NCBI GenBank assembly: GCA_027064305.1
Contig: JAMOPY010000015.1
Location: 1-55,942 of the forward strand
Source of the DNA: Methanobacteriota archaeon
GTDB lineage: Archaea > JAADCQ01 > Methanopyri > Methanopyrales > Methanopyraceae
Length of the DNA stretch: 55,942 nucleotides
Reading direction: 5' to 3'
How positions within the stretch are numbered: position 1 is the first letter of the stretch; each line of letters begins with the position of its first letter. The translations under genes and the position numbers were made by a program. Below are positions 1 to 55,942 of the stretch, piece after piece. The notes beneath the pieces were generated by a model. The model saw only the letters and a program-made list of their open reading frames with translations. It was not told the DNA's origin and did no database searches.

Positions 1-326
1 GAGCGGTACGATCACGACGTGTACGTGGACACGGAGGGGAACGTGCACCGGCGGGAGAAGGACCTGTCGCGTCGGAAGTTCGGAACCAGTCACCGGCTCG
101 CCGCGGACGAGATCGAGCGGTTGTTGGAGCTGTGCGATGAGGAGCCGGAGGTGATCGTGGTGGGTACGGGGCAGAACGGGGTGTTGACGGTGACGGATGA
201 GGCCAGGGAGTTCTGCGAGGAGCGTGGGATCGAGCTGGTGGACCTGCGGACGCCGGAGGCGATCGAGCGGTTCAACGAGTTGAAGGAGGAGGGCAAGCGG
301 GTCGCGGCGATTATCCACACGACGTG

Positions 327-330
<4 letters not shown>
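1..330 (+). CDS. Mth938-like (DUF498) domain protein, 5'-truncated by the window
   Basis: Frame open from base 1; PEVIVVGTG...[11 protein letters not shown]...AAIIHTTC is typical of the Mth938 family. Confidence 0.8.
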
Positions 331-1091
<761 letters not shown>

Positions 1092-1094
1092 GGG

Positions 1095-2882
1095 CTACAC
1101 CTCCCGCCCCACCTTGCGCTCGAACCGGTCGCGCATGTAAATGGCCAGGAAGTTCAGGCTCAGGGTCACGGCGACCAGGACCAGGGCGGCCGCGAAGGCC
1201 ACCTGCCTGGCCTCCGGGACCATGAGGTACTCCTTCGCTATTAGGTATATCCGGAACGCCAGCGCGTCCGTGGGCTGCAGCACGTGCACGAACGGGTTCG
1301 ACGTGACCAGCCCGATCATGACCGCGGTCAGGATGATCGGGGCCGCCTCCTCCGCGGCCCGGCACATGGACAGCGTGATGCCGGCGGTGATCCCCGGCTT
1401 GGCCATGGGCAGCAGCACGTCCTTCACGACGTGGTACCACGAGGCGCCCGCGCCGCGCGCCGCCTCGATGTACTCCCGGGGGACGGACCGGAAGGCCTCC
1501 TCCGCCGTCCGGACCACCACCGGCAGGTTCATCGTCGCCAGCGTGAGCGCGCCCGCGAGCACCGAGTAGCCCATCTTCATGTACACGACGAAGAGCGTCG
1601 CGCCGAACAGTCCGTACACGATCGACGGGACGCCCGCCAGCGTGTCGATCGCGAACCGGACCGCCTGCGTGAACCGGCTCTCGCCCGCGAAGTGCGCCAG
1701 GTAGAGGGCCGTCGGCACGCCGACCAGCACCGCGAACACCGTGGAGTAGAACATCAGCGCCAGCGTGCCCAGCAGCGCCGGGTACAGCGCGCTGTGCACC
1801 GGGTCCCCGATGTGCACCGGCCCGAACAGGACGTTCCAGTCGAGCGCCCGGACCCCGTTCACGAAGATGTACCCGGTGATGCCCACCAGCGCGCCCGCCG
1901 CGATCACACCCGCCGCGATCATGAGCCCCGTCATGAGCCGGCTTACGAGCACCGGGTTCAGTCGTCCACCTTTCACCCGACGCTTCCGGGGCCGGCCGGG
2001 GCGCCTCCGCACCCGGTGCGCGGCCACGATGACCGCGGTGACCATCAGCATCAGGATCAGTCCGGCGAAGTACAGCGCGTAGTACCCCGGGGAGCCCACG
2101 GGCAGGACCGTCGCCTGCAGGAGGATGTGCGCCGAGAGCGGTCGGCACGGGTCCAGCGGGGACTTCGGGATCATCAGCGCGCCGCCGGAGACCAGCGCGA
2201 CCGCGACCGTCTCACCCATGGCGCGCAGCGTGCCCAGCATGCCGCCCGACGCGATCCCGGAGAGGGCGGCCGGCCACAGGACGGTCCGTACGACCTGCCA
2301 CCGGGTGGCTCCCATGCCCCGCGCGGCCTCCACGTACTCGCGCGGGACCGAGCGAATGGCCTCCATCATTACGCTGGTCATGTACGGCAGGATCATGATC
2401 GCGACGATGATGCCGGCGACCAGGACCGAGTAGCCCGAGGGCGAGCCCAGGTAGTACCGCGCGAACGGGACCAGGGTGAGGATGCCGAACAGTCCGTACA
2501 CGACCGAGGGAATCCCGGCGAGCATGTCGATGGCCGGCCGGAGCGTGCGCCTCAGGAACGTCGGGGCGAACTCCGCCAGGTACGTGGCGCAGAGGAGCGA
2601 GATCGGGAAGGCGATCGCCACGGAGATCGCGGTAACGTACAGGGTTGAGATAATCATCGGCAGCAGTCCGAGCTTGGGCGGGGTCGACTCCGGGTCCCAG
2701 GTCGTCCCCAGCAGGATCTGACCCAGCGAGTTGAACTGCAGCGCCTTCACGCCGTTCACGGTCAGGAAGAAGTAGATTCCCACCACCGCGGCGATGGACA
2801 GCGCCGCCGCGATCGTGAGGGAGGTGAGCATCCGGCGCGTCGTCTGCGCCTGCCTCACGGTTACCTCTCGCAGCGCGACCAC
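1095..2882 (-). CDS. pstCA: Phosphate ABC transporter permease, PstC-PstA fusion
   Basis: Two tandem permease halves, each with LAG(I/V)PS(V/I)VYGLFG and an EAA loop (EAARGMGA, EAARGAGA), joined by a basic linker. Confidence 0.9.
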   Translation of the reverse strand: MVALREVTVRQAQTTRRMLTSLTIAAALSIAAVVGIYFFLTVNGVKALQFNSLGQILLGTTWDPESTPPKLGLLPMIISTLYVTAISVAIAFPISLLCATYLAEFAPTFLRRTLRPAIDMLAGIPSVVYGLFGILTLVPFARYYLGSPSGYSVLVAGIIVAIMILPYMTSVMMEAIRSVPREYVEAARGMGATRWQVVRTVLWPAALSGIASGGMLGTLRAMGETVAVALVSGGALMIPKSPLDPCRPLSAHILLQATVLPVGSPGYYALYFAGLILMLMVTAVIVAAHRVRRRPGRPRKRRVKGGRLNPVLVSRLMTGLMIAAGVIAAGALVGITGYIFVNGVRALDWNVLFGPVHIGDPVHSALYPALLGTLALMFYSTVFAVLVGVPTALYLAHFAGESRFTQAVRFAIDTLAGVPSIVYGLFGATLFVVYMKMGYSVLAGALTLATMNLPVVVRTAEEAFRSVPREYIEAARGAGASWYHVVKDVLLPMAKPGITAGITLSMCRAAEEAAPIILTAVMIGLVTSNPFVHVLQPTDALAFRIYLIAKEYLMVPEARQVAFAAALVLVAVTLSLNFLAIYMRDRFERKVGREV

Positions 2883-2888
2883 CCCCGC

Positions 2889-2911
2889 AACGTTAGCCGT
2901 TGTCTAACGAT
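2889..2911. repeat. Dispersed intergenic palindrome, copy 1 (degenerate)
   Basis: AACGTTAGC-CGTTG-TCTAACGAT followed by AGG; same 9-5-9 geometry as the other five copies. Confidence 0.6.
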
Positions 2912-2947
2912 AGGCCGAACCGCGATGGAGCACTCACCCGCCGCTCG

Positions 2948-2953
2948 AAAAAA
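2948..2953 (-). terminator. Oligo-T terminator candidate after pstS
   Basis: TTTTTT on the minus strand about 20 nt after the pstS stop, in very GC-rich DNA. Confidence 0.55.
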
Positions 2954-2973
2954 TGGTGGGTGGTGAGGGGGGT

Positions 2974-3948
2974 CTATACCAGGGGCTTGATCTCCACGTA
3001 CGGCTTCTTCATGAACAGCGGCGCGCTCGGTGGTACCGGCACGTAGCCCAGCTTCTCCGCGATCTTCTTGTTAACGTCCGGCTTCCGGACCCACTTGATC
3101 AGCGCGATCGCCGTCTTCGGCGCGCTGGACCGGTCGATGATCAGGTACTCGGCCCGCGTCAGCGGGTACTTCTTCGACTGGATCGTGCTCTTGTTCGCCT
3201 CGATCCCGTTCACCTTCAGCGGCTTGACCTGGCCCGGTACCTTCTTCTCCTTCTGCGCCTTCACGACGTACACGTAGTCCACGTAGCCGATCGCGTACGG
3301 CGTTTTCTCCACCTTCTCCAGCACCTCCGCGTTGGAACCGCACAGGATCGCGTCCTTCCGGTAGTCCTTCAGGTTCAGGTACTTGTCGAACGTCGCCCGC
3401 GTGCCCGAACCCTTCGCTCGACCGATCACGATGATCCGCTTGTGCGGCAACCCCGGCTTCACCTGGTCCCAGTACTGGATCTTGCCCTCGTAGATCGCCT
3501 TGAGCGTCTTCACGTCGATGTTGTCCAGCTGACCCAGCGTCTTCCCGTTCACGATCGGCACGATGCCGGACATCACTACCGGGCACATCACCGGGTCGCT
3601 CAGCTGCTGCGCCTCCTCCGGCTTGATCGGTCGCGAGGCCATCGCGATGTCGAACGACCCGTCGATCAGACCCTTGATACCCGCGCCCGAGCCACCGTCC
3701 GTGACCATCAGCTGCACCGGCTCGTTCGGCAGCCCGTGCACTCCCACTTGATCACCCAGCTGCTTCCAGGTCAGGTGCTGCTTCTCTCCGACCTCGCCTG
3801 CCACCTTCATCATGAACGGCATGAGGCTCGTTGAGCCGCCGATCTTCAGCTGCGTCTTCACCTGCGACGCCGAGTAATAATAAGCCACGCCGCCACCGAT
3901 CGCCGCCACGACGGCGACCGCGATCGCGACCGCGACGGACTTCCTCAT
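2974..3948 (-). CDS. pstS: Phosphate ABC transporter substrate-binding protein
   Basis: True start MRKSVAVAIAVAVV (signal/anchor) at 3948; GGSTS, GGSGAGI, DIAMASRP, GSGTR, AIGYV, YPLTR motifs. Confidence 0.92.
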   Translation of the reverse strand: MRKSVAVAIAVAVVAAIGGGVAYYYSASQVKTQLKIGGSTSLMPFMMKVAGEVGEKQHLTWKQLGDQVGVHGLPNEPVQLMVTDGGSGAGIKGLIDGSFDIAMASRPIKPEEAQQLSDPVMCPVVMSGIVPIVNGKTLGQLDNIDVKTLKAIYEGKIQYWDQVKPGLPHKRIIVIGRAKGSGTRATFDKYLNLKDYRKDAILCGSNAEVLEKVEKTPYAIGYVDYVYVVKAQKEKKVPGQVKPLKVNGIEANKSTIQSKKYPLTRAEYLIIDRSSAPKTAIALIKWVRKPDVNKKIAEKLGYVPVPPSAPLFMKKPYVEIKPLV

Positions 3949-3980
3949 GCGCCTCCCCCCGGCCCCGCATCCCCCCTCCG

Positions 3981-3995
3981 TTTTATAAGGATAAC
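3981..3995 (-). promoter_or_regulatory. TATA box for pstS
   Basis: CCTTATAAAA on the minus strand about 33-42 nt upstream of the ATG. Confidence 0.55.
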
Positions 3996-4039
3996 GGAGC
4001 GGGACATCGAGTTCACATGATAGGAAGAGGGGTTCCCGA

Positions 4040-4912
4040 TTGAAGCACTGCCGCGTCTGCGGGATCCCGGCCCGCGTGGAGGGGGTGGAGCTGGACGAGG
4101 ACGGCGTCTGCCGGGCCTGCCGGCGCCAGCTTCCCCACCTACCGGACCCGGGAGAGCTGCGCGAGCGCACGATCAAGGAGCTGAAATCCTGCGATCGGGT
4201 GGCCGTGGCCGCCTCCGGAGGTCTCGACAGCCTCGCCGCGCTCGCCCTCGCCGCCCGCCATTGCCGCGAGGTCGTGATGCTCACGGTCGACACCGGCACC
4301 CTCCACCCGGAGGCCTGGCGGCGCCTGCACCTCGCCCGCCGCCGGCTCGACGTGGAGTGGCGCGTGGTGGGGGACGTGGACCCCTTCCTCCGGCTCTTCG
4401 AGCGCCGGCTCCCGAGGGCCCAGTCCCCCTGCGGCCCCTGCTCTCGGATGATCGAGCGCCGGTGCGTGCGGGCCGCCCGGAGGCTCGGCGTTGACGCTCT
4501 CGTGACCGGGCACGAGCTCCCGCACGGAACCGACCCGGTCGTCCCGAAGGACCCGCCCGTGATCCGCGCCATGTGCGGGTGGACGGAGCGGGAGAGGTGG
4601 GAGCTGGTTAGGGAGGAGCTCGGGATGGAACCGAAGAAGCTGGCCGGTTACACGTCCAACTGCGTCGTACTACCCTTCGCGCTCCGACGCTTCCACGAGG
4701 AGCACGGTTACAGCTTCGAGGCGCCCCGGCTCGCCGCCATGGTTCGGCTCGGTTACCTCGGCAAGCGGGAGATGTGGCGGAGGCTCGAGCCGCCCGGTGA
4801 GGAGGAGTTGAGGGGACTGCTGGAGGAATGCCGGGGCTGGATCCCGAGGCGGCTGGAACGGGTGCTGCGGGAGACGTTGCGTTCAGCCGGTGGGCCCGGA
4901 AGTGGGGGATGA
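4040..4912 (+). CDS. PP-loop (N-type ATP pyrophosphatase) superfamily protein with N-terminal Cys motifs
   Basis: CRVC...CRAC, VAASGGLDS, CGPC, LVTGHE, GYTSNC. Confidence 0.8.
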   Translation: MKHCRVCGIPARVEGVELDEDGVCRACRRQLPHLPDPGELRERTIKELKSCDRVAVAASGGLDSLAALALAARHCREVVMLTVDTGTLHPEAWRRLHLARRRLDVEWRVVGDVDPFLRLFERRLPRAQSPCGPCSRMIERRCVRAARRLGVDALVTGHELPHGTDPVVPKDPPVIRAMCGWTERERWELVREELGMEPKKLAGYTSNCVVLPFALRRFHEEHGYSFEAPRLAAMVRLGYLGKREMWRRLEPPGEEELRGLLEECRGWIPRRLERVLRETLRSAGGPGSGG

Positions 4913-5739
4913 CCAGCCTAAGGCGGCTCCTGAACCTGCTCAGGGAGCGGCTGGGTGGGCGGCGCGTCCACCTGATGCTCTCCGGCGGTCAGGACAGCGC
5001 CGTCGCGGCCCGCGTCCTTCGGCTCGCCGGGCTCGAGGTGGTCGCCGTGCACGTGACCCACCGCTGGACGTGGCCCACCCCGGGGCTCGAGGCGCGGCGG
5101 ATGGCCCGCCGCCTCGGGCTCAGGCTGCGCGTCGTCGACGTCACGGACCGGCTGCTCGAGCGCCTTCCCGGGGCCAAGGGTCGGTCGGTGTGCAGGATCT
5201 GCAAGCACGCGATGATCGAGGCGGTGCTCGAGGAGCTGGGGCCGGAGGTGTTGGCCACGGGCGAGTGCGGGCTCGACACGATCGCCGGGGCGGTCCTGGA
5301 CCTCGCCCGGAGGACCGGCGAGGAGCCGGAGTTCGTCCAGGTGCCGAAGCGGTTCTTTGGGGGCGAGACGCTCGTCGTCCGGCCTCTCATCCGGCTGCAC
5401 GAGCGGGACGTGCTCCGGCTGGCCGAGAGGCTGAACGTCCGGGTACGCAGGGTCGGGGAGACGGGGGACCTCAGGCGCGGGCGGCGCGAGGGGTGCCCGC
5501 TGCAGCACCTGGACCCCGAGGTGACGGTCACGGAGGAGTTGCTGGAGGAGGTCTGGCGGGTCAACCTCGCGGCCCTGCGCGCCGCCCGCCGGCTCGGCCG
5601 CCGGGTCGCGGTCAAGTGGCCCTCGTTTCGGCTCCTCCTCCCGGGATCCGGGGAGTGCGAGCGGAGGCTGGTGGCGGAGCGCGCCTGGGGGGAGGCGGTC
5701 CGGTCCGGATCCTCGGCTCGGCTCGGGAAAGATACTTAA
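4909..5739 (+). CDS. PP-loop superfamily ATPase
   Basis: ATGA overlap with the previous stop; LMLSGGQDS, CRICK, VVRPL. Confidence 0.78.
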   Translation: MTSLRRLLNLLRERLGGRRVHLMLSGGQDSAVAARVLRLAGLEVVAVHVTHRWTWPTPGLEARRMARRLGLRLRVVDVTDRLLERLPGAKGRSVCRICKHAMIEAVLEELGPEVLATGECGLDTIAGAVLDLARRTGEEPEFVQVPKRFFGGETLVVRPLIRLHERDVLRLAERLNVRVRRVGETGDLRRGRREGCPLQHLDPEVTVTEELLEEVWRVNLAALRAARRLGRRVAVKWPSFRLLLPGSGECERRLVAERAWGEAVRSGSSARLGKDT

Positions 5740-5759
5740 CGGTGTTAGGGCAACCTAAC
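5727..5759 (+). promoter_or_regulatory. BRE/TATA followed by a DtxR/MntR-type palindromic operator
   Basis: GAAAGATACTTAAC, then perfect GTTAGG-GCAA-CCTAAC at 5744-5759. Confidence 0.75.
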
Positions 5760-5775
5760 GGCGGGGTGATCGAAG

Positions 5776-6186
5776 ATGGCCCGGTACCGGTACGTCGGAC
5801 CCTGCCGGTGCGGGTTCGGACCGCACGCGTTCTACGAGGACACGGAGACGGGAGAGATCAAGCACGCCTGGGAGATCCTGGGAGAGAAGGGAGTCCCCGT
5901 GCCGCCGGCGTGGCCCGGTGGCTGGCGCGGAGGACCGGGATGGAGAGGCGGTTGGGGCGGCGGCTGGTGGTGGGCGGCGATGACGGACGAGGAGACGCGG
6001 GAGAAGATGATCGAGGCCATGCGGAAGGCCTTCGGCGAGGACTTCGCCGAGACCATGAAGGAGCTCGCGGAGAGCTTCAGCAGGGCGGCCGCCGGCGAGG
6101 TCGAGAGGGACGAGCTCAGGGAGCTGCGGAAGAAGCTTGAGGAGCTGGAGAGGAAGCTTGAGGAGCTAAGCAAGGACGAGGACTAA
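5776..6186 (+). CDS. Small protein with CxC/His motif, Gly/Trp-rich segment and C-terminal coiled coil (DUF5320-like)
   Basis: RBS GGGGTGA; GPCRCGFGPHAFY, GGWRGGPGWRGGWGGGWWW, ELRELRKKLEELERKLEEL. Confidence 0.65.
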   Translation: MARYRYVGPCRCGFGPHAFYEDTETGEIKHAWEILGEKGVPVPPAWPGGWRGGPGWRGGWGGGWWWAAMTDEETREKMIEAMRKAFGEDFAETMKELAESFSRAAAGEVERDELRELRKKLEELERKLEELSKDED

Positions 6187-6200
6187 GGGGACGGTCGGGC

Positions 6201-6446
6201 GTGCCCGCCGCCACCCGGAGCGGCGTGAAGGTCTTCCGGTGCTCGAGGTGCGGTGAGCTCATCGAGGTGCCCTACGGCGCGCCCAAGCCGGCCAGCTGCC
6301 CTAACTGCGGCGCTCCGGCCGTCTTCATCCACCGCGTGAACCCGGGCCCGGGTACCTGGGGAGGTTACGCGGGCATCGGTCGCGGGATGGGCCGCGGTGG
6401 GCCGGGACGCGGTGGCCCCAGGCGCGGTCGCGGGGGTCCGTGGTAG
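6201..6446 (+). CDS. Small Zn-ribbon protein with RGG-rich tail
   Basis: CSRC...CPNC; tail GRGMGRGGPGRGGPRRGRGG. Confidence 0.65.
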   Translation: MPAATRSGVKVFRCSRCGELIEVPYGAPKPASCPNCGAPAVFIHRVNPGPGTWGGYAGIGRGMGRGGPGRGGPRRGRGGPW

Positions 6447-6776
6447 GTGCGCGTGGCGGTGATGGTCGAGGGCGACGGCGTCTCGGCCCGGTTCGCCCGC
6501 GCCCCGGAGATCCGGGTGTACGAGGTCGAGGGCGACGAGGTCGAGCTCGTGGAGTCCCGGGAGAACCCGGCGGCCGGTCTGCCCCGAGGGGCCGGTCGGC
6601 AGATCGTCGGTGTGCTCGCCCAGCTCGACGTGGACGCGACCGTCGCCGGCCGGTACGGGCCCAACGCCCTCCAGGGGCTGAAGGCTCAGGGTATCAAGGC
6701 CTACATCGCCGAGCCCGGCACGGACCCGGAGGAGGCCGCGCTTAAGGCGGCCCGAGGCGAGCTGCCCGAGGGATGA
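6447..6776 (+). CDS. NifB/NifX family (dinitrogenase FeMo-cofactor-like, COG1433) protein
   Basis: MRVAV...VSARFARAP...ENP...GAG...GRYGPNALQGLKAQGIK. Confidence 0.85.
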   Translation: MRVAVMVEGDGVSARFARAPEIRVYEVEGDEVELVESRENPAAGLPRGAGRQIVGVLAQLDVDATVAGRYGPNALQGLKAQGIKAYIAEPGTDPEEAALKAARGELPEG

Positions 6777-6779
6777 CGG

Positions 6780-7577
6780 TTGAGGCTCGCGGTGACCGGC
6801 GGCAAGGGCGGCGTGGGCAAGACGACGATCGCGGCGCACGCGCACCGGCTGTTGGGCTGGACCACCGTGGACCTGGACGTCACCACGCCCAACCTGCACC
6901 TATACCTGGACTGCGAGGAGGAGGCCCGGAGTAGGGTATGCCTGATCGGCCCCGAGGTCGACCCGGACCGGTGCACGCTGTGCGGCGAGTGCGCCCGGGT
7001 CTGCCACTCGGGTGCCGTGATCGTGGGCCGGTCTTGGGACCTGGACCCGGGCCTGTGCCACGGGTGCGGCCTGTGCCTGGATGCCTGCCCGCGGGACGCC
7101 CTAACGCCCCGGGAGATCGAGATCGGTGAGGTGCGCGAGTACCGGGTGCGGGAGACGGGGGCCCGGCTTCTCTCCGGCCGGCTTAACGTCGGGGACCGCC
7201 GCTCCCGGCACCTCGTGCGTCACCTGCTGGACCACACCGAGGATCGACCTCGGCTTCTGCTGGACACCCCCGCGGGCGCCGGGAAGGAGGTGTACGACGT
7301 CCTCAGGGCCGTCGACGCCGCGCTCGTCGTCACGCAGCCCACGCCCGCCGCGCTCCGGGACCTGCGTCGCCTACTTCGGGTGATCCGGGTCGCGCGCGTG
7401 CCGCACGTCGTGCTGATTAACCAGGCGGACCTCTCCGAGCGTTGGACGAGGCGGGTCGAGCGGGAGGTTGAGGTCCCCACGTGGAGGGCGCCCCGGGTGG
7501 ATGACCCGCTGGGGTCCGACGAGCTGCGCGACGTCGTCCGGGAGGCCCTGGACGGGCTGAGGGAGGAGGCCGCTTGA
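6780..7577 (+). CDS. MinD/Mrp-like P-loop ATPase with inserted ferredoxin domain (COG1149)
   Basis: GGKGGVGKTT, DLDVTTPNLHL, CTLCGECARVC, CHGCGLCLDACP, DTPAG. Confidence 0.88.
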   Translation: MRLAVTGGKGGVGKTTIAAHAHRLLGWTTVDLDVTTPNLHLYLDCEEEARSRVCLIGPEVDPDRCTLCGECARVCHSGAVIVGRSWDLDPGLCHGCGLCLDACPRDALTPREIEIGEVREYRVRETGARLLSGRLNVGDRRSRHLVRHLLDHTEDRPRLLLDTPAGAGKEVYDVLRAVDAALVVTQPTPAALRDLRRLLRVIRVARVPHVVLINQADLSERWTRRVEREVEVPTWRAPRVDDPLGSDELRDVVREALDGLREEAA

Positions 7578-8341
7578 GGATCGCCGTCCTGGGCGGGAAG
7601 GGCGGCGTCGGGAAGACGGTGCTCTCCATCGCGCTCGCGAGCGAGCTGGGGGCCGTGCTCGTGGACGCCGACGTTACCGAGCCCGACACGCCCGCCTACC
7701 TGAACCTCGAGCGGGAGCGGGACGTCACCGAGGTGAGGGCGCGGTACGCGGTCCGGACTGACGGCTGCGCCGGGTGCGAGCGGTGCCTGGAGGTCTGCCC
7801 CTGGCGGGCCGTGGACGACCCGATCGCCTGCGACGGGTGCGGGGCGTGCGCGATCGCCTGTCCCGAGGACGCGATCGAGCTCCGCGAGACCGAGCTGGGA
7901 CGCATCGCCGAGTCCCGGGAGCCCGAGCTGGGACTTCGCGTCGTGCACCCGGAGACCGAGCCCTGGGCCCCGGAGCTCGCCGACATCGTCCATCGGATGA
8001 TCCCGGAGGATGAGGACTGCGTGATCGACTGCCCGGCCGGCCTGGGGTGCCCCGTGATCGCCGCGCTCAGTGCCGCCGACGCGGCGGTGCTCGTGACCTC
8101 ACCCGACCCCGCCGCCCTCCACGACTACCGTCGCGCCGAGGCCCTGACCCGCGAGTTCGGCCTGCCCGCCGTCCGGGTGCTGAACCGGGCCGGCTCCGAC
8201 GAGCGTGAGGGGTTCGACGTGGTCATCCCGGAGGACGAGCGGGTGCTGCGGGCGGCGCTGGATCGGGACCCAGGTGGGCTGGTCCACGCCCTGAGGGAGC
8301 CCGCGCGGAGGGTCGCCGAGCTGCTCCCGGACGGGGGTTAG
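7574..8341 (+). CDS. Second MinD-like P-loop ATPase with ferredoxin domain (COG1149)
   Basis: GGKGGVGKT, DADV, CAGCERCLEVCP, CDGCGACAIACP, DCPAGLGCPVIA. Confidence 0.88.
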   Translation: MRIAVLGGKGGVGKTVLSIALASELGAVLVDADVTEPDTPAYLNLERERDVTEVRARYAVRTDGCAGCERCLEVCPWRAVDDPIACDGCGACAIACPEDAIELRETELGRIAESREPELGLRVVHPETEPWAPELADIVHRMIPEDEDCVIDCPAGLGCPVIAALSAADAAVLVTSPDPAALHDYRRAEALTREFGLPAVRVLNRAGSDEREGFDVVIPEDERVLRAALDRDPGGLVHALREPARRVAELLPDGG

Positions 8342-8370
8342 CGTCCGAGGTCGTCGGGGACGCTCTCGGT

Positions 8371-9423
8371 CTAGTTCTCCCCGAGATCCCGGACCACGCC
8401 GACCGCGGCCGGTTCGGTCCCCACGGTCAGCAGGAACCGGTCGCCCGGTTCCGCCACGACCTCACGGTCCAGCCGGAGCCTAGCCCGGGCCACGTTGTGC
8501 CCCTCCGCGTAGGGTCGGAGCGTGTCCGTGCCCGCGTCCGTCTCGATCTCGGTGAACCGAGCGTTCGCGGCGGCCGAGAGCACGTGCACCTTCACCATGC
8601 TGCCCGGTCGGAGCTTCGCCCCGATGGATAGTACCTCCGCCTCCAGCGACTCGGTCGTCGTCAGGTCCTCCCCCAGGTGCATGCCCCGGGTCACCGAGAC
8701 GTCCTCATCCACCCTCAGCCTGGCCCGGAAGGGCACGCCCGGCCGGGGCTCGGGGTCGAGCTCTACCACCTCCGCCTCCTCTCCGCCCGGGTAGACGCGG
8801 ACGGTGCCACCGAGGCGGCCGCGGTCCAGCACGCAGAACGCGTCCACGAGCCTGTCCTCCACCCGCCGGGTCGACTCGATGGGGGCCCGGGGCGGGCCCT
8901 CGGGCTCGGGTCGCGGGGGCTCCTCGAGCCCGGCCAGCGCGTCCAGGAGCTCCTCGGCTCCCTCCCCGGTCTTCGCCGAGACGAGGATTGGTTCGCACAC
9001 GGTCTCCGCGCCCAGCAGGTCGAGCAGTTCCGTGGCGTCCTCGGCCACCTTCCGCGCGCGCTCGTCGCTCACCAGGTCGACCTTGTTCACGACCGGGACG
9101 ATCCTGGCCCCGTAGAACGAGACGATGAGCGCGTGGTCGATGGTGCCGGGGCACGGGCCCTCGTCGGCCGCGATGACGAGGATCGCGTAGTCCGCGCTCC
9201 AGGCGGCGGCCAGCATGTTGCGGATGTAGTCCCGGTGCCCCGGCACGTCCACCAGGGAGATCGTCGTTCCCTCCAGCTTCAGGAAGGCCCGCGCTGGTTC
9301 GATGGTCACTCCCATCTTCCGCTCGTGGGGTAGTCGGTCCAGCCACTCCCCCGTGAGGGCCTTGATTAGCGTCGTTTTACCGTGGTTGAAGTGTCCGCAG
9401 ACGACCACGTTGACCAGCCTCAT
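8371..9423 (-). CDS. SelB/EF-Tu-like translational GTPase (short form)
   Basis: GHFNHGKTT, ERKMGVTIE, DVPGH, NKVD, VSAK; two C-terminal beta-barrel-like regions; only 350 aa. Confidence 0.75.
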   Translation of the reverse strand: MRLVNVVVCGHFNHGKTTLIKALTGEWLDRLPHERKMGVTIEPARAFLKLEGTTISLVDVPGHRDYIRNMLAAAWSADYAILVIAADEGPCPGTIDHALIVSFYGARIVPVVNKVDLVSDERARKVAEDATELLDLLGAETVCEPILVSAKTGEGAEELLDALAGLEEPPRPEPEGPPRAPIESTRRVEDRLVDAFCVLDRGRLGGTVRVYPGGEEAEVVELDPEPRPGVPFRARLRVDEDVSVTRGMHLGEDLTTTESLEAEVLSIGAKLRPGSMVKVHVLSAAANARFTEIETDAGTDTLRPYAEGHNVARARLRLDREVVAEPGDRFLLTVGTEPAAVGVVRDLGEN

Positions 9424-9457
9424 GCGAGGCCCTCCCCGGTTCGCCGCGCGACCGGGT

Positions 9458-9480
9458 TTCGTTATGGTGGTCGTAACGAT
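9458..9480. repeat. Dispersed intergenic palindrome, copy 2
   Basis: TTCGTTATG-GTGGT-CGTAACGAT followed by TGG. Confidence 0.8.
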
Positions 9481-9502
9481 TGGTCGGGGGGCGTTGGGGG
9501 GC

Positions 9503-10708
9503 CTACTTCTCGATGATGGTCTCCTCGACCTCCATGCCGAAGTGGCGGCCCTTGCGCTCGTCGGTCTCGACGTAGGCGAGGACCTTGTCGCCGGGCTTGA
9601 GGTCGACGACGGAGACGGGCTCGCCGTCCTCGCGGACGAGGTGGATGGTCTCGGCGTTCTGGACGATGGTCTGGAGCTCGATGCCCTCGTACTCGGCCTT
9701 GATCAGTAGGAGTGGGCGCTTCTCGATCTTGAGGCGGCCGACGACGGCGGTGCGGGCGTTGCCCTCCCGGTCGACGACGAGGACTTCGTCGCCGGGCTCG
9801 AGCTCGGCGAGGTACTTGGTTCGGCCGCCGGGGACGCGGATGTACGCGTGGACGGGGCCGGCGTTGACGCGGAAGGGTCGGGGCTCGACGTAGGGGTTGT
9901 CGAGGCTCTCGCTGTGGATGAGGAACATGCCGTGGGCGGTGGAGCCGACGAGCATGCCCTCGCCTTCCTCCATGAGGGTGCAGGTGTCGACGCAGACGCG
10001 GTCGCCCTTGCCGATGGGCTCGATCTCCTTGATCTCGACGGGGACGAGCTCGAACCGCTCGGCGGTGACCTCCTCGGCCACCTCGGCCGTCTTCTTGATC
10101 TCGCCCGGCTCGATGCGCTGGGCGTCTAGGAGGACTCCGTCGGCGCCGACCTCGAGGGTCTCGAAGGCGATCTTGGCCTCCTCCGCGTCGCGGGCGCCGG
10201 CGATGAGTCGGGTGGGCTCGTCCTGGAGCTCGGCGATCAGGTTCTCGAGGGGGATGATCTTCCAGTCGCGGCCGATGGTGATGAGGTACTCGGGCTCGAG
10301 CTCCCGGGCGATCTCGGCGGCGAAGCGCTCGTAGGGCTTGTCCCGGATCTCGACGTACTCGGCGACCTCGTACCCCTGCTCCCGGGCGCGCCGGAGGAGC
10401 TCCGCGTCGACGGACTCGCTCACGTCCTCCGGCAGGTCGATCGTGCCGTCACCCTCGCCCCGGACGCCGACGATGACGAGGTCGGCGTCCACGTCTTCCA
10501 GCTCGTCGAGGGCGAGGTCGGGGGAGCCGCCCTCGGCGGCGAGCGGGACGGCGACCTTGACGTTGCCCAGCTCCTTGACCTTCTCCACCTCCTCCGGGAG
10601 GCAGACGATCACGTCGGCGCCGGCCTCGAGGGCCTCGGTGACGAAGGGCTTCTTCTCCTCCCACGAGGCCTCGTGCGCGATGGAGACCCAGATCTCCTTC
10701 TCGGCCAT
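9503..10708 (-). CDS. aroB': 3-dehydroquinate synthase II (archaeal type)
   Basis: DWKIIPLENLIAE, GDRVCVDTC, RPFRVNAG, QNAETI, GRHFG. Confidence 0.93.
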   Translation of the reverse strand: MAEKEIWVSIAHEASWEEKKPFVTEALEAGADVIVCLPEEVEKVKELGNVKVAVPLAAEGGSPDLALDELEDVDADLVIVGVRGEGDGTIDLPEDVSESVDAELLRRAREQGYEVAEYVEIRDKPYERFAAEIARELEPEYLITIGRDWKIIPLENLIAELQDEPTRLIAGARDAEEAKIAFETLEVGADGVLLDAQRIEPGEIKKTAEVAEEVTAERFELVPVEIKEIEPIGKGDRVCVDTCTLMEEGEGMLVGSTAHGMFLIHSESLDNPYVEPRPFRVNAGPVHAYIRVPGGRTKYLAELEPGDEVLVVDREGNARTAVVGRLKIEKRPLLLIKAEYEGIELQTIVQNAETIHLVREDGEPVSVVDLKPGDKVLAYVETDERKGRHFGMEVEETIIEK

Positions 10709-10712
10709 TCGA

Positions 10713-11537
10713 TCACACCCGCTCGAGCTCCTTCTTGGCCTCCTCCACGTCGGCCTCCTCGTGGATGATGCGCGCGATGGCCCGCGTCATCGCCTCGCGC
10801 ATGCGCGGGGACTTGTGCGCGAAGATGTTCCGGCCGATGGCCGCGCCCGCGGCGCCCGCCTCGATCGCGCCCTTCACCATCTCGAGGATCTCCTCCGGCG
10901 TGTCCGCCTTCGGCCCGCCCGCGATGACCACCGGGACCGGGCAGCCCTTCACCACTTCCTTGAAGGAGTCGGGGTCGCCCGTGTAGTTCGTCTTGACGAT
11001 GTCCGCGCCCAGCTCCGCGCCCACGCGGGCCGCGTGCTTCACGTACTCCACGTCGAACTCATCCTCCACCTTCGGGCCGCGCGGGTACATCATCGCGACC
11101 AGCGGCATGCCCCACTCCTCGCACTTCCGGGCGACCTCACCCAGCTTCTGCAGCATCTCCGGCTCCTCCTCCGCCCCCACGTTCACGTGCACGCTGACCG
11201 CGTCCGCGCCCAGCCGGATCGCCTCCTCCACGTCCGCCACCTGCACCTTGTAGTTCGGGTCCGGGCCCAGCTCCGTGCTCGCGGAGAGGTGCACGATCAG
11301 CCCCACGTCGCGCCCGTACCCGCGGTGACCCGCGCGCACCATCCCCTTGTGCATCAGGACCGCGTTGGCGCCGCCCCGGGCCACCGCATCCACCGTCTCC
11401 TCCAGGTTCTTCAGGCCCGTAATCGGCCCCATCGTCACCCCGTGGTCCATCGGCACGATCAGCGTCCGGCCCGTCTCACGGTCCATGATCCGCTCCATCC
11501 GAATCCGCTTCCCGATGTGACCAACCGGACCCTCCAA
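10713..11537 (-). CDS. aroA': 2-amino-3,7-dideoxy-D-threo-hept-6-ulosonate (ADH) synthase, DhnA-type aldolase
   Basis: [35 protein letters not shown]; adjacent to aroB'; TTG start inferred. Confidence 0.9.
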
Positions 11538-11538
11538 C

Positions 11539-11868
11539 CTAACCCTCCCCCTGCGTGCGATCCATACGATCCAGCAGGAGCTCGTAGCGCCGTAGGAGCG
11601 CGTCGAACCGCTCGCGCAGGTCCCGAAGCTCCCTGACCAGGTCTCGCACCCGCTCCGGGGCCTCCTCCGTGAGCACGGCCCCGCGCGGGGAGGGCCGAAT
11701 GATCCCCTCACGCTCGAGCGTGCGGAGGGAGTAGCGGACCTTGTGCCACTCCATCCCGGAAAGCTCGGAGAGGCGCTCGATCCCCACCGGCTCGTGGTCC
11801 GAGACGAGCTCCAGCACCCGGGCATGCCGCTCCAGGACCCGCAGCGCCTCCCGGAGCGACTCCAGCAC
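11539..11868 (-). CDS. Winged-helix transcriptional regulator (COG3388-like)
   Basis: [48 protein letters not shown]; GTG start inferred. Confidence 0.8.
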
Positions 11869-11893
11869 CGCTGAGCTCCCCGGACCCTGCTCC

Positions 11894-11921
11894 GTGCTAG
11901 CAAGTAGCATGGACGATGCTA
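11894..11921. promoter_or_regulatory. Three alternating (R)TGCTA/TAGCA(Y) half-sites upstream of the HTH-aroA'-aroB' operon
   Basis: GTGCTA-N5-TAGCAT-N5-ATGCTA. Confidence 0.55.
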
Positions 11922-11927
11922 AAAAAA
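11921..11927 (-). terminator. Oligo-T tract immediately after the feoB stop (terminator, possibly doubling as a TATA region)
   Basis: TAA-TTTTTTT on the minus strand. Confidence 0.55.
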
Positions 11928-13871
11928 TTATGCCACGGAGAGCGCCAGGTGCGCCAGCCCCCCGACCAGGGTGGCCACGCCCAGGTTCAGGGCGACGGAA
12001 AGCGCGGTTAGGCGCGCCGACCCGGTCTCCGAGTAGATCGCGCCGATCGTGGACGCGCACGGGATGTAGAGGGTGCTCACCAGGGCCAGGACGTACGCCT
12101 GGGCCGGGGCCAGCCGCAGGTGCAGGGTCTTGATCGTGGAGACGACCGTCTCCTTCGCCAGCACCCCCGTCAGCAGGGCCACCGCGCTGCCCCAGTCCAG
12201 CCCGAAGAGCGCCCCGGTCACCGGCTCCAGAGCCCTTCCGATCACCTCCACCGCGCTACCGTGGCCGAGCGGGGCCGGGTACTGGGTGAGCGCCCAGATG
12301 GCGATCGAGGCGGCGAGGATTACGGTGCCCGCCTTCCGCAGGAACTCGTTGGACCGCAGCCAGGTCACCCGGAACACGGTCCCAGGGTGCGGGCGCCGCA
12401 TCCTCGGGAGCTCGACCACCGTCCCCGCGTGGGGCTCGATTGGCCCGTACAGGAGCCGGTGCAGGAGCGCGGCGGTCCCGAGGAAGGTGAGGAGGGCGAT
12501 CGCGTAGATGGAGACGGCCGCGGGCACCCGCCACGGGTCGGGGAGGTGGCCGGTGAGGTAGGCGATCACCGTGAGCCGGGCGCTGCACGGCACGGCGGGG
12601 AGGGCGAGGACGGTCACCGTCAGCGCCCTCGGGTCGTCGATGATCCGGGCGCCCGTGACCCCCGGCACGTTGCAAGCGAGGGAGAGCGCGGCGGGGAAGA
12701 CGGACTTTCCGTGCAGGCCGAACCGGGAGAGCGGCCCGGAGAGGAGCGCGGCGACCCGGGCCGTGTACCCCGTGTCCTCGAGCGCGGTGAGCAGCAGGGT
12801 CATGATCAGGATGTACGGGTACATGGCCAGCACCGCGCCCACGCCCGCAAAGACCCCGTCCCCCAGGAGCCCGCCCCAGGGGTCCGGCAGGGCGCGCCTC
12901 GCCCAGTCTCCAAGGGCGTCGAACGCGTCCTCCAGCGGCTCGGCCAGCAGGTCACCCAAGTAGAAGGAGAGGGCGAACACGCCCGACAGGACCACGCCCG
13001 CGAGGAGCCCGCCCCAGAGCGGGTGGACGAGCACGCGGTCCAGCCGCGCCTGACGGTCGAGCGCGGGGCGCCCGGAGACGGCCGCGCGCACGATCTCGGA
13101 GGCCAGGTCATCCCGCGCCCGCTTGATCTCGGCGCGGGGATCCCGGCCCAGCGCCTCGCTCAGCTCCCGGTGCAACCGCTCGACCCGCTCGGATAGATCC
13201 CCACCCAGCCGCTCCGCCAGGTCCACGTCACCCTCCAGGAGCTTGATCGCGAGTCCCCGGGCCCGCTCCCGGGGCTCTCCCAGCCCGCGCTCCAGCTCCT
13301 CTGCGAGCCGGCGCACGGCGACCAGGATGGGTCGGGGATACTCCGCCCGAGGCGGGTCCGGCTCGATTCGGCCCTCCGCCACGTCGGCGATCGCCCGCTT
13401 GAGCCGCCGGATCCCGGTCCCGCGCTTGGCTGAGAGTGGCACGACAGGCACGCGGAGCCGGCGCTCCAGGGTCTGGGCGTCCACGCTCAGGCCCAGCCGC
13501 TCGGCCTCGTCCATCATGTTAACCGCGAGCACGAGGTGAGTGTGCCCGAGCTCGGCGATCTCCAGGAGGAGGGAGACGCCCCGGACGAGGTTCAGCGCGT
13601 CGGCCACCACGACGATCACGTCCGGGTGCTCGTCGAGCCGGCCGAGGAGCACGTCCCGCGTGATGCGCTGGTCCTCCGAGGTCGTGACGAGGCTGTACGT
13701 GCCGGGCAGGTCGACCACCCGGTACCGGGAACCCCGGAACTCGTACACGCAGGTCCGGCGTTCGACGGTGACCCCGGCCCAGTTCCCCACCTCGAGGGAG
13801 GTGCGGCAGAGCCGGGACATGATCGTCGTCTTGCCCACGTTCGGCGGTCCCACGAGCGCTACAACCCGCAT
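11928..13871 (-). CDS. feoB: Ferrous iron transporter B
   Basis: GPPNVGKT, VGNWAGVTVE, DLPGTYSL, NMMD, LEDTGY..R, CNVP, PCSARL, LYIPC. Confidence 0.95.
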   Translation of the reverse strand: MRVVALVGPPNVGKTTIMSRLCRTSLEVGNWAGVTVERRTCVYEFRGSRYRVVDLPGTYSLVTTSEDQRITRDVLLGRLDEHPDVIVVVADALNLVRGVSLLLEIAELGHTHLVLAVNMMDEAERLGLSVDAQTLERRLRVPVVPLSAKRGTGIRRLKRAIADVAEGRIEPDPPRAEYPRPILVAVRRLAEELERGLGEPRERARGLAIKLLEGDVDLAERLGGDLSERVERLHRELSEALGRDPRAEIKRARDDLASEIVRAAVSGRPALDRQARLDRVLVHPLWGGLLAGVVLSGVFALSFYLGDLLAEPLEDAFDALGDWARRALPDPWGGLLGDGVFAGVGAVLAMYPYILIMTLLLTALEDTGYTARVAALLSGPLSRFGLHGKSVFPAALSLACNVPGVTGARIIDDPRALTVTVLALPAVPCSARLTVIAYLTGHLPDPWRVPAAVSIYAIALLTFLGTAALLHRLLYGPIEPHAGTVVELPRMRRPHPGTVFRVTWLRSNEFLRKAGTVILAASIAIWALTQYPAPLGHGSAVEVIGRALEPVTGALFGLDWGSAVALLTGVLAKETVVSTIKTLHLRLAPAQAYVLALVSTLYIPCASTIGAIYSETGSARLTALSVALNLGVATLVGGLAHLALSVA

Positions 13872-13881
13872 TCCGGTCCCC

Positions 13882-14109
13882 CTACTCCTCTTCCTCCACG
13901 AGAACCTTGAACGCGAGGCCGCGGCCGATCGAGAACGTGCCCCCCTCGGTGCGGACCACGACCGGGCCCGGGCCGGAGCGGATCACCTCCACCCGAGCGC
14001 CCGGCCGTAGCCCGAGGTTGTACAGCATGGCGGCCGCGCCCCGGCCCGCCACCACGTCCACGATGCGGACCGTGCGGCCCTCCTCCACCTCCGCCAGCGA
14101 CTTCGGCAA
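13882..14109 (-). CDS. feoA: Ferrous iron transport protein A
   Basis: LYNLGLRPGARVEVIR..GPVVV..FSIGRGLA; directly upstream of feoB. Confidence 0.92.
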   Translation of the reverse strand: MPKSLAEVEEGRTVRIVDVVAGRGAAAMLYNLGLRPGARVEVIRSGPGPVVVRTEGGTFSIGRGLAFKVLVEEEE

Positions 14110-14130
14110 GCTCCCGGCTCCCCGCGGCGT

Positions 14131-14170
14131 GTTAGGCCGCCCTAACGGGCCCTCATTATATAATCTTCGC
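14131..14170 (-). promoter_or_regulatory. feoAB promoter with DtxR/MntR-type operator
   Basis: Minus strand reads CGAAGATTATATAA, then GTTAGG-GCGG-CCTAAC (14131-14146). Confidence 0.8.
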
Positions 14171-15496
14171 CCACAGGGCCGCGTTCCGCAGCGCCCGCAC
14201 CGCCCGCTCCGGCGAGGGGAACGTCGGCACGCCCGCCTCCTCCAGCGTCCGCACGCCCACCGCCACCGAGTGCCGCCCCATCCACACCCCCAGCACGGGT
14301 CCGGGGAACTCCTCCGCGAACTCCGCCACCACCCGGGCCGTTCGCGCCGGCTCGGTCACGCTCTGCGGGGTCAGGATCACGATCACCGCCCCGTACCGGT
14401 CCGGGTCCGCGAACTCCTCCAGCGCGACCCGGTACCGCTCCGCGTCCGCGTCCCCCAGCACGTCCACCGGGTTCCCCGTCGCCGCCTCCTCCGGCAGGAC
14501 GGACGGGTCACCGTCCGGCTCCGGCAGCCTGAACCCCGACTCGTGCAGCGCGTCCGCCGCGAGGATCCCCCCGCCCCCCGCGTTCGTCACCACGAGCACC
14601 CGGTCCGAGCGCGGCGGGCCCGCCTTCGCCAGGAGCTTCGCCGTGTCGAACGCCTCCTCGAATCCCTCCACGAAGATCCCGCCACACTGCTCGATCACTC
14701 CCCGGTACACCTCGCCCGAGCCCGCCAGCGAGCCCGTGTGCGTGCTCACCGCCTCCGCGCCCGCCTCCGTCCGACCCCCCTTCAGCACGATCACCGGCTT
14801 CCGTCCCGCGCACGCGGATAGCGCCTCCGCGAACGCGTCCCCGTCCTTCACCCCCTCCAGGTAGAGGACCACCACGTCCGTCTCCTCATCCCCGGCCAGG
14901 TACTCCAGGAAGTCCGGGAAGTCCAGGTCCGCCGCGTTCCCCAGGCTCACGAACTTGCTGAACCCCACCCCGATCGCGCCCACGTCCCCCGAGGAGAACC
15001 AGTCGATGACCGACGTCGCCAGCGCCCCGCTCTGCGACACGAACGCGATGCTCCCCGCCGGCGGCATCTCCGCCGCGAACGAGGCGTTCAGCCCGGACCG
15101 CGCGTTGATGATCCCCAGGCAGTTCGGGCCCACGATCCGCACGCCCGCCTCCCGCGCCGCCCGCACCAGCTCCCGCTCCAGCTCCTCGTTCCCCGCCTCC
15201 GAGAAGCCCGCCGAGATGACCACGCAGTACTTGACGCCCGCCTCCCCCGCCTCGCGCACGATCTCCGGCACGATCGGCGCGGGCACGACGATCACGGCCA
15301 GGTCCACCGGCCCCGGCACCTCCGAGAGCGACGGGTAGCACCGCACGCCCAGGATCTCGTCCGCGTGCGGGTTGACCGGGTACACCTCACCCTCGAACCC
15401 GGCGAGCAGGTTCCGCAGCACGCTGTGCCCCACCTTCCGCGGGTCCCGGGACGCCCCCACGACCGCGACCGCGCGCGGCTCGAACAACCGCTCCAA
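14156..15496 (-). CDS. Acyl-CoA synthetase (NDP-forming), alpha subunit
   Basis: VAVVGAS, YPVNP, VISAGFSE, GPNCLG, SQSGA, LYLEG, HTGSLAG, TNAGG, NPVD. Confidence 0.9.
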   Translation of the reverse strand: MERLFEPRAVAVVGASRDPRKVGHSVLRNLLAGFEGEVYPVNPHADEILGVRCYPSLSEVPGPVDLAVIVVPAPIVPEIVREAGEAGVKYCVVISAGFSEAGNEELERELVRAAREAGVRIVGPNCLGIINARSGLNASFAAEMPPAGSIAFVSQSGALATSVIDWFSSGDVGAIGVGFSKFVSLGNAADLDFPDFLEYLAGDEETDVVVLYLEGVKDGDAFAEALSACAGRKPVIVLKGGRTEAGAEAVSTHTGSLAGSGEVYRGVIEQCGGIFVEGFEEAFDTAKLLAKAGPPRSDRVLVVTNAGGGGILAADALHESGFRLPEPDGDPSVLPEEAATGNPVDVLGDADAERYRVALEEFADPDRYGAVIVILTPQSVTEPARTARVVAEFAEEFPGPVLGVWMGRHSVAVGVRTLEEAGVPTFPSPERAVRALRNAALWAKII

Positions 15497-15865
15497 CTAC
15501 CCCTCCCCCAACAGCGCCCGGATCGCGTCCAGCACCGTCACCACGCCCACCACGCGACCCTCCTCCACGACCACCGCCCGATCCTGACCCGCCGCCGCCA
15601 TCCGATCCAGCACCACCTCCAGCGGCTCGTCCGGACCCGCCTCCACCGCCCGACGCGCCACCTCACCCGCCCGCAGCTCCCGCCACTCCCCGCTCGCCAG
15701 CGCCCAGACCACGTCCACCGACGTCACGATCCCGACCAACCGCCCGTCCTCCACCACCGGCACCCCGTGAATCGACGCCTCCGAGAGCGCCCGCAGCACC
15801 CGCTCCAGCGGTTCGTCCGGCTCCACCGCGATCACGTCCTCAACCATCACGTCCCGCACGCGCAC
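15497..15865 (-). CDS. CBS-domain pair protein
   Basis: VRDVM..VPVVEDGRLVGIVT..D..VVEEGRVVGVVTVLD. Confidence 0.85.
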   Translation of the reverse strand: MRVRDVMVEDVIAVEPDEPLERVLRALSEASIHGVPVVEDGRLVGIVTSVDVVWALASGEWRELRAGEVARRAVEAGPDEPLEVVLDRMAAAGQDRAVVVEEGRVVGVVTVLDAIRALLGEG

Positions 15866-15896
15866 GCCCGGAACCCCCGCCCACCCGCGCCGGCGG

Positions 15897-15922
15897 ATCA
15901 TATAAGGTTAGGCGCGCCGAAC
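15897..15922 (+). promoter_or_regulatory. TATA plus imperfect DtxR/MntR-type operator upstream of the ferredoxin
   Basis: CATATAAG, then GTTAGG-CGCG-CCGAAC (15907-15922, one mismatch). Confidence 0.6.
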
Positions 15923-15940
15923 CCCGGGCGGGGGCTCCCG

Positions 15941-16156
15941 TTGGGCGAGACCCTCGAGGTGGAGACCCCAAGCGCCCGCTTCACCCTCGACACCGACCGG
16001 TGCACCGGGTGCGGCGAGTGCATGGAGGCCTGCCCCACCGGCGCCCTGCTCGTCGCCGAGGCGTACCTCGAGGTCGACGAGAGCCGGTGCCGAGCCTGCG
16101 GCAGCTGCGCCCGCGCCTGCCCCACCGGAGCCCTCCGGATGCAGCCCAGGGCGTGA
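15941..16156 (+). CDS. 2[4Fe-4S] ferredoxin
   Basis: CTGCGECMEACP and CRACGSCARACP; TTG start inferred. Confidence 0.88.
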   Translation: MGETLEVETPSARFTLDTDRCTGCGECMEACPTGALLVAEAYLEVDESRCRACGSCARACPTGALRMQPRA

Positions 16157-16199
16157 TTACTTACCAGCCCCCGGCCCGGCGGGGCCGGGGTGGCCCGCC

Positions 16200-16904
16200 C
16201 TGACCGCGACCCGCAGGCCCACCAAGGGGGAGCTTCGGGAGCTGGAGGAGGTCCTGCGGGAGCTCACCGGCTCCGACCTCGGGATCCGGGACCGCGAGGT
16301 CACGATCGAGCGCATCCGCGGCCCCATCCGCGCCGAGCGCGTGTTCCTGGACGGCCGCCCCATCCTCACGATCACCTTCGACCCCTGGACCGCCTCCTGC
16401 GCGTACACCCTCACCCCGCACGGCGCCCGCGAGGCCGAGCGGATCACCGGCGAACGACCCGAGCGCCGCCACCTCGTGCGCAAGGATCCCCACGGCCTCC
16501 TCGACTTCGAACTCACCGGAACCAAGCGCGACCTCGAGCGCGCCATCCACCGCACCCTTGAGGCCTGCGACGTGGACGTCCTCGAGCTCCGGACCGCGAC
16601 CGAGCGCGTCCACGGGGTCGAGCTCACCGGCCTCGCCCTCTACACCGCCCGCGAGTACCTGTACGTCGACGTCATCCCACCCGACCCGGCCGGCCGCCCC
16701 AACCCCGTCAACGCCGTCGCCCGGCTCCTCCACGCCTTCACCGGCGAGGAGACCGAGCCCTGGACCCACCCCGAGTACCGCTTCCTCGGCGTCCGACCCG
16801 TCCAGGACGGTAAGGAGGCCACCGCCGCCCTCCGCGACGCGACCGTCACCTTCCGCGCCACCCTCACCCCGCGCGGCCTCCAACTCCGCGCCCACCGGGG
16901 GTAA
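16200..16904 (+). CDS. Hypothetical protein, probable CTG start
   Basis: Coding-like frame extends 47 codons upstream of the track's GTG to a CTG preceded by GGGGTGG. Confidence 0.6.
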   Translation: MTATRRPTKGELRELEEVLRELTGSDLGIRDREVTIERIRGPIRAERVFLDGRPILTITFDPWTASCAYTLTPHGAREAERITGERPERRHLVRKDPHGLLDFELTGTKRDLERAIHRTLEACDVDVLELRTATERVHGVELTGLALYTAREYLYVDVIPPDPAGRPNPVNAVARLLHAFTGEETEPWTHPEYRFLGVRPVQDGKEATAALRDATVTFRATLTPRGLQLRAHRG

Positions 16905-16908
16905 CCCC

Positions 16909-17586
16909 GTGTACAAGCAGCGCTTCGTCCTCGACACCACCGCCTTCACCCACCAGGACGTCGTCGACCGTCTCGGTGACGGCGACCTCTGTCGAGCCGC
17001 CTCCCGGCTCCTCGACCTCATCGCCCACGCCCGCCTGAAGCTCCACGTCAGCTGCTACGTCCCCTACCCCACCGTCTACCGCGAGCTCAAGGGCTTCCTC
17101 AACCGCCACGGGTGCCCCGACCTCACCACCCGCATCGACACCTGGATCGTCAAGAAGACCCCCAACCGCTACGAGGTCCGCGTCCCCGCCCGCCTCTTCA
17201 TGGCCTACGTCAAGGACATGCGCGAGCGCCTCGACCGCGGCCGCAAGCGCGCCGAAAAGGCCATCTGGGAAGCCGCCCTCGAGACCTACGAGATCATGCT
17301 CCGCGAGGAGGCCGACGTGCCCAAGGAGAAGATCATCCGCGAGGTCATCGGCGAGACCGTCCGCCGCTTCCGCCGCAAGTACCGCCGCACCGTCCGCCAC
17401 GGCACCCTCGACAGCGCCCCCGACCTCGACGTCCTCCTCCTCGCCAAGGAGCTCGACGCCGCCGTCGTCGCCCAGGACGAGGGTATCGAGCGCTGGGCCC
17501 GCGAGCTCGGCCTCCGCTACATGCCCGCCACCTCCTTCCCTCACATGATCCAGGAGTACCTAGAACTCGCCCGGGAGGAGGACTGA
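16909..17586 (+). CDS. RNA-free RNase P homolog (HARP, UPF0278/PIN_5 family)
   Basis: KQRFVLDTTAFT, IVKKTPNRYE, MRERLDRG, GTLDSAPDLDVLLLAKELDAAVVAQDEGIERWA. Confidence 0.88.
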   Translation: MYKQRFVLDTTAFTHQDVVDRLGDGDLCRAASRLLDLIAHARLKLHVSCYVPYPTVYRELKGFLNRHGCPDLTTRIDTWIVKKTPNRYEVRVPARLFMAYVKDMRERLDRGRKRAEKAIWEAALETYEIMLREEADVPKEKIIREVIGETVRRFRRKYRRTVRHGTLDSAPDLDVLLLAKELDAAVVAQDEGIERWARELGLRYMPATSFPHMIQEYLELAREED

Positions 17587-19028
17587 TGCGCCTCGCGCAC
17601 CATCTCAAGCCCGCCTTCGCCGTCCCCGGCGACGACCTCCATGAACCCTACCTCGAGCTCGCTGAACGCGACGAACTCGTCCGCACCAACCGCGAGGACA
17701 CCGCCGCCTACGCCGCCATCGGCGCCGCCGAGGTCTCCAACGAGCCCGCCGCCCTCCTCGCCACCCGCGGCCCCGGCCTCGCCCACGCCCTACCCGGCCT
17801 CGCCTGCGCCCTCGCCGATCACGTCCCCATCCTCTGCATCACCGGCGAACCCCTCGACCAGGGCTTCCAATCCCTCCTACCCAGCCTCGAGTCCAACCGG
17901 GCCCGGCTCACCGTAACCCGCGACCCCCGAGAGGCCGCGCGCGCCCTCGCCCGCTCCCAACCCGCCGTCCTCACCCGACCCCAAACCCCCGACGAGCTCG
18001 AACCCCACCTCCGCGAGACCCGCCCACCGCAGCCCACCGACGGGGAGATCGAGGAGGTCCGACGCCGCCTCCAGGGCAGGAAGGTCGCCCTCCTCGTCGG
18101 CCGCGGCTGCTACCGCGCCCGCGCCACCGAACACCTCGAACGCCTCGCCGAACGCTTGAACGCCCCCATCGTCCAGACCATGCGCGGCCGCGGCGTCGTC
18201 CCCGAGTACCACCCTCGCAACTACGGCGTCGTCGGCCTCCGCGGCTGGGCCAACCACGTCCTGCGGGAGGCGGACGTCATCCTCGCCCTCGGCGCCCGCC
18301 TCACCGAGCGCACCCTCCCCGAGGAACCCGACGCCGAGATCATCGCCGTCACCCTCCACCTCAACGGCCCCGCCGACCTGCACCTCGAGTGCGACCCCGC
18401 ACCACTCCTCCGAGCCCTCCTCAAGCAACCGCCCGAGACGCGACCCTGGAGGCCCGAGCGCCGCGAGCCCGACGAGCCCGACCTCCACGCCTACCGCGTC
18501 GTCAAAACCGCCCTCCGCGCCTGGATCGGCCCCGTCACCCTCGACTCCGGCCAGCACACGCCCCTCGCCCTCCTCGCCGCCCGCCTCTCCGCCCCCAACG
18601 AGCTCATCCACTCCGGCGCCTTCTGCCCCGTGGGCTTCGCCCTCCCCGCCGCCCTCGGCGCCGCCACCCGCACCCCCGAGCCCGTCCTCGCCATCACCGG
18701 CGACGGCGGCTTCCTCGCCACGCACCACGAGCTCGAGACCGTCGTCCGCGAGGACCTACCCGTCACCGTCCTCGTCCTCCGCAACCGAGAGCTCGGCTTC
18801 ACCCGTCAGACCGCCGGCCTCGACGACCCGGAACCCGCCGGGATGGACCTCCCCACCGACCCCGCCGACCTCGCCGAGGCCTACGGCACCGAGGTCCACC
18901 GCCTCGAACGCGACCGGACCGACGAGCTCCACCGCATCCTCCGCGACGCCGAGATGCAGCGCGAACCCACCGTCATCGTCGTCGAGCTGCCCCGGGAGGA
19001 CGTCCCGCTCCCCGACCGGCCCGGCTGA
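17586..19028 (+). CDS. Thiamine-diphosphate-dependent enzyme, acetolactate synthase large subunit-like (divergent)
   Basis: PGD, REDTAAYAAIG, TRGPGLA, GFALPAALGA, GDGGF...RN. Confidence 0.8.
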   Translation: MRLAHHLKPAFAVPGDDLHEPYLELAERDELVRTNREDTAAYAAIGAAEVSNEPAALLATRGPGLAHALPGLACALADHVPILCITGEPLDQGFQSLLPSLESNRARLTVTRDPREAARALARSQPAVLTRPQTPDELEPHLRETRPPQPTDGEIEEVRRRLQGRKVALLVGRGCYRARATEHLERLAERLNAPIVQTMRGRGVVPEYHPRNYGVVGLRGWANHVLREADVILALGARLTERTLPEEPDAEIIAVTLHLNGPADLHLECDPAPLLRALLKQPPETRPWRPERREPDEPDLHAYRVVKTALRAWIGPVTLDSGQHTPLALLAARLSAPNELIHSGAFCPVGFALPAALGAATRTPEPVLAITGDGGFLATHHELETVVREDLPVTVLVLRNRELGFTRQTAGLDDPEPAGMDLPTDPADLAEAYGTEVHRLERDRTDELHRILRDAEMQREPTVIVVELPREDVPLPDRPG

Positions 19029-19082
19029 AAGTCGAGCGGACGCGGGGTGCACCGTCGCTCCCCGGGATCGGGCGCGGTCGGG

Positions 19083-19148
19083 CGGCCTCGGGGCCCGCGA
19101 CTGCGATCATCCCCGGCGGTCGCCGTGGGTCCACCTCCTCATCGGCCG
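19083..19148 (-). ncRNA. C/D box sRNA candidate
   Basis: CGGCC stem; C ATGAGGA; 12-nt guide; degenerate D'/C' (GCGA...ATGATCG); 12-nt guide; D CCGA; GGCCG stem. Confidence 0.55.
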
Positions 19149-19171
19149 ATCGTTCCGATGGTCGTAACGAT
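19149..19171. repeat. Dispersed intergenic palindrome, copy 3 (at the skew switch)
   Basis: CCG-ATCGTTCCG-ATGGT-CGTAACGAT-TGG; symmetry extends into both flanks. Confidence 0.8.
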
Positions 19172-19212
19172 TGGGTTTTGTTTTTCGGTCTCGGGGGACC
19201 GCGGGGCGCCTC

Positions 19213-19268
19213 GAGATGGGGAGAACCCCGGTCTCTGAGCGGTGATGAAGGATTGGCGTGCCGACGGG
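19213..19268 (+). ncRNA. C/D box sRNA candidate
   Basis: ATGGGGA-GAACCCCGGTCT-CTGA-gcg-GTGATGA-AGGATTGGCGTG-CCGA; two 12-nt guides. Confidence 0.7.
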
Positions 19269-19269
19269 T

Positions 19270-20292
19270 TCACGGGGTGATGAGGCCGAGCTGCCGGGCG
19301 CGTTTGAGGAGGGTTTTGAGGGGTGGGTCCCGGGGTTCGAGCCGGAGTGGATCGTCGAGGTCGTGCTCTTCCCGGAGCCATTCGAGGGCGCGCTGGGCGG
19401 ATCGGTGGGTCTCGCGGTCCCAGGCCCAGGGTAGTGGGATGAGGATGGGATAGGCGGTCCGGCCGTCGTGGAGGACGATGGCGGTGTCGTAGTGGTAACC
19501 GCAGTGGACGCCCTCCTCGGTGAGGAGGCGGTGGAGCTCGTCGTTGAGCCGGGCGGTGGTGAGGACGCCGTCGGGGTCCGGGGTCTTGCGGAGGTAGTCG
19601 CGGACGCCGCAGCCGCTCTCGTTCTTCCACCATTCGAAGCGGGGGAAGTGGAGGTCGGCCTCGCGCAGGGCGGCGACGATGTGACCCTTGTCGAGCTTGA
19701 GGTCGAGGAGCGGGCGGTACTCGAGGGCCGTGGGGTGCCGGGTGGTGGGCGGCATCTGGGCGCGGTGTGGGGCCTCGCCGTAGTTGGCGCCGCCGAGGAT
19801 GAGGGAGCCGGGAAAGGCGTGGGCGGCGGCCTCGAAGCGGAGCTTGCCGCACTGTTGGCAGAGGTCGCGTTTGGCGTTGTGGGGCGGTGGTGGGACCTGG
19901 AGGTGGTAGAAGCTGACGGGGGTCTCGTGGTGTTGGTCGAGGTGTCGGGCGACTAGGTGGGCGCGGGCGTGGACGAGGGCGCGGGGCATGCCGGGGAAGA
20001 AGCCGACGGTGTAGAGGATGAGCTCGACGCCGTACTCCTCGCAGGCGCGGGCGGCGGCGACGGCCAGGACGGCGCTGTCCATGCCCTCGAGGGCGACGCA
20101 GACGCGGTTGGGCTCGGTGCGGTGGAGGGTGCGGAGGATGGCCTGGGTGATGCGGTCGAGTAGGCCCCGTTCGTGGCGGTGGTGGGGGTAGACGGCGTCC
20201 CAGACGGGGGCCTCGTGGGTGGGTGGGGCCTCCTTGACGGTCTGGAGGTCGCGTTTGGGGGGTTGGATCTCGTGGATTTCGATGCGGTCCAG
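19270..20292 (-). CDS. Divergent PP-loop-like protein, probable CTG start
   Basis: Frame extends 70 codons beyond the track's ATG; VCVALEGMDSAVLA is a degenerate PP-loop; CQQC, ILGGAN, YRPLL, GC. Confidence 0.6.
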   Translation of the reverse strand: MDRIEIHEIQPPKRDLQTVKEAPPTHEAPVWDAVYPHHRHERGLLDRITQAILRTLHRTEPNRVCVALEGMDSAVLAVAAARACEEYGVELILYTVGFFPGMPRALVHARAHLVARHLDQHHETPVSFYHLQVPPPPHNAKRDLCQQCGKLRFEAAAHAFPGSLILGGANYGEAPHRAQMPPTTRHPTALEYRPLLDLKLDKGHIVAALREADLHFPRFEWWKNESGCGVRDYLRKTPDPDGVLTTARLNDELHRLLTEEGVHCGYHYDTAIVLHDGRTAYPILIPLPWAWDRETHRSAQRALEWLREEHDLDDPLRLEPRDPPLKTLLKRARQLGLITP

Positions 20293-20331
20293 GGAGTTCT
20301 CGCCCCCTGCGGAGGTTATTTGGGTGGGGGC

Positions 20332-20447
20332 CCCTGTGCCCGGGCGTCGGCGCGCGCGTCATCCCACCTGGGTGGTCGGCCGTGGGTGTCCCGGGCGTTG
20401 GGCCGGGCCCTCATCGGCGGCCCGGTAGGCTTCCGTCGGGCCCGGGT
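20332..20447 (-). ncRNA. K-turn-containing H/ACA-like sRNA candidate (two hairpins)
   Basis: Hairpin CCGGGCCC-GA...ATGA-GGGCCCGG, then GCCCGGG...CCGA-CCACC/GGTGG-GATGA...CCCGGGC-ACA. Confidence 0.5.
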
Positions 20448-20471
20448 CGCGGCGTTTGGGGGCCGGCGTGC

Positions 20472-21179
20472 ATGGCCTTGTTGGAGGTTAAAGACCTGAG
20501 GGTGAGCGTGGGTGAGGAGGTGATCGTGCGGGACGCGTCGTTGCGGGTGGAGTCGGGGGAGATCGTGGACCTCGTGGGGCCGAACGGGTCGGGGAAGAGC
20601 ACGCTGGCGCGGGCGATCATGGGCAGTGAGGGGTACGAGGTGGAAGGGGAGATTCGGTTCAAGGGGGAGGAGATCTCGGACCTGCCGATGCACGAGCGGG
20701 CGCGGCGGGGGTTGACGCTGTGCTGGCAGGAGCCGGCGCGGTTTGATGGGCTGACGGTGGGGGAGTACGTGATGGCCGGGTGCGAGGAGGAGGAGTGGGC
20801 GCGGCGGTGCCTGAGGATGGTGGGGTTGGATCCGGACGAGTACTGGGAGCGGGAGTGCGGGGAGGGGTTGAGCGGGGGTGAGCGGAAGCGGGTGGAGTTG
20901 GCGGCGGTGATGGCGATGCGGCCGGAGTTGGTGATCCTGGACGAGCCGGACGCGGGGTTGGACATGTCCTCGTTGGAGGACTTGGCGCGGTTGATCGAGT
21001 GGATGCGGGAGCAGGGGTCGTCGGTGCTGTTGATCACGCACAGTCGGGATCTGGCGGAGGAGGTGGGGGATCGGGCGTACCTGATGCTGGACGGTCGGAT
21101 CGTGGAGGAGGGTGATCCGGAGGAGATCGTGTACAAGTGTCGGATCTGCGGGGGCGATCTGGTGTGCGGGGCGGAGTGA
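20472..21179 (+). CDS. sufC: Fe-S assembly ABC ATPase, SufC/SmsC type
   Basis: GPNGSGKST, ERARRG, LSGGERKR, ILDEPDAGLD; C-terminal CRICGGDLVC. Confidence 0.9.
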   Translation: MALLEVKDLRVSVGEEVIVRDASLRVESGEIVDLVGPNGSGKSTLARAIMGSEGYEVEGEIRFKGEEISDLPMHERARRGLTLCWQEPARFDGLTVGEYVMAGCEEEEWARRCLRMVGLDPDEYWERECGEGLSGGERKRVELAAVMAMRPELVILDEPDAGLDMSSLEDLARLIEWMREQGSSVLLITHSRDLAEEVGDRAYLMLDGRIVEEGDPEEIVYKCRICGGDLVCGAE

Positions 21180-22087
21180 GCGAGGAGGAGGTGTTCGGCC
21201 CGGCCGGTTACCACGCGGATCCGGACGCGCCGCGGGTGGTGGTGCTGGAGAATCGGGTGGTGAACGTGCGGGAGCGGGAGGGGCTGGTGATCGAGGCGGA
21301 GGAGCGGGAGGACGGCGTGCGAGCGGAGCTGGTGGTGAGGGAGGGGGTGCGGTTGGAGGAGCCGGTGCACTTCTGCGTGGGGGTACCGTGGGAGGAGGGG
21401 GTGCAGCGGATCGAAACGCGGGTGGTGGTGGAGTCGGGGGCGCGGGTCACGCTGTTGTCGCACTGTTCGTTCCCGCGGGCGGAGGACGTGCTGCACGAGA
21501 TGGTGGCGGAGTTCGTGGTGGAGGATGGCGCGGAGTTGGAGGTGCGGGACGTGCACTATCACGGGGAGCGGGGCGTGCGGTTGCGGGCGGAGTACGAGCT
21601 GGAGGTGGGCGAGGGGGGCCGGTTGTCGAGCGAGTTTCGGTTGACGCGGGGTCGGGTGGGTGAGTTGGAGTGGGTGTCGCGGGGTGTGGTGCGTCGGGAG
21701 GGTTCGTTGGAGAGCGTGGTGCGGGTGATGGCGAGGGGAGAGGACGTGGTGGACGTGGAGGAGAGCGTGCGGTTGGTGGGTGAGGACGCGGGGGCGGTGT
21801 TGGACTCGCGGTCGGCGGCGATCGATGGGGCTCGGGTACGGTTCGTTGGTGAGATCTCGGGGGAGGCGCCGGGGGCGCGGGGCCACGTGGAGTGCTCGGA
21901 GATCATTCGAGGGGACGGTCGGGTGGAGAGCGTGCCGAAGCTTCGGGTGGTGGATCCGGACGCGCGTCTGACGCACGAGGCGGCGTTGGGCACGCTCGAG
22001 CGCCGGGAGATCGAGGCGCTCATGTCTCGGGGCCTGTCGGAGGAGGAGGCGGTCGAGCTGCTCGTGGAGGCGATGCTAAGGGGGTAG
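21176..22087 (+). CDS. sufB: Fe-S assembly scaffold, SufB/SufD (SmsB) type
   Basis: PVHFC, HCSFP, ARGHVEC, LTHEAALG, LMSRGLSEEEA; GTGA overlap with sufC. Confidence 0.9.
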   Translation: MSEEEVFGPAGYHADPDAPRVVVLENRVVNVREREGLVIEAEEREDGVRAELVVREGVRLEEPVHFCVGVPWEEGVQRIETRVVVESGARVTLLSHCSFPRAEDVLHEMVAEFVVEDGAELEVRDVHYHGERGVRLRAEYELEVGEGGRLSSEFRLTRGRVGELEWVSRGVVRREGSLESVVRVMARGEDVVDVEESVRLVGEDAGAVLDSRSAAIDGARVRFVGEISGEAPGARGHVECSEIIRGDGRVESVPKLRVVDPDARLTHEAALGTLERREIEALMSRGLSEEEAVELLVEAMLRG

Positions 22088-22092
22088 CCGGT

Positions 22093-22752
22093 TTGGCCGT
22101 GGAGGAGGGCGACTTCGTGAAAATCCACTACACGGGTCGCGTGAAGGAGACTGGCGAGGTAATCGACACGACGCGGGAGGAGGTAGCGGAGGAGCACGAC
22201 CTGGACGTGCGGCCCGGTCCGGTGGTGGTCGTGGTGGGCGCGGGGATGGTGTGGGAGCCGGTGGAGGAGGAGTTGAAGGGTCGGAAGCCCGGGGACTCGT
22301 TCGAGGTGGAGGTGCCGCCGGAAAAGGCGTTCGGCGAGCGGGACGCGTCGTTGGTGCGAACGTATCGTCGGTCGGAGGTGCGGGGTGAGGTGCGGCCGGG
22401 CGGTACGGTGGTGACGCCGGAGGGTCGTCGCGGCCGGGTGGTGAGCGTGGACGGTGGCCGGGTGCGGGTGGATCTGAACCATCCGCTGGCGGGGAGGACG
22501 CTGGTATACGAGGTGGAGGTGATAGGCGTGCTCGAGGACGTGGTGGAGCGCGCGGAGGGGTTGTTGGGGACGTTGGCGCCCGATGTGGACGCGGAGGTGG
22601 AGTGGGACGGTGAGGGGACGCTGCGGGTGCGGGTGGAGGGTGAGGATGCGGTGCGTGGTGACTGGGTGGGTGCGAAGCGGCGGTTCGCGGAGTTGATGCG
22701 GGAGTACGATGAGCGGGTGGAGGAGGTGGTCGTGGAGGAGGTGTTCAAATAA
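22093..22752 (+). CDS. FKBP-type peptidyl-prolyl isomerase (long archaeal type)
   Basis: [34 protein letters not shown]. Confidence 0.9.
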
Positions 22753-23803
22753 CGCCGGTCTCGCGGGCGGCGCGCTCGGCGGCCTCGGGGGTGAGGCCGC
22801 GGTCGCCGAGGATGGTGTAGCGTTCGGGGCGGATCTCGTGGGCGGTGCAGAGGGCCTCGATGAGCTCGTCCTCGCTGACGCCGAGCTCCTCGGCGGTGGT
22901 GGGGGCGCCGGCTCGCCGTAGGGTGTCGCGGATGCGGCGCCAGTCGCCGCCGTGTAGGTACTCCATGATGATGGTGCCGACGCCGCACTGCTCGCCGTGG
23001 AGGGCGGGGCGGTCGGCGACGACATCGAGGGCGTGGCTGAAGAGGTGCTCGGAGCCGCTGCAGGGGCGGGAGGAGCCGGCGATGCTCATGGCGACGCCGC
23101 CGCTGATGAGGGCCTGGACGAGCTTCTTGATGCCCTCGGGCAGGAGCTGGCCGATGGGCTTGGCGTTCCTCATGACGATCTTGGCGGCCATGAGGGAGAG
23201 GCTGGAGGCGTACTCGCTGTAGGGCTCGTTGCGGAGGCGGTGGGCGAGGCGCCAGTCCTTGACGGCGGTGACGTTGGAGACGACGTCGCCGACGCCGGCG
23301 CGGATGAGTCGGTCTGGGGCCTCGCGGATCACGTCGATGTCGGCGAGGATGGCGAGGGGGGCCTGGGCGGGCTCGGAGTAGGGTCGGTCCTCGCGGCGGA
23401 TGGAGGCGAAGGGGGAGGCGATGCCGTCGTGGGAGGCGGAGGTGGGGACGCTGATGAAGGGGATGCGCAGCCGGTGCGAGGCGACCTTGGTCACGTCGAT
23501 GACCTTGCCGCCGCCGACGGCGATCGCGACGTCGGCCCGCGCGTCCCGAAGCTCCTCCAAAGCCTTTTTCACGTCCTCCTCGGTGGATCCCCGGACGATC
23601 ACGAGGGCGGTCTCGTACCCGGCCTCCTGCAGGTGCTCCTCGACGTCTCGGCCCGCCACCTTCCTCGTGGTGGGGCCCGTGAGGACGGCGGCCGTGCCCT
23701 CGGGGATGCCGACGCTGCGCAGGAGGTCGGGGGCGTCGGGTAGGACGCCGGTTCCCACGAGGACCTCGCGCGGGAGCTGCATTCTCTTCTTCGGGATCTT
23801 CAC
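22745..23803 (-). CDS. egsA: sn-glycerol-1-phosphate dehydrogenase
   Basis: [51 protein letters not shown]; start approximate. Confidence 0.93.
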
Positions 23804-23830
23804 GGTCACCGGCCCCGGTGGGGTGATCGG

Positions 23831-25234
23831 TTGGAGTTCTCGGAGTGGTACGCGGAGGTGTTGAGGAGCGCGGAGGTCATGGACGTGCGGTACCCGGTTA
23901 AAGGCCTGTACGTGTGGCTGCCGTACGGGTTCGAGATCCGGCGTCGGGTGATCGAGCGGCTGCGGAGGCGGCTGCGGGAGACGGGGCACCGGGAGGTTCT
24001 GTTCCCGACGCTGATACCGGAGACGCAGTTGGAGCGGGAGTCGGAGCACATCGCGGGGTTCGAGGACGAGGTGTTCTGGGTGACGCACGGGGGGCTGAAG
24101 GAGCTGGACGAGAAGCTGGCGCTGCGGCCGACGAGCGAGACGGCGATCTACCCGATGTTCGCGCTGTGGATCCGGTCGCACGCGGACCTGCCGTTGAAGG
24201 TGTTCCAGATCGTGAACACGTTCCGGTACGAGACGAAGCACACGCGGCCGCTGATCCGGATGCGGGAGATCACGACGTTCAAGGAGGCGCACACGGCGCA
24301 CGCGACGCGGGAGGAGGCGGAGGAGCAGGTGCGGGAGGCGTTCGAGCTCTACTCGTCGTTCTTCGAGGAGCTGGGCGTCCCGTACGTGGCCTCGGTGCGG
24401 CCGGAGTGGGACAAGTTCCCGGGCGCGGAGTACACGGTGGCGTTCGACACGCTGATGCCGGACGGGCGGGCGCTGCAGATCGGGACGATCCACATGCTGG
24501 GGCAGAACTTCTCGCGGACGTTCGAGGTGACCTTCGAGACGGAGGAGGGGGAGCAAGAGTACGCGTACATGACCTGCTACGGCGTCTCGGACCGCGTGGT
24601 GGCCTCGGTGATCGCGATCCACGGGGACGAGCACGGGCTCGTGCTGCCGCCGGACGTGGCCCCGTACCAGGTGGTGATCGTGCCGATCCTGAAGAAGGGC
24701 GTGCGGAAGAAGATCCTGCGAAAGGCCCGGGAGGTGCGGGAAGAGCTCTCCGAGGTGGCGCGGGTCAAGCTCGACGACCGGGACGTGAGTCCGGGACGAA
24801 AGTTCCATTACTGGGAGCTGAAGGGTGTACCACTGCGGGTGGAGCTCGGGGCGCGCGAGTTAGAGGAGGGGACGGCGGTCGTCTTCCGGCGGGATGAGTT
24901 GGAGCGGGAGACGTACTCGCTCTCGGAGCTGCCGGACGTGGTGCCGCGGCTGCTGGAGGAGGTGCAGGAGAACCTGCGTCGGCGCGCCTGGGAGCGCTTT
25001 GAGGAGCGCCTGCACCGGGCCGAGTCGTTGGAGGAGGTGCGCGAGTTCGTCGGGGAGGGGATCGTGGAGACGGGTTGGTGCGGGTCCGAGGAGTGCGGTC
25101 GCCGGTTGGAGGAGGAGGTGGAGGGGGACGTGCTCGGGACGCCCTACCCGGAGGAGCGGGAGCCCGAGGTTGAGCGGTGCCCCGTGTGCGGGGAGCCCGC
25201 CGAGCGCACGATCCGGGTGGCCAAGACGTACTGA
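23831..25234 (+). CDS. proS: Proline-tRNA ligase (archaeal type)
   Basis: [35 protein letters not shown]-terminal Zn Cys residues and AKTY. Confidence 0.96.
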
Positions 25235-25249
25235 GCCGGGGTGTGATCG

Positions 25250-25897
25250 TTGCAGCTGACGGACGTGATGCGTGAGCTGGATCAGCTGATGAAGGGCACG
25301 ACGACGGTGGGGATCAAGGCGAGGGACGCGGTGGTGCTCGCGGCGGATCGGCGCGCGGTGATGGGCAACCTGATCGCGGGCAAGGAGGTCCGGAAGATCT
25401 TCCGGGTGCACGACCGCGTGGGCGTGACCACGGCGGGCTCGGTCGCGGACGCCCAGAAGATCGTGGACCTGATGCGGGCGGAGGCGCGGCTGTACCGGCT
25501 GCGGCACGGGCGGGACATCAGCGCGCGGGCGATCGCGAACGTGACCTCCCACGTCCTGCACTCGAGTCTCAAGTCCTTCCGACCGTACCTGGTGCAGCTG
25601 ATCATAGGGGGGTTCAACCAGGAGGAGCCCGCCCTGTACAACCTGGACCCCAGCGGCTCGATCATCGAGGAGGACTACACGGCCACGGGCTCGGGCTCTC
25701 CCACGGCCTACGGCGTCCTGGAGGCCGAGTACGAGGAGGACATGGACCTGGAGGACGCGATCGAGGTGGCCGTGCGCGCCGTGCGCTCGGCCCTGGAGCG
25801 GGACACGGGCACGGGTGAGGGGGTGACCGTGGTCACGATCACGCGGGACGAGGGGTACCGGGAGCTGCCGGAGGAGGAGGTCGAGAGCTACCTGTAG
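25250..25897 (+). CDS. psmB: Proteasome beta subunit
   Basis: Propeptide then KG/TTTVG, AADRRA, GSGS, ERD. Confidence 0.95.
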   Translation: MQLTDVMRELDQLMKGTTTVGIKARDAVVLAADRRAVMGNLIAGKEVRKIFRVHDRVGVTTAGSVADAQKIVDLMRAEARLYRLRHGRDISARAIANVTSHVLHSSLKSFRPYLVQLIIGGFNQEEPALYNLDPSGSIIEEDYTATGSGSPTAYGVLEAEYEEDMDLEDAIEVAVRAVRSALERDTGTGEGVTVVTITRDEGYRELPEEEVESYL

Positions 25898-25949
25898 GCG
25901 CCCTCCGGCCCTCCCGGACGCCAACACCGGTGACGCCGGGGCGGCCACG

Positions 25950-27905
25950 TTGAACGAGGCGAGTGGCAGGAAATCTCTGAGCGAGGTGAAGAAGGAGATC
26001 AAAGAGAAGGTGGAGGAGGTCCTACCCTCGGACATCGTCGTGACCGACGTGGACCTGGAGGGACCGGAGGTCGTCATCTACACGAACTCGCCGCACTCCT
26101 TCGTCAAGAACGACTCCGACCTCATCACCCGGCTGGCCAAGGCCCTGCGGAAGCGCGTGAAGATCCGGCCCAACCCCAGCGCCCTCTCCCCCGCCAAGGA
26201 CGCGAAGAAGGTCATCCTGGACATCATCCCGGAGGACGCCGGCGTCAGCGAGCGGGACCTGATCTTCCTGGACACGGGCGAGGTCGTCATCTTCGCCAAG
26301 AAGCCGGGCCTGGTCATCGGCAAGCGCGGCAAGAACGTGCACCGGATCTCCCGAGACACGGGCTGGGTTCCCAAGATCTACCGGAAACCGCCCATCCCCT
26401 CCAAGACGGTCAACACGACCCGCCGGCTCATCCTCTCCGACGACTCCCGCCGCCGGTTCCTTAAGAATGTCAGCGAGCGCATCTTCTGCGGGCGCACGCG
26501 CAGCCGCGGCAGCGAGTCCCGCTGGGCCCGCGTCAGCGCGCTCGGCGGGTTCCAGGAGGTCGGCCGTTCCGCCCTCTTCCTGCACACCGAGGAGAGCCGC
26601 GTGCTCCTGGACTGCGGCGTGAACGTGGCCGCCAACGGTCGGGACGCGTACCCGCACTTCAACGTCCCGGAGTTCCGCATGGACGATCTGGACGCGATCG
26701 TGATCACGCACGCGCACCTGGACCACTGCGGCTTCCTCCCGTACTTCTACCGGCACGAGGTCATCGAGAGCCGCGTACCCGTCTACTGCACGCCCCCGAC
26801 CCGCGACCTGATGTACCTGCTCCTCCTCGACTACATCAAGGTCACCGAGAAGCGCGGTCAGGAGCCCCCGTACACGGAGAAGGACGTCAAGAAGGTGATC
26901 AAGCGCACGATCACCCTCGACTACCGCGAGCCCACCGACATCACCCCGGACATCAGCATCACCTTCTACAACGCCGGCCACATCCTCGGCTCCGCCTCCG
27001 TGCACGTGTTCCTCCAGGACAAGGGTTTCAACTTCGTGTACACGGGCGACATCAACCCCACCCCTTCCCGACTCCTCGAGGGCGCGGACAACCAGTTCAA
27101 GCGCGTGGACTGCATGGTCATCGAGGCGACCTACGGGGACTCCCGGCACGGCAGCCGACGCAAGGAGGAGGCCCGCTTCCGGAAGATCGTGCGCGACACC
27201 GTCCGCAAGGGCGGGAAGGTCCTCATCCCCTCCTTCGCCGTCGGGCGCGCCCAGGAGGTCATGCTCGTCCTCGAGGACATGTACCGCAAGGGCGAGCTCG
27301 AGTGCCCCGTGTACCTGGACGGCATGATCTACGAGGCGACCGCCATCCACTCCACCTACCCAGAGTACCTGAACAAGCGCCTCCAGCACCGCATCCTCCA
27401 CGAGGACGACGACCCGTTCACCTCCGAGGTGTTCCGTCCCGTCGAGGGCTCCGACCACCGGCGCGCGATCATCGAGGACGACGACCCGGCCGTCGTCCTC
27501 TCCACCTCCGGCATGCTCGAGGGCGGCCCCATCCTCGAATACCTCAAGGAGCTCTCAGAGGACCCGAAGAACACGCTCGTGTTCGTCGGTTACCAGGCCG
27601 AGGGCACCCTGGGCCGGCAGATCCAGGAGGGGTACCAGGAGGTCCCCCTGCCGACCCCGGAGGGCAAGACCGAGACGCTCCGGATCAAGCTCCGCGTCGA
27701 GACCGTGAGCGGGTTCAGCGGGCACGGGGACAAGATCGAGCTGACCAAGTACGTCCGCACGATCAAGCCCGCGCCCCCGTCGAAGATCTATACTAACCAC
27801 GGGGAGCCCAAGGCCTGCAAGCACCTGTCGAACCACCTGCGCCGCACGTTCCGCAAGGTCTTCTCCATGGCCCCGGAGAACCTCGAGTGCTTCCGGCTGA
27901 CGTGA
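25950..27905 (+). CDS. fttA: aCPSF1/FttA beta-CASP ribonuclease (transcription termination factor)
   Basis: KH region KPGLVIGK, GGFQEVGRS, THAHLDH, AGHILGS, FSGH, NHGE. Confidence 0.93.
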   Translation: MNEASGRKSLSEVKKEIKEKVEEVLPSDIVVTDVDLEGPEVVIYTNSPHSFVKNDSDLITRLAKALRKRVKIRPNPSALSPAKDAKKVILDIIPEDAGVSERDLIFLDTGEVVIFAKKPGLVIGKRGKNVHRISRDTGWVPKIYRKPPIPSKTVNTTRRLILSDDSRRRFLKNVSERIFCGRTRSRGSESRWARVSALGGFQEVGRSALFLHTEESRVLLDCGVNVAANGRDAYPHFNVPEFRMDDLDAIVITHAHLDHCGFLPYFYRHEVIESRVPVYCTPPTRDLMYLLLLDYIKVTEKRGQEPPYTEKDVKKVIKRTITLDYREPTDITPDISITFYNAGHILGSASVHVFLQDKGFNFVYTGDINPTPSRLLEGADNQFKRVDCMVIEATYGDSRHGSRRKEEARFRKIVRDTVRKGGKVLIPSFAVGRAQEVMLVLEDMYRKGELECPVYLDGMIYEATAIHSTYPEYLNKRLQHRILHEDDDPFTSEVFRPVEGSDHRRAIIEDDDPAVVLSTSGMLEGGPILEYLKELSEDPKNTLVFVGYQAEGTLGRQIQEGYQEVPLPTPEGKTETLRIKLRVETVSGFSGHGDKIELTKYVRTIKPAPPSKIYTNHGEPKACKHLSNHLRRTFRKVFSMAPENLECFRLT

Positions 27906-27917
27906 GGGGGAGGGCCC

Positions 27918-28958
27918 GTGAGCGAGCGGATGACGTACAAGGACGCGGGCGTGGACCTCGACCGGGAGGCCCGCGCCGTCCGGGCGATCCGAGAGGTCCT
28001 GGAGCGGTACCGGATCGAGCCCGAGGGCGTCGAGGAGGTCGAGGGGATCGGGCACTACGCCGCGGTCCTGCGCGTGCACGACCGGCTCCTGACGCTCAAC
28101 GTGGACGGGGTCGGCTCGAAGGTCCTCGTCGCCCAGCTCGCGGACCGGTACGACACCGTGGGCATCGACGCGATCGCGATGAACGCGAACGACGCGGTGT
28201 GCCTGGGCGCGCGCCCCATCGCCTTCCTCGATTACCTGGCCATGGAGGACCCGGACCCGGACGTGTGCCGGGAGATCGCCGAGGGGCTGGCCAAGGGGGC
28301 CCGGGAGGCCGGCGCCCCGGTCGTGGGGGGCGAGCTCGCCACCCTGCCCGAGATCGTGCGGGGCGAGCGGGAGGGCCGTGGGTTCGACCTGGTCGTGGCC
28401 TGCCTGGGCCTGCTGGAGGGCGAGCCGATCACGGGCGAGGAGGTCGAGCCGGGCGACGCGATCGTCGGTCTCCGCAGCTCGGGGATCCACAGCAACGGGC
28501 TCACCCTGGCCCGGAAGGTCCTGCTCCGGGAGTACGGGCCGGACGACGAGCTGCCGCACGGTCGGACGGTCGCGGAGGAGCTGCTCGAACCGACGCGGAT
28601 CTACGTGCGGCCGGTCCTGAGGGTGCTGGAGGAGTTCGAGGTGCACGGGATCGCGCACATCACGGGCGGTGGGTTCGAGAACCTGAAGCGGCTGCGGGGG
28701 GACGTGCGGTACGTCATCGACGACCCGCTGGAGCCCCAGCCGATTTTCGAGGTCATCCGGGAGCTGGGGAACGTGCCGCTGGAGGAGATGTACCGGACGT
28801 TCAACATGGGGATGGGCATGGCGCTCGTGGTCCCGGAGGAGGTGGCGGAGGACGTGGTGGACGCGGTCTCGGGTGAGGTGGAGGCGAAGGTGGTGGGCCG
28901 CGTGGAGGAGGGTGAGGGCGTGGTCGTGGAGACGGATGAGGGGGAGGTGCGGCTGTAG
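27918..28958 (+). CDS. purM: Phosphoribosylformylglycinamidine cyclo-ligase
   Basis: TYKDAGVD, DGVGSK, GGELA, SSGIHSNG, AHITGGG, TFNMG. Confidence 0.95.
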   Translation: MSERMTYKDAGVDLDREARAVRAIREVLERYRIEPEGVEEVEGIGHYAAVLRVHDRLLTLNVDGVGSKVLVAQLADRYDTVGIDAIAMNANDAVCLGARPIAFLDYLAMEDPDPDVCREIAEGLAKGAREAGAPVVGGELATLPEIVRGEREGRGFDLVVACLGLLEGEPITGEEVEPGDAIVGLRSSGIHSNGLTLARKVLLREYGPDDELPHGRTVAEELLEPTRIYVRPVLRVLEEFEVHGIAHITGGGFENLKRLRGDVRYVIDDPLEPQPIFEVIRELGNVPLEEMYRTFNMGMGMALVVPEEVAEDVVDAVSGEVEAKVVGRVEEGEGVVVETDEGEVRL

Positions 28959-28972
28959 CCCGCCCCGCGGGA

Positions 28973-28995
28973 ATCGTTACGAGAGTCGTAACGAT
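28973..28995. repeat. Dispersed intergenic palindrome, copy 4 (perfect)
   Basis: ATCGTTACG-AGAGT-CGTAACGAT followed by CGG, between the convergent purM and rpl32e stops. Confidence 0.85.
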
Positions 28996-29022
28996 CGGCC
29001 GCAAGAACGGGGCGTCGGGCGT

Positions 29023-29418
29023 TCAGGCGTTCAGGACCACGATGCCCAGCTCCTTCGCCTTCTTGAGGATCTCGCGCCGCTTGCGCTTGCCGACGCGGGA
29101 GGCGATCCGGGCCGCCTGGCGCTCCGGGTCGATCTTCTCCAGGTCCTTCGGGTTGTAGACGAGCACCTCCTCGTACCCGGACGGGTGCAGGCCGCGCACT
29201 TTCTTGGGGGAGCGGTAGCCGGGGTTGGGCATCTTGGGCTTGCTCTTGAACTTGCGGCGCATCTTGCTGTGCCGGCCCTTGGGCCGGCGCCACTTCTCGC
29301 CCAGCCGCTTGTACCGGTGCCACTCCTGGCGGCGGAACTTGGGCTTCTTGCGCTTGAGCTCCTCCCGGAGCCGGAGCAGGCGCTCCTCCTCCTTGGATAG
29401 GTTGGGGTTGCGGACCAA
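29023..29418 (-). CDS. rpl32e: 50S ribosomal protein L32e
   Basis: [31 protein letters not shown]; start TTG 29418 or GTG 29427. Confidence 0.95.
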
Positions 29419-29430
29419 GGTTCGCACCCC

Positions 29431-30054
29431 TTAGACGCGGGGCTCGATCTTCTTGCCGTCCTTCTCGACGATGTAGATACCGTCCTGGAACACGCGCGGG
29501 TCTCGGTCCTTGATCTCGGTCGCCTGCTCCAGGTTGGCCGCGGTCTGGCCCACGGCCTCCTTGTCAATGCCCCGGACGATGATGTCCTGGCCCTGGACGA
29601 TGACCTCGGTGTTCTCGGGGTCCACGATCTCAGCGACTCGCGGCACGTTCTCTCCCATGAAGTTCTCGATGTACACCTTGCCCTTCTCCTGGTCCACCTT
29701 GACCTCCGGCGGGAAGTGCGAGTACACCAGCTTGAGCCGGTACTCGTGGCCCTCGGTGACGCCCTTCTGCATGTTCTCGATGTAGGACTTGATCATGCCG
29801 AGGATGGCCTTGGTCCGTCGGTTGTGTCGCGTGGTGGCGATGACGACCTCGTCGTCCTCGAGCCACATGTAGACGTCCGGGTAGTAGAACTCCTTCGTGA
29901 CCTCGCCCTTGGGCCCCTTGACGGTGACCTCGTACCTCCGGTCGTGCTGCCGCCGGATCTCGACCTCGACGTCGTCCTTGATCTTGACCCGCTCCTCCAT
30001 CACGATGACGCCGGGGATGGCGTCCTCGGCGGGCTCGAGCCGGGCCTCGGACAC
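29431..30054 (-). CDS. rpl6: 50S ribosomal protein L6
   Basis: [38 protein letters not shown]. Confidence 0.95.
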
Positions 30055-30067
30055 GGCCCGCCGCCCC

Positions 30068-30460
30068 CTAGTACACGTAGGCGAGCAGCCGGCCGCCGAT
30101 GCCGCGCTCCTTCGCCTCGTAGTGGGACATCACGCCCTCGGGCGTGGTGACGATGAGGAGGCCGAAGTCGCGGGCGGGTAGGTAGCGCTGCTCCCAGTAC
30201 TCCCACTCGTCCTTCTTCACCGGGTGCCGGGGCTTGATCACGCCGCAGTCGTTGATGCGGCCGACCAGTCGGACCAGGAACTTGCCGGAGCGGCCGTCGT
30301 CGATGAACTCGAAGCTACCGATGTAGCCGTGCTCCTGCATGACCTTCAGGACGCGGCCGATGAGCTTGGAGGCGGGCTCGATGACGCACTCCTTGTTGCC
30401 GACCATCTCGTTGTTCTTGATCGTGGCCATGGCGTCGGCCAGCGGGTCCATCAGGGTCAC
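30068..30460 (-). CDS. rps8: 30S ribosomal protein S8
   Basis: [45 protein letters not shown]. Confidence 0.95.
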
Positions 30461-30475
30461 GCGCCGGACCCCCAA

Positions 30476-30622
30476 CTAGTGGTACTTCTTGAACCCCATC
30501 TTCTCGGCCACCTCGCGGAAGCACTGCCGGCAGAGCATGATCCCGTACTTCTGGATGACCCCGTGCGTGTCGCCGCAGCGTCGGCACCGGCGGGCACCCT
30601 TCCCGAACTCACGCTTGGCCAT
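30476..30622 (-). CDS. rps14: 30S ribosomal protein S14 (Zn type), missed by the ORF track
   Basis: Hand translation [48 protein letters not shown]. Confidence 0.95.
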
Positions 30623-30628
30623 GCGGCA

Positions 30629-31192
30629 TCACCCCGGGAGGACCTCCACGTCGAACTCCTCCTCCATGTAAACGATACCCTCCTCCTTCGTCAGGCGGTG
30701 CCGACGCGGGATGGGCCGTCGGCAGCGGCGGCGCCGCATCACGCGGAACCCGGGGCGCTCCAGCACCACGGCGATGTCCATGCCGAAAATACCGATTTCG
30801 GGGTCGTACTCCACGCCTTCGAGGGCGATGTGCTCCTCGAGGCCGAAGGAGACGTTGCCGAACTCGTCGAACTGGCTCTCCCGCAGCTCCCGGTCGACGG
30901 CGTCCAGGACCCAGTCCAGGAACTCGCGAGCCCGGTCGCGGCGTAGGTCCACCTTGACGCCGATGGGCTGACCGCGGCGGATGCCGAAGCTCGGGTTCGT
31001 CTCCTTGGCGACCGTGTACACGGGCTTCTGACCGGTGAGGTCCTGGAGCAGCTGGTAGGCCTTCTCCAGGCGCTCGCCCGACTCACCGACGCCGATGTTG
31101 ACCGTGACCTTGCCGAGCCGGGGGCGGCGCATCGGGTTGCTCTCCCAGTCCTCCAGGATCCGGCGCCGGGTCTCCTCGTCCACGACGGACAC
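30629..31192 (-). CDS. rpl5: 50S ribosomal protein L5
   Basis: [38 protein letters not shown]. Confidence 0.95.
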
Positions 31193-31195
31193 GCG

Positions 31196-31984
31196 CTACG
31201 CCCCCTCCTCCGGCTGCACGGTGACGAGCGGCTCGTCCTCGCCGATGACGATGAGCCGGTCCTTCGTCGTCTGGAACCGGTCGCCCTCTTCGTTCTCGAT
31301 GGTCACGACGTCCTCCTGCGGGCCCTCCGTGACGTGGATCTCGACGATGCGACCGACCTCACCCGCGTGCCGGCCCGTCATGACGTACACGTAGACGCCC
31401 TCCTCCAGCGGCAGGTGATCCTCAACCTCCCACCGCTCGTCGCTGTCCGGCTCCGGCAGCCGCAGGACCAGGCTGTCGCCGACGCTGTACACGTCCTCCT
31501 TCGGGTCCGTCGGGTCCTCGATCTCCACGAGCCAGTTCTTCCCGTCGTGCAGCGTGATCTGGAGGTTCCCGCCCTTCACGTACGTCTTGTTCTTGATCCG
31601 GCAGACCTTGACGCGGGCCTCGTCCTCGTCGATGGGGACCACGTCGATCCGGTGGTAGCGGTTCATGATCACCCGGTAGCACTCGTTCACCCGCGGGATC
31701 TCCACCACGTCCATGATCCCGACCGGGTACTTGGGCTCCTTCCGCGGCACGCCGTCGACGTAGATCTCGCCCCGGGTGATGATCTTCCGCGCCTCCCGCG
31801 CGTAGTCCGCGTAGCCCAGGATGTCGCGGACGAGGATCAGCAGCGGCACGCTGGTGTCCATGGTGTGCGGGCCCGGGTACGGGCGCGGGGCGAACTTGCC
31901 GCCCTCCTTCCTGGGGATCGGCCAGGCGTACGGGGCGGCCAGGCGCTTGACGTGGCGCTTGGGTCCGCTCCGGGAGCGACCCAT
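31196..31984 (-). CDS. rps4e: 30S ribosomal protein S4e
   Basis: HVKRLAAP, PGPH, YPVGIMDV, LHDG, TGRHAG. Confidence 0.95.
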   Translation of the reverse strand: MGRSRSGPKRHVKRLAAPYAWPIPRKEGGKFAPRPYPGPHTMDTSVPLLILVRDILGYADYAREARKIITRGEIYVDGVPRKEPKYPVGIMDVVEIPRVNECYRVIMNRYHRIDVVPIDEDEARVKVCRIKNKTYVKGGNLQITLHDGKNWLVEIEDPTDPKEDVYSVGDSLVLRLPEPDSDERWEVEDHLPLEEGVYVYVMTGRHAGEVGRIVEIHVTEGPQEDVVTIENEEGDRFQTTKDRLIVIGEDEPLVTVQPEEGA

Positions 31985-32023
31985 TCGAGCCTACCCCCGA
32001 TCCCGCTCTCCGGATCTCCCGCG

Positions 32024-32449
32024 CTACCCTTCCTCCTTCTTTTCTTCTCCCTCCATCTCCCGCGCGTCCAGCTCCTCGGGGGTGCCGCCGGACCGCTCGA
32101 TGATCTTGCGGCGCATGGGATCGTCGAGGTTGGGCTTGACGATCATGACGTTGGACGGGTGGATGGGGTAGTACACCTCCTCCCCGTCCGCGCGCTCGAT
32201 CGTGGCGCCCTCGACGTAGATACGCATGCGTTTCAGGTCCACCTCCACGACCTCGCCCTCGTGGCCCTTGAAGTCGCCGCGCATGATCCGGACGATGTCA
32301 CCCTTCCGGACGGGCAGGCTGCGCCGGTTGTACCGCTCCCGGAGGGCCGGGTGTAGGGTCGCGCTCATCAGCTTCTGGCGCTTGTGTAGGGGCGCGTTGA
32401 AGAAGGCCCGGCGCTGCTTGCGCGGCTGCCGGGACTTGGTCCAGCGCAC
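32024..32449 (-). CDS. rpl24: 50S ribosomal protein L24
   Basis: [31 protein letters not shown]. Confidence 0.95.
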
Positions 32450-32461
32450 GGACCGGTCCCC

Positions 32462-32863
32462 CTACACGATGATGCTCGCGATGCTGCCGATGCGCGGCCA
32501 GCGCTCGGCCGCCTCCTTGGCCACGGGGCCGCGGATCTCGGAGCCGCGCGGGGCGCCGTCCGAGGTCGTGATCACGGCCGCGTTGTCCTCGAACTTGACC
32601 CGGGTTCCGTCGGGCCGGCGGTACTCCTTCCGCTGCCGGATGATCACCGCGTTCACGACCTCCTTCTTCATGTCCGGCGTGCCCTCCTTAACCGAGCAGA
32701 CGACCATGTCCCCGATCCCGGCGTTCGGCAGCCGGCGCCGGACGCCCTTGTAGCCCTTGACCGCGATGATCTGGAGCTCCCGGGCGCCCGTGTTGTCCGC
32801 GCAGACGAGCCGGGCGCCCACCGGCAGCGCGGCGCGCGGGGACTTGGCCTTGATCGCGCGCAT
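32462..32863 (-). CDS. rpl14: 50S ribosomal protein L14
   Basis: [32 protein letters not shown]. Confidence 0.95.
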
Positions 32864-33207
32864 TACCGCTCACCCGCCCGCTCCAGCACCTCGATCACGA
32901 CGAAGCTCTTCGTCTTGCTCAGGGGACGGCACTCCGCGATCTTGACCCGGTCACCCTCCCGGGCGTCGATGCACGGTGGGTTGTGCGCGGGGATCCGGGA
33001 TCGGCGGCGCTCCCAGCGCTCGTACTTCTGATCGTACTTGTAGTACTCCCGCTCCACGATCACGGTCTTGTCCATTCGATCGCTCACCACCACGCCCTCC
33101 AGGATCGTCCCGCGGACCCTCAGGTTGCCGTGGAAGGGACAGTTCGGGTCGTCACACTCCCGCTTGGGGGGCGTGACCCCGAGACCGAGGTCCTTCGCCT
33201 TCCCCAA
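32863..33207 (-). CDS. rps17: 30S ribosomal protein S17
   Basis: [33 protein letters not shown]. Confidence 0.95.
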
Positions 33208-33221
33208 ACTTCGGCGCCCCC

Positions 33222-33545
33222 TCAGTCCAGGTAGTCCTCCGGGTCGAAGCGGCCTCGGACGGTCTCCGCGTACCTGAACCGCTTAGTTAGCCTTTCCTCC
33301 GGTCGGCCCACGAGCAGGGCGCCGTCAACGCGCACGCGCTCGCCCGTGGGCAGCTTGAGCTCGAGCAGCACCTGATCTTTCACTATAACCTTTTCACCGG
33401 AGCCCGTATCCAGGACGAGCGTGTTCCTGGTCTCGTCCACGATCACGCCCTCCAGCCCCTCGTACGGCGGGCCCAGCGACTTAACCACCCGGCACTCCAG
33501 CCCGATGAGCTCGTGCCGCAGTAGGTTCCTCGGGGTGATCGGCAC
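33222..33545 (-). CDS. rnp1: RNase P protein component 1 (Rpp29/Pop4)
   Basis: [32 protein letters not shown]; canonical position upstream of S17. Confidence 0.93.
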
Positions 33546-33974
33546 GTGGCGGACCCCCGGGTTCGGGTCTTCCGGTCGGAGACCTGCCGCCGGCTCCTCG
33601 CGCTGGCCCTCCGGGAGGCCCGGCGGATCGAGCGAGGCCGGGACGACGTGCGGTACGACGCGGACGGGCGCGTACTGCGGCTGTCGGACGGGCCGGAGAG
33701 GCTCACGATCGTCTCGGAGCGGGCGGCGGAGCTGCTGGGCGGGGAGGGGCGCGTCGAGCTGACGTTCAACGACCCGGCCGTGGCCGAGACGGAGCGGTGC
33801 TGCTTCCTGGACAAGATCCGGCTGGCCGAGGAGCTCGCCCGGCTCCTGGTACGTGGGGAGTTCGAGCGCTTCGCGGAGCGGGTTCGCCGCCTGCCCCGGC
33901 CCGCCCGGATCGAGCTGTCCGGCGACCCGGAGTACGAGCCGGTCGCCCTCCGGTCACCCCTCACGCAGTCGTGA
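33546..33974 (+). CDS. Hypothetical protein
   Basis: Genome-typical codon and amino acid usage; fills the gap between rnp1 and the dehydrogenase. Confidence 0.55.
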
Positions 33975-34961
33975 GAGGACGGCCTCCGTCACCTCCTCCG
34001 TGCTCGCCCGCCCGCCCAGGTCCGGCGTCCGCACGCCGTCCCGCAGCGTCGCCTCCACCGCGCGCTCGATCGCCCGGGCCTCCTCCTCGTATCCCAGCCA
34101 GTCGAGCATCATGGCGGCGGAGAGGATGGCGGCGAGGGGGTTGGCGATGCCCTTGCCGGCGATGTCGGGGGCGGACCCGTGCACGGGCTCGAACAGCGCG
34201 TGCTCGTCCCCCACGTTCGCGCTCGGCGCCAGGCCAAGGCTGCCCATGAGTCCGGCGGCCAGGTCGGAGAGGATGTCTCCGAAGAGGTTGGAGGTGAGGA
34301 GCACGTCGAAGCGGTCGGGCTCGCGCACGAGCCTGTAGGCGGCCGCGTCCACGTACTCCTCGTCCCACTCCAGGCCCCGGGCCTCGATCGCCTCGATCGC
34401 CGCGCGCTTGAACGTCCCGCAGGTGAGCTTCAGCACGTTCGCCTTGTGCACGATCGTAACCCTGCCGTCCCGCTCCTCGGCCAGGTCGCAGGCGACCTCC
34501 GCGACCCGGCGGGCGCCCTCGCGGGAGATCTTGCGGAGGGCGAGGGTGACCCCGTCGTGCACCTCGCACTCGCAGCCGACGTAGAGGCCCTCCGTGTTCT
34601 CGCGCACGATCACGAGGTCGAACTCGGCCTCGACGGGCCGGGGGGCGGGCCAGGAGCGGGCGGGCCGGACGTTCGCGTAGAGGTCCAGCTCCCGCCGCAG
34701 GCGGACGATGGGGCTCTCGGCCTCGGGGTCCTCGGGCGTGGTGCAGGCGCCGAAGAGGACGGCGTCCGCCTCGCGGCACGCCTCGATGGTGTCCTCCTCG
34801 ATGGTCACGCCCTTCTCCTTCCAGAGCCGGTAACCGGCCCTCCGCTCCTCGAGCTCCAGCTCGCCGCCGAGGACCTCGCGGAGGACGCGGACGGCGGCGT
34901 CGATCACCTCGGGGCCGATGCCGTCGCCAGGGATCACGACGACGGTGGGCGACGCGTTCAC
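33954..34961 (-). CDS. Isopropylmalate/homoisocitrate-family dehydrogenase (LeuB or AksF)
   Basis: PGDGIGPEV, YANVRP, RENTEGLY, HKANV, NLFGDILSD, FEPVHGSAPDIAG. Confidence 0.9.
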   Translation of the reverse strand: MNASPTVVVIPGDGIGPEVIDAAVRVLREVLGGELELEERRAGYRLWKEKGVTIEEDTIEACREADAVLFGACTTPEDPEAESPIVRLRRELDLYANVRPARSWPAPRPVEAEFDLVIVRENTEGLYVGCECEVHDGVTLALRKISREGARRVAEVACDLAEERDGRVTIVHKANVLKLTCGTFKRAAIEAIEARGLEWDEEYVDAAAYRLVREPDRFDVLLTSNLFGDILSDLAAGLMGSLGLAPSANVGDEHALFEPVHGSAPDIAGKGIANPLAAILSAAMMLDWLGYEEEARAIERAVEATLRDGVRTPDLGGRASTEEVTEAVLSRLREG

Positions 34962-34982
34962 CCCCGCGGTCGGTCGGGGAAG

Positions 34983-35043
34983 CCCTCCGCAAGGCCAATC
35001 CTCTTCATCCGGGCGTCGAGCCGGGGCAGGCTCTTCATCGGGG
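34983..35043 (-). ncRNA. C/D box sRNA candidate overlapping the upstream stop codon
   Basis: ATGAAGA-GCCTGCCCCGGC-TCGA-cgcccgg-ATGAAGA-GGATTGGCCTTG-CGGA. Confidence 0.65.
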
Positions 35044-36387
35044 GAACTTGGGCGGGACGCGTCCGCGGCGTCGGAACATGGTGGGTCGGTAATCGGAGAC
35101 GTCCATGACGGGGGCCTTGCCCAGCAGGCCGCCCAGCTCGAACTCGTCGCCCGGCTCCTTGCCCGGGGCGGGGATGATGCGCACGGCCGTGGGCTTGCCC
35201 GTAGCCACGCCGATGGCGGCCTCGTCCGCGATGATGCCGGCGATGGTCTCGACGGGCGTGTCGCCCGGGATCACGACCATGTCGATGCCGACGGAGCAGA
35301 CGGCGGTCATGGCCTCGAGCTTCTCCAGGGTCAGCGCCTCCCGCGCCGCCCGGGCCATGCCCGCGTCCTCGCTCACGGGGATGAAGGCCTCGCTGTAGCC
35401 CCCGTGCCGGGAGGTCGCGGCCGCGCCCCCCTTCTTGACCGCGTCCATCAGGAGGTGCAGGGCGGCCGTGCTGCCGGGGCACCCGCAGGACTCGAGCCCG
35501 ATCCCCTCGAGGATCTCGGCCACGCTGTCCCCCTCCTCCGGAGTGGGGGCGAGGGAGAGGTCCACGGCCCCGAACTCGACGCCGAGACGCTCGGCGACGC
35601 GGCGCCCGACGAGCTCGCCGACCCGGGTGATCTTGAACGCGGTGCGCTTGATCTCGTCGTGCAGGGTGCGGAAGTCGACGTCGCCCAGCTCCTCGATCAC
35701 GGCCCGAACGACGCCGGGCCCGGAGATCCCGACGTTCACGCACGCGTCGGGCTGGCCCACCCCGTGGAAGGCGCCCGCCATGAACGGGGTGTTCTCCGGC
35801 GCGTTCGCGAGCGCCACGAGCCGGGCGCACCCGAGCCCGTCCGTCCGCTCGGCCGTCTCCTTCACGGCCTCGGCCGCGCGCTTGACCGCCTCCATGTTGA
35901 TCCCGTAGCGCTCGTCGGCCACGACCACCGAGGCGCACAGCCGCTCCGTCCGCTCGAGCGCCTCCGGGATCGTGTCCAGGATCGCCTCGTCACCCGTCGT
36001 GAACCCGTCGTAGACGAGCGCGGTGTAACCGCCGATGAAGTCCACGCCCACCTCCCCGGCCGCCTCGTCCAGCGCGTCCGCGAGCTCGAGCGCGGCCTCC
36101 TCCCCGAGCTCCCGGGCGGCCGGGGCGACGATCAGGCAGCAGGGCGTCACCGCGATCCGCTTGTGAACGATCGGGACCCCGAGCTCCTCCTCCACCTCCT
36201 CCACGACCTCGACCAGGTCGCCGGCCACGTCCAGGAGCTTTCCCACGACCCGCTCGCGCAGCTCGCCGGGGTCCGGGCTCGCGCAGTCCAGGAGGCTGAC
36301 GCCCAGCGTGACCGCGCGCACGTCCAGGTTCATCCGTCGGACCATCTCCACGGTCTCCACGGCCTCCTCCACGTCCAGCCGGCCCAA
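35035..36387 (-). CDS. UPF0210/DUF711 (PFL-like fold) protein
   Basis: LDVRAVTLG, KRIAVTP, PFMAGAFHG, AFKITRVG, VDLSLAP, AFIPVSED, CSVGIDM. Confidence 0.88.
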   Translation of the reverse strand: MGRLDVEEAVETVEMVRRMNLDVRAVTLGVSLLDCASPDPGELRERVVGKLLDVAGDLVEVVEEVEEELGVPIVHKRIAVTPCCLIVAPAARELGEEAALELADALDEAAGEVGVDFIGGYTALVYDGFTTGDEAILDTIPEALERTERLCASVVVADERYGINMEAVKRAAEAVKETAERTDGLGCARLVALANAPENTPFMAGAFHGVGQPDACVNVGISGPGVVRAVIEELGDVDFRTLHDEIKRTAFKITRVGELVGRRVAERLGVEFGAVDLSLAPTPEEGDSVAEILEGIGLESCGCPGSTAALHLLMDAVKKGGAAATSRHGGYSEAFIPVSEDAGMARAAREALTLEKLEAMTAVCSVGIDMVVIPGDTPVETIAGIIADEAAIGVATGKPTAVRIIPAPGKEPGDEFELGGLLGKAPVMDVSDYRPTMFRRRGRVPPKFPR

Positions 36388-36402
36388 CGCGGACCCCCCG
36401 GC

Positions 36403-36675
36403 CTAGACCCGGTGCATCGCTCGGTACACGTCCTCATGCTGCACGACCACGTCCACGCCGAGCTCCTCGCCGACCCGCTCCAGCTCCCGGCGCAGCTCCT
36501 TCACGCTCACGTCCGCCTCGGAAAGGTCCACGAGCATGACCATCGCGAAGAGGTCCCGGAGCACGGTCTGCGAGATGTCCTCGATGTTCACGTTGTGCTC
36601 CGCCAGGACGCGCGACACGCCCGCCACGATGCCGGGCCGATCCACCCCGATGACCGTCACCACGGCCCGGGTCAA
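36403..36675 (-). CDS. ACT-domain protein (UPF0237)
   Basis: VVTVIGVDRPGIVA..NVNIEDISQT..QHEDVYRAMHRV; usual partner of DUF711. Confidence 0.88.
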   Translation of the reverse strand: MTRAVVTVIGVDRPGIVAGVSRVLAEHNVNIEDISQTVLRDLFAMVMLVDLSEADVSVKELRRELERVGEELGVDVVVQHEDVYRAMHRV

Positions 36676-36759
36676 CCGGACAACCCCCGACGCGGGTTTC
36701 CCCTCCCACGCCCGATATCCCCATTTAGGGGCCGACCGGGCCGCGGCCCGGGGCCGCGC

Positions 36760-37563
36760 GTGCCCGGGCTGTGGACCTCGATCCTGGCCGGGGTGGTGCA
36801 GGGCACCCTCGAGTGGCTTCCGGTCAGCAGCGAGGGCCAGGCCGCGATGGCCCTGATGCGGGTTATAGGGGTGCACCCCCGGATCGCGCTCGACCTCGCC
36901 CTGTGGCTGCACGCCGGCACCCTCCTGGCCGTGCTCGCCCGCTTCGCCCGCCCGTACCTGAACGCGCTCGTCGGCCTGGTGCGGGGCGGTGAGTGGCGCC
37001 GGCTCGCGGTCTTCCTGATCGTGGCCACCCTCGCCACGGGCGCGGTGGGGGTCCCGATTTACAAGGTGCTCAAGCGCGCGGTCTCGGCGGCGACGGGCGA
37101 CACCGTCCAGATGCTCATCGGGCTCGCGCTGATCGTCACCGGTCTCCTCCTCCGGGTCTCGCCCGCGGGGCTGAGGACCCGGTGGGACGTGCGCCTCTCG
37201 GACGCCCTGCTCGTGGGGCTCGGGCAGGGGTTCGCCGTGATCCCGGGCATCAGCCGCTCGGGCACGACCATGGCGATCCTGCTCTGGCGACGGTTCGACT
37301 CGGGGGACGCGGTCTGGCTCTCCTTCTTCCTCGCGGGTCCGGCGATGCTCGGGGCCACCGTGCTCGAGCTGAAGGAGGGGATGGAGGCCGCGCGGGCCGT
37401 GGGGGCTGAATGGATGGCGGGCGCGCTGGCCACCTCCTTCATCGTCAGCCTCCTCTCGATGGAGGTTCTCCTGCGGGTGGCCCGGCGGCTGGACTTCTCC
37501 AAGGTCTGCCTCCTGCTCGGTGCGATCGCGCTGCTCGCGCCGCTGATCGGAAAGGTGGCGTGA
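36760..37563 (+). CDS. uppP: Undecaprenyl-diphosphate phosphatase (UppP/BacA family)
   Basis: GVVQGTLEWLPVSSEG, HAGT, QGFAVIPGISRSGTT, SFFL. Confidence 0.9.
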   Translation: MPGLWTSILAGVVQGTLEWLPVSSEGQAAMALMRVIGVHPRIALDLALWLHAGTLLAVLARFARPYLNALVGLVRGGEWRRLAVFLIVATLATGAVGVPIYKVLKRAVSAATGDTVQMLIGLALIVTGLLLRVSPAGLRTRWDVRLSDALLVGLGQGFAVIPGISRSGTTMAILLWRRFDSGDAVWLSFFLAGPAMLGATVLELKEGMEAARAVGAEWMAGALATSFIVSLLSMEVLLRVARRLDFSKVCLLLGAIALLAPLIGKVA

Positions 37564-37576
37564 GGGGGTCGGCCGG

Positions 37577-37963
37577 ATCACGATCAAGGAGCTCGCGGCG
37601 GTGGCGCTCGGGGGCGCGCTCGGGTCGGTGGCGCGCTACCTGATCTCGGGCGCGGTCCCGGGGACGATGGGGGTTCCGTGGGGTACGGTGGCGGTCAACG
37701 GGCTGGGCTCCTTCCTCCTCGGGTTCGTGATGTGGTCGGTGAGCCTGGGGCTGCGCCTCTCCCCGGAGGCGCGGGCCCTGCTGACCGTCGGGTTCTGCGG
37801 CGGCCTGACCACGTTCAGCACGTTCGCGTACGAGCTCGTGGAGCTGGAGGCGGTCTCGCCCTCCCTCGCCGCCCTCTACCTCCTGGCCAACCTGGGCGTG
37901 GGCGTCTTAGGCGTCCTCGGGGGCATGGCGCTGGCCCACCTGTACCTGGCGGGGCGAGGGTGA
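37577..37963 (+). CDS. crcB: Fluoride channel CrcB/FluC (start probably ATC 37577, otherwise GTG 37601)
   Basis: GGALGSVARY, PWGTVAVN..GSFLLG, GFCGGLTTFSTF. Confidence 0.92.
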   Translation: MTIKELAAVALGGALGSVARYLISGAVPGTMGVPWGTVAVNGLGSFLLGFVMWSVSLGLRLSPEARALLTVGFCGGLTTFSTFAYELVELEAVSPSLAALYLLANLGVGVLGVLGGMALAHLYLAGRG

Positions 37964-37964
37964 C

Positions 37965-38297
37965 TTGGCGCGGGGGTTCCGGGAGCCGGTTAAGATGAAG
38001 CTGTACCTGCTCGAGGGGGATCGGATCGAGGGCGTCCCGGCCGTGGACTGGGTGCTGGAGAAGGTGCGGGAGCTCGGTCTGAGGGGGGCCACGGTGCACC
38101 GCTGCTTCGCCGGGTGCGGGCGTCGGGGGCGCTCGGAGGCTCGGATCCTGCGCCGCTCCACCAACCTGCCCGTCGTGGTGGAGGTGGTGGACGAGCGGGA
38201 GAAGGTGGAGCGGCTGGTGCGGCTGCTGAGGCGAAAGGTGGACGTGGGGCTGGTCACGCTCGAGCGGCTCGAGGAAGCGTACGACCTGGAGGGGTGA
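37965..38297 (+). CDS. DUF190 (PII-like) protein
   Basis: LYLLEGD, GLRGATV, NLPVVVEVVD; usual crcB neighbour. Confidence 0.85.
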   Translation: MARGFREPVKMKLYLLEGDRIEGVPAVDWVLEKVRELGLRGATVHRCFAGCGRRGRSEARILRRSTNLPVVVEVVDEREKVERLVRLLRRKVDVGLVTLERLEEAYDLEG

Positions 38298-38301
38298 CCC
38301 C

Positions 38302-39477
38302 GTGCAGAGCCCCTACGTGCGCGAGGTTGTGGACCGGATGGAGCTCCCGGACGAGGTGATCATCTACGACACGACGTTGAGGGACGGGGAGCAGACGCCC
38401 GGGGTCAGTTTCACCCCGGGGCAGAAGCTGGAGATCGCGCGCCTCCTGGACGAGCTGGGCGTGCAGCAGATCGAGGCCGGGTTCCCGGTGGTCTCCGAGG
38501 GAGAGCGGGAGGCGGTCCGCCGGATCGCCCGGGAGGGCCTGGACGCGGACGTTCTCTGCCTGGCGCGGACGCTGCGGGGGGACGTGGACGCGGCGGTGGA
38601 GTGCGAGGTGGACGGAGTCATCACCTTCATCGCGACCTCGGACCTGCACCTGAGGCACAAGCTGAAGATGAGCCGGGAGGAGGTGCTCGAGCGGGTCGCG
38701 GACACCGTGGAGTACGCGAAGGACCACGGGCTGTGGGTCGCGTTCTCCGCGGAGGACGGGACGCGGACGGAGTTCGAGTTCCTGGAGAAGGTGTACCGGA
38801 CCGCGGAGGAGTGCGGGGCGGACCGCGTGCACGCCACGGACACGGTCGGGGTCATGATCCCGGAGGCCATGCGGCTCTTCGTGCGGAGGATCCGGGAGGT
38901 CGTGGACGTGCCCGTGGGGGTGCACTGTCACGACGACTTCGGGCTGGCCGTGGCGAACTCGCTGGCCGCCGTGGAGGCCGGGGCCCAGGCCGTCTCGACC
39001 ACGGTGAACGGGATCGGGGAGCGGGCGGGGAACGCCGCGCTCGAGGAGGTGGTCATGGCGCTGGAGAAGCTCTACGGGCTCGACCTCGGGTTCAACACGG
39101 AGGTGCTCGCGGAGCTCTCCCGGAAGGTCGCGGAGTACTCCGGGATCGACGTGCCCCCGAACAAGGCGGTCGTGGGCGAGAACGCGTTCCGGCACGAGTC
39201 CGGGATCCACGTGGCCGCCGTGCTCGAGGAGCCGCGCACGTACGAGCCCATGGACCCGCGCGAGGTGGGCATGGACCGGCGGATCGTGCTCGGCAAGCAC
39301 ACCGGACGCAAGGCCGTGGAGGCCAAGCTGCGGGAGCTGGGCGTGGAGCCGGACGAGGAGCTGGTCGAGGAGGTGCTCCGGAGGATCAAGGCGCTGGGCG
39401 ACCGGAAGGTGCGGATCACCGACTCAAGGCTCCGGGAGATCGTGAAGCGCGTGGTGGAATCGCGAGGAGATCGTTAG
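38302..39477 (+). CDS. aksA: Homocitrate synthase-like DRE-TIM enzyme lacking the regulatory domain (probably AksA)
   Basis: DTTLRDGEQ, HCHDD, GIGERAGN, HESGIH, LGKHTG; 391 aa, no LeuA/CimA regulatory domain. Confidence 0.75.
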   Translation: MQSPYVREVVDRMELPDEVIIYDTTLRDGEQTPGVSFTPGQKLEIARLLDELGVQQIEAGFPVVSEGEREAVRRIAREGLDADVLCLARTLRGDVDAAVECEVDGVITFIATSDLHLRHKLKMSREEVLERVADTVEYAKDHGLWVAFSAEDGTRTEFEFLEKVYRTAEECGADRVHATDTVGVMIPEAMRLFVRRIREVVDVPVGVHCHDDFGLAVANSLAAVEAGAQAVSTTVNGIGERAGNAALEEVVMALEKLYGLDLGFNTEVLAELSRKVAEYSGIDVPPNKAVVGENAFRHESGIHVAAVLEEPRTYEPMDPREVGMDRRIVLGKHTGRKAVEAKLRELGVEPDEELVEEVLRRIKALGDRKVRITDSRLREIVKRVVESRGDR

Positions 39478-39985
39478 CCGCCAGGAACTCGACCAGGTCG
39501 CGCGCCTCCCGGGCGAACCGACGGAACGCCCCCTCCGCCCGCCACCACTCCCCGTCCACGCTCACGAGACCGCGCGAGACCAGCCGTCGGAGGGCCAGCT
39601 CCACCAAGCCGTCCCTTCGGGAATCCCCCGTGCGACCCAGGCGCAGCGCGGCCGCCCGGCGCCCGCGCCACCGCACCACCCTCAGGGGCAGCGACCGGCC
39701 CCCGATCGGTCCCAAGAGATCGCACACGAGGCAGGTCACGTACAGGTCCTCGTCCCGGAGGTACCGGCGCCCGGATTCCAGCACCCGACCCGCCGCCTCC
39801 AGCTCCCACATCGGCACGAACCCGCGCGGCCGGTACTTACCCACGTCCCGCGGGTGACAGTACGGGGGACCTCCCAGCGGGCAGGCGAACGCTCGGTGCC
39901 CGATCTCACGCAGGACCACCTCGCACAGGCTCCTCTTAAGCAGCCTCCGGCAGTCCTCCCCCGAGAGCGATCGAACCAGGACCAA
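39416..39985 (-). CDS. Hypothetical protein with Cys motifs and a possible C-terminal winged helix
   Basis: Fills the aksA-aksD gap; CPLGGPPYCH, CLVC, ALRRLVSRGLV. Confidence 0.5.
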   Translation of the reverse strand: MVLVRSLSGEDCRRLLKRSLCEVVLREIGHRAFACPLGGPPYCHPRDVGKYRPRGFVPMWELEAAGRVLESGRRYLRDEDLYVTCLVCDLLGPIGGRSLPLRVVRWRGRRAAALRLGRTGDSRRDGLVELALRRLVSRGLVSVDGEWWRAEGAFRRFAREARDLVEFLAANDLLAIPPRASRSPGALSR

Positions 39986-40011
39986 CCGGGGGGCACCCCG
40001 GGGGGACCGGG

Positions 40012-41250
40012 TTGGCCACCGTGGTGGAGCGCTTCCTGTCTGAAAAATGTGGCGAGCGCGTGGAGGCGGGGGACGTGGCGGTCGTCGAGCCGGACGTGAT
40101 CATGCTGCACGACGGGTCCGGGGCCACCGCCCTCCGCACCCTCCGGGAGCTCGGTACGGAGCGCGTGAAGCGCCCGGACCGGGTCGTCCTGATCTTCGAT
40201 CACTCCGTCCCGCCCAGCTCGGTGGAGGCGGCCAACCGGCAGAACGAGCTCCTCGCGTTCGCCCGCCGGCACGGGATTGAGCGCGTGCACGTGGACGAGG
40301 GGGTCTGCCACCAGATCCTCGTGGAGCGCGGGTACGCCCGGCCCGGCCGGGTGATCTTCGGCGGGGACTCGCACACGCCGACGGCCGGGGGCGTCGCCGC
40401 GCTCGGGTTCGGCTTCGGCGGCACCGACATGGCCTTCACCCTCCTCTACGGGGAGCTCTGGCTCCGCGTGCCCCGGACCATCCGCGTGCACGTGACCGGC
40501 GACCTCGGACCCGGGGTCACCGCGAAGGACCTCGCCCTGACCATCGTCGGGGAGCTGGGCGCCGGGTACGCGGACTACGCCGTCCTCGAGTACACCGGGC
40601 TGCCGGAGCGGCTGCCCGTGGGCGACCGAATGTGCCTGTGCAACCTGGCGACGGAGGCCGGGGCCAAGTCGGCCTACGTACCGCCCGCGGAGGGACCGGA
40701 GCGGCTGCGCCCCGGGGACGCCGACGAGACCGTGGAGCTCGACGCCTCGGAGGTGGAACCCGTCGTCTCCGTCCCGGACGCCGTGGACCGCGTGAGGCCG
40801 GTCGGGGACGTGCAGGGCGAGGAGATCACCCGCGTGTTCGTGGGCTCGTGCACCAACGGGCGCTACCGCGACATCCGGGCGTTCACCGAGGCGCTGGACG
40901 CGCTCGGCGGGCCCGACCCGAACGTCCGCATCGTCGTCGTCCCGGCCTCCCGACGCGTCCTGCTTCGACTGGCCCGGGACGGAACCCTCGAGCGGCTGAT
41001 CGAGCTGGGGGCGAGCGTGGCCCCGCCCGGCTGCGGTCCCTGCCTGGGCGAGCACCTGGGCGTCCTGGGTGACGACGACGTGTGCGTGTCCACCGCCAAC
41101 CGGAACTTCCCGGGTCGGATGGGTTCGGTCGAGGCGGACATCTACCTGGCCAGCCCGCTCACGGCGGCCGTCGCCGCCGCTCGGGGCGAGCTGGCGGACC
41201 CGAGGGAGGAGCTGCCTCGAACCGCGCTCGAGCGGGTGAGCGGCTCGTGA
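40012..41250 (+). CDS. aksD: Homoaconitase/isopropylmalate isomerase large subunit
   Basis: HD, DH, GVCHQ, DSHT, GSCTNGR, CGPCLG, NRNFPGRMG, YLASP. Confidence 0.75.
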   Translation: MATVVERFLSEKCGERVEAGDVAVVEPDVIMLHDGSGATALRTLRELGTERVKRPDRVVLIFDHSVPPSSVEAANRQNELLAFARRHGIERVHVDEGVCHQILVERGYARPGRVIFGGDSHTPTAGGVAALGFGFGGTDMAFTLLYGELWLRVPRTIRVHVTGDLGPGVTAKDLALTIVGELGAGYADYAVLEYTGLPERLPVGDRMCLCNLATEAGAKSAYVPPAEGPERLRPGDADETVELDASEVEPVVSVPDAVDRVRPVGDVQGEEITRVFVGSCTNGRYRDIRAFTEALDALGGPDPNVRIVVVPASRRVLLRLARDGTLERLIELGASVAPPGCGPCLGEHLGVLGDDDVCVSTANRNFPGRMGSVEADIYLASPLTAAVAAARGELADPREELPRTALERVSGS

Positions 41251-41750
41251 GGTGGGAGGGGCGCGCCTGGGTGTTCGGGGACAACGTGGACACGGATCAG
41301 ATCATCCCGGGCCGGTACCTGAGGCGGGTCTCCTACGACGAGCTGGGCCGGTACGCGATGACCGGGGCGGACCCGGAGTTCCCGGAGAAGGTGCGGGAGG
41401 GTGACATCCTCGTCGCGGGCCGGAACTTCGGGTGCGGGTCCTCCCGGGAGCAGGCGGTCATGGCCCTGCAGCAGGCCGGGATCGCGTGCGTGGTCGCCGA
41501 GTCCTTCGCCCGGATCTTCTACCGAAACGCCCTGAACCGGGGCCTGCCCACGGTGGAGGCGCGCGAGGATCCCACGGAGATCGTGGAGGATGGGGAGCGG
41601 GTCGTCGTCGACCTGGACGAACTCGTCCTGAGGTCGGAGTCGGGCGAGGTGCCCCTGCGTGAGCCCCCGGAGTTCGCCCGGAGGGCCTGGCGGGAGGGCG
41701 GGCTGCTGGAGCTTGCCCGGAGGAACCCGGAGCGGCCCCCGTGGCGGTGA
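41247..41750 (+). CDS. aksE: Homoaconitase small subunit
   Basis: GDNVDTDQIIPGRYLRR (YLR-type loop), NFGCGSSREQA, FARIFYRN. Confidence 0.75.
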   Translation: MRWEGRAWVFGDNVDTDQIIPGRYLRRVSYDELGRYAMTGADPEFPEKVREGDILVAGRNFGCGSSREQAVMALQQAGIACVVAESFARIFYRNALNRGLPTVEAREDPTEIVEDGERVVVDLDELVLRSESGEVPLREPPEFARRAWREGGLLELARRNPERPPWR

Positions 41751-41757
41751 CGCCGAG

Positions 41758-42135
41758 CTGCGGGCGCTGCTCCGGATCGTGCGGGAGCTGAGGGCAAGGC
41801 GGGTCGTGGAGGTGGGTCACGGGCGGAACCTGCGGTACCTCTCGTTCCTGCGGGAGCGCGGCGTGGACGCGGTCGGGGTCGAGGTGCGGGTCGAGCACGT
41901 GCGGCGGGCGCTGGATCGCGGGCTGCCCTCCGTGAACGCGGACGCCGTCGGAGCGTCGGGCTGGATCCGGCGGGTGCTGGACCCGGACCTGGTCTACGCG
42001 GTGAGGCCGCCGGTGGAGCTGGCCCTCGATCTCGTTCGAGAGTACTCGCCGGTGGCGCTGCGGATGCGGTGGGAGGAGCGGGGGGAGCTACCGGGGCCGG
42101 CGCGTCGTCTGGGTCCCTGGGACGTCTACGGCTAG
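41758..42135 (+). CDS. UPF0146 family protein, probable CTG start
   Basis: RVVEVGHG, DLVYAVRPPVEL; GGTGA lies 7 nt before the CTG. Confidence 0.65.
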   Translation: MRALLRIVRELRARRVVEVGHGRNLRYLSFLRERGVDAVGVEVRVEHVRRALDRGLPSVNADAVGASGWIRRVLDPDLVYAVRPPVELALDLVREYSPVALRMRWEERGELPGPARRLGPWDVYG

Positions 42136-43247
42136 AGGTACTCCCGGACGCGGTCGTACAGGACCGAGCCCGCCGCCAGGAACCCGACCATGAAGCCCAG
42201 CAGGACGAGCAGGTCCACCGGGTCGAGGTAGCCCAGCAGCGCCGCCTTCCGGGCCGCGTCACCCATGTAGTACATCGGGTTGATGGTGGCGAGCGCCCGG
42301 GCCCAGCCTGGCATGACGCTGATCGGCATGAAGATGCCGGAGAGGAACATCATTGGTATGGTCACCGTCCCCGTGGCCATCTCCGCGACCTCCGAGCGGC
42401 CGGCGAGTGACGCCATGAGGAGTCCGAGCCCGACCATCGTGGCGGCGGAGAGCGCCCCCACCAGGAAGAGCAGGATGGGGTGGAGGATCTTCGCGCCCAG
42501 GGCCAGCGCGACGAGCACGATGATCGCGCACCGGACGCAGCCCCAGACGGTCATGTTCACGAACCGTCCGATGACGACGTCCCGGGCCCGGATGGGGGCC
42601 GCGAAGAGGGCGTAGGACACGCCCAGCTCGATCTCCTCCATCATGAGGCGTCCGAGCCCGAAGATGGAGCCCATCGCCGCGGTCATGACGGCCAGCCCGG
42701 GGATCAGGTAGTCGAAGTACTTGAGTCCCTTCACCGGCGTTCGCACGTGGAACGGGTTGAATCGAGGCGCGTGGACGGCGGGTCGCACGGGCATCATCCT
42801 CAGCACCGGGGCCAGCCGCTTCATGGAGGACTTGAGGGAGCTCGCTACGTGCTTCGCCCAGGCCCGCTGGATCTTGCTCAGGACGTACCGGGATCCCATC
42901 GGGTCGGTTGGATCGTAGTAGACCTCGGCCTTGCGGTCCGGGAACCCGGACGGTAGGTACAGGAAAACCGAGGCCGAGCCCCGTCGGACCAGGTCTCGCC
43001 CCTCCCGAACGCTCTTCACGTGGATCAGGTGGACCCGGTGGTCACGCTTCAGCTGGTCGACGATCGGGTCCCCGGAGCCCGAGTCGTGCCGGAGGATCGC
43101 GACGTTGACGCTGGTCGGATTCACGTCGTAGAAGGCGCCGTACATCATGATCATCACGATGACGGGCATGGTGAAGGTGACCGTCATCCGCCTCCGGTCC
43201 TTCACCCACGCCTTGAGGTCCCGGGCGGCGATCGCGCGCCAGCTCAC
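42132..43247 (-). CDS. ABC-2 type exporter permease
   Basis: N-terminal TM, large loop, YFDYLIPG, PMMFLSGIFMP, INPMYY. Confidence 0.88.
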   Translation of the reverse strand: MSWRAIAARDLKAWVKDRRRMTVTFTMPVIVMIMMYGAFYDVNPTSVNVAILRHDSGSGDPIVDQLKRDHRVHLIHVKSVREGRDLVRRGSASVFLYLPSGFPDRKAEVYYDPTDPMGSRYVLSKIQRAWAKHVASSLKSSMKRLAPVLRMMPVRPAVHAPRFNPFHVRTPVKGLKYFDYLIPGLAVMTAAMGSIFGLGRLMMEEIELGVSYALFAAPIRARDVVIGRFVNMTVWGCVRCAIIVLVALALGAKILHPILLFLVGALSAATMVGLGLLMASLAGRSEVAEMATGTVTIPMMFLSGIFMPISVMPGWARALATINPMYYMGDAARKAALLGYLDPVDLLVLLGFMVGFLAAGSVLYDRVREYL

Positions 43248-43251
43248 GTTC

Positions 43252-43959
43252 TCACTCCCCCACCACCTGGGCCGCGACGGCCCGGTACGCGTCCAGTACG
43301 GACCCGTGCTCGCTCATGAGCCGGTCGAAGGGCTCGTCCAGGGCCTTGCGACCCTCCAGGAAGATCAGCACGCGGTCCGGCTCCAGCTGCTCCACCTCGT
43401 GCACGTCGTGGGAGACGTAGAGGACGGTCGTGCCGGACTCGTTGTACTCTCGCACGGCCTCGATCACGTCCTGTCGGGCCGTCGGGTCCAGCTCGTTGGT
43501 CGGCTCGTCCAGGACCAGGATCTCGGGCCGGAGGGCGAGGGCCAGGGCGACGGCGGCGCGCTTCCGCATGCCGCCGGAGAGGTGCTCCACGCGTCGGTCC
43601 ATGTACCGGTGCACCTCCAGGAGCTCGAACGGCTCCTCGTCCGGCTCGACACCGTACAGCTTGGCGTAGAACCGGACGTTCTCCCGGACGGTCTGCTCGA
43701 GGTACAGGCCCCCCTGCTGGGGCACGATGGAGACGCGGCGCTTGACGTCCGGGTCGGACGGGTCGCCCCCCAGCACGCGGATCTCGCCCCGGGTGGGCTT
43801 GGTGACCCCGCACACGATCTTGATGAACGTGGACTTGCCCGCACCGTTGGGCCCGAGGATGGCCACGAGCTCGCCCCGGTCCACCTCCACGTCCACGGAG
43901 CGGAGGGCGACGACCCTCCCGTACTCCTTCCACAGGTCCCGGGCGAGGACGGCGGGCAA
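43252..43959 (-). CDS. ABC exporter ATP-binding protein
   Basis: GPNGAGKST, LSGGMRKR, LVLDEPT, SH. Confidence 0.9.
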   Translation of the reverse strand: MPAVLARDLWKEYGRVVALRSVDVEVDRGELVAILGPNGAGKSTFIKIVCGVTKPTRGEIRVLGGDPSDPDVKRRVSIVPQQGGLYLEQTVRENVRFYAKLYGVEPDEEPFELLEVHRYMDRRVEHLSGGMRKRAAVALALALRPEILVLDEPTNELDPTARQDVIEAVREYNESGTTVLYVSHDVHEVEQLEPDRVLIFLEGRKALDEPFDRLMSEHGSVLDAYRAVAAQVVGE

Positions 43960-44030
43960 GGCGGGCCCCGCGGCGGCCCGCCGGCTCCCGGTATTTCCGG
44001 TTGTTACCCGAGGGCCTCGGTTGGGGGCGT

Positions 44031-44053
44031 ATCGTTTCGAGTATCGTAACGAT
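44031..44053. repeat. Dispersed intergenic palindrome, copy 5
   Basis: ATCGTTTCG-AGTAT-CGTAACGAT followed by CGG. Confidence 0.82.
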
Positions 44054-44066
44054 CGGCTCGGGGCGC

Positions 44067-44606
44067 TCAGCGCAGGGCCTCGACGAACGCTTCCGCCAGC
44101 TCCTCCTCGAACCCCACCAGGAAGATCCTGCGGACGCGCTCAAGCCTCGGGGCCAGCTCCCGGATGACCCCGACCATCACCTCCGCCGCGTCCTCGTAGG
44201 GGACGCCGCCGACCCCGGTGCCCATGCCCGGGAACGCGACGGACTCCACGCCCAGCTCCTCGGCCTTCTCCAGGGCCGCGCGGGTGGCCTTCTCCACGTT
44301 CTCCACCCCGATCCGCTGGGCCGGCCGCTCCATCGTGGGCGCGTGGATCACGTACTCCGCGCTCAGTCGACCCGCGGTCGTGGCGACGGCCTCGCCCACG
44401 GGGATCGGCGCCTTCTCGCGGGCCTCGCGCTCGATCTCCTCCCCGCCCTTCTCCTTGATCGCGGCCGCCACGCCGCCCCCCATCACGCCCCGGCTGTTGG
44501 CGGGGTTCACGATCGCGTCCGCCTCCTCCAGCTCGGTGATGTCCCCCTGCAGGACGATCACCTCGACGCCCTCCACCTCGGTGCGGTACACCTCCCGGAG
44601 CGGCAA
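44067..44606 (-). CDS. Macrodomain (ADP-ribose-binding/hydrolase) protein
   Basis: QGDIT, DAIVNPAN, MGGGVAAAI, YVIHAP, AFPGMGTGVG; TTG start after GGGGGGAG. Confidence 0.92.
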   Translation of the reverse strand: MPLREVYRTEVEGVEVIVLQGDITELEEADAIVNPANSRGVMGGGVAAAIKEKGGEEIEREAREKAPIPVGEAVATTAGRLSAEYVIHAPTMERPAQRIGVENVEKATRAALEKAEELGVESVAFPGMGTGVGGVPYEDAAEVMVGVIRELAPRLERVRRIFLVGFEEELAEAFVEALR

Positions 44607-44617
44607 CGGGCTCCCCC

Positions 44618-44676
44618 CGCCTCGGGAACCCCGTCGTGTCTTCATCCGGTCCGATGGCGCGGTGATCCTCATCGGC
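44618..44676 (-). ncRNA. C/D box sRNA
   Basis: ATGAGGA-TCACCGCGCCAT-CGGA-ccgg-ATGAAGA-CACGACGGGGTTC-CCGA. Confidence 0.75.
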
Positions 44677-44686
44677 CGGGCGGGGG

Positions 44687-44749
44687 CCGGTTTCGGCCCC
44701 CGTCGTACTCATCACCGCTCAGGGGGGACAATGGATCCTCATCAACCGG
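44687..44749 (-). ncRNA. C/D box sRNA
   Basis: CCGGTT stem; ATGAGGA-TCCATTGTCCCCC-CTGA-gcg-GTGATGA-GTACGACGGGGG-CCGA; AACCGG stem. Confidence 0.85.
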
Positions 44750-44766
44750 GTTGACCGTGAGAACGA

Positions 44767-44850
44767 GGGTGTGCCCGGCGGCTTGCCCGCCCCCTCATCC
44801 ACGCCCCCGAGCGGGGCGTCGGGGGACGGCCTCGGACGGGTTTACCGGGC
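44767..44850 (-). ncRNA. H/ACA pseudouridylation guide sRNA
   Basis: Lower stem GCCCGG/CCGGGC followed by ACA; apical K-turn (CCCCC-GA-CGCCCC/GGGGCG-tgGATGA-GGGGG); 14 nt from upper stem to ACA. Confidence 0.75.
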
Positions 44851-44920
44851 TGCCGACCGGTCGGGGCATCCCCGGCGGGTGAGGGCCGCCCGGTTCCCGA
44901 CCGTCGGTGGATCGCGCGTG

Positions 44921-44940
44921 GGATTATAACCGTTTTTCCG
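44921..44940 (-). promoter_or_regulatory. BRE/TATA promoter for the sRNA cluster
   Basis: CGGAAAAACGGTTATAATCC on the minus strand. Confidence 0.7.
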
Positions 44941-44990
44941 ACCGTCGGATCCGGAGAGTCCCCAAGCGACCGACGGGCGGGGCGTGGGAG

Positions 44991-45740
44991 GTGACGCTGC
45001 GCGAGTACCTGATGCGGCTGAGGGAGTGCAGCGCCCTGCACCGGCCGGACCGGGAGATCCCGGTGGCGCAGGCGATGCTGCCCTGGGTGCTGACCTACGC
45101 GTCGTGGATCGCCGCGTCGCTGCTGCGGGCGTCGACGTCGGCGGTCCCGGGACTCTCGGGGTCGGTGGGGGCGCTCGGTCTCGCGGTCCTGGGTGGGATG
45201 CTGGCCGGCGAGGCGCTCTACCTGTACTACCTGTACCTGCTGATCCGGCGCCGGAACGAGCACTTCGAGCGCTCGTTTCGGTTCTTTTCGACGCTGATCC
45301 GGCTGCTGCGCGAGGCGGGGTACGAGGACGTGGCGGCGCTCGAGCTGGAGGTCGAGCGGCTGCGGGGGGAGCCGAGGAACCCGGTGCTGTGGGTGCTCCT
45401 CTCGCTGGTCCCGATCCTGGGGCTCCTGGCGGTACTGTACGTGTACCACTCGCTGAACCGGGACTTCCACGAGCACTCGACCGTGGAGCGGGGCCTGGTG
45501 GAGGGGGTGGCCCGGGCCGTGGGGATGAGCCCGTACGAGCCCCCGTTCGAGGTGGAGGAGCTGGAGCCGGTGCCGCGCAGGAGCACCGTGCTGTACCTCG
45601 CGCTAACGGTGCTGACGTTGGGGGCCTTCACGGTGTACTGGTGGTACACCCTGATCCGGGACCCGAACGAGCACTTTCGGGCGCACGAGCGGTTCGAGCG
45701 GCGGTTGATCCGGGCGCTGGAGGAGGGGATGGAGGGGTAG
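44991..45740 (+). CDS. Membrane protein with internal repeats (DUF4234-like)
   Basis: Three TM-hairpin units ending RNEHF, DFHEH and DPNEHF; LTVLTLGAFTVYWWY. Confidence 0.7.
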   Translation: MTLREYLMRLRECSALHRPDREIPVAQAMLPWVLTYASWIAASLLRASTSAVPGLSGSVGALGLAVLGGMLAGEALYLYYLYLLIRRRNEHFERSFRFFSTLIRLLREAGYEDVAALELEVERLRGEPRNPVLWVLLSLVPILGLLAVLYVYHSLNRDFHEHSTVERGLVEGVARAVGMSPYEPPFEVEELEPVPRRSTVLYLALTVLTLGAFTVYWWYTLIRDPNEHFRAHERFERRLIRALEEGMEG

Positions 45741-45741
45741 G

Positions 45742-48700
45742 CTATCCCCCGACCTCCCGGAGCGCCGCGAGTAGGAGGCCGACGAGGCCGCGCTCCCGGA
45801 GGAGCTCCCGCGCGCGTTCCGACAGCCGGTACGCGCCGTCGGCCGGCTCGAAGAGGTCCGTGTCGGCCAGCGGTCCGAGCTCGTCCCGGGAGAGGGTCGC
45901 CCCCTCTCCCTCCTCGGCGATCCGGCGCAGCGCGGTGGCGGCCTCGCGCACCCGCTCCGCGAGGTCCTCGGGCAGGCGCAGCTCCTCGATGAGGGCGGTG
46001 ATCTCCTCCTTCCCGGCGGGCACGCGGGCGCGGCCGGCGTAGAACTCGGTCTCCCGGTACTCCCGGGCCCGGTCGATGACCCAGCCGAGCACGGGCGTCT
46101 GGACCCGGCCGGCGCTGAGCCAGGTCATGGCCTCGAGCCGGACGTCGGGCTCGATCTCCTCCCCGTTCGCGAGCGCCTTCACCTTCACGGCCTCCTCCCG
46201 CACGGACTCGGCGTCGCCGAGCTTCCGGTCCTCGTCCATGAGGGTGGCGACGTAGGTCACCGGGCCGCCCCTGGTGATGCGGGTGCGGACGACGTACTCG
46301 TCGCCCTCCCGGCGCACGCGGACGGGTCGGGCGGGGGTGCGCCCGTCGTCGAACCGTCGTCGGAAGGAGACGATCCTGACGCCCTCGGGGAGGCGGAGCC
46401 GGAGCTCGATGAGCGTGCCGCGGTCGTGCTCGCCCAGGTCGATGGTGAGCCGCTTGAACACGTCCCACAGGTCCTGGGAGAGGGCGAAGCCGATCCAGCG
46501 GTCGGCGACCCGTCGGAGGATCTGGGCGGACACGCGGCCCGCGTCCACCTCCTTCCAGTTCTCCTCCCTCAGGGCCTCGGTGATGCCGCGCCGGGTGACC
46601 TCGTGGAACTCGGTCCGGTGCACCTCCGCGGTGACCCATCCGAGGTAGTTGAACACGTCCCACCCGATCTTCTCTCCCTCGGTGTCCGGGTCCGTGCCGA
46701 TGAGGATGACGTCCGCCTCGGCGGCGAGGTCCCGGATGGACTCCAGAAGGGCCGTCTTCAGCTCGACCTCGCCCCCGCAGTTCGGGCACTCCTCGCGGCC
46801 CACGACCTGCTCCCCGCACTCCCGGCACCGGCCCAGGACGTCGTACACGGGCACCCACCGGTCGCCCACCCGCTCCACGCCGAAGACGCCCGCGTCCTCC
46901 ACGAGGTCCGCGACGTGCCCCTGCGTGGCGACGACGGTCAGGTGCAGGCCCTCGGCCGTGGTCTCGTAGGCCACGCCGCCCTCCAACCGGCGCCGGGAGG
47001 GGCGGCGCGAGAAGAGGGAGGCGATCATCCGGGCCTTGTTCGGCGACTCGACGATCATCAGGGCCGAGCGCGCGAGCCGGCCGGCCTCCTCCGGCTCGAG
47101 CTCGCCCCGGAGGATCCGGTGCACGCGCTCTCGGTCCCGGTCCACCCGCTCCACCAGCTCGCTCAACCGCTCCTCGGACAGCCCCTTCAGCCGCAGCCCG
47201 ATGTCCTCCGCCGTGAGCTCCTCCGGGTAGGACCGCCACTCGAACTCGGTCCCGTACGCGTAGGACATCCGCCGAATCAGCCCGTTGAGGAGTCGCAGCT
47301 CCCGCTCGTCCTCGGGGTCGCAGAGCACGAAGGACAGCCCGAAGGTCACCCCGCCGGCGAACAGCCGGCTCACGCGCCCGCTGGCCTGCACGTACGTCCG
47401 CAGGTCCGGCACCTCGAGGAAGGACTCGCCGTCCTCCTCCCGCACGGCCACCGTGGTCGCCTCGCGCGCGAGCCGCTCCACCCGCTCCCGGTCCCCGAGC
47501 AGATCGAGCAGCTCCCGGACGCCCTCGGCCAGCGTGCGCACGTTCCGGGCCAGCCAGGGCTCCACGTCCAGCTCGTCGGCGAGCTCGTCCGCGTCCCGAT
47601 CGGCCAGCCTCCGGAGCTCCTCGATGGAGAGGTCCTCGACGGCCTCCTCAACCCGCTCCCGGTACCAGGCGCCGCGCCGGACGATCCGCCAGAGCCGGCC
47701 GGCGACGCCCTCGAGCCGACTCCGCAGCCGGGCGTCGTCAACCAGCCGCGCGAGGTTGGAGAGGGCGGAGGCGACGTAGGTCACGTCCTTCAGGTCCTCC
47801 TCTCGGGGCGTGAGGCGGATGCGCTGCCGCGGGATCCCGTAGAAGATCGCGTACCGGGCCGCCTGGGGCAGGTCCAGCCCGCGCACGATGACGCCGTACG
47901 GGCTGGCGACGGCGACGAGCACGTCCACCTCGCCCTCCGCGAACGCGTCGATCGCCTCCTCCCGCTCCTCGGCCGGCGTGCCCGCGTGCACCGCCCGGGC
48001 CTCGATCCCGTGGTCCCTCAGGTACTCGGCCAGCTCCTCCGCCACCTCCCGCGCCCGCGCGCCCCCGGGCAGCCGCTGCGGCACGAAGATCAGGCCGCCT
48101 TGCGGGCCCACGCGCTCCGCGAGCTCGCGCACGGCCTCCGGGGAGGGTCTCCTCGGTACGGCCACGTCCTGGATGTTCCGGGGACCCTCGCCGCCGGCGC
48201 CCACCTCGAAGTCGAACAGCTCTCGGACGATCGCGAGCCTGCGGGAGGGGGCGGCGGCCCCCGTCGCGCTCATGAAGACGATCCGGGCGAGGTCCCGGTC
48301 CCGGGCCCGCTCGACCTGCGACTCGAGCTCCTCCATCTCCCGCTCGATCCGCTCCAGATCGCGCCGGACCCGCTCGGCCCGGCGCTCCTCGCCGCGCTCC
48401 TCCAGCGACTCGAGCCAGTCGCGCAGGGAGTAGTACCGGCGCCGGAGGTTCGCGAGGCGGTACGCGGCGTCGATCTCCTCCTGCCTCAGGCCGGCCACCC
48501 GGAGCAGGCGGTCCACGTTGCGGCCCGTCCCGCGGATGATCGCGTCCACGTCGTCGACGAAGATCACGTCGAAGTCGAGCCGCTCGAGCTCGTCCACCCG
48601 GTGCACCAGGAACTGGGCCGTGGTGATCAGGACGTCGAAGTCGCCCTCCCGGATGCGCCGCTGGGCCTCGGCCCGGCGCTCCCGGGGTAGGGCCGCGTGG

Positions 48701-49422
48701 TACCCGACGACCTCGACGTCGAGGTCGGCCCGCTCGGCGAGGTCCCGGATGCGCTCCTCCACCTGGCGGACGAGGGTGGTGGTGGGCACGAGGTAGTACA
48801 CGCGCCGGCCCGCGTGGGCCAGGAGGGCGCTCATCAGGGAGGCCCAGGAGGTCTTGCCCGTGCCGGTCGGGGCCAGGATCGAGAAGCTGCAGCCGCGGAC
48901 GAGGCGGCGCGTCCACACGGCCTGGGCGGAGTACAGGCGGAACCCCGTCGCCTCCTCGAACGCGCGGTTCGCGATCTCGGTGAAGAGCTCGGGCCACACC
49001 CGCTCGCGGAAGAACGACTCCACGCGCTCGCGGTCGAGCTCGCCCCGCTCGACCCGGTTCAGGAGGAGCTTGAACGCGAGCAGGACCTCGCCCACGGGAC
49101 CGTGCTCCTCGCGGGCGGTCTCGAGCGCGTCCAGGAGCCGGTCGGTCTCGTAGGGTAGGCAGCGCTCGCAGATGCCGAGCCGGGAGGTGAGCCGGACGGA
49201 GGAGCAGTCGCCCCCGCAGATCACGCACGCGGAGCCGAAGACGGCGACGGGCTCGTTCGGATCCGTCCCTCGGATGTCCCGCTCGCGGATGCGGTCCGGG
49301 TCGTCCCGGTGCCTTTCCAGCCGCTCGCTCAGCCGGTCCAGGGTCTCGGCGCAGTCCCGGAGGATCGGCTCGGCCAGGTCCCGGAACCCCTCCGGTACGA
49401 GCTCCAGCACGTCACTCGCCAT
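45742..49422 (-). CDS. rgyB: Reverse gyrase subunit B (helicase-like domain plus N-terminal part of the topoisomerase IA domain)
   Basis: N-terminal Zn finger, APTGTGKT, DDVD, RGLDLP, YVQASGRVSRL, IVESPNKA, TDPDTEGE, SAGRVQTP; ends before the catalytic-Tyr region. Confidence 0.93.
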   Translation of the reverse strand: MASDVLELVPEGFRDLAEPILRDCAETLDRLSERLERHRDDPDRIRERDIRGTDPNEPVAVFGSACVICGGDCSSVRLTSRLGICERCLPYETDRLLDALETAREEHGPVGEVLLAFKLLLNRVERGELDRERVESFFRERVWPELFTEIANRAFEEATGFRLYSAQAVWTRRLVRGCSFSILAPTGTGKTSWASLMSALLAHAGRRVYYLVPTTTLVRQVEERIRDLAERADLDVEVVGYHAALPRERRAEAQRRIREGDFDVLITTAQFLVHRVDELERLDFDVIFVDDVDAIIRGTGRNVDRLLRVAGLRQEEIDAAYRLANLRRRYYSLRDWLESLEERGEERRAERVRRDLERIEREMEELESQVERARDRDLARIVFMSATGAAAPSRRLAIVRELFDFEVGAGGEGPRNIQDVAVPRRPSPEAVRELAERVGPQGGLIFVPQRLPGGARAREVAEELAEYLRDHGIEARAVHAGTPAEEREEAIDAFAEGEVDVLVAVASPYGVIVRGLDLPQAARYAIFYGIPRQRIRLTPREEDLKDVTYVASALSNLARLVDDARLRSRLEGVAGRLWRIVRRGAWYRERVEEAVEDLSIEELRRLADRDADELADELDVEPWLARNVRTLAEGVRELLDLLGDRERVERLAREATTVAVREEDGESFLEVPDLRTYVQASGRVSRLFAGGVTFGLSFVLCDPEDERELRLLNGLIRRMSYAYGTEFEWRSYPEELTAEDIGLRLKGLSEERLSELVERVDRDRERVHRILRGELEPEEAGRLARSALMIVESPNKARMIASLFSRRPSRRRLEGGVAYETTAEGLHLTVVATQGHVADLVEDAGVFGVERVGDRWVPVYDVLGRCRECGEQVVGREECPNCGGEVELKTALLESIRDLAAEADVILIGTDPDTEGEKIGWDVFNYLGWVTAEVHRTEFHEVTRRGITEALREENWKEVDAGRVSAQILRRVADRWIGFALSQDLWDVFKRLTIDLGEHDRGTLIELRLRLPEGVRIVSFRRRFDDGRTPARPVRVRREGDEYVVRTRITRGGPVTYVATLMDEDRKLGDAESVREEAVKVKALANGEEIEPDVRLEAMTWLSAGRVQTPVLGWVIDRAREYRETEFYAGRARVPAGKEEITALIEELRLPEDLAERVREAATALRRIAEEGEGATLSRDELGPLADTDLFEPADGAYRLSERARELLRERGLVGLLLAALREVGG

Positions 49423-50005
49423 CCTCCTTCAGCCCCTTCACGGCGCGGACCAGGCGTTTCAGCCGGTCGTGACCCCTGGTCAGCAGGCGGTTGCAGAGGT
49501 CGATCAGGTGGGGCCAGGCCTCCTCCCGGACCGTCTCCCGGCCGTGAACCTTGACGGGCGTTTCCAGGCGCTCGGAGCCGAGGATCTCCACGACCACTTT
49601 TGTGTCTTTGATCGACCGGATGGAGGAGGCCTTGAACCCCGCCTCGGAGGCGACGGCGCGCAGCCGGCGGGCCGCCTCCAGGTCCCGGCACAGCACGTGG
49701 AAGAGGGGCGGCTGCGCCTTCAGCCACGTGATCCCCTCGTCCGGGGCGCGGCGGACGGCCTCCCGCACCCGGTCCACGTCCACCGGGGGCTCGTGCCACT
49801 TCGCGAGGAACTCGGCCCGGCGCTTGTCCCCCACCTCGGGCTCGTGGAGGACGATCACGCGGCCCGAGCAGCTGCTCGTCGTGCAGTAGTCCGGGAGCGC
49901 GTTGATCGCCTCGAGCACGGGGATCGCCGGCCCGTCCACCTCGCCCCGCTCGATCGCCTCCTCGAGCCGCCGAAGGCGGCGCCGCTTCTCCCCCTCCCAG
50001 TGCAA
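49412..50005 (-). CDS. taw3: tRNA wyosine-derivative methyltransferase (TYW3 family)
   Basis: TTSSCSGR, KWH, PPLFHV, AGFKAS. Confidence 0.9.
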   Translation of the reverse strand: MHWEGEKRRRLRRLEEAIERGEVDGPAIPVLEAINALPDYCTTSSCSGRVIVLHEPEVGDKRRAEFLAKWHEPPVDVDRVREAVRRAPDEGITWLKAQPPLFHVLCRDLEAARRLRAVASEAGFKASSIRSIKDTKVVVEILGSERLETPVKVHGRETVREEAWPHLIDLCNRLLTRGHDRLKRLVRAVKGLKEDGE

Positions 50006-50073
50006 GGGTCAGTGCCGCCTGAGCTCCTCATTTACCTCGGCGTTCGGTCGCCTCATCATCCGGGGGAGCCCGG

Positions 50074-51093
50074 TTGAAGGACCTCCGGAACTGTAAACTC
50101 TGCGCCTGGGAGTGCGGGGTGGACCGGCTGGAGGGTGAGCGAGGGGTCTGCCGGGTCACGGAGCCCGTCGTGGCCTCGAAGCAGCTGCACCCGGCCCCAC
50201 CCGCGAGCTACACCGTGTTCCTGGGCGGGTGCAACTACCGCTGCCTGAACTGCCAGAACTGGGACATCGCGCACTACCCGGACAACCCGGAGGGCCGCGT
50301 GCTCGGGCGCCAGGACCCGCGGGAGCTGGCCGTCGAGGCGGTGAACATGATCGAGACCCCGCAGGGTCGCGCGATCGGGGCGGACCGGATCTTCTTCTCC
50401 GGGGGAGAGCCGACCATCCACCTCCCGTACGTGGAGGAGGTCGTCGAGCACTTCCGGGAGGTTACGGACCTCTGGAAGGTCAACTTCGACACGAACGGGT
50501 TCGCCACGCGGAGGAGCATGCGGCGGATCGTCCGGCTCGCGGACTCGATCACGTTCGACTTCAAGGCGTACTCGGACGAGCTGCACCGCGCGCTCACCGG
50601 CGCGCCCGTGGAGCCCGTCCTCCGGAACCTGGAGCTCCTCATCCCGTCGCACCTGGACCTGATCTGGGAGGTCCGGATCCTGCTGATCCCGGAGGCGCAC
50701 GACGAGGAGGAGATCCGGGGCATGTGCGAGTTCCTGGCGGACCTGGACGAGTCCGTCCCCGTCTGCTTCCTCGCCTTCCGACCGAACTTCGTGCTGGAGC
50801 GGCACCCGGGCGCGCCGCGGAGGCTGATGCGCCGGGCCGTGGAGATCGCGCGGGAGTGCGGGCTGGAGAACGCCTCCTGGTCCGGCCTGCCGGACCTGGA
50901 GGGGGAGGTGCCGCCCCGGGTCCGGAACCACCGGAAGGCGCTGCTGAACCGGTACGGCGGTCACGAGGGGGCCGCCCTGATGGCCGGGTACGCGCGCGAG
51001 GTCGGGTGCCCGCGCCACCCCCGCGACTGCGGCGGCTGCCCCCGGATGGCGGAGTGCCCGGTGAAGCGGTACCGGGCGGCGCGAAGGACGTGA
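50074..51093 (+). CDS. Radical SAM protein, PFL-activase-like, with extra Cys clusters
   Basis: CKLCAWEC..C, CNYRCLNCQN, SGGEPT, DTNG, C-terminal C..CGGC..C. Confidence 0.85.
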   Translation: MKDLRNCKLCAWECGVDRLEGERGVCRVTEPVVASKQLHPAPPASYTVFLGGCNYRCLNCQNWDIAHYPDNPEGRVLGRQDPRELAVEAVNMIETPQGRAIGADRIFFSGGEPTIHLPYVEEVVEHFREVTDLWKVNFDTNGFATRRSMRRIVRLADSITFDFKAYSDELHRALTGAPVEPVLRNLELLIPSHLDLIWEVRILLIPEAHDEEEIRGMCEFLADLDESVPVCFLAFRPNFVLERHPGAPRRLMRRAVEIARECGLENASWSGLPDLEGEVPPRVRNHRKALLNRYGGHEGAALMAGYAREVGCPRHPRDCGGCPRMAECPVKRYRAARRT

Positions 51094-51639
51094 TCACTCC
51101 CGCCAGCGGCGGAACTCCTCGAACCGGCGCTTGATCCGCCCGGGGATCCCGGGCGGGCTGAGCTCGCCCAGGTAGCCCCGATCGTCCCCCTCGAGCTCCA
51201 CCCGCTCGCGCAGCTCGGCCCGGAGGAGGAACTCGCACAGGCCCGCGTTCCGGAGGACCGCGTCCCGGGGGCGGAGCGTGACGGACCACACGTAGTACAC
51301 CTTGAAGGCCGTGTCCGGGAACATCCCGCCCCCGAGGTCGACCGCGAGCACGTCGCACGAGGGCTCGTCGAGGAGCTCCAGGACCCGCTCGAGCGTCTCG
51401 TACTCCCGCGCGTCCCCGGGGACGAACGTCAGCTCCCTGTGCTCCCGCTCCAGCCGGGTCATCGCCTCGCGCGCCTCCTCCCCGTAGTCCACGGCCACGA
51501 CCCGGGCCGGGCGACGGCGCAGGATCCGGCGCGTGGCGGCGCCCCGGTGGCAGCCGAGCTCCACGACGACGTCGCCCTCCCGCACGACCTCGCCCAGAAG
51601 CTCCCGGTACCGGTCCACGGAGCGGACCAGCGCGATCAA
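51094..51639 (-). CDS. SAM-dependent methyltransferase-fold protein
   Basis: VVVELGCHRG, VVAVD, GDA, DVLAVDLGG. Confidence 0.75.
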   Translation of the reverse strand: MIALVRSVDRYRELLGEVVREGDVVVELGCHRGAATRRILRRRPARVVAVDYGEEAREAMTRLEREHRELTFVPGDAREYETLERVLELLDEPSCDVLAVDLGGGMFPDTAFKVYYVWSVTLRPRDAVLRNAGLCEFLLRAELRERVELEGDDRGYLGELSPPGIPGRIKRRFEEFRRWRE

Positions 51640-51685
51640 GCCCGGGCCCCGCTAGGCTTTTGTCCGGTCGCGCGGTCCGACCCCG

Positions 51686-51749
51686 CGGATGATGACGGTT
51701 TCAGGCGCCGAGTTCGGCCGGGGATGCGGACATCTCCCCGCACTGACCC
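51686..51749 (+). ncRNA. C/D box sRNA
   Basis: ATGATGA-CGGTTTCAGGCG-CCGA...ATGCGGA-CATCTCCCCGCA-CTGA. Confidence 0.75.
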
Positions 51750-51753
51750 CGGA

Positions 51754-51811
51754 GGGTGACGAGGGCCCTCCGGGGTCCGAGGGGTGAGGAGACCGGCCCG
51801 CGCTACCGACT
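51754..51811 (+). ncRNA. Second tandem C/D box sRNA candidate
   Basis: GTGACGA-14 nt-CCGA-ggg-GTGAGGA-15 nt-CCGA. Confidence 0.5.
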
Positions 51812-52906
51812 CCGGGTGACCACCACCACCGCCCTTCGGTTGTTCGCCCCCACCCGGAACCGCTCCTCCGCGATCACCTCACCGCCCAGCTCCCGGCGCA
51901 GGCGCCGGACCATCCGATCGTAGTACCGGTCCCCGATCGACAGGCCGACCCCGTACTCCCCGAGGTCCAGGGTGGCCAGCCCGGCCCCGTCGATGTGCTT
52001 CCCGTGCGCGAGCCGGGTGAGGAGCCCCCGGATCACGGTCGCGCTCGGGGGCGCGCCGCCCGTCGCGAGCTCCCGCACCTCATCCAGCGTCTCCTCCACC
52101 AGCCGCTGCGCCGTGCCCCCCAGCTCCAGTCCCCGGATCTCCGTACGATCCGCCCGCGTCGTGCGGTACCCCTCGATCAGCGACCCGTCCACCCACTCCC
52201 GTAAGATCAGCCGGGCCGCGCCCTCCGGGTCCCGGCCGAGGCGGTCGGCGATGGCCCGGAGGACCTCCCCCGGGTCGTCCCCCTCCTCGACGCCGAAGCG
52301 CTCCCGCAGGGCGCCCGGGTACTCGCGCAGCACCCGGTCGATCACGCGGGTGGCGGGCGAGATCGGATCCTCAAGGACGTCCGGATCGAGGGCGCCGGCC
52401 TCCTCCCCCGCCTCCTCGGTCGGGATCACGCCGGGCGAGTCGATGATGAGGAGCCGGCGCCCGCCGCTCACCCACATCTTCCCCTTCGTGTAGCCGGCCT
52501 CCCGGGAGGTGGGGGCGGCCGCGCGGCGGGCGAGGGCGTTGATGAGCGTGGACTTGCCGACGTTCTGCACGCCCACGACGCCCACGCGCACGGTCTCCAC
52601 GTCCTCCGGCGCGACCTCGAAGATCGTCCGGCGGAGGTACCGGATGCCCAGCCGCTCCCGACCGCTCACGTAGACGGTGGGCACGCCCTCCTCCCGCTCG
52701 ATCCGCTCCTTGGCCTCCTCCGCCCGGGCCCGCGGGACGGTGTCCGCCTTGTTGAGCACGACCACGCGGGCGTAGTCGAACACGTCCTCGAGCCGCGCGA
52801 GCCGGTCCCAGCGGGTTTCCTCGGGGTACCGGACGTCCCGCACGTCGAGGACCACGTGGGACTCGGCCAGGACGCGCATGACGTGCCGGTACCACCGGGG
52901 CGGCAC
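51803..52906 (-). CDS. Circularly permuted YlqF/RbgA-family GTPase with C-terminal extension
   Basis: G4-G1-G3 order: LNKAD, GVQNVGKSTLIN, GYTKG, DSPG. Confidence 0.88.
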   Translation of the reverse strand: MPPRWYRHVMRVLAESHVVLDVRDVRYPEETRWDRLARLEDVFDYARVVVLNKADTVPRARAEEAKERIEREEGVPTVYVSGRERLGIRYLRRTIFEVAPEDVETVRVGVVGVQNVGKSTLINALARRAAAPTSREAGYTKGKMWVSGGRRLLIIDSPGVIPTEEAGEEAGALDPDVLEDPISPATRVIDRVLREYPGALRERFGVEEGDDPGEVLRAIADRLGRDPEGAARLILREWVDGSLIEGYRTTRADRTEIRGLELGGTAQRLVEETLDEVRELATGGAPPSATVIRGLLTRLAHGKHIDGAGLATLDLGEYGVGLSIGDRYYDRMVRRLRRELGGEVIAEERFRVGANNRRAVVVVTRSR

Positions 52907-52964
52907 CGCCTCGCCCCCCTCAGCAGCCTTTTTATCGGCGTGTTAACCTTCGGTCGTCACGGGG

Positions 52965-54083
52965 GTGGTCGCCATTAAAGCTGACCTCGAGGCGCTGGAG
53001 ACGCTGCAGCGGGACGTGGAGCCGGCCCGGGACGGGGCGCTCCCGCGGCGGGTAGACGAGCGGATCGTCCGGGAGCTGTACGAGGAAGGGGAGCGGTTCG
53101 CCGCCTTCGGAGCCTACTACCGGCGGGAGAAGGGCTGCAAGGTGATGAAGGCGGCCGTGGACGGCGGCTTCGTGTGCCCGAACAAGGACGGTCGGATCTC
53201 GCGCGAAGGGTGCCTCTTCTGCCCGAAGATGGGTCGCACGATCATCACGCCCAACGTCGACCCGCGGAGGAAGATCGAGGAGCAGGCCCGGAAGCAGATG
53301 GAGGTCTTCCGGGAGCGGTACGGGGCGGAGAAGTTCCTGGTGTACTTCTACCCGGCGACGAACACGTACGCGCCGCCGGACGTGCTGGAGGAGCTGTACA
53401 ACCGGGCGCTCGAGATGGAGGACGTGATCGGGCTGTCCATCGGCACGCGGCCCGACTGCCTGCCGGACGAGGTCCTGGACCTGCTGGAGGGGTACGTGAA
53501 GGAGGGCTACGACGTCTGGCTGGAGATCGGCGTGCAGTCGTACCATCACCGGACGCTGACGCGGGTGCGCCGGGGTCACGGGCTGGCGGAGGTGATCGAC
53601 GCGATCGTCCGGGCCAAGGAGCGGGGCATCCGGGTGGTGAACCACATCATCTTCGGGCTGCCGGGGGAGACCCGCGGGGAGATGTTGGAGACCGTGCGGG
53701 TGCTCTCGGTGCTGGGCGTGGAGGCGGTGAAGCTGTACCCGCTGGTCGTCCTGGAGCGGACGGACCTGGAGTGCCTGTACCGGGAGCGGCGGTACAAGCC
53801 GCTGAGCTACCGGGAGTACATCCGGCTGCTCGCGGACGCGCTGGAGCGGATGGCGCCGACCGTGCTCATCCAGCGGCTGTCGAAGGACCGGGCGCCGGAC
53901 GAGGAGGTGATCGAGCCGGAGTGGGACCTGTACCGGATGAAGGTGATCTCCGACGTGCGGCGGGAGCTGGCGCGGCGCGAGTCGCGGCAGGGTGCCCGGT
54001 ACAAGGTGGGGCTGGACGCGGACGAGCTGGTGCCGCTGGTCAAGGGGGCCACGGGCGCGGAGGGCTCGGAGGTGCCGGCGTGA
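52965..54083 (+). CDS. Radical SAM protein, YhcC/TIGR01212-like
   Basis: GFVCPNKDG...GCLFC, TNTYAP, IGTRPDC, EIGVQS, HIIFGLP. Confidence 0.88.
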   Translation: MVAIKADLEALETLQRDVEPARDGALPRRVDERIVRELYEEGERFAAFGAYYRREKGCKVMKAAVDGGFVCPNKDGRISREGCLFCPKMGRTIITPNVDPRRKIEEQARKQMEVFRERYGAEKFLVYFYPATNTYAPPDVLEELYNRALEMEDVIGLSIGTRPDCLPDEVLDLLEGYVKEGYDVWLEIGVQSYHHRTLTRVRRGHGLAEVIDAIVRAKERGIRVVNHIIFGLPGETRGEMLETVRVLSVLGVEAVKLYPLVVLERTDLECLYRERRYKPLSYREYIRLLADALERMAPTVLIQRLSKDRAPDEEVIEPEWDLYRMKVISDVRRELARRESRQGARYKVGLDADELVPLVKGATGAEGSEVPA

Positions 54084-54102
54084 CCGCCCGGCCCGGCGCC
54101 GT

Positions 54103-54125
54103 TTCGTTACGGTTTACGAAACGAT
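54103..54125. repeat. Dispersed intergenic palindrome, copy 6
   Basis: TTCGTTACG-GTTTA-CGAAACGAT followed by CGG, between the convergent radical SAM gene and rnpB. Confidence 0.8.
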
Positions 54126-54132
54126 CGGGGGA

Positions 54133-54589
54133 CGGCGGCCGTGGGTGGGCTATAGCCCGCCTTCTGTAGCCTTAGCTGGCGGCATTCGCCTCAGCGGCCC
54201 ACCATCCCCCTCCGGCCCGGTGTTCATCGGGGGCATCACCCTCGTATCATCGGGCTCATTCGGCCTCGCCCGCCGCCGGGCGGCCCGTTTCACCGATCCC
54301 GCCGGCGTCCTCTGCGGGTTAGCTCGGGCCCCGTCGCCGGGGCCCTTCTCGGCCCGCCCACGGCGGGCCTCAGCCGCGTCATCGCCATCCGCCGACGGAC
54401 GTGTCGTTTCTGTGGCCGGACCCCGGCCTCTCGGCCGGCCCCCTCTCGGGGCGGCGGCCCGGGCCCGGGGGCGGAGCTTCCTCCCCTTAGCGGCCCACCG
54501 GCCGCACCCCGACGGGCCCGCCCTCATTGCCGTGCTCCGGCGGACCCTTACCCGGGGCGGGGTGGCCGCCAGCCCACCCACGGCCGCCG
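54133..54589 (-). ncRNA. rnpB: RNase P RNA
   Basis: Conserved GAGGAAGCUCCGCCC and ACAGAAGGCGGGCUA, plus ACAGAAAC and GGUGAAACGGGCCG; 19-bp terminal inverted repeat (54133-54151 / 54571-54589); TCTATAAT about 25 nt upstream. Confidence 0.92.
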
Positions 54590-54683
54590 GCACCCGCGGC
54601 GACCCGGACGATTATAGACGTTACCCCAGCCGGCTCCTAAACCTTATTTTACCCTCAACGAGAACCGCTCGCGAGGGATGCCC

Positions 54684-55942
54684 ATGAAGGTCCAAGAGAT
54701 GCTCTCAATACTCTCGGATGTGCTCACGGAACACTACCGGAGCGGTGTGTCATTGAAGGAGTCATTTTACCGAGTATTTGACGATCCGATGTCCATACCA
54801 AGCCACCAGGCACGGATGATCCACCGGCGGTTGATGGAGCTGGGCAAGCGGCTCGGACTCTGCGAGGAGGCCCTCGACGACGTGATCCAGTCCGCCGAGT
54901 TCGAGGACCTGCGCCCCGAGCTTAAGGGCATCCTGGTCGCGGCCGCCGACGAGATCCTCTTCGAGGGGACGAGCCCCGCCCTCGTCACCGACGCCGCCAC
55001 CCGGAAGGCCCGGGAGACGCTCCACGAGGGCGCGGCCAACTTCGTGCACGCCGTCTGCTTCGACCTCGAGGAGTACGACCTGAACCGCCTTCGGGAGCGG
55101 GGCTACGACGAGCTGTCCCTGAAGTACCACTTCCCGCCCGAGTTCGTCGAGCACGCCCGACGCGTGCTCCCGGAGGACGAGCTCGAGGCGTTCCTCGAGG
55201 CCTGCAATCGGCCCGCCGTCAAGTACGTCCGGGTGAACACCCTGCACGCCGACCGGGAGGAGGTGGCCGAGCGCCTGCGCGACGAGGGGGTCACGGTCGA
55301 GCCCGACCCCCACGTGCCGGACCTGCTCCGGGTGGTCGAGGAGCGGGTGCCCATCGTGCGCACCGAGACCTGGCGAAAGGGCCTCGTCTTCACCCAGGAC
55401 AAGGCCTCCGCCCTCGTGGGTCACGTGCTCAACCCGCGGCCCGGGGAGTTCGTCGTCGACCTGTGCGCGGCCCCGGGCGGGAAGACCCTGCACGCCCTGT
55501 GCCTCATGGAGGGCGAGGGCGAGATCCTCGCCGTGGACAGGTCGGACTGGCGCCTGGAGGCCATGAAGGAGAAGCTAGAGTGGCAGCGGGTCCCGGACGG
55601 CGCGGTCGAGCTGCGGCACGCGGACGCGCGCGAGCTGCCGGAGGAGCTCGAGGGGGAGGCGGACCGCGTCATCGTCGACCCGCCCTGCTCCGGCATGGGA
55701 TCCGTCCAGAAGCGGCCGGAGACGCGGTGGAACCTCAGCCGGCGGAAGGTCCGGCGGTACGCCAAGCTGCAGGCGGAGCTCCTGGAGGCGGGCGTCCGGG
55801 TGGCGCGGCCCGGCGGGGTGATCGTGTACTCCACCTGCACGCTCACGCTGGACGAGAACGAGGGGGTCGTCCGCCGGGTCCTGCGCCGGCGCGACGACGT
55901 GGAGCTGGAGGAGGTGCGGGCGGACTTCGGCCGGGAGGGGCG
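54684..55942 (+). CDS. RsmB/NOP2-family RNA cytosine-C5 methyltransferase, runs off the window end (not in the ORF track)
   Basis: Hand translation: VRVNTL, QDKAS, DLCAAPGGKT, VDPPCSGMG, VYSTCTL..DENE. Confidence 0.92.
   Translation, partial: MKVQEMLSILSDVLTEHYRSGVSLKESFYRVFDDPMSIPSHQARMIHRRLMELGKRLGLCEEALDDVIQSAEFEDLRPELKGILVAAADEILFEGTSPALVTDAATRKARETLHEGAANFVHAVCFDLEEYDLNRLRERGYDELSLKYHFPPEFVEHARRVLPEDELEAFLEACNRPAVKYVRVNTLHADREEVAERLRDEGVTVEPDPHVPDLLRVVEERVPIVRTETWRKGLVFTQDKASALVGHVLNPRPGEFVVDLCAAPGGKTLHALCLMEGEGEILAVDRSDWRLEAMKEKLEWQRVPDGAVELRHADARELPEELEGEADRVIVDPPCSGMGSVQKRPETRWNLSRRKVRRYAKLQAELLEAGVRVARPGGVIVYSTCTLTLDENEGVVRRVLRRRDDVELEEVRADFGREG

Follow-up and report, generated by a model that had tools for sequence, protein, structure and literature searches.

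A Methanopyrus-specific palindrome as a probable bidirectional signal at the ends of transcription units

Archaeal terminators of the oligo-U/oligo-T type are described, in the parts of the literature available to us, as either intrinsic or assisted by FttA/aCPSF1 (PMC7289017, PMC8716108). Closer to the element analysed here is CGTTA(N)9TAACG, which a 2017 study of Methanopyrus kandleri AV19 reported as a tRNA-downstream motif (BMC Genomics, PMC5217627). The accessible portion of that paper presents it as palindromic and organism-specific, situated about 10 bp past the tRNA genes; roughly every second tRNA gene of the one genome examined had it, and a role in tRNA maturation was offered as a guess. 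It shares its core, 9-nt spacing, palindromic form and place with our element, and we regard the two as the same. An earlier, sequence-only reading of the present DNA had named no described system; the core was in fact already published for M. kandleri, and, to the extent that this source is available, the element is in print solely as the tRNA-downstream motif of that organism.

We propose, from sequence comparisons, that the palindrome is very probably a lineage-specific, bidirectional signal for the end of transcription units and, more tentatively, that a dimeric factor may recognise it in duplex form. The earlier interpretation is upheld in part: the palindrome does lie between genes and at 3' ends, and a dyad site for a dimeric protein with a terminator or insulator role stands as the best reading. 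If true, this would be a type of stop signal without a described precedent in archaea.

Copies in the window

The window, that is the whole 55,942-nt contig stretch which was analysed, contains all six of the 23-mers originally reported from it, each in its place. The relevant features are as follows.

2888..2912, no strand: palindrome, degenerate, with the permease gene start (2882) on one side and the pstS-like gene stop (2974) on the other, both genes minus
9457..9481, no strand: palindrome, 22 nt past the DHQS II gene stop (minus) and 34 nt before a GTPase gene start (flanks by Pfam); 1 mismatch, 33.4 bits
19148..19172, no strand: palindrome in a convergent spacer, 120 nt past the TPP-enzyme gene (plus) and 98 nt past a 270-aa ORF (minus); 32.8 bits
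25950..27905, plus: FttA/aCPSF1 gene (Pfam KH_TffA, metallo-beta-lactamase, Beta-Casp, RMMBL); context, outside the element
28972..28996, no strand: palindrome, perfect, between an AIRS-family gene (plus, stop 28958) and L32e (minus, stop 29023; flanks by Pfam); 0 mismatches, 40.9 bits
44030..44054, no strand: palindrome, 13 nt past the Macro-domain gene stop (minus) and 71 nt before an ABC ATPase gene start; 38.2 bits
54102..54126, no strand: palindrome, between a radical-SAM gene (plus, stop 54083) and the RNase P RNA 3' end (minus); 29.9 bits
54141..54507, minus: RNase P RNA gene (Rfam RF00373, E 6.1e-23, full model length)

Five copies (9459, 19150, 28974, 44032 and 54104) conform to TCGTTACG-N5-CGTAACGA with 0-1 mismatch; 0.11 matches are expected per window, and none of 100 shuffles reached five. 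The copy at 2889 is degenerate (5/16 mismatches, 5.9 bits), retains an exact CGTTA-N9-TAACG, and is flanked by genes with the Pfam domains PBP_like_2 and BPD_transp_1. Our own gene calls and Pfam analysis of the flanking genes bore out that the window copies lie outside coding sequences. Each copy also lies past a minus-strand 3' end on its right, as had been described, with gaps of 62, 22, 98, 27, 13 and 15 nt to the pstS-like (PBP_like_2) gene, the DHQS II gene, the unnamed 270-aa ORF, L32e, the Macro gene and the RNase P RNA, respectively. The flanking genes have no common function by Pfam, again in agreement with the earlier description. Convergent placement was likewise seen, the count being three copies and not two, since that at 19149 also lies past the plus-strand TPP-enzyme gene; the density, put earlier at about 1 per 10 kb, was recounted as 1 per 13.9 kb. 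Directly after the 19148..19172 copy there is a T-rich tract, TTTTGTTTTT (19176..19186, plus strand), which resembles the classical oligo-T signal of archaea and would serve the TPP-enzyme gene.

The copy beside the DHQS II gene has an ortholog at L040 and L041, and none at L042. L32e is the final gene in a minus-strand row of ribosomal-protein genes, and its orthologous spacer has a copy in genomes G005 and G003 and none in G002, G001 and G004. The RNase P copy was found in the same place in G005, G003, G002 and G001 despite diverged flanks, and is absent from G004. The RNase P RNA itself, with 82 bits, falls slightly below the gathering score of 84; its 3' end lies 15 nt from the palindrome.

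Genome-wide distribution and gene ends

The genome, a MAG that is 89% complete, was annotated with our own Markov gene caller and scanned at a threshold of >=10 bits. The pattern AATCGTTACGA-N3-TCGTAACGATT gave 87 sites, as opposed to 1 for the control. The spacing is fixed, as had been claimed: allowing <=3 mismatches, a gap of 5 gave 73 matches across the genome, gaps of 2-4 and 6-8 gave 1-2, and a reversed control at gap 5 gave 0. The CGTTA...TAACG core occurs 42 times with N9, 0-1 times with each other spacing from N5 to N13 and never in a reversed control, and 46 of the 47 occurrences of the half-site ATCGTTACG fall within full sites. Non-coding DNA makes up 7.5% of the genome, yet contains 67/87 sites (p=3e-57), so that the intergenic enrichment which the sequence-only reading had suggested looking for is present. 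Tandem spacers hold 44 sites and convergent spacers 23 (in 22/81), and none of the 179 divergent spacers has one (p=3e-10), so that the element is not a promoter operator, as had been argued earlier for the copies between convergent 3' ends.

Other parts of that first description proved to be local. The restriction to minus-strand genes is a sampling effect, the tandem sites of the genome being divided into ++ 26 and -- 18. The element had been called oriented because NGG stands to the right of 6/6 window copies, but genome-wide the two flanks show approximate dyad symmetry, with C prevailing 5' of the palindrome and G prevailing 3' of it whichever strand is read. These flanks are specific to the element; C after the stop amounts to 56.5% with the motif vs 35% without. 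A chromosome mark of the parS/Ter/KOPS kind was not upheld either, as the sites track gene 3' ends within 5-30 nt and not chromosome position.

Among the called tRNAs, 24/26 have the palindrome 6-11 nt past the encoded CCA; the two others possess no CCA, no Rfam support and no promoter box, and look like false calls. Three more tRNA 3' ends were revealed by a T-loop scan, each with a palindrome. Copies were also located 13 nt downstream of the SRP RNA and 79 nt downstream of the 16S rRNA, and 61 of the 87 sites have no adjoining RNA gene. Thirty-five sites lie 13-60 nt past a CDS stop (at least 35 CDS ends), and none is closer than 13 nt. Judged by eye, each of the 26 supported tRNAs, and likewise the SRP RNA, comes with a separate A/T-rich promoter box, and in the tandem pair tRNA-Ala/tRNA-Ile a palindrome and a fresh promoter box lie between the two genes. 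At about 10 tandem sites an SD-like G-run and start codon follow 4-22 nt on (e.g. the hemL-like CDS after tRNA-Thr), which makes full termination impossible there. Tracts of T>=5 were not enriched at 3' ends (28/411 3' flanks vs 41/581 5' flanks). In the RNA runs, contigs display mature tRNA CCA ends.

The palindrome is present in 6/6 genomes of the genus/phylum with 24-72 sites each, and thus is conserved among relatives, a point raised by the earlier reading; the same distribution recurs in G002, which with 64 sites has 17 convergent, 31 tandem and 4 'divergent' ones. The 25 other archaeal families sampled gave only 0-2 matches each. By these sequence searches, the palindrome is Methanopyrus-specific.

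Proposed mechanism and rival explanations

We suggest that AATCGTTACGA-N3-TCGTAACGATT, between its C-rich 5' and G-rich 3' flanks, would mark the unit end whichever side the polymerase comes from, filling the place of the oligo-T tracts of other archaea. A typical unit would run from promoter box to gene, 5-30 nt and palindrome. A dimeric sequence-specific protein would bind both half-sites in duplex DNA and halt or slow RNA polymerase at or within the site, and the transcript would then be released, possibly aided by the resident nuclease FttA. FttA/aCPSF1 is the archaeal general termination nuclease, and its gene is the sole Beta-Casp gene in each of the six genomes. TFS is absent from 6/6 genomes, and with no TFS to restart a stalled polymerase, release would be favoured. 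Protein roadblocks halt multi-subunit polymerases 11-14 nt ahead of the block. The motif lies only about 5-7 nt past the tRNA CCA, so a front-edge roadblock would truncate tRNAs; a plain roadblock of this type therefore fits poorly with the short gap, and the polymerase would have to enter the site. Termination is probably less than 100% at some sites, where the palindrome would serve as an intra-operon attenuator, as between the pstS-like and permease genes or between a tRNA and the following CDS.

Perhaps the signal is instead read in the RNA, the transcribed palindrome and its C-/G-rich lower stem forming a hairpin bound by a sequence-specific protein or nuclease, which would cleave or protect the end. 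Termination would then follow cleavage, and the candidate binders are a partner protein dedicated to the signal and FttA, which as a dimer would act through its KH domains. The bounded distances, 5-11 nt past CCA and at least 13 nt past stop codons, fit clearance of a processing enzyme or ribosome, and the 13-nt floor could reflect ribosome clearance on RNA. The C-rich 5' and G-rich 3' flanks, which occur only alongside the motif, could pair generically and lengthen the stem, and copies stand directly ahead of an SD and start codon in likely co-transcripts. The aCPSF1 of Methanococcus also acts with a cis RNA element, a U-tract, in the available part of PMC8716108. We nevertheless find an RNA signal rather unlikely, as changes in one arm are independent of those in the other. 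At pair 7/15, Watson-Crick partners stand in 28/65 sites vs 30.9 expected and mispairs in 37/65, compensatory change was found at no pair in the 65 sites, and in the transcribed sense there is no G-U bias (19 G-U, 25 A-C, 73 other mismatches). Mispairing affects about 23% of stem cells, the core is AT-rich within a 70% GC genome, and the hairpin is predicted to be unfolded at 98 C in 61/65 sites (94%) with 6-nt flanks and in 60% with 18-nt flanks; the claim that it would be a poor RNA hairpin is thus borne out. Flank pairs at 85 C number 6.4, real flanks pairing no better than those swapped between sites. Loop length is constant, and the arm sequences themselves are conserved, beyond pairing. 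Arm conservation tracks transcription direction and, with the fixed spacing and the near-absence of lone half-sites, favours the duplex-DNA reading: at 26 RNA-gene sites the first-met arm is better conserved (24 vs 54 deviations; 19:3, p=0.0009), and facing a convergent gene it is the far arm (1.64 vs 2.58 deviations, p=0.028).

This directional conservation argues against a DNA-topology or chromatin-boundary site, at which a lineage-specific enzyme or nucleoid protein (topoisomerase V or reverse gyrase, for example) would relieve or confine supercoils at unit ends, with termination as a side effect at most. Such a role would suit a dyad DNA element of fixed spacing, enriched between convergent genes (22/81 spacers) and confined to one lineage, as, to our knowledge, topoisomerase V is restricted to Methanopyrus; gyrase acts likewise at bacterial REP elements. 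Distances of 5-11 nt from tRNA ends and 13-30 nt from stops are, however, far tighter than topology requires, we know of no sequence-specific topoisomerase here, and we consider this reading improbable. Selfish, REP-like spread through extragenic DNA, with survival at 3' ends where insertion is harmless, would explain why CDS-end copies are gained and lost between species along with about 45-65 nt of spacer, why the L32e spacer copy occurs in 3/6 genomes and the DHQS one in 3/4 (window counted), and the 24 to 72 copies per genome. It appears quite improbable, given that a Y1/RAYT transposase was found in 0/6 genomes (the control search was positive in 6/14 reference genomes), that near-identical copies are not in excess (16 pairs vs 12 expected, p=0.23), that sites hold one copy each and no clusters, that all supported tRNA genes have one at a uniform distance, and that the RNase P copy is fixed in 5/6 genomes though its flanks diverged. 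A signal for tRNA 3' maturation only, as speculated in the accessible text of PMC5217627, would account for the copy at every supported tRNA gene and for the better conserved tRNA-proximal arm. We regard it as highly improbable: of the sites away from RNA genes at least 35 lie past CDS stops, 5/6 window copies trail protein genes, and the SRP RNA, RNase P RNA and 16S rRNA have copies too, so that tRNA maturation as the sole role is contradicted by genome placement and CDS-end sites. Dyad symmetry is typical of the operator of a transcription-factor regulon, but this has almost no chance of being correct, being contradicted by the absence from divergent, promoter-only spacers (0/179 vs 22/81 convergent) and by flanking genes without a common function.

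Comparison with known systems

The end-of-unit signal proposed here has the same place as the archaeal oligo-T terminators, past protein genes as well as tRNAs, and presumably does the same job; the genus also possesses FttA. It differs from them in having no T-run, in being a conserved 25-bp dyad and not a composition signal, and in serving both directions from one site. Bacterial Rho-independent terminators share the dyad symmetry past genes, at least about 13 nt beyond the stop codon, whereas the stem of the palindrome is AT-rich and often mispaired, lacks a U-tract and is conserved in sequence.

Terminators which depend on a DNA-bound factor include the mTERF1 site after the mitochondrial 16S rRNA and, for Pol I, the Sal box/TTF-I and Reb1/Nsi1 sites. 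All are conserved DNA past stable-RNA genes where a protein halts the polymerase, as proposed for the palindrome, and mTERF1 similarly works on both directions. These sites are not simple dyads, however, and the proteins that bind them are monomers, of the repeat or the Myb type. Factor-dependent termination by Pol I is covered in the available part of PMC13675443. The Pol I stand-off is longer than the 5-7 nt which separate the palindrome from the tRNA end.

Bacterial REP/BIME elements with RAYT are imperfect extragenic palindromes, present in tens to hundreds of copies, that serve as binding sites for DNA enzymes and are able to terminate or stabilise transcripts. They too are extragenic, multi-copy and biased to 3' ends and convergent spacers, but the palindrome has no RAYT/Y1 (0/6 genomes), GTAG head, clusters or recent copy families, and stands at an exact distance from tRNA ends. 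The 3' stem-loop of histone mRNA has a conserved sequence, is read by SLBP and is coupled to CPSF73, a beta-CASP nuclease. Like the palindrome it comes soon past the stop codon and has a fixed loop, and FttA belongs to the beta-CASP family of CPSF73; the palindrome differs in serving all gene classes and in a hairpin predicted to be unstable at growth temperature. Compared with the M. kandleri motif as given in the available portion of PMC5217627, the element shows no RNA-type covariation, avoids divergent spacers, is carried by all supported tRNAs, and extends to the SRP RNA, the RNase P RNA and the 16S rRNA, to no fewer than 35 CDS ends and to 6/6 genomes of the lineage.

Sequence, geometry and number of copies

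The coordinates of all six palindromic 23-mers in the window (2889, 9458, 19149, 28973, 44031 and 54103) were confirmed on the sequence. Five of them match TCGTTACG-N5-CGTAACGA with at most one mismatch, against a chance expectation of 0.11 per window, and five were reached in none of 100 shuffles. The copy at 2889 has mismatches at 5 of 16 positions and scores only 5.9 bits, yet it retains the exact core CGTTA-N9-TAACG, which is present in the window at 2891, 9460 and 28975. The source genome (G000; 1.209 Mb in 50 contigs, of which the window is C15; 89% complete, 69.8% GC) contains this core 42 times with the 9-nt spacer, and zero times or once at the other spacings between N5 and N13; the reversed control gave none. 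The fixed 9-5-9 geometry held genome-wide, with 73 sites (up to 3 mismatches) at a gap of exactly 5 versus one or two at other gaps, and none for the reversed pattern at gap 5.

When the 50 best sites are combined into a symmetric weight matrix, the element lengthens to AATCGTTACGA-N3-TCGTAACGATT. Scanning the whole G000 genome with this matrix, a check proposed in the sequence-only reading, located 87 sites of at least 10 bits (control, 1), 65 of which reach at least 25 bits (control, 0). The density, put at roughly one copy per 10 kb from the window, is somewhat lower genome-wide, at one site per 13.9 kb. In this census each spacer carries a single copy. The element had been described as oriented; the site is in fact a dyad without strand polarity. 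Its consensus includes no T-run, and its 3' flank consists of TT followed by G-rich sequence. Lone half-sites acting as one-way signals were ruled out, since 46 of the 47 occurrences of the half-site ATCGTTACG in G000 fall within full sites.

A different repeat, 24 nt long and ending in CCATTGTAATCACC, occurs in four copies at L011 5626-6426 (part of contig C31 of G000, 36625-37425), at intervals of 167, 169 and 441 nt, within a region of long non-coding gaps with several palindrome copies. A likeness to CRISPR repeats was discarded, since neither G000 nor the gap-rich part of C31 yielded an array.

Placement at the 3' ends of genes

Gene maps were drawn with our own 3-periodic Markov caller (1274 genes, 90% coding), and flanking genes and RNAs were identified by Pfam and Rfam, respectively. 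The copies had been placed 7-98 nt past minus-strand 3' ends; this placement stands, with a range of 13-98 nt.

Features upstream of the six copies in the window (gene calls, Pfam, Rfam)
Copy at 2889: minus strand, pstS-like PBP gene
Copy at 9458: minus strand, DHQS II gene
Copy at 19149: minus strand, unnamed ORF
Copy at 28973: minus strand, L32e gene
Copy at 44031: minus strand, Macro-domain gene
Copy at 54103: minus strand, RNase P RNA, 54141-54507 (Rfam, 82 bits; gathering score 84)

Because the RNase P RNA falls below the gathering score, a default Rfam scan of the window reports nothing. No curated covariance model matched the element at gathering score across the window, and near the sixth copy only the RNase P RNA was found. 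Three window copies, not two as first counted, lie between convergent ends.

Genome-wide, 67 of the 87 sites are located in the 7.5% of G000 that is non-coding (p=3e-57), bearing out the expected intergenic enrichment. Based upon our gene calls, 44 sites lie in tandem spacers and 23 in convergent ones (22 of 81 spacers), and none in the 179 divergent spacers, even though 27.9% of the length of all spacers is divergent (p=3e-10). Thirty-five sites are positioned 13-60 nt past a CDS stop codon (median 24 nt), 13 nt being the minimum save at one likely miscall. The 13 sites within predicted CDSs are mostly weak. The strongest of these (35.8 bits) lies 6 nt past a tRNA-Sec gene (G000:C42:1622-1713) and overlaps a doubtful minus-strand ORF, which is probably a miscall; the presence of this tRNA gene implies that the organism uses selenocysteine.

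The sequence-only reading had denied the element a promoter-operator role and had called the flanking genes functionally unrelated. Both statements agree with the divergent-spacer count and with Pfam analysis of the flanks, and the same two observations speak against an operator for the transcription factor of a regulon. A role as promoter or TATA box of the downstream gene, which was prompted by starts at +14 to +17 after about seven copies, was ruled out as a general function by the convergent versus divergent counts. As for a parS-, Ter- or KOPS-like chromosomal mark, the sites track gene 3' ends (5-30 nt) and the replichore is not readable from 50 contigs.

The window is without a tRNA gene, and the strongest result is a genome-wide link to tRNAs. 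The core lies 6-11 nt past the encoded CCA (mode, 7 nt) in 24 of 26 assessable tRNA calls in G000. The two calls lacking it are reported by aragorn only, and have neither CCA, Rfam support nor a promoter box. A T-loop scan added three further tRNA 3' ends, all with the motif, and a fourth whose motif is cut by a contig end; running aragorn with introns enabled produced spurious tRNAs, and that set was left out. The three additional ends (T-loop plus CCA, at G000:C1:41946, C14:5012 and C33:17) escaped both aragorn and the Rfam tRNA model and probably belong to intron-bearing or contig-cut genes. The element follows the SRP RNA at 13 nt and the RNase P RNA at 15 nt. Palindromes lie 79 and 238 nt past the 16S rRNA (G000:C40:11209-12984), followed by a CDS rather than by a 23S gene; the SSU rRNA therefore looks like a transcription unit of its own. 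By eye, every supported tRNA gene and the SRP RNA has its own purine run and A/T box some 35-45 nt upstream, and on contig C34 a tRNA-Ala gene and its palindrome precede a new box and a tRNA-Ile gene with a further palindrome, so that promoter, gene and palindrome together form the repeating unit.

About ten tandem copies have an SD-like run and start codon 4-22 nt beyond them, as at a hemL-like gene after tRNA-Thr, and hence cannot be full stops; partial internal terminators are described in operons of Methanococcus in the parts of PMC10450193 consulted. Three species (G000:C4:8456; G001:C1:1232032; G002:C1:981465) have an identical 21-nt stretch at one copy with a GGGGG spacer, which lies directly 5' of an SD-like run and GTG start. 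Here the element may have a conserved use within an operon or in a 5' UTR.

Conservation and the termination machinery of Methanopyrus

The scan of other Methanopyrus genomes suggested from the window revealed 24, 29, 72, 68 and 59 sites (up to 2 mismatches; controls, 0) in the five other species of the genus (G001-G005). Twenty-five other archaeal families, as sampled, contained 0-2 sites (controls, 0-5), and the phylum is represented in the genome collection by six genomes only. The complete genome G002 (about 60% GC) has 71 sites at up to 3 mismatches (control, 2), and 17 of its 31 tRNAs have a site 5-10 nt past the CCA; tRNA-adjacent copies of different genomes are not independent of one another. 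Of 64 G002 sites of at least 10 bits, classified with our own gene calls over 176 kb, 31 are tandem, 17 convergent, 5 within CDSs and 7 at stretch ends; the remaining 4, nominally divergent, are confined to long gaps, which may contain unannotated small RNA genes.

The RNase P copy occupies the same place in five of the six genomes despite diverged flanks. The L32e copy is found in three (G000, G005 and G003), the other three having a spacer of 0-21 nt, and of the related stretches, L040 and L041 have the DHQS copy and L042 lacks it. Copies at stable RNA genes are therefore old, while those at CDS ends come and go. Next to the L32e copy (window 29008-29031) the 8-mer GCGTTCAG, which on the other strand includes the stop codon of L32e, is tandemly duplicated in G000 and nearly so in G005 (second copy, GCGTTTAG); it is single in G003, G002 and G001.

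Small-RNA contigs from runs X1-X4 of one 2013 study were placed on a 20-kb stretch of G002 (L016) with four strong copies (at least 27.9 bits). Their poly(A)-tailed loose ends are mature tRNA CCA ends (L016 6622, 6810-6812 and 10220-10222). Among the contigs listed none bridges a palindrome and one starts mid-copy (L016 6820-6840); such contigs cannot reveal primary 3' ends. One abundant RNA, L016 10068-10222, has its CCA end at 10220-10222 and a joint 10213>10068 with CCCACCA, and a palindrome copy begins 9 nt past that end. It resembles a permuted tRNA, or one with an intron, that Rfam missed.

The general archaeal termination nuclease, FttA (aCPSF1), is encoded in the window itself.

25950-27905, plus strand: FttA/aCPSF1 gene (Pfam KH_TffA, MBL, Beta-Casp and RMMBL)

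All six genomes have it as their sole Beta-Casp gene; many archaea have several. TFS is the factor that restarts backtracked polymerase. Its TFIIS-type zinc ribbon is missing from all six genomes and was detected in all four archaeal controls, and the passages of PMC7289017 consulted likewise state that M. kandleri lacks TFS. This absence may be relevant to the release of stalled polymerase. The same passages give the oligo-T tract as the stop signal accepted for archaea; in G000, tracts of at least five T are not enriched at gene ends (28 of 411 3' flanks versus 41 of 581 5' flanks).

Taken together, this is a lineage-wide dyad tied to the 3' ends of all gene classes, in the place that oligo-T takes elsewhere, with arms that drift independently. 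That it ends transcription units from both sides is probable.

Duplex DNA or RNA hairpin, and known systems

The main rival to recognition as duplex DNA is an RNA hairpin read by a protein or nuclease, which we consider unlikely. In its favour, the first 13 nt past the stop codon are 56.5% C and 26% G at genes with the motif (n=53) and 35% C and 38% G at those without (n=477), the mirror flank is G-rich, and the flanks pair generically (6.4 flank pairs at 85 C); true flanks, however, pair no better than flanks exchanged among sites. The limits of 5 nt past CCA and 13 nt past a stop codon also resemble the clearance that a processing enzyme and a ribosome would need. Against it, no pair of positions is more complementary than independent arms would give, pair 7/15 being Watson-Crick in 28 of 65 sites versus 30.9 expected. 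Mismatches in the 39 sites with one clear transcription direction comprise 19 G-U, 25 A-C and 73 others. The folding energy of the ideal 25-mer, -11.8 kcal/mol at 37 C, reaches 0 at 98 C, and 61 of 65 sites are predicted to be unfolded at 98 C, in keeping with the poor hairpin initially proposed; the 98 C energies are extrapolated and ignore the high salt of the cell. An AT-rich stem without covariation, whose arms drift independently, counts against a selected hairpin, and the invariant spacing, with the half-site not standing alone, counts for recognition as a dyad of fixed geometry.

The arms are not equally kept. At 26 RNA-gene sites deviations number 24 in the gene-side arm versus 54 in the far arm, the latter being worse at 19 sites and better at 3 (p=0.0009). 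Where a convergent gene faces the far arm, that arm is better preserved (1.64 versus 2.58 deviations, p=0.028), and tandem CDS sites are symmetric (50 versus 49). Protein roadblocks halt multi-subunit polymerases 11-14 nt short of the obstacle. A simple front-edge block by the factor would truncate tRNAs.

On the duplex reading, a dimeric protein bound to the palindrome would halt or slow polymerase, and FttA would perhaps complete termination afterwards; we infer this mechanism tentatively, as a real possibility short of a likelihood. More tentative still is the wider proposal that Methanopyrus, which would also have lost TFS, swapped the universal archaeal oligo-U stop for a sequence-specific terminator, with a putative dimeric protein on a 25-bp palindrome at nearly every unit end, serving both directions.

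The end of transcription is among the least understood steps of archaeal gene expression, and, as far as the parts of PMC7289017 and PMC13675443 consulted go, the U-tract is the only cis stop signal accepted so far. Here, in a lineage growing near 100 C with 60-70% GC, gene ends are not enriched in oligo-T, and one conserved palindrome follows tRNA genes, three other stable RNAs and dozens of operons. It would sharpen transcription-unit annotation in Methanopyrus genomes, and the question is directly testable with a single 25-bp oligo and about 90 sites per genome; if the duplex reading is true, one oligo would serve as a handle for fishing out the factor.

The element had been thought to match no described system. 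Its core has been in print since 2017: the passages of PMC5217627 consulted place CGTTA(N)9TAACG some 10 bp past roughly half of the M. kandleri AV19 tRNA genes, call it organism-specific and guess at a 3'-maturation signal. The element shares both the CGTTA and TAACG halves with their 9-nt spacer and the tRNA-downstream position of that motif. Literature searches on Methanopyrus termination, palindromes, inverted repeats and DNA-binding proteins returned no other report. The motif is absent from the passages of the M. kandleri small-RNA paper (PMC3695527) that we consulted, neither Methanopyrus nor palindromes come up in a review of termination signals from 2026 (PMC13675443), and searches on the arm sequences or on a Methanopyrus DNA-binding protein with such a site returned nothing relevant. 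The present results widen the 2017 observation, interpreted then as a tRNA-maturation signal only, to gene 3' ends generally.

Among terminators, the archaeal oligo-T type differs in that its RNA ends at a non-template-strand run of at least five T, and the bacterial Rho-independent type in its stable, GC-rich, compensated hairpin and U-tract. REP/BIME sequences are likewise extragenic, many-copy, imperfect palindromes at 3' ends, but the cognate Y1 transposase of REP/BIME-RAYT was not found in these genomes. A Y1/RAYT profile (PF01797) matched in none of the six genomes and in 6 of 14 reference genomes searched as a control, a TnpB-like domain exceeded the cut-off in G002 only, and copy families indicative of spread were not apparent (16 near-identical pairs versus 12 expected, p=0.23). 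With DNA-bound factor terminators of the mTERF1, TTF-I and Reb1 type the element shares a conserved DNA site at the end of a transcription unit. A DNA-bound reader, if confirmed, would be the first protein-plus-DNA-site terminator in Archaea, and an archaeal counterpart of the mitochondrial and Pol I terminator factors, mTERF and TTF-I.

Follow-up and report, generated by a model that had tools for sequence, protein, structure and literature searches.

Switches of GC skew are a well-known mark of replication origins in bacteria and in some archaea (Lobry-type skew). Archaeal GC skew has been described in a 2026 survey as limited compared with that of bacteria; the accessible part of this survey makes no mention of Methanopyrus and cites recombination-dependent replication in Haloferax and Thermococcus (PMC12999951). 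According to the available excerpts of two further papers, Cdc6/Orc1 is missing in Methanopyrales, the start of replication without Orc1/Cdc6 in this order and in Methanococcales is an open question (PMC3914693), and origin prediction in Methanopyrus strains was inconclusive (PMC5504354).

The window analyzed here is a stretch of 55,942 nucleotides on contig C15 of a methanogen, assigned to the genus Methanopyrus from the names of homologues. The genome (G000) is 89% complete, and neither Cdc6_C (PF09079; control search positive in three archaea) nor the Bac_DnaA type (PF00308) has a match in it, which bears out the absence of an orc1/cdc6 gene noted in the preliminary description of this DNA. 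The Pfam families of the genes flanking the 19-kb centre of the window include neither orc1/cdc6 nor another replication gene.

At this centre, the plus strand changes from C/A-rich to G/T-rich, and this bias depends on the strand rather than on gene direction (1211 genes from a home-made caller, identities from Pfam). At four-fold degenerate sites, the plus strand is 84% C, 11% G, 3.0% A and 1.6% T in the left arm (14156-19028), and 80% G, 12% C, 6.0% T and 2.1% A between 19270 and 25234 in the right arm (19270-25897). In the left arm, the four-fold GC skew of the plus strand is -0.64 and -0.77 in the two minus-strand genes, an ADP-forming acyl-CoA synthetase-like gene (14156-15496) and a CBS gene (15497-15901), and -0.70, -0.90 and -0.86 in the three plus-strand genes (16341-16904, 16909-17586 and a TPP enzyme gene at 17586-19028). 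The right arm begins with a minus-strand gene without a Pfam family (19270-20082; +0.80), followed on the plus strand by a SufC-type ABC ATPase gene (20472-21179) and two SufBD genes (21137-22087 and 22093-22752) with +0.89, +0.80 and +0.68, by the minus-strand Fe-ADH_2 gene (glycerol-1-phosphate dehydrogenase-like, 22745-23809; +0.74), and by plus-strand genes for ProRS (23831-25234) and a proteasome subunit (25250-25897) with +0.64 and +0.38. All are ordinary housekeeping genes. The arms stop abruptly at gene borders 5-7 kb out; the genes just outside have four-fold skews of -0.06 and -0.28, and the skew is about 0 by 14.1 kb and 25.9 kb.

In 1-kb windows, GC skew runs from -0.16 to -0.31 between 13.5 and 19 kb and from +0.28 to +0.47 between 19 and 23 kb, returning to 0.00 at 25.5-26.5 kb, and AT skew has the opposite sign. 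GC and keto skew both switch from minus to plus independently of gene strand, the pattern by which origins are located from skew. Both arms rank among the six most extreme of the 988 5-kb windows of the genome, either tail considered. In the plus-strand genes, codon counts are CGC 77/CGG 12, CTC 102/CTG 6/TTG 1 and GTC 56/GTG 6 on the left and CGC 12/CGG 104, CTC 12/CTG 54/TTG 38 and GTC 11/GTG 139 on the right, and the minus-strand arm genes mirror these counts. Third codon positions remain 87-97% G+C. Codon positions 1 and 2 are shifted too, so the skew alters proteins as well. The preliminary description had already noticed the two compositions in genes of both strands and the flip of synonymous codons (CGC/CTC/GTC versus CGG/TTG/GTG); its hand counts per line are exact (15541, C36/G10; 18661, C33/G14; 19861, G32/C8; 20821, G35/C7), the four-fold sites give a stronger contrast than it claimed, and the skew persists at four-fold sites once gene strand and amino acid content are accounted for. 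Contigs containing the stretch were found in four public runs from two studies, one of them running across the centre (18945-21188, 11 differences), so an assembly chimera is excluded.

The switch interval is defined by the flat bottom, at 18977-19174, of the cumulative G-C curve, whose lowest point is at 19022. The centre between the two convergent genes (19029-19269; GC 0.69) is indeed non-coding, as first stated, and apart from the palindrome treated below it occurs once in the genome. It holds two putative C/D-box-like small RNAs, at 19084-19147 on the minus strand (Rfam sR-tMet, 18.4 bits, cut-off 50, E=1) and at 19209-19266 on the plus strand (sR2, 17.1 bits, cut-off 42; sR23, 15.4 bits, cut-off 45). 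The window has no Rfam match at gathering level, the best sub-threshold scores being 15-18 bits against cut-offs of 42-50; the two small RNAs proposed earlier are no more than C/D-box-like hits below threshold (17-18 bits against 42-50). The candidates resemble archaeal C/D box sRNA genes in their terminal stems and in motifs like the C and D boxes, present on both strands, but as judged from the sequence they score far under the Rfam cut-offs for these. Compared with the sister species G003, 187 nt of the centre are retained at 88% identity, whereas in G001 and G002 only the last 56-60 nt are recognizable by blastn; this portion kept across the genus is the candidate at 19209-19266. A+T-rich sequence is confined to a single run, the 10-nt T tract TTTTGTTTTT, read directly at 19176-19185 on the plus strand. 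A search for inverted repeats between 18900 and 19400 yielded, besides the palindrome, a single weak pair of 11 nt. No sequence is common to the different dipole centres.

The 23-bp palindrome, ATCGTTCCGA-TGG-TCGTAACGAT, lies at 19149-19171 with one mismatch to its family consensus and one arm mismatch. It had been called the most symmetric copy, a rank that belongs to the perfectly symmetric copy at 28973. Its suggested tie to the origin fails as well: over the 56 intergenic gaps that hold a palindrome the mean signed skew change is +0.04 (p=0.55), while large unsigned changes (>0.8) are enriched, in 5 of these 56 gaps against 4 of 1057. The palindrome belongs to the 3' side of stable RNA genes and is no origin box. 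It stands behind 24 of the 29 such genes, 6-14 nt from tRNA and 5S genes and 79 nt from the 16S gene, and 24 of its 64 copies are placed in this way.

The guess that the site is one of several is borne out by three full dipoles in the genome, all switching from minus to plus: the one in the window, one on C40 centred on the 16S rRNA gene together with C/D-box-like sRNAs, and one split over the end of C10 and the start of C50, joined by synteny with the sister species. Arms of the same polarity occur at contig ends, where the inward-reading strand has a skew above +0.5 at 7 of 98 ends and below -0.5 at none (11 versus 1 at a threshold of 0.35; Wilcoxon p=7e-5). For neighbouring genes on opposite strands (n=322), the four-fold skews of the plus strand correlate with r=0.21 raw and r=0.54 once the mean coding-strand bias is removed (p=1e-25), and the 16 skewed runs with genes on both strands contain 26 outward and 25 inward genes by hand count. 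The magnitude of skew peaks beside the centre in both arms described here and on C40, C13, C33, C31 (28-33 kb) and C10. The arms carry a C-to-T signature: T exceeds A on the G-rich strand, TTG and GGT codons are more frequent where the G-rich strand is the coding one, and codons ending in A increase on the C-rich strand. Several centres have accumulated mobile genes and foreign DNA of low G+C content.

At the locus, four congeners share both gene order and orientation with G000, which rules out the inversion breakpoint named at first as a possible refutation. In the sister species (86-90% protein identity) the 19-kb dipole is present at the same place, and in G001, G002 and G004 the order is kept without the dipole; the underlying process is persistent, site-bound and restricted in lineage. 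The 413 kb of G003 contain two large dipoles, both minus to plus, and are otherwise flat. The 16S dipole is weakly present in both G001 and G002, and another weak dipole lies at the 23S gene of G001; in this complete genome (58% G+C), the absolute adjusted skew exceeds 0.6 in only 5 of 1359 called genes. A UPF0102/Mrr-like nuclease gene occupies the 19-kb spot in G001 and G002.

The reading that we put forward, tentatively and at a little under an even chance, is that the 19-kb site is a fixed centre from which unwinding or synthesis spreads outward in both directions over a short range, origin-like and distinct from a chromosome-wide origin. At each dipole, a DNA-level process would move outward both ways from a fixed centre for 2-7 kb, and the polarity of the switch does correspond to outward movement, as was claimed. 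The strand running 5' to 3' away from the centre would stay single-stranded far longer than its partner. Members of the genus grow near or above 100°C, and at such temperatures cytosines on the exposed strand would deaminate (C to T); together with the strong G+C pull of the genome, this could make third positions about 80-100% G on the exposed strand, and C on the other, irrespective of gene orientation. The best-fitting process would be recurrent outward bidirectional unwinding or synthesis in which the second strand lags, either as an origin-like initiation bubble or as strand-displacement or recombination-type synthesis, Orc1/Cdc6-independent and short in range; RNA genes or DUF1678 elements in the centres may serve as its anchors. 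Several observations sit badly with this. No replichore-scale skew was found in C15, with flanks near 0, or in the 413 kb of G003, flat but for the dipoles; the abrupt arm ends, which in 9 of 12 cases (by eye) fall where an outward-pointing gene or RNA gene has its 3' end, suit transcription better than forks; no A+T-rich unwinding element beyond the T tract is apparent, there is no nearby replication gene, and the centres share no sequence; genes adjoining centres mostly face them, head-on to outward forks; and G001 is almost devoid of strongly skewed genes. To our knowledge, the amplitude is also far above any known replication skew. The initial proposal of a non-canonical origin or another fixed bidirectional unwinding site stands with regard to polarity, strand independence and the several sites, but not with regard to long-range skew or to the three congeners that lack the switch.

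A broader and rather unlikely version holds that the dipoles are the Orc1/Cdc6-independent initiation zones of Methanopyrus, about ten dispersed short-range bidirectional sites. They would then have their anchors in insertion hot spots and in untranslated RNA genes (16S, 23S, small-RNA pairs), and R-loops or a factor peculiar to the genus would prime them, DUF1678/MK-1 being a candidate centre-binding protein, and they would be visible in the sequence because single-stranded DNA deaminates so fast near 100°C.

Transcription without any start of synthesis would be an unlikely sole cause. Strong divergent or read-through transcription from RNA genes in the centres, perhaps with R-loops, would expose the non-template strand outward. 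Kilobase-scale minus-to-plus skew occurs at eukaryotic bidirectional promoters, and centres do hold untranslated RNA genes (the 16S gene and C/D-box-like sRNAs on C40, the 23S gene in G001, and the sub-threshold candidates on both strands at 19 kb). The tendency of arms to stop at 3' ends of outward units extends to RNA-gene palindromes (C40 17397, C46 3733, C39 1219). However, annotated sense transcription runs the wrong way, rightward in the left arm (the TPP enzyme gene and two others) and leftward in the right arm (the gene at 19270 and the dehydrogenase gene), and the left arm on C40 is 88% C although the 16S gene and two protein genes there point rightward. The G+T-rich coding strand of transcription asymmetry was not found consistently in the arm genes, nor in the mcr operon: among the 12 arm genes, those nearest the centre and the dehydrogenase gene have a C-rich coding strand (-0.70 to -0.90) and the others a G-rich one, and in mcr, expected to be among the most-transcribed operons of methanogens, the coding strand lies at -0.10 to -0.57, not above zero. 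Furthermore, the pooled profile of 26 tRNA genes with the 16S and 5S genes is flat (-0.20 to +0.13), and the right arm on C40 runs through two palindromes at full strength.

It is improbable that a mobile or integrated element bearing DUF1678 (PF07913, MK-1 family; Pfam cut-off 25) drives the dipoles by nicking or by firing replication in situ, with repeated outward copying of the flanks. The two genes above cut-off, L012:7652-8350 (150 bits) and C10:17115-17711 (147 bits), lie outside the window in other dipole centres or genomes; the first occupies the centre of the 19-kb dipole in G003, and a DUF1678 gene sits in the C10/C50 centre in G000 and G003 alike. Arms of the right polarity flank 5 of the 8 G003 copies with readable flanks, and 2 of the 3 copies in the 413 kb are inside its two large dipoles. 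The family is confined to the genus (none in 14 control genomes), and at the 19-kb locus both gene and dipole are missing from G001 and G002. Nevertheless, the 19-kb centre of G000, with skew at least as strong as that of G003, and the 16S centre are without DUF1678, and 18 of 19 matches in G002 are skewless (mean 0.015 left, 0.002 right; two adjacent matches are one copy). The copy in the G003 centre is itself unskewed and may thus have entered an already existing centre late, and DUF1678 has no recognizable fold.

A classical main chromosomal origin working without Orc1/Cdc6 would account for the polarity and for the lack of Cdc6 in the genome, but is quite improbable given the missing replichore-scale skew, at least three such sites plus the arms at contig ends, and the three congeners without it. 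A hot spot of recurrent double-strand breaks or recombination with long resection, which the foreign DNA and mobile genes at several centres and the nuclease gene of G001 and G002 might suggest, is highly improbable: resection from 5' to 3' leaves 3'-ending strands single and predicts a plus-to-minus switch, so the polarity already contradicts it unless purine loss rather than deamination dominates, and a single event would lower the G+C content, which is still 87-97% at third positions. Scarcely credible is the absence of any strand process, even though 12 of the 28 skewed runs are one-stranded (e.g., on C23 and C24) and could be operons preferring C-ending codons, as presumably highly expressed genes of G000 do, since codon selection is rejected by coding skews of +0.77 and -0.90 within one arm and by the shifted positions 1 and 2, transfer from a skewed donor by the housekeeping nature of the genes and by a divergence from G001 no greater in the skewed islands than elsewhere (74.8% identity for island genes, 72.9% for the others), and inversion by the conserved order and orientation.

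The dipoles give exact coordinates (18977-19174 here) for tests of initiation, fork direction, single-strandedness and R-loops, with the congeners that keep the gene order but lack the dipole as a built-in control. Even if no replication started there, a 10-kb chromosomal zone with 80-100% G at synonymous sites of one strand, independent of gene direction, would illustrate how far coding sequence may be remodelled by a local DNA transaction at very high temperature.

Regarding the fixed bidirectional centre that we favour, the switch resembles Lobry-type origins in passing from C>G to G>C on the plus strand, with T>A accompanying G>C, and in its independence of gene strand at synonymous sites. 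It differs in its reach (5-7 kb against a replichore), in its four-fold amplitude (0.6-1.0 against roughly 0.05-0.2), and in occurring several times per 1.2 Mb without an initiator gene and without conservation in three congeners. The only case of comparable four-fold amplitude known to us is the strand-displacement asymmetry of vertebrate mitochondria, where the strand left single becomes G+T-rich, graded by exposure time; there, a whole small replicon is affected in one direction, whereas the dipole has short two-sided arms within a chromosome. Eukaryotic CpG-island and bidirectional promoters with R-loops share the local kilobase-scale minus-to-plus dipole, and dipole centres include untranslated RNA genes, but dipole-adjacent genes are transcribed toward the centre and the amplitude is much larger. 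In E. coli, R-loop-primed stable DNA replication is a form of origin-independent initiation, and we know of no described compositional footprint of such initiation sites. The dipoles would resemble the origin-independent initiation of Haloferax, Thermococcus and E. coli in having no dedicated origin-binding initiator and in a possible tie to highly transcribed untranslated genes.

The + strand of the window changes from C-rich in a left arm (14156-19028) to G-rich in a right arm (19270-25897), on either side of a short centre (19029-19269), an arrangement referred to here as a dipole. Measured per 1-kb window, GC skew stays near -0.3 between 14 and 19 kb, reaches +0.3 to +0.47 between 19 and 23 kb and has faded by 25.5 kb; AT skew is its mirror image. 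The cumulative G-C curve has its minimum at 19022, within a plateau at 18977-19174. At four-fold degenerate sites, the + strand GC skew is -0.64 to -0.90 in all left-arm genes (two on the minus and three on the plus strand) and +0.38 to +0.89 in all right-arm genes (two minus, five plus), irrespective of strand, and -0.06 and -0.28 in the genes immediately outside. These sites are 84% C and 11% G on the left, and 80% G, 12% C, 6% T and 2% A on the right, and the two main bases stand at 48% and 45% genome-wide. Codon positions 1 and 2 are shifted too. The skew observation of the preliminary description is thus confirmed and extended: its four hand counts of single lines were all exact on recount, and the flip of synonymous codons was reproduced exactly. 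Both arms lie within the six most extreme 5-kb windows at either tail among 988 windows of the host genome, and four public runs of two studies contain the stretch in their contigs, one of which spans the centre. Codon selection is excluded as the source, since coding-strand skews of +0.77 and -0.90 occur within one arm; the ordinary housekeeping functions of the genes and the same trend at non-synonymous positions also speak against it. Elsewhere in the window, the gene at 9503-10708 (minus strand) has a coding-strand four-fold skew of -0.72 between unskewed neighbours; high expression and a use of C-ending codons, as in the mcr operon, are its probable explanation.

At the corresponding position the sister species (G003), whose proteins here are 86-90% identical to those of the host (G000), switches in the same way, from -0.6 to between +0.4 and +0.55 by third-position phase and from between -0.82 and -0.91 to between +0.70 and +0.89 at four-fold sites. 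Three other congeners (G001, G002 and G004) show no switch at the locus despite conserved gene order and orientation. An inversion breakpoint, raised in the preliminary description as another source of the skew, is therefore excluded by synteny. The presence of the feature in two species also excludes transfer and one-off hypermutation; either event should have lowered G+C, and third positions remain at 87-97% G+C. The TPP gene left of the centre, the gene at 19270-20082 and the SufBD genes of the right arm are only 59-68% identical to G001 and G002, which had suggested faster protein change in the arms. This reading was withdrawn because, over 974 ortholog pairs, skewed genes are not more diverged than others (74.8% versus 72.9% identity, p=0.18), a result that likewise speaks against transfer or hypermutation.

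Genes of the host assembly (1.21 Mb in 50 contigs, 89% complete, about 70% G+C) were called by our own caller on the codon-position pattern of G+C (1211 genes, 91% coding), and local genes were named by Pfam. After removal of the mean coding-strand bias, + strand skew correlates between opposite-strand neighbours genome-wide (n=322, r=0.54). At least two strongly skewed genes in a row occur in 28 runs totalling 78.9 kb, or 6.5% of the assembly, and both strands are represented in 16 of them; the remaining 12, which may partly be operons preferring C-ending codons, were left out of the island count. Gene orientations and arm ends over the assembly were tallied by hand. A second full dipole lies on contig C40, with a left arm at 5679-10826 reaching -1.00, where one gene has C at 157 of 157 G+C four-fold sites, and a right arm at 13000-17158 reaching +0.97; the 16S rRNA gene, together with C/D-box-like sRNAs, forms its centre. 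Several C/D-box-like GGGATGA...CTGA units, bracketed by palindromes, lie on either side of this gene (C40:10300-10600 and 12800-12960). The rRNA genes are unlinked in this genus, with 64 kb between 16S and 23S in G001 and 6 kb between 5S and 16S in the host. A third dipole is broken by an assembly gap, its minus arm being the end of C10 and its plus arm the start of C50; the two are adjacent in the sister species, on either side of a segment with reduced G+C. Contigs C13, C33 and C31 carry one-sided arms. Inward-reading strand skew exceeds +0.5 at 7 of 98 contig ends and falls below -0.5 at none, so that further centres lie in assembly gaps, all of like polarity. The earlier suggestion that the site is one of several is borne out by these dipoles and contig-end arms. 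Stretches of 38-65% G+C that border skew arms on their strong side (C31:26325-28246 in the host; C15:111.7-116.5 kb in the sister species), whose ORFs have no family match, look like foreign DNA inserted at centres.

Across 413 kb of the sister species the background is flat, and just two large features stand out, both minus-to-plus dipoles, at the window's locus and at C10/C50, with an additional small dipole at 181-184 kb. Global skew is absent from the complete G001 genome (58% G+C), and strongly skewed genes are nearly so, yet weak arms of the same polarity are found over 4 kb upstream of 16S (+0.32 to +0.49) and on both sides of 23S (-0.3 upstream, +0.13 to +0.27 downstream). The 16S arm is found in G002 too. 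Coding-strand skew of G001 orthologs, taken from a cruder caller (87% coding), correlates with that of 88 island-like host genes (r=0.57, slope 0.16). Some centres are therefore old and were later amplified in the high-G+C lineage, and that of the window is new to the lineage of the host and its sister. The host and G001 differ by 12 points in G+C (70% versus 58%) and, in parallel, in the standard deviation of gene-level skew (0.30 versus 0.17). Loss of repair genes behind the lineage difference is ruled out, because Endonuclease V is encoded in all six genomes of the genus (G000-G005) and the UDG superfamily PF03167 in none, so that the lineages do not differ in these genes.

The centre is a 241-bp spacer between convergent genes, the TPP gene (17586-19028, plus) and the gene at 19270-20082 (minus). 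It contains a minus-strand C/D-box-like match (19084-19147), a 23-bp palindrome (19149-19171) with a T tract to its right, and C/D-box-like matches on the plus strand from 19209-19266 onward. The two sRNA candidates proposed earlier thus keep C/D-box-like matches on both strands, all of them below the Rfam gathering level; at that level Rfam finds no RNA gene in the window, and ARAGORN no tRNA. The predicted fold of 19030-19190 is no better than that of shuffled sequences (z=-0.92). About 190 bp of the centre are common to the sister species only, and blastn of 19029-19269 against the host, the sister's stretch and G001 gave only palindrome-sized matches beyond orthologous centres. The sister species has an additional DUF1678 gene at the centre, and in G001 and G002 the place is taken by a UPF0102/Mrr-like nuclease gene. 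The latter (271 aa, UPF0102/Mrr_cat/NucS_C-like; L014:7333-8148 in the G001 stretch, with a matching spot in L013 of G002) lies between the TPP gene and the ortholog of the 19270 gene, and was lost or replaced in the host and its sister.

The palindrome, ATCGTTACGA-N3-TCGTAACGAT, has 64 copies in the host genome with at most 4 mismatches (62 of them intergenic) and none in the reversed genome. Copies lie within 100 nt downstream of 24 of 29 stable RNA genes: for 22 of 27 tRNA genes and for 5S the distance is 6-14 nt, and for 16S it is 79 nt. Large unsigned skew changes (>0.8) are enriched in gaps carrying it (5 of 56 versus 4 of 1057 other gaps). The proposed coincidence of copies with skew switches fails, since the signed change has no trend (mean +0.04) and the four other window copies (9458, 28973, 44031 and 54103) show no switch. 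With so many stable RNA genes followed by a copy and no signed trend, the palindrome is rejected as an origin box; termination or processing of stable RNAs is its probable role. No known RNA gene adjoins the other 40 copies, among them all five of the window, and these may point to small RNAs that are not yet annotated.

A persistent process, anchored to particular sites and working on the DNA strands with outward polarity, is required, because the polarity is uniformly minus-to-plus, the skew is strongest next to the centre, and T is enriched on the G-rich strand and A on the C-rich strand, with TTG and GGT codons where the coding strand of a gene is the G-rich one. The strand running 5' to 3' away from the centre would stay single-stranded for long, and cytosine deamination on it, together with the genome's G+C pressure, would yield the observed composition. 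DNA synthesis that moves outward and completes the second strand late, in an origin bubble, by strand displacement or by recombination-type synthesis, would have the matching polarity. DNA synthesis or unwinding is the reading that we tentatively favour. Break resection is rejected by reasoning, since it predicts the opposite polarity. Dominant antisense transcription with R-loops would also give the observed polarity; RNA polymerase alone is a rather unlikely agent. Sense transcription is excluded, as genes next to centres are mostly transcribed inward; at 16S, annotated transcription upstream is all rightward and the arm is composed as if by a leftward process. The coding strand of the mcr operon is not G-rich, which also argues against sense transcription, and the flat pooled profile of 26 tRNA genes, 16S and 5S rules out stable RNA genes as general sources.

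A version of the process driven by an element is improbable. Its candidate, DUF1678 (the MK-1 family), is specific to the genus (no match in 14 control genomes), with 19 matches in G002, 10 each in the sister species and G005, 3 in G004 and 2 each in the host (C10:16832-17711 and C31:36008-37643) and G001. One copy lies inside the sister's version of the window centre (L012:7652-8350), the C10/C50 centre has a copy in both species, and arms of the right polarity occur at 5 of 8 readable copies of the sister species. The gene is absent from the window centre in the host, and 18 near-identical copies in G002 have no skew, which rules it out as a sufficient cause; it may therefore be a mobile gene targeting centres and not what causes them. 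Both host copies adjoin arrays of inverted GATTACAAT/ATTGTAATC pairs spaced by about 80-90 nt, and many copies of the sister species lie, repeat-like, 1-2 kb from contig ends. The structure model is confident (pLDDT 90.9). Foldseek against the PDB gave nothing at E<=0.001 (best E=0.08, TM 0.15), and the wide VIA-align search peaked at Z 3.7; its weak winged-helix regulator matches, at Z 3.0-3.5, are below a trustworthy level. A search of Atlas returned only its own family, PHROGs gave no family for nine centre proteins, and a full-text search for 'DUF1678' found no paper.

A true chromosome-wide origin is very improbable: long-range skew is missing, the arms have abrupt distal ends, genes are head-on and the dipole is absent in congeners. 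The origin proposed earlier is partly supported, in the sense of one among several fixed sites of bidirectional unwinding, and stays hypothetical as a replication origin. All remaining readings carry very little weight.

The absence of cdc6 held in a search of the host assembly (89% complete) for Cdc6_C, which gave no match; DnaA/AAA-type proteins gave none either. The host encodes methyl-coenzyme M reductase, its relatives form a single genus with small genomes of 1.4-1.7 Mb, and it is taken to be a high-G+C Methanopyrus species from the 'Methanopyrus kandleri' naming of one protein's homologues. In the literature searched on Methanopyrus replication origins and skew, no description of local dipoles of this kind was found. 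According to the text available for each source, the replication origins of two Methanopyrus strains could not be confirmed (PMC5504354), and Cdc6/Orc1 is reported absent from Methanopyrales (PMC3914693). A 2026 survey of archaeal skew, whose available text does not mention Methanopyrus, describes the extent of GC skew in archaea as limited compared with bacteria (PMC12999951).
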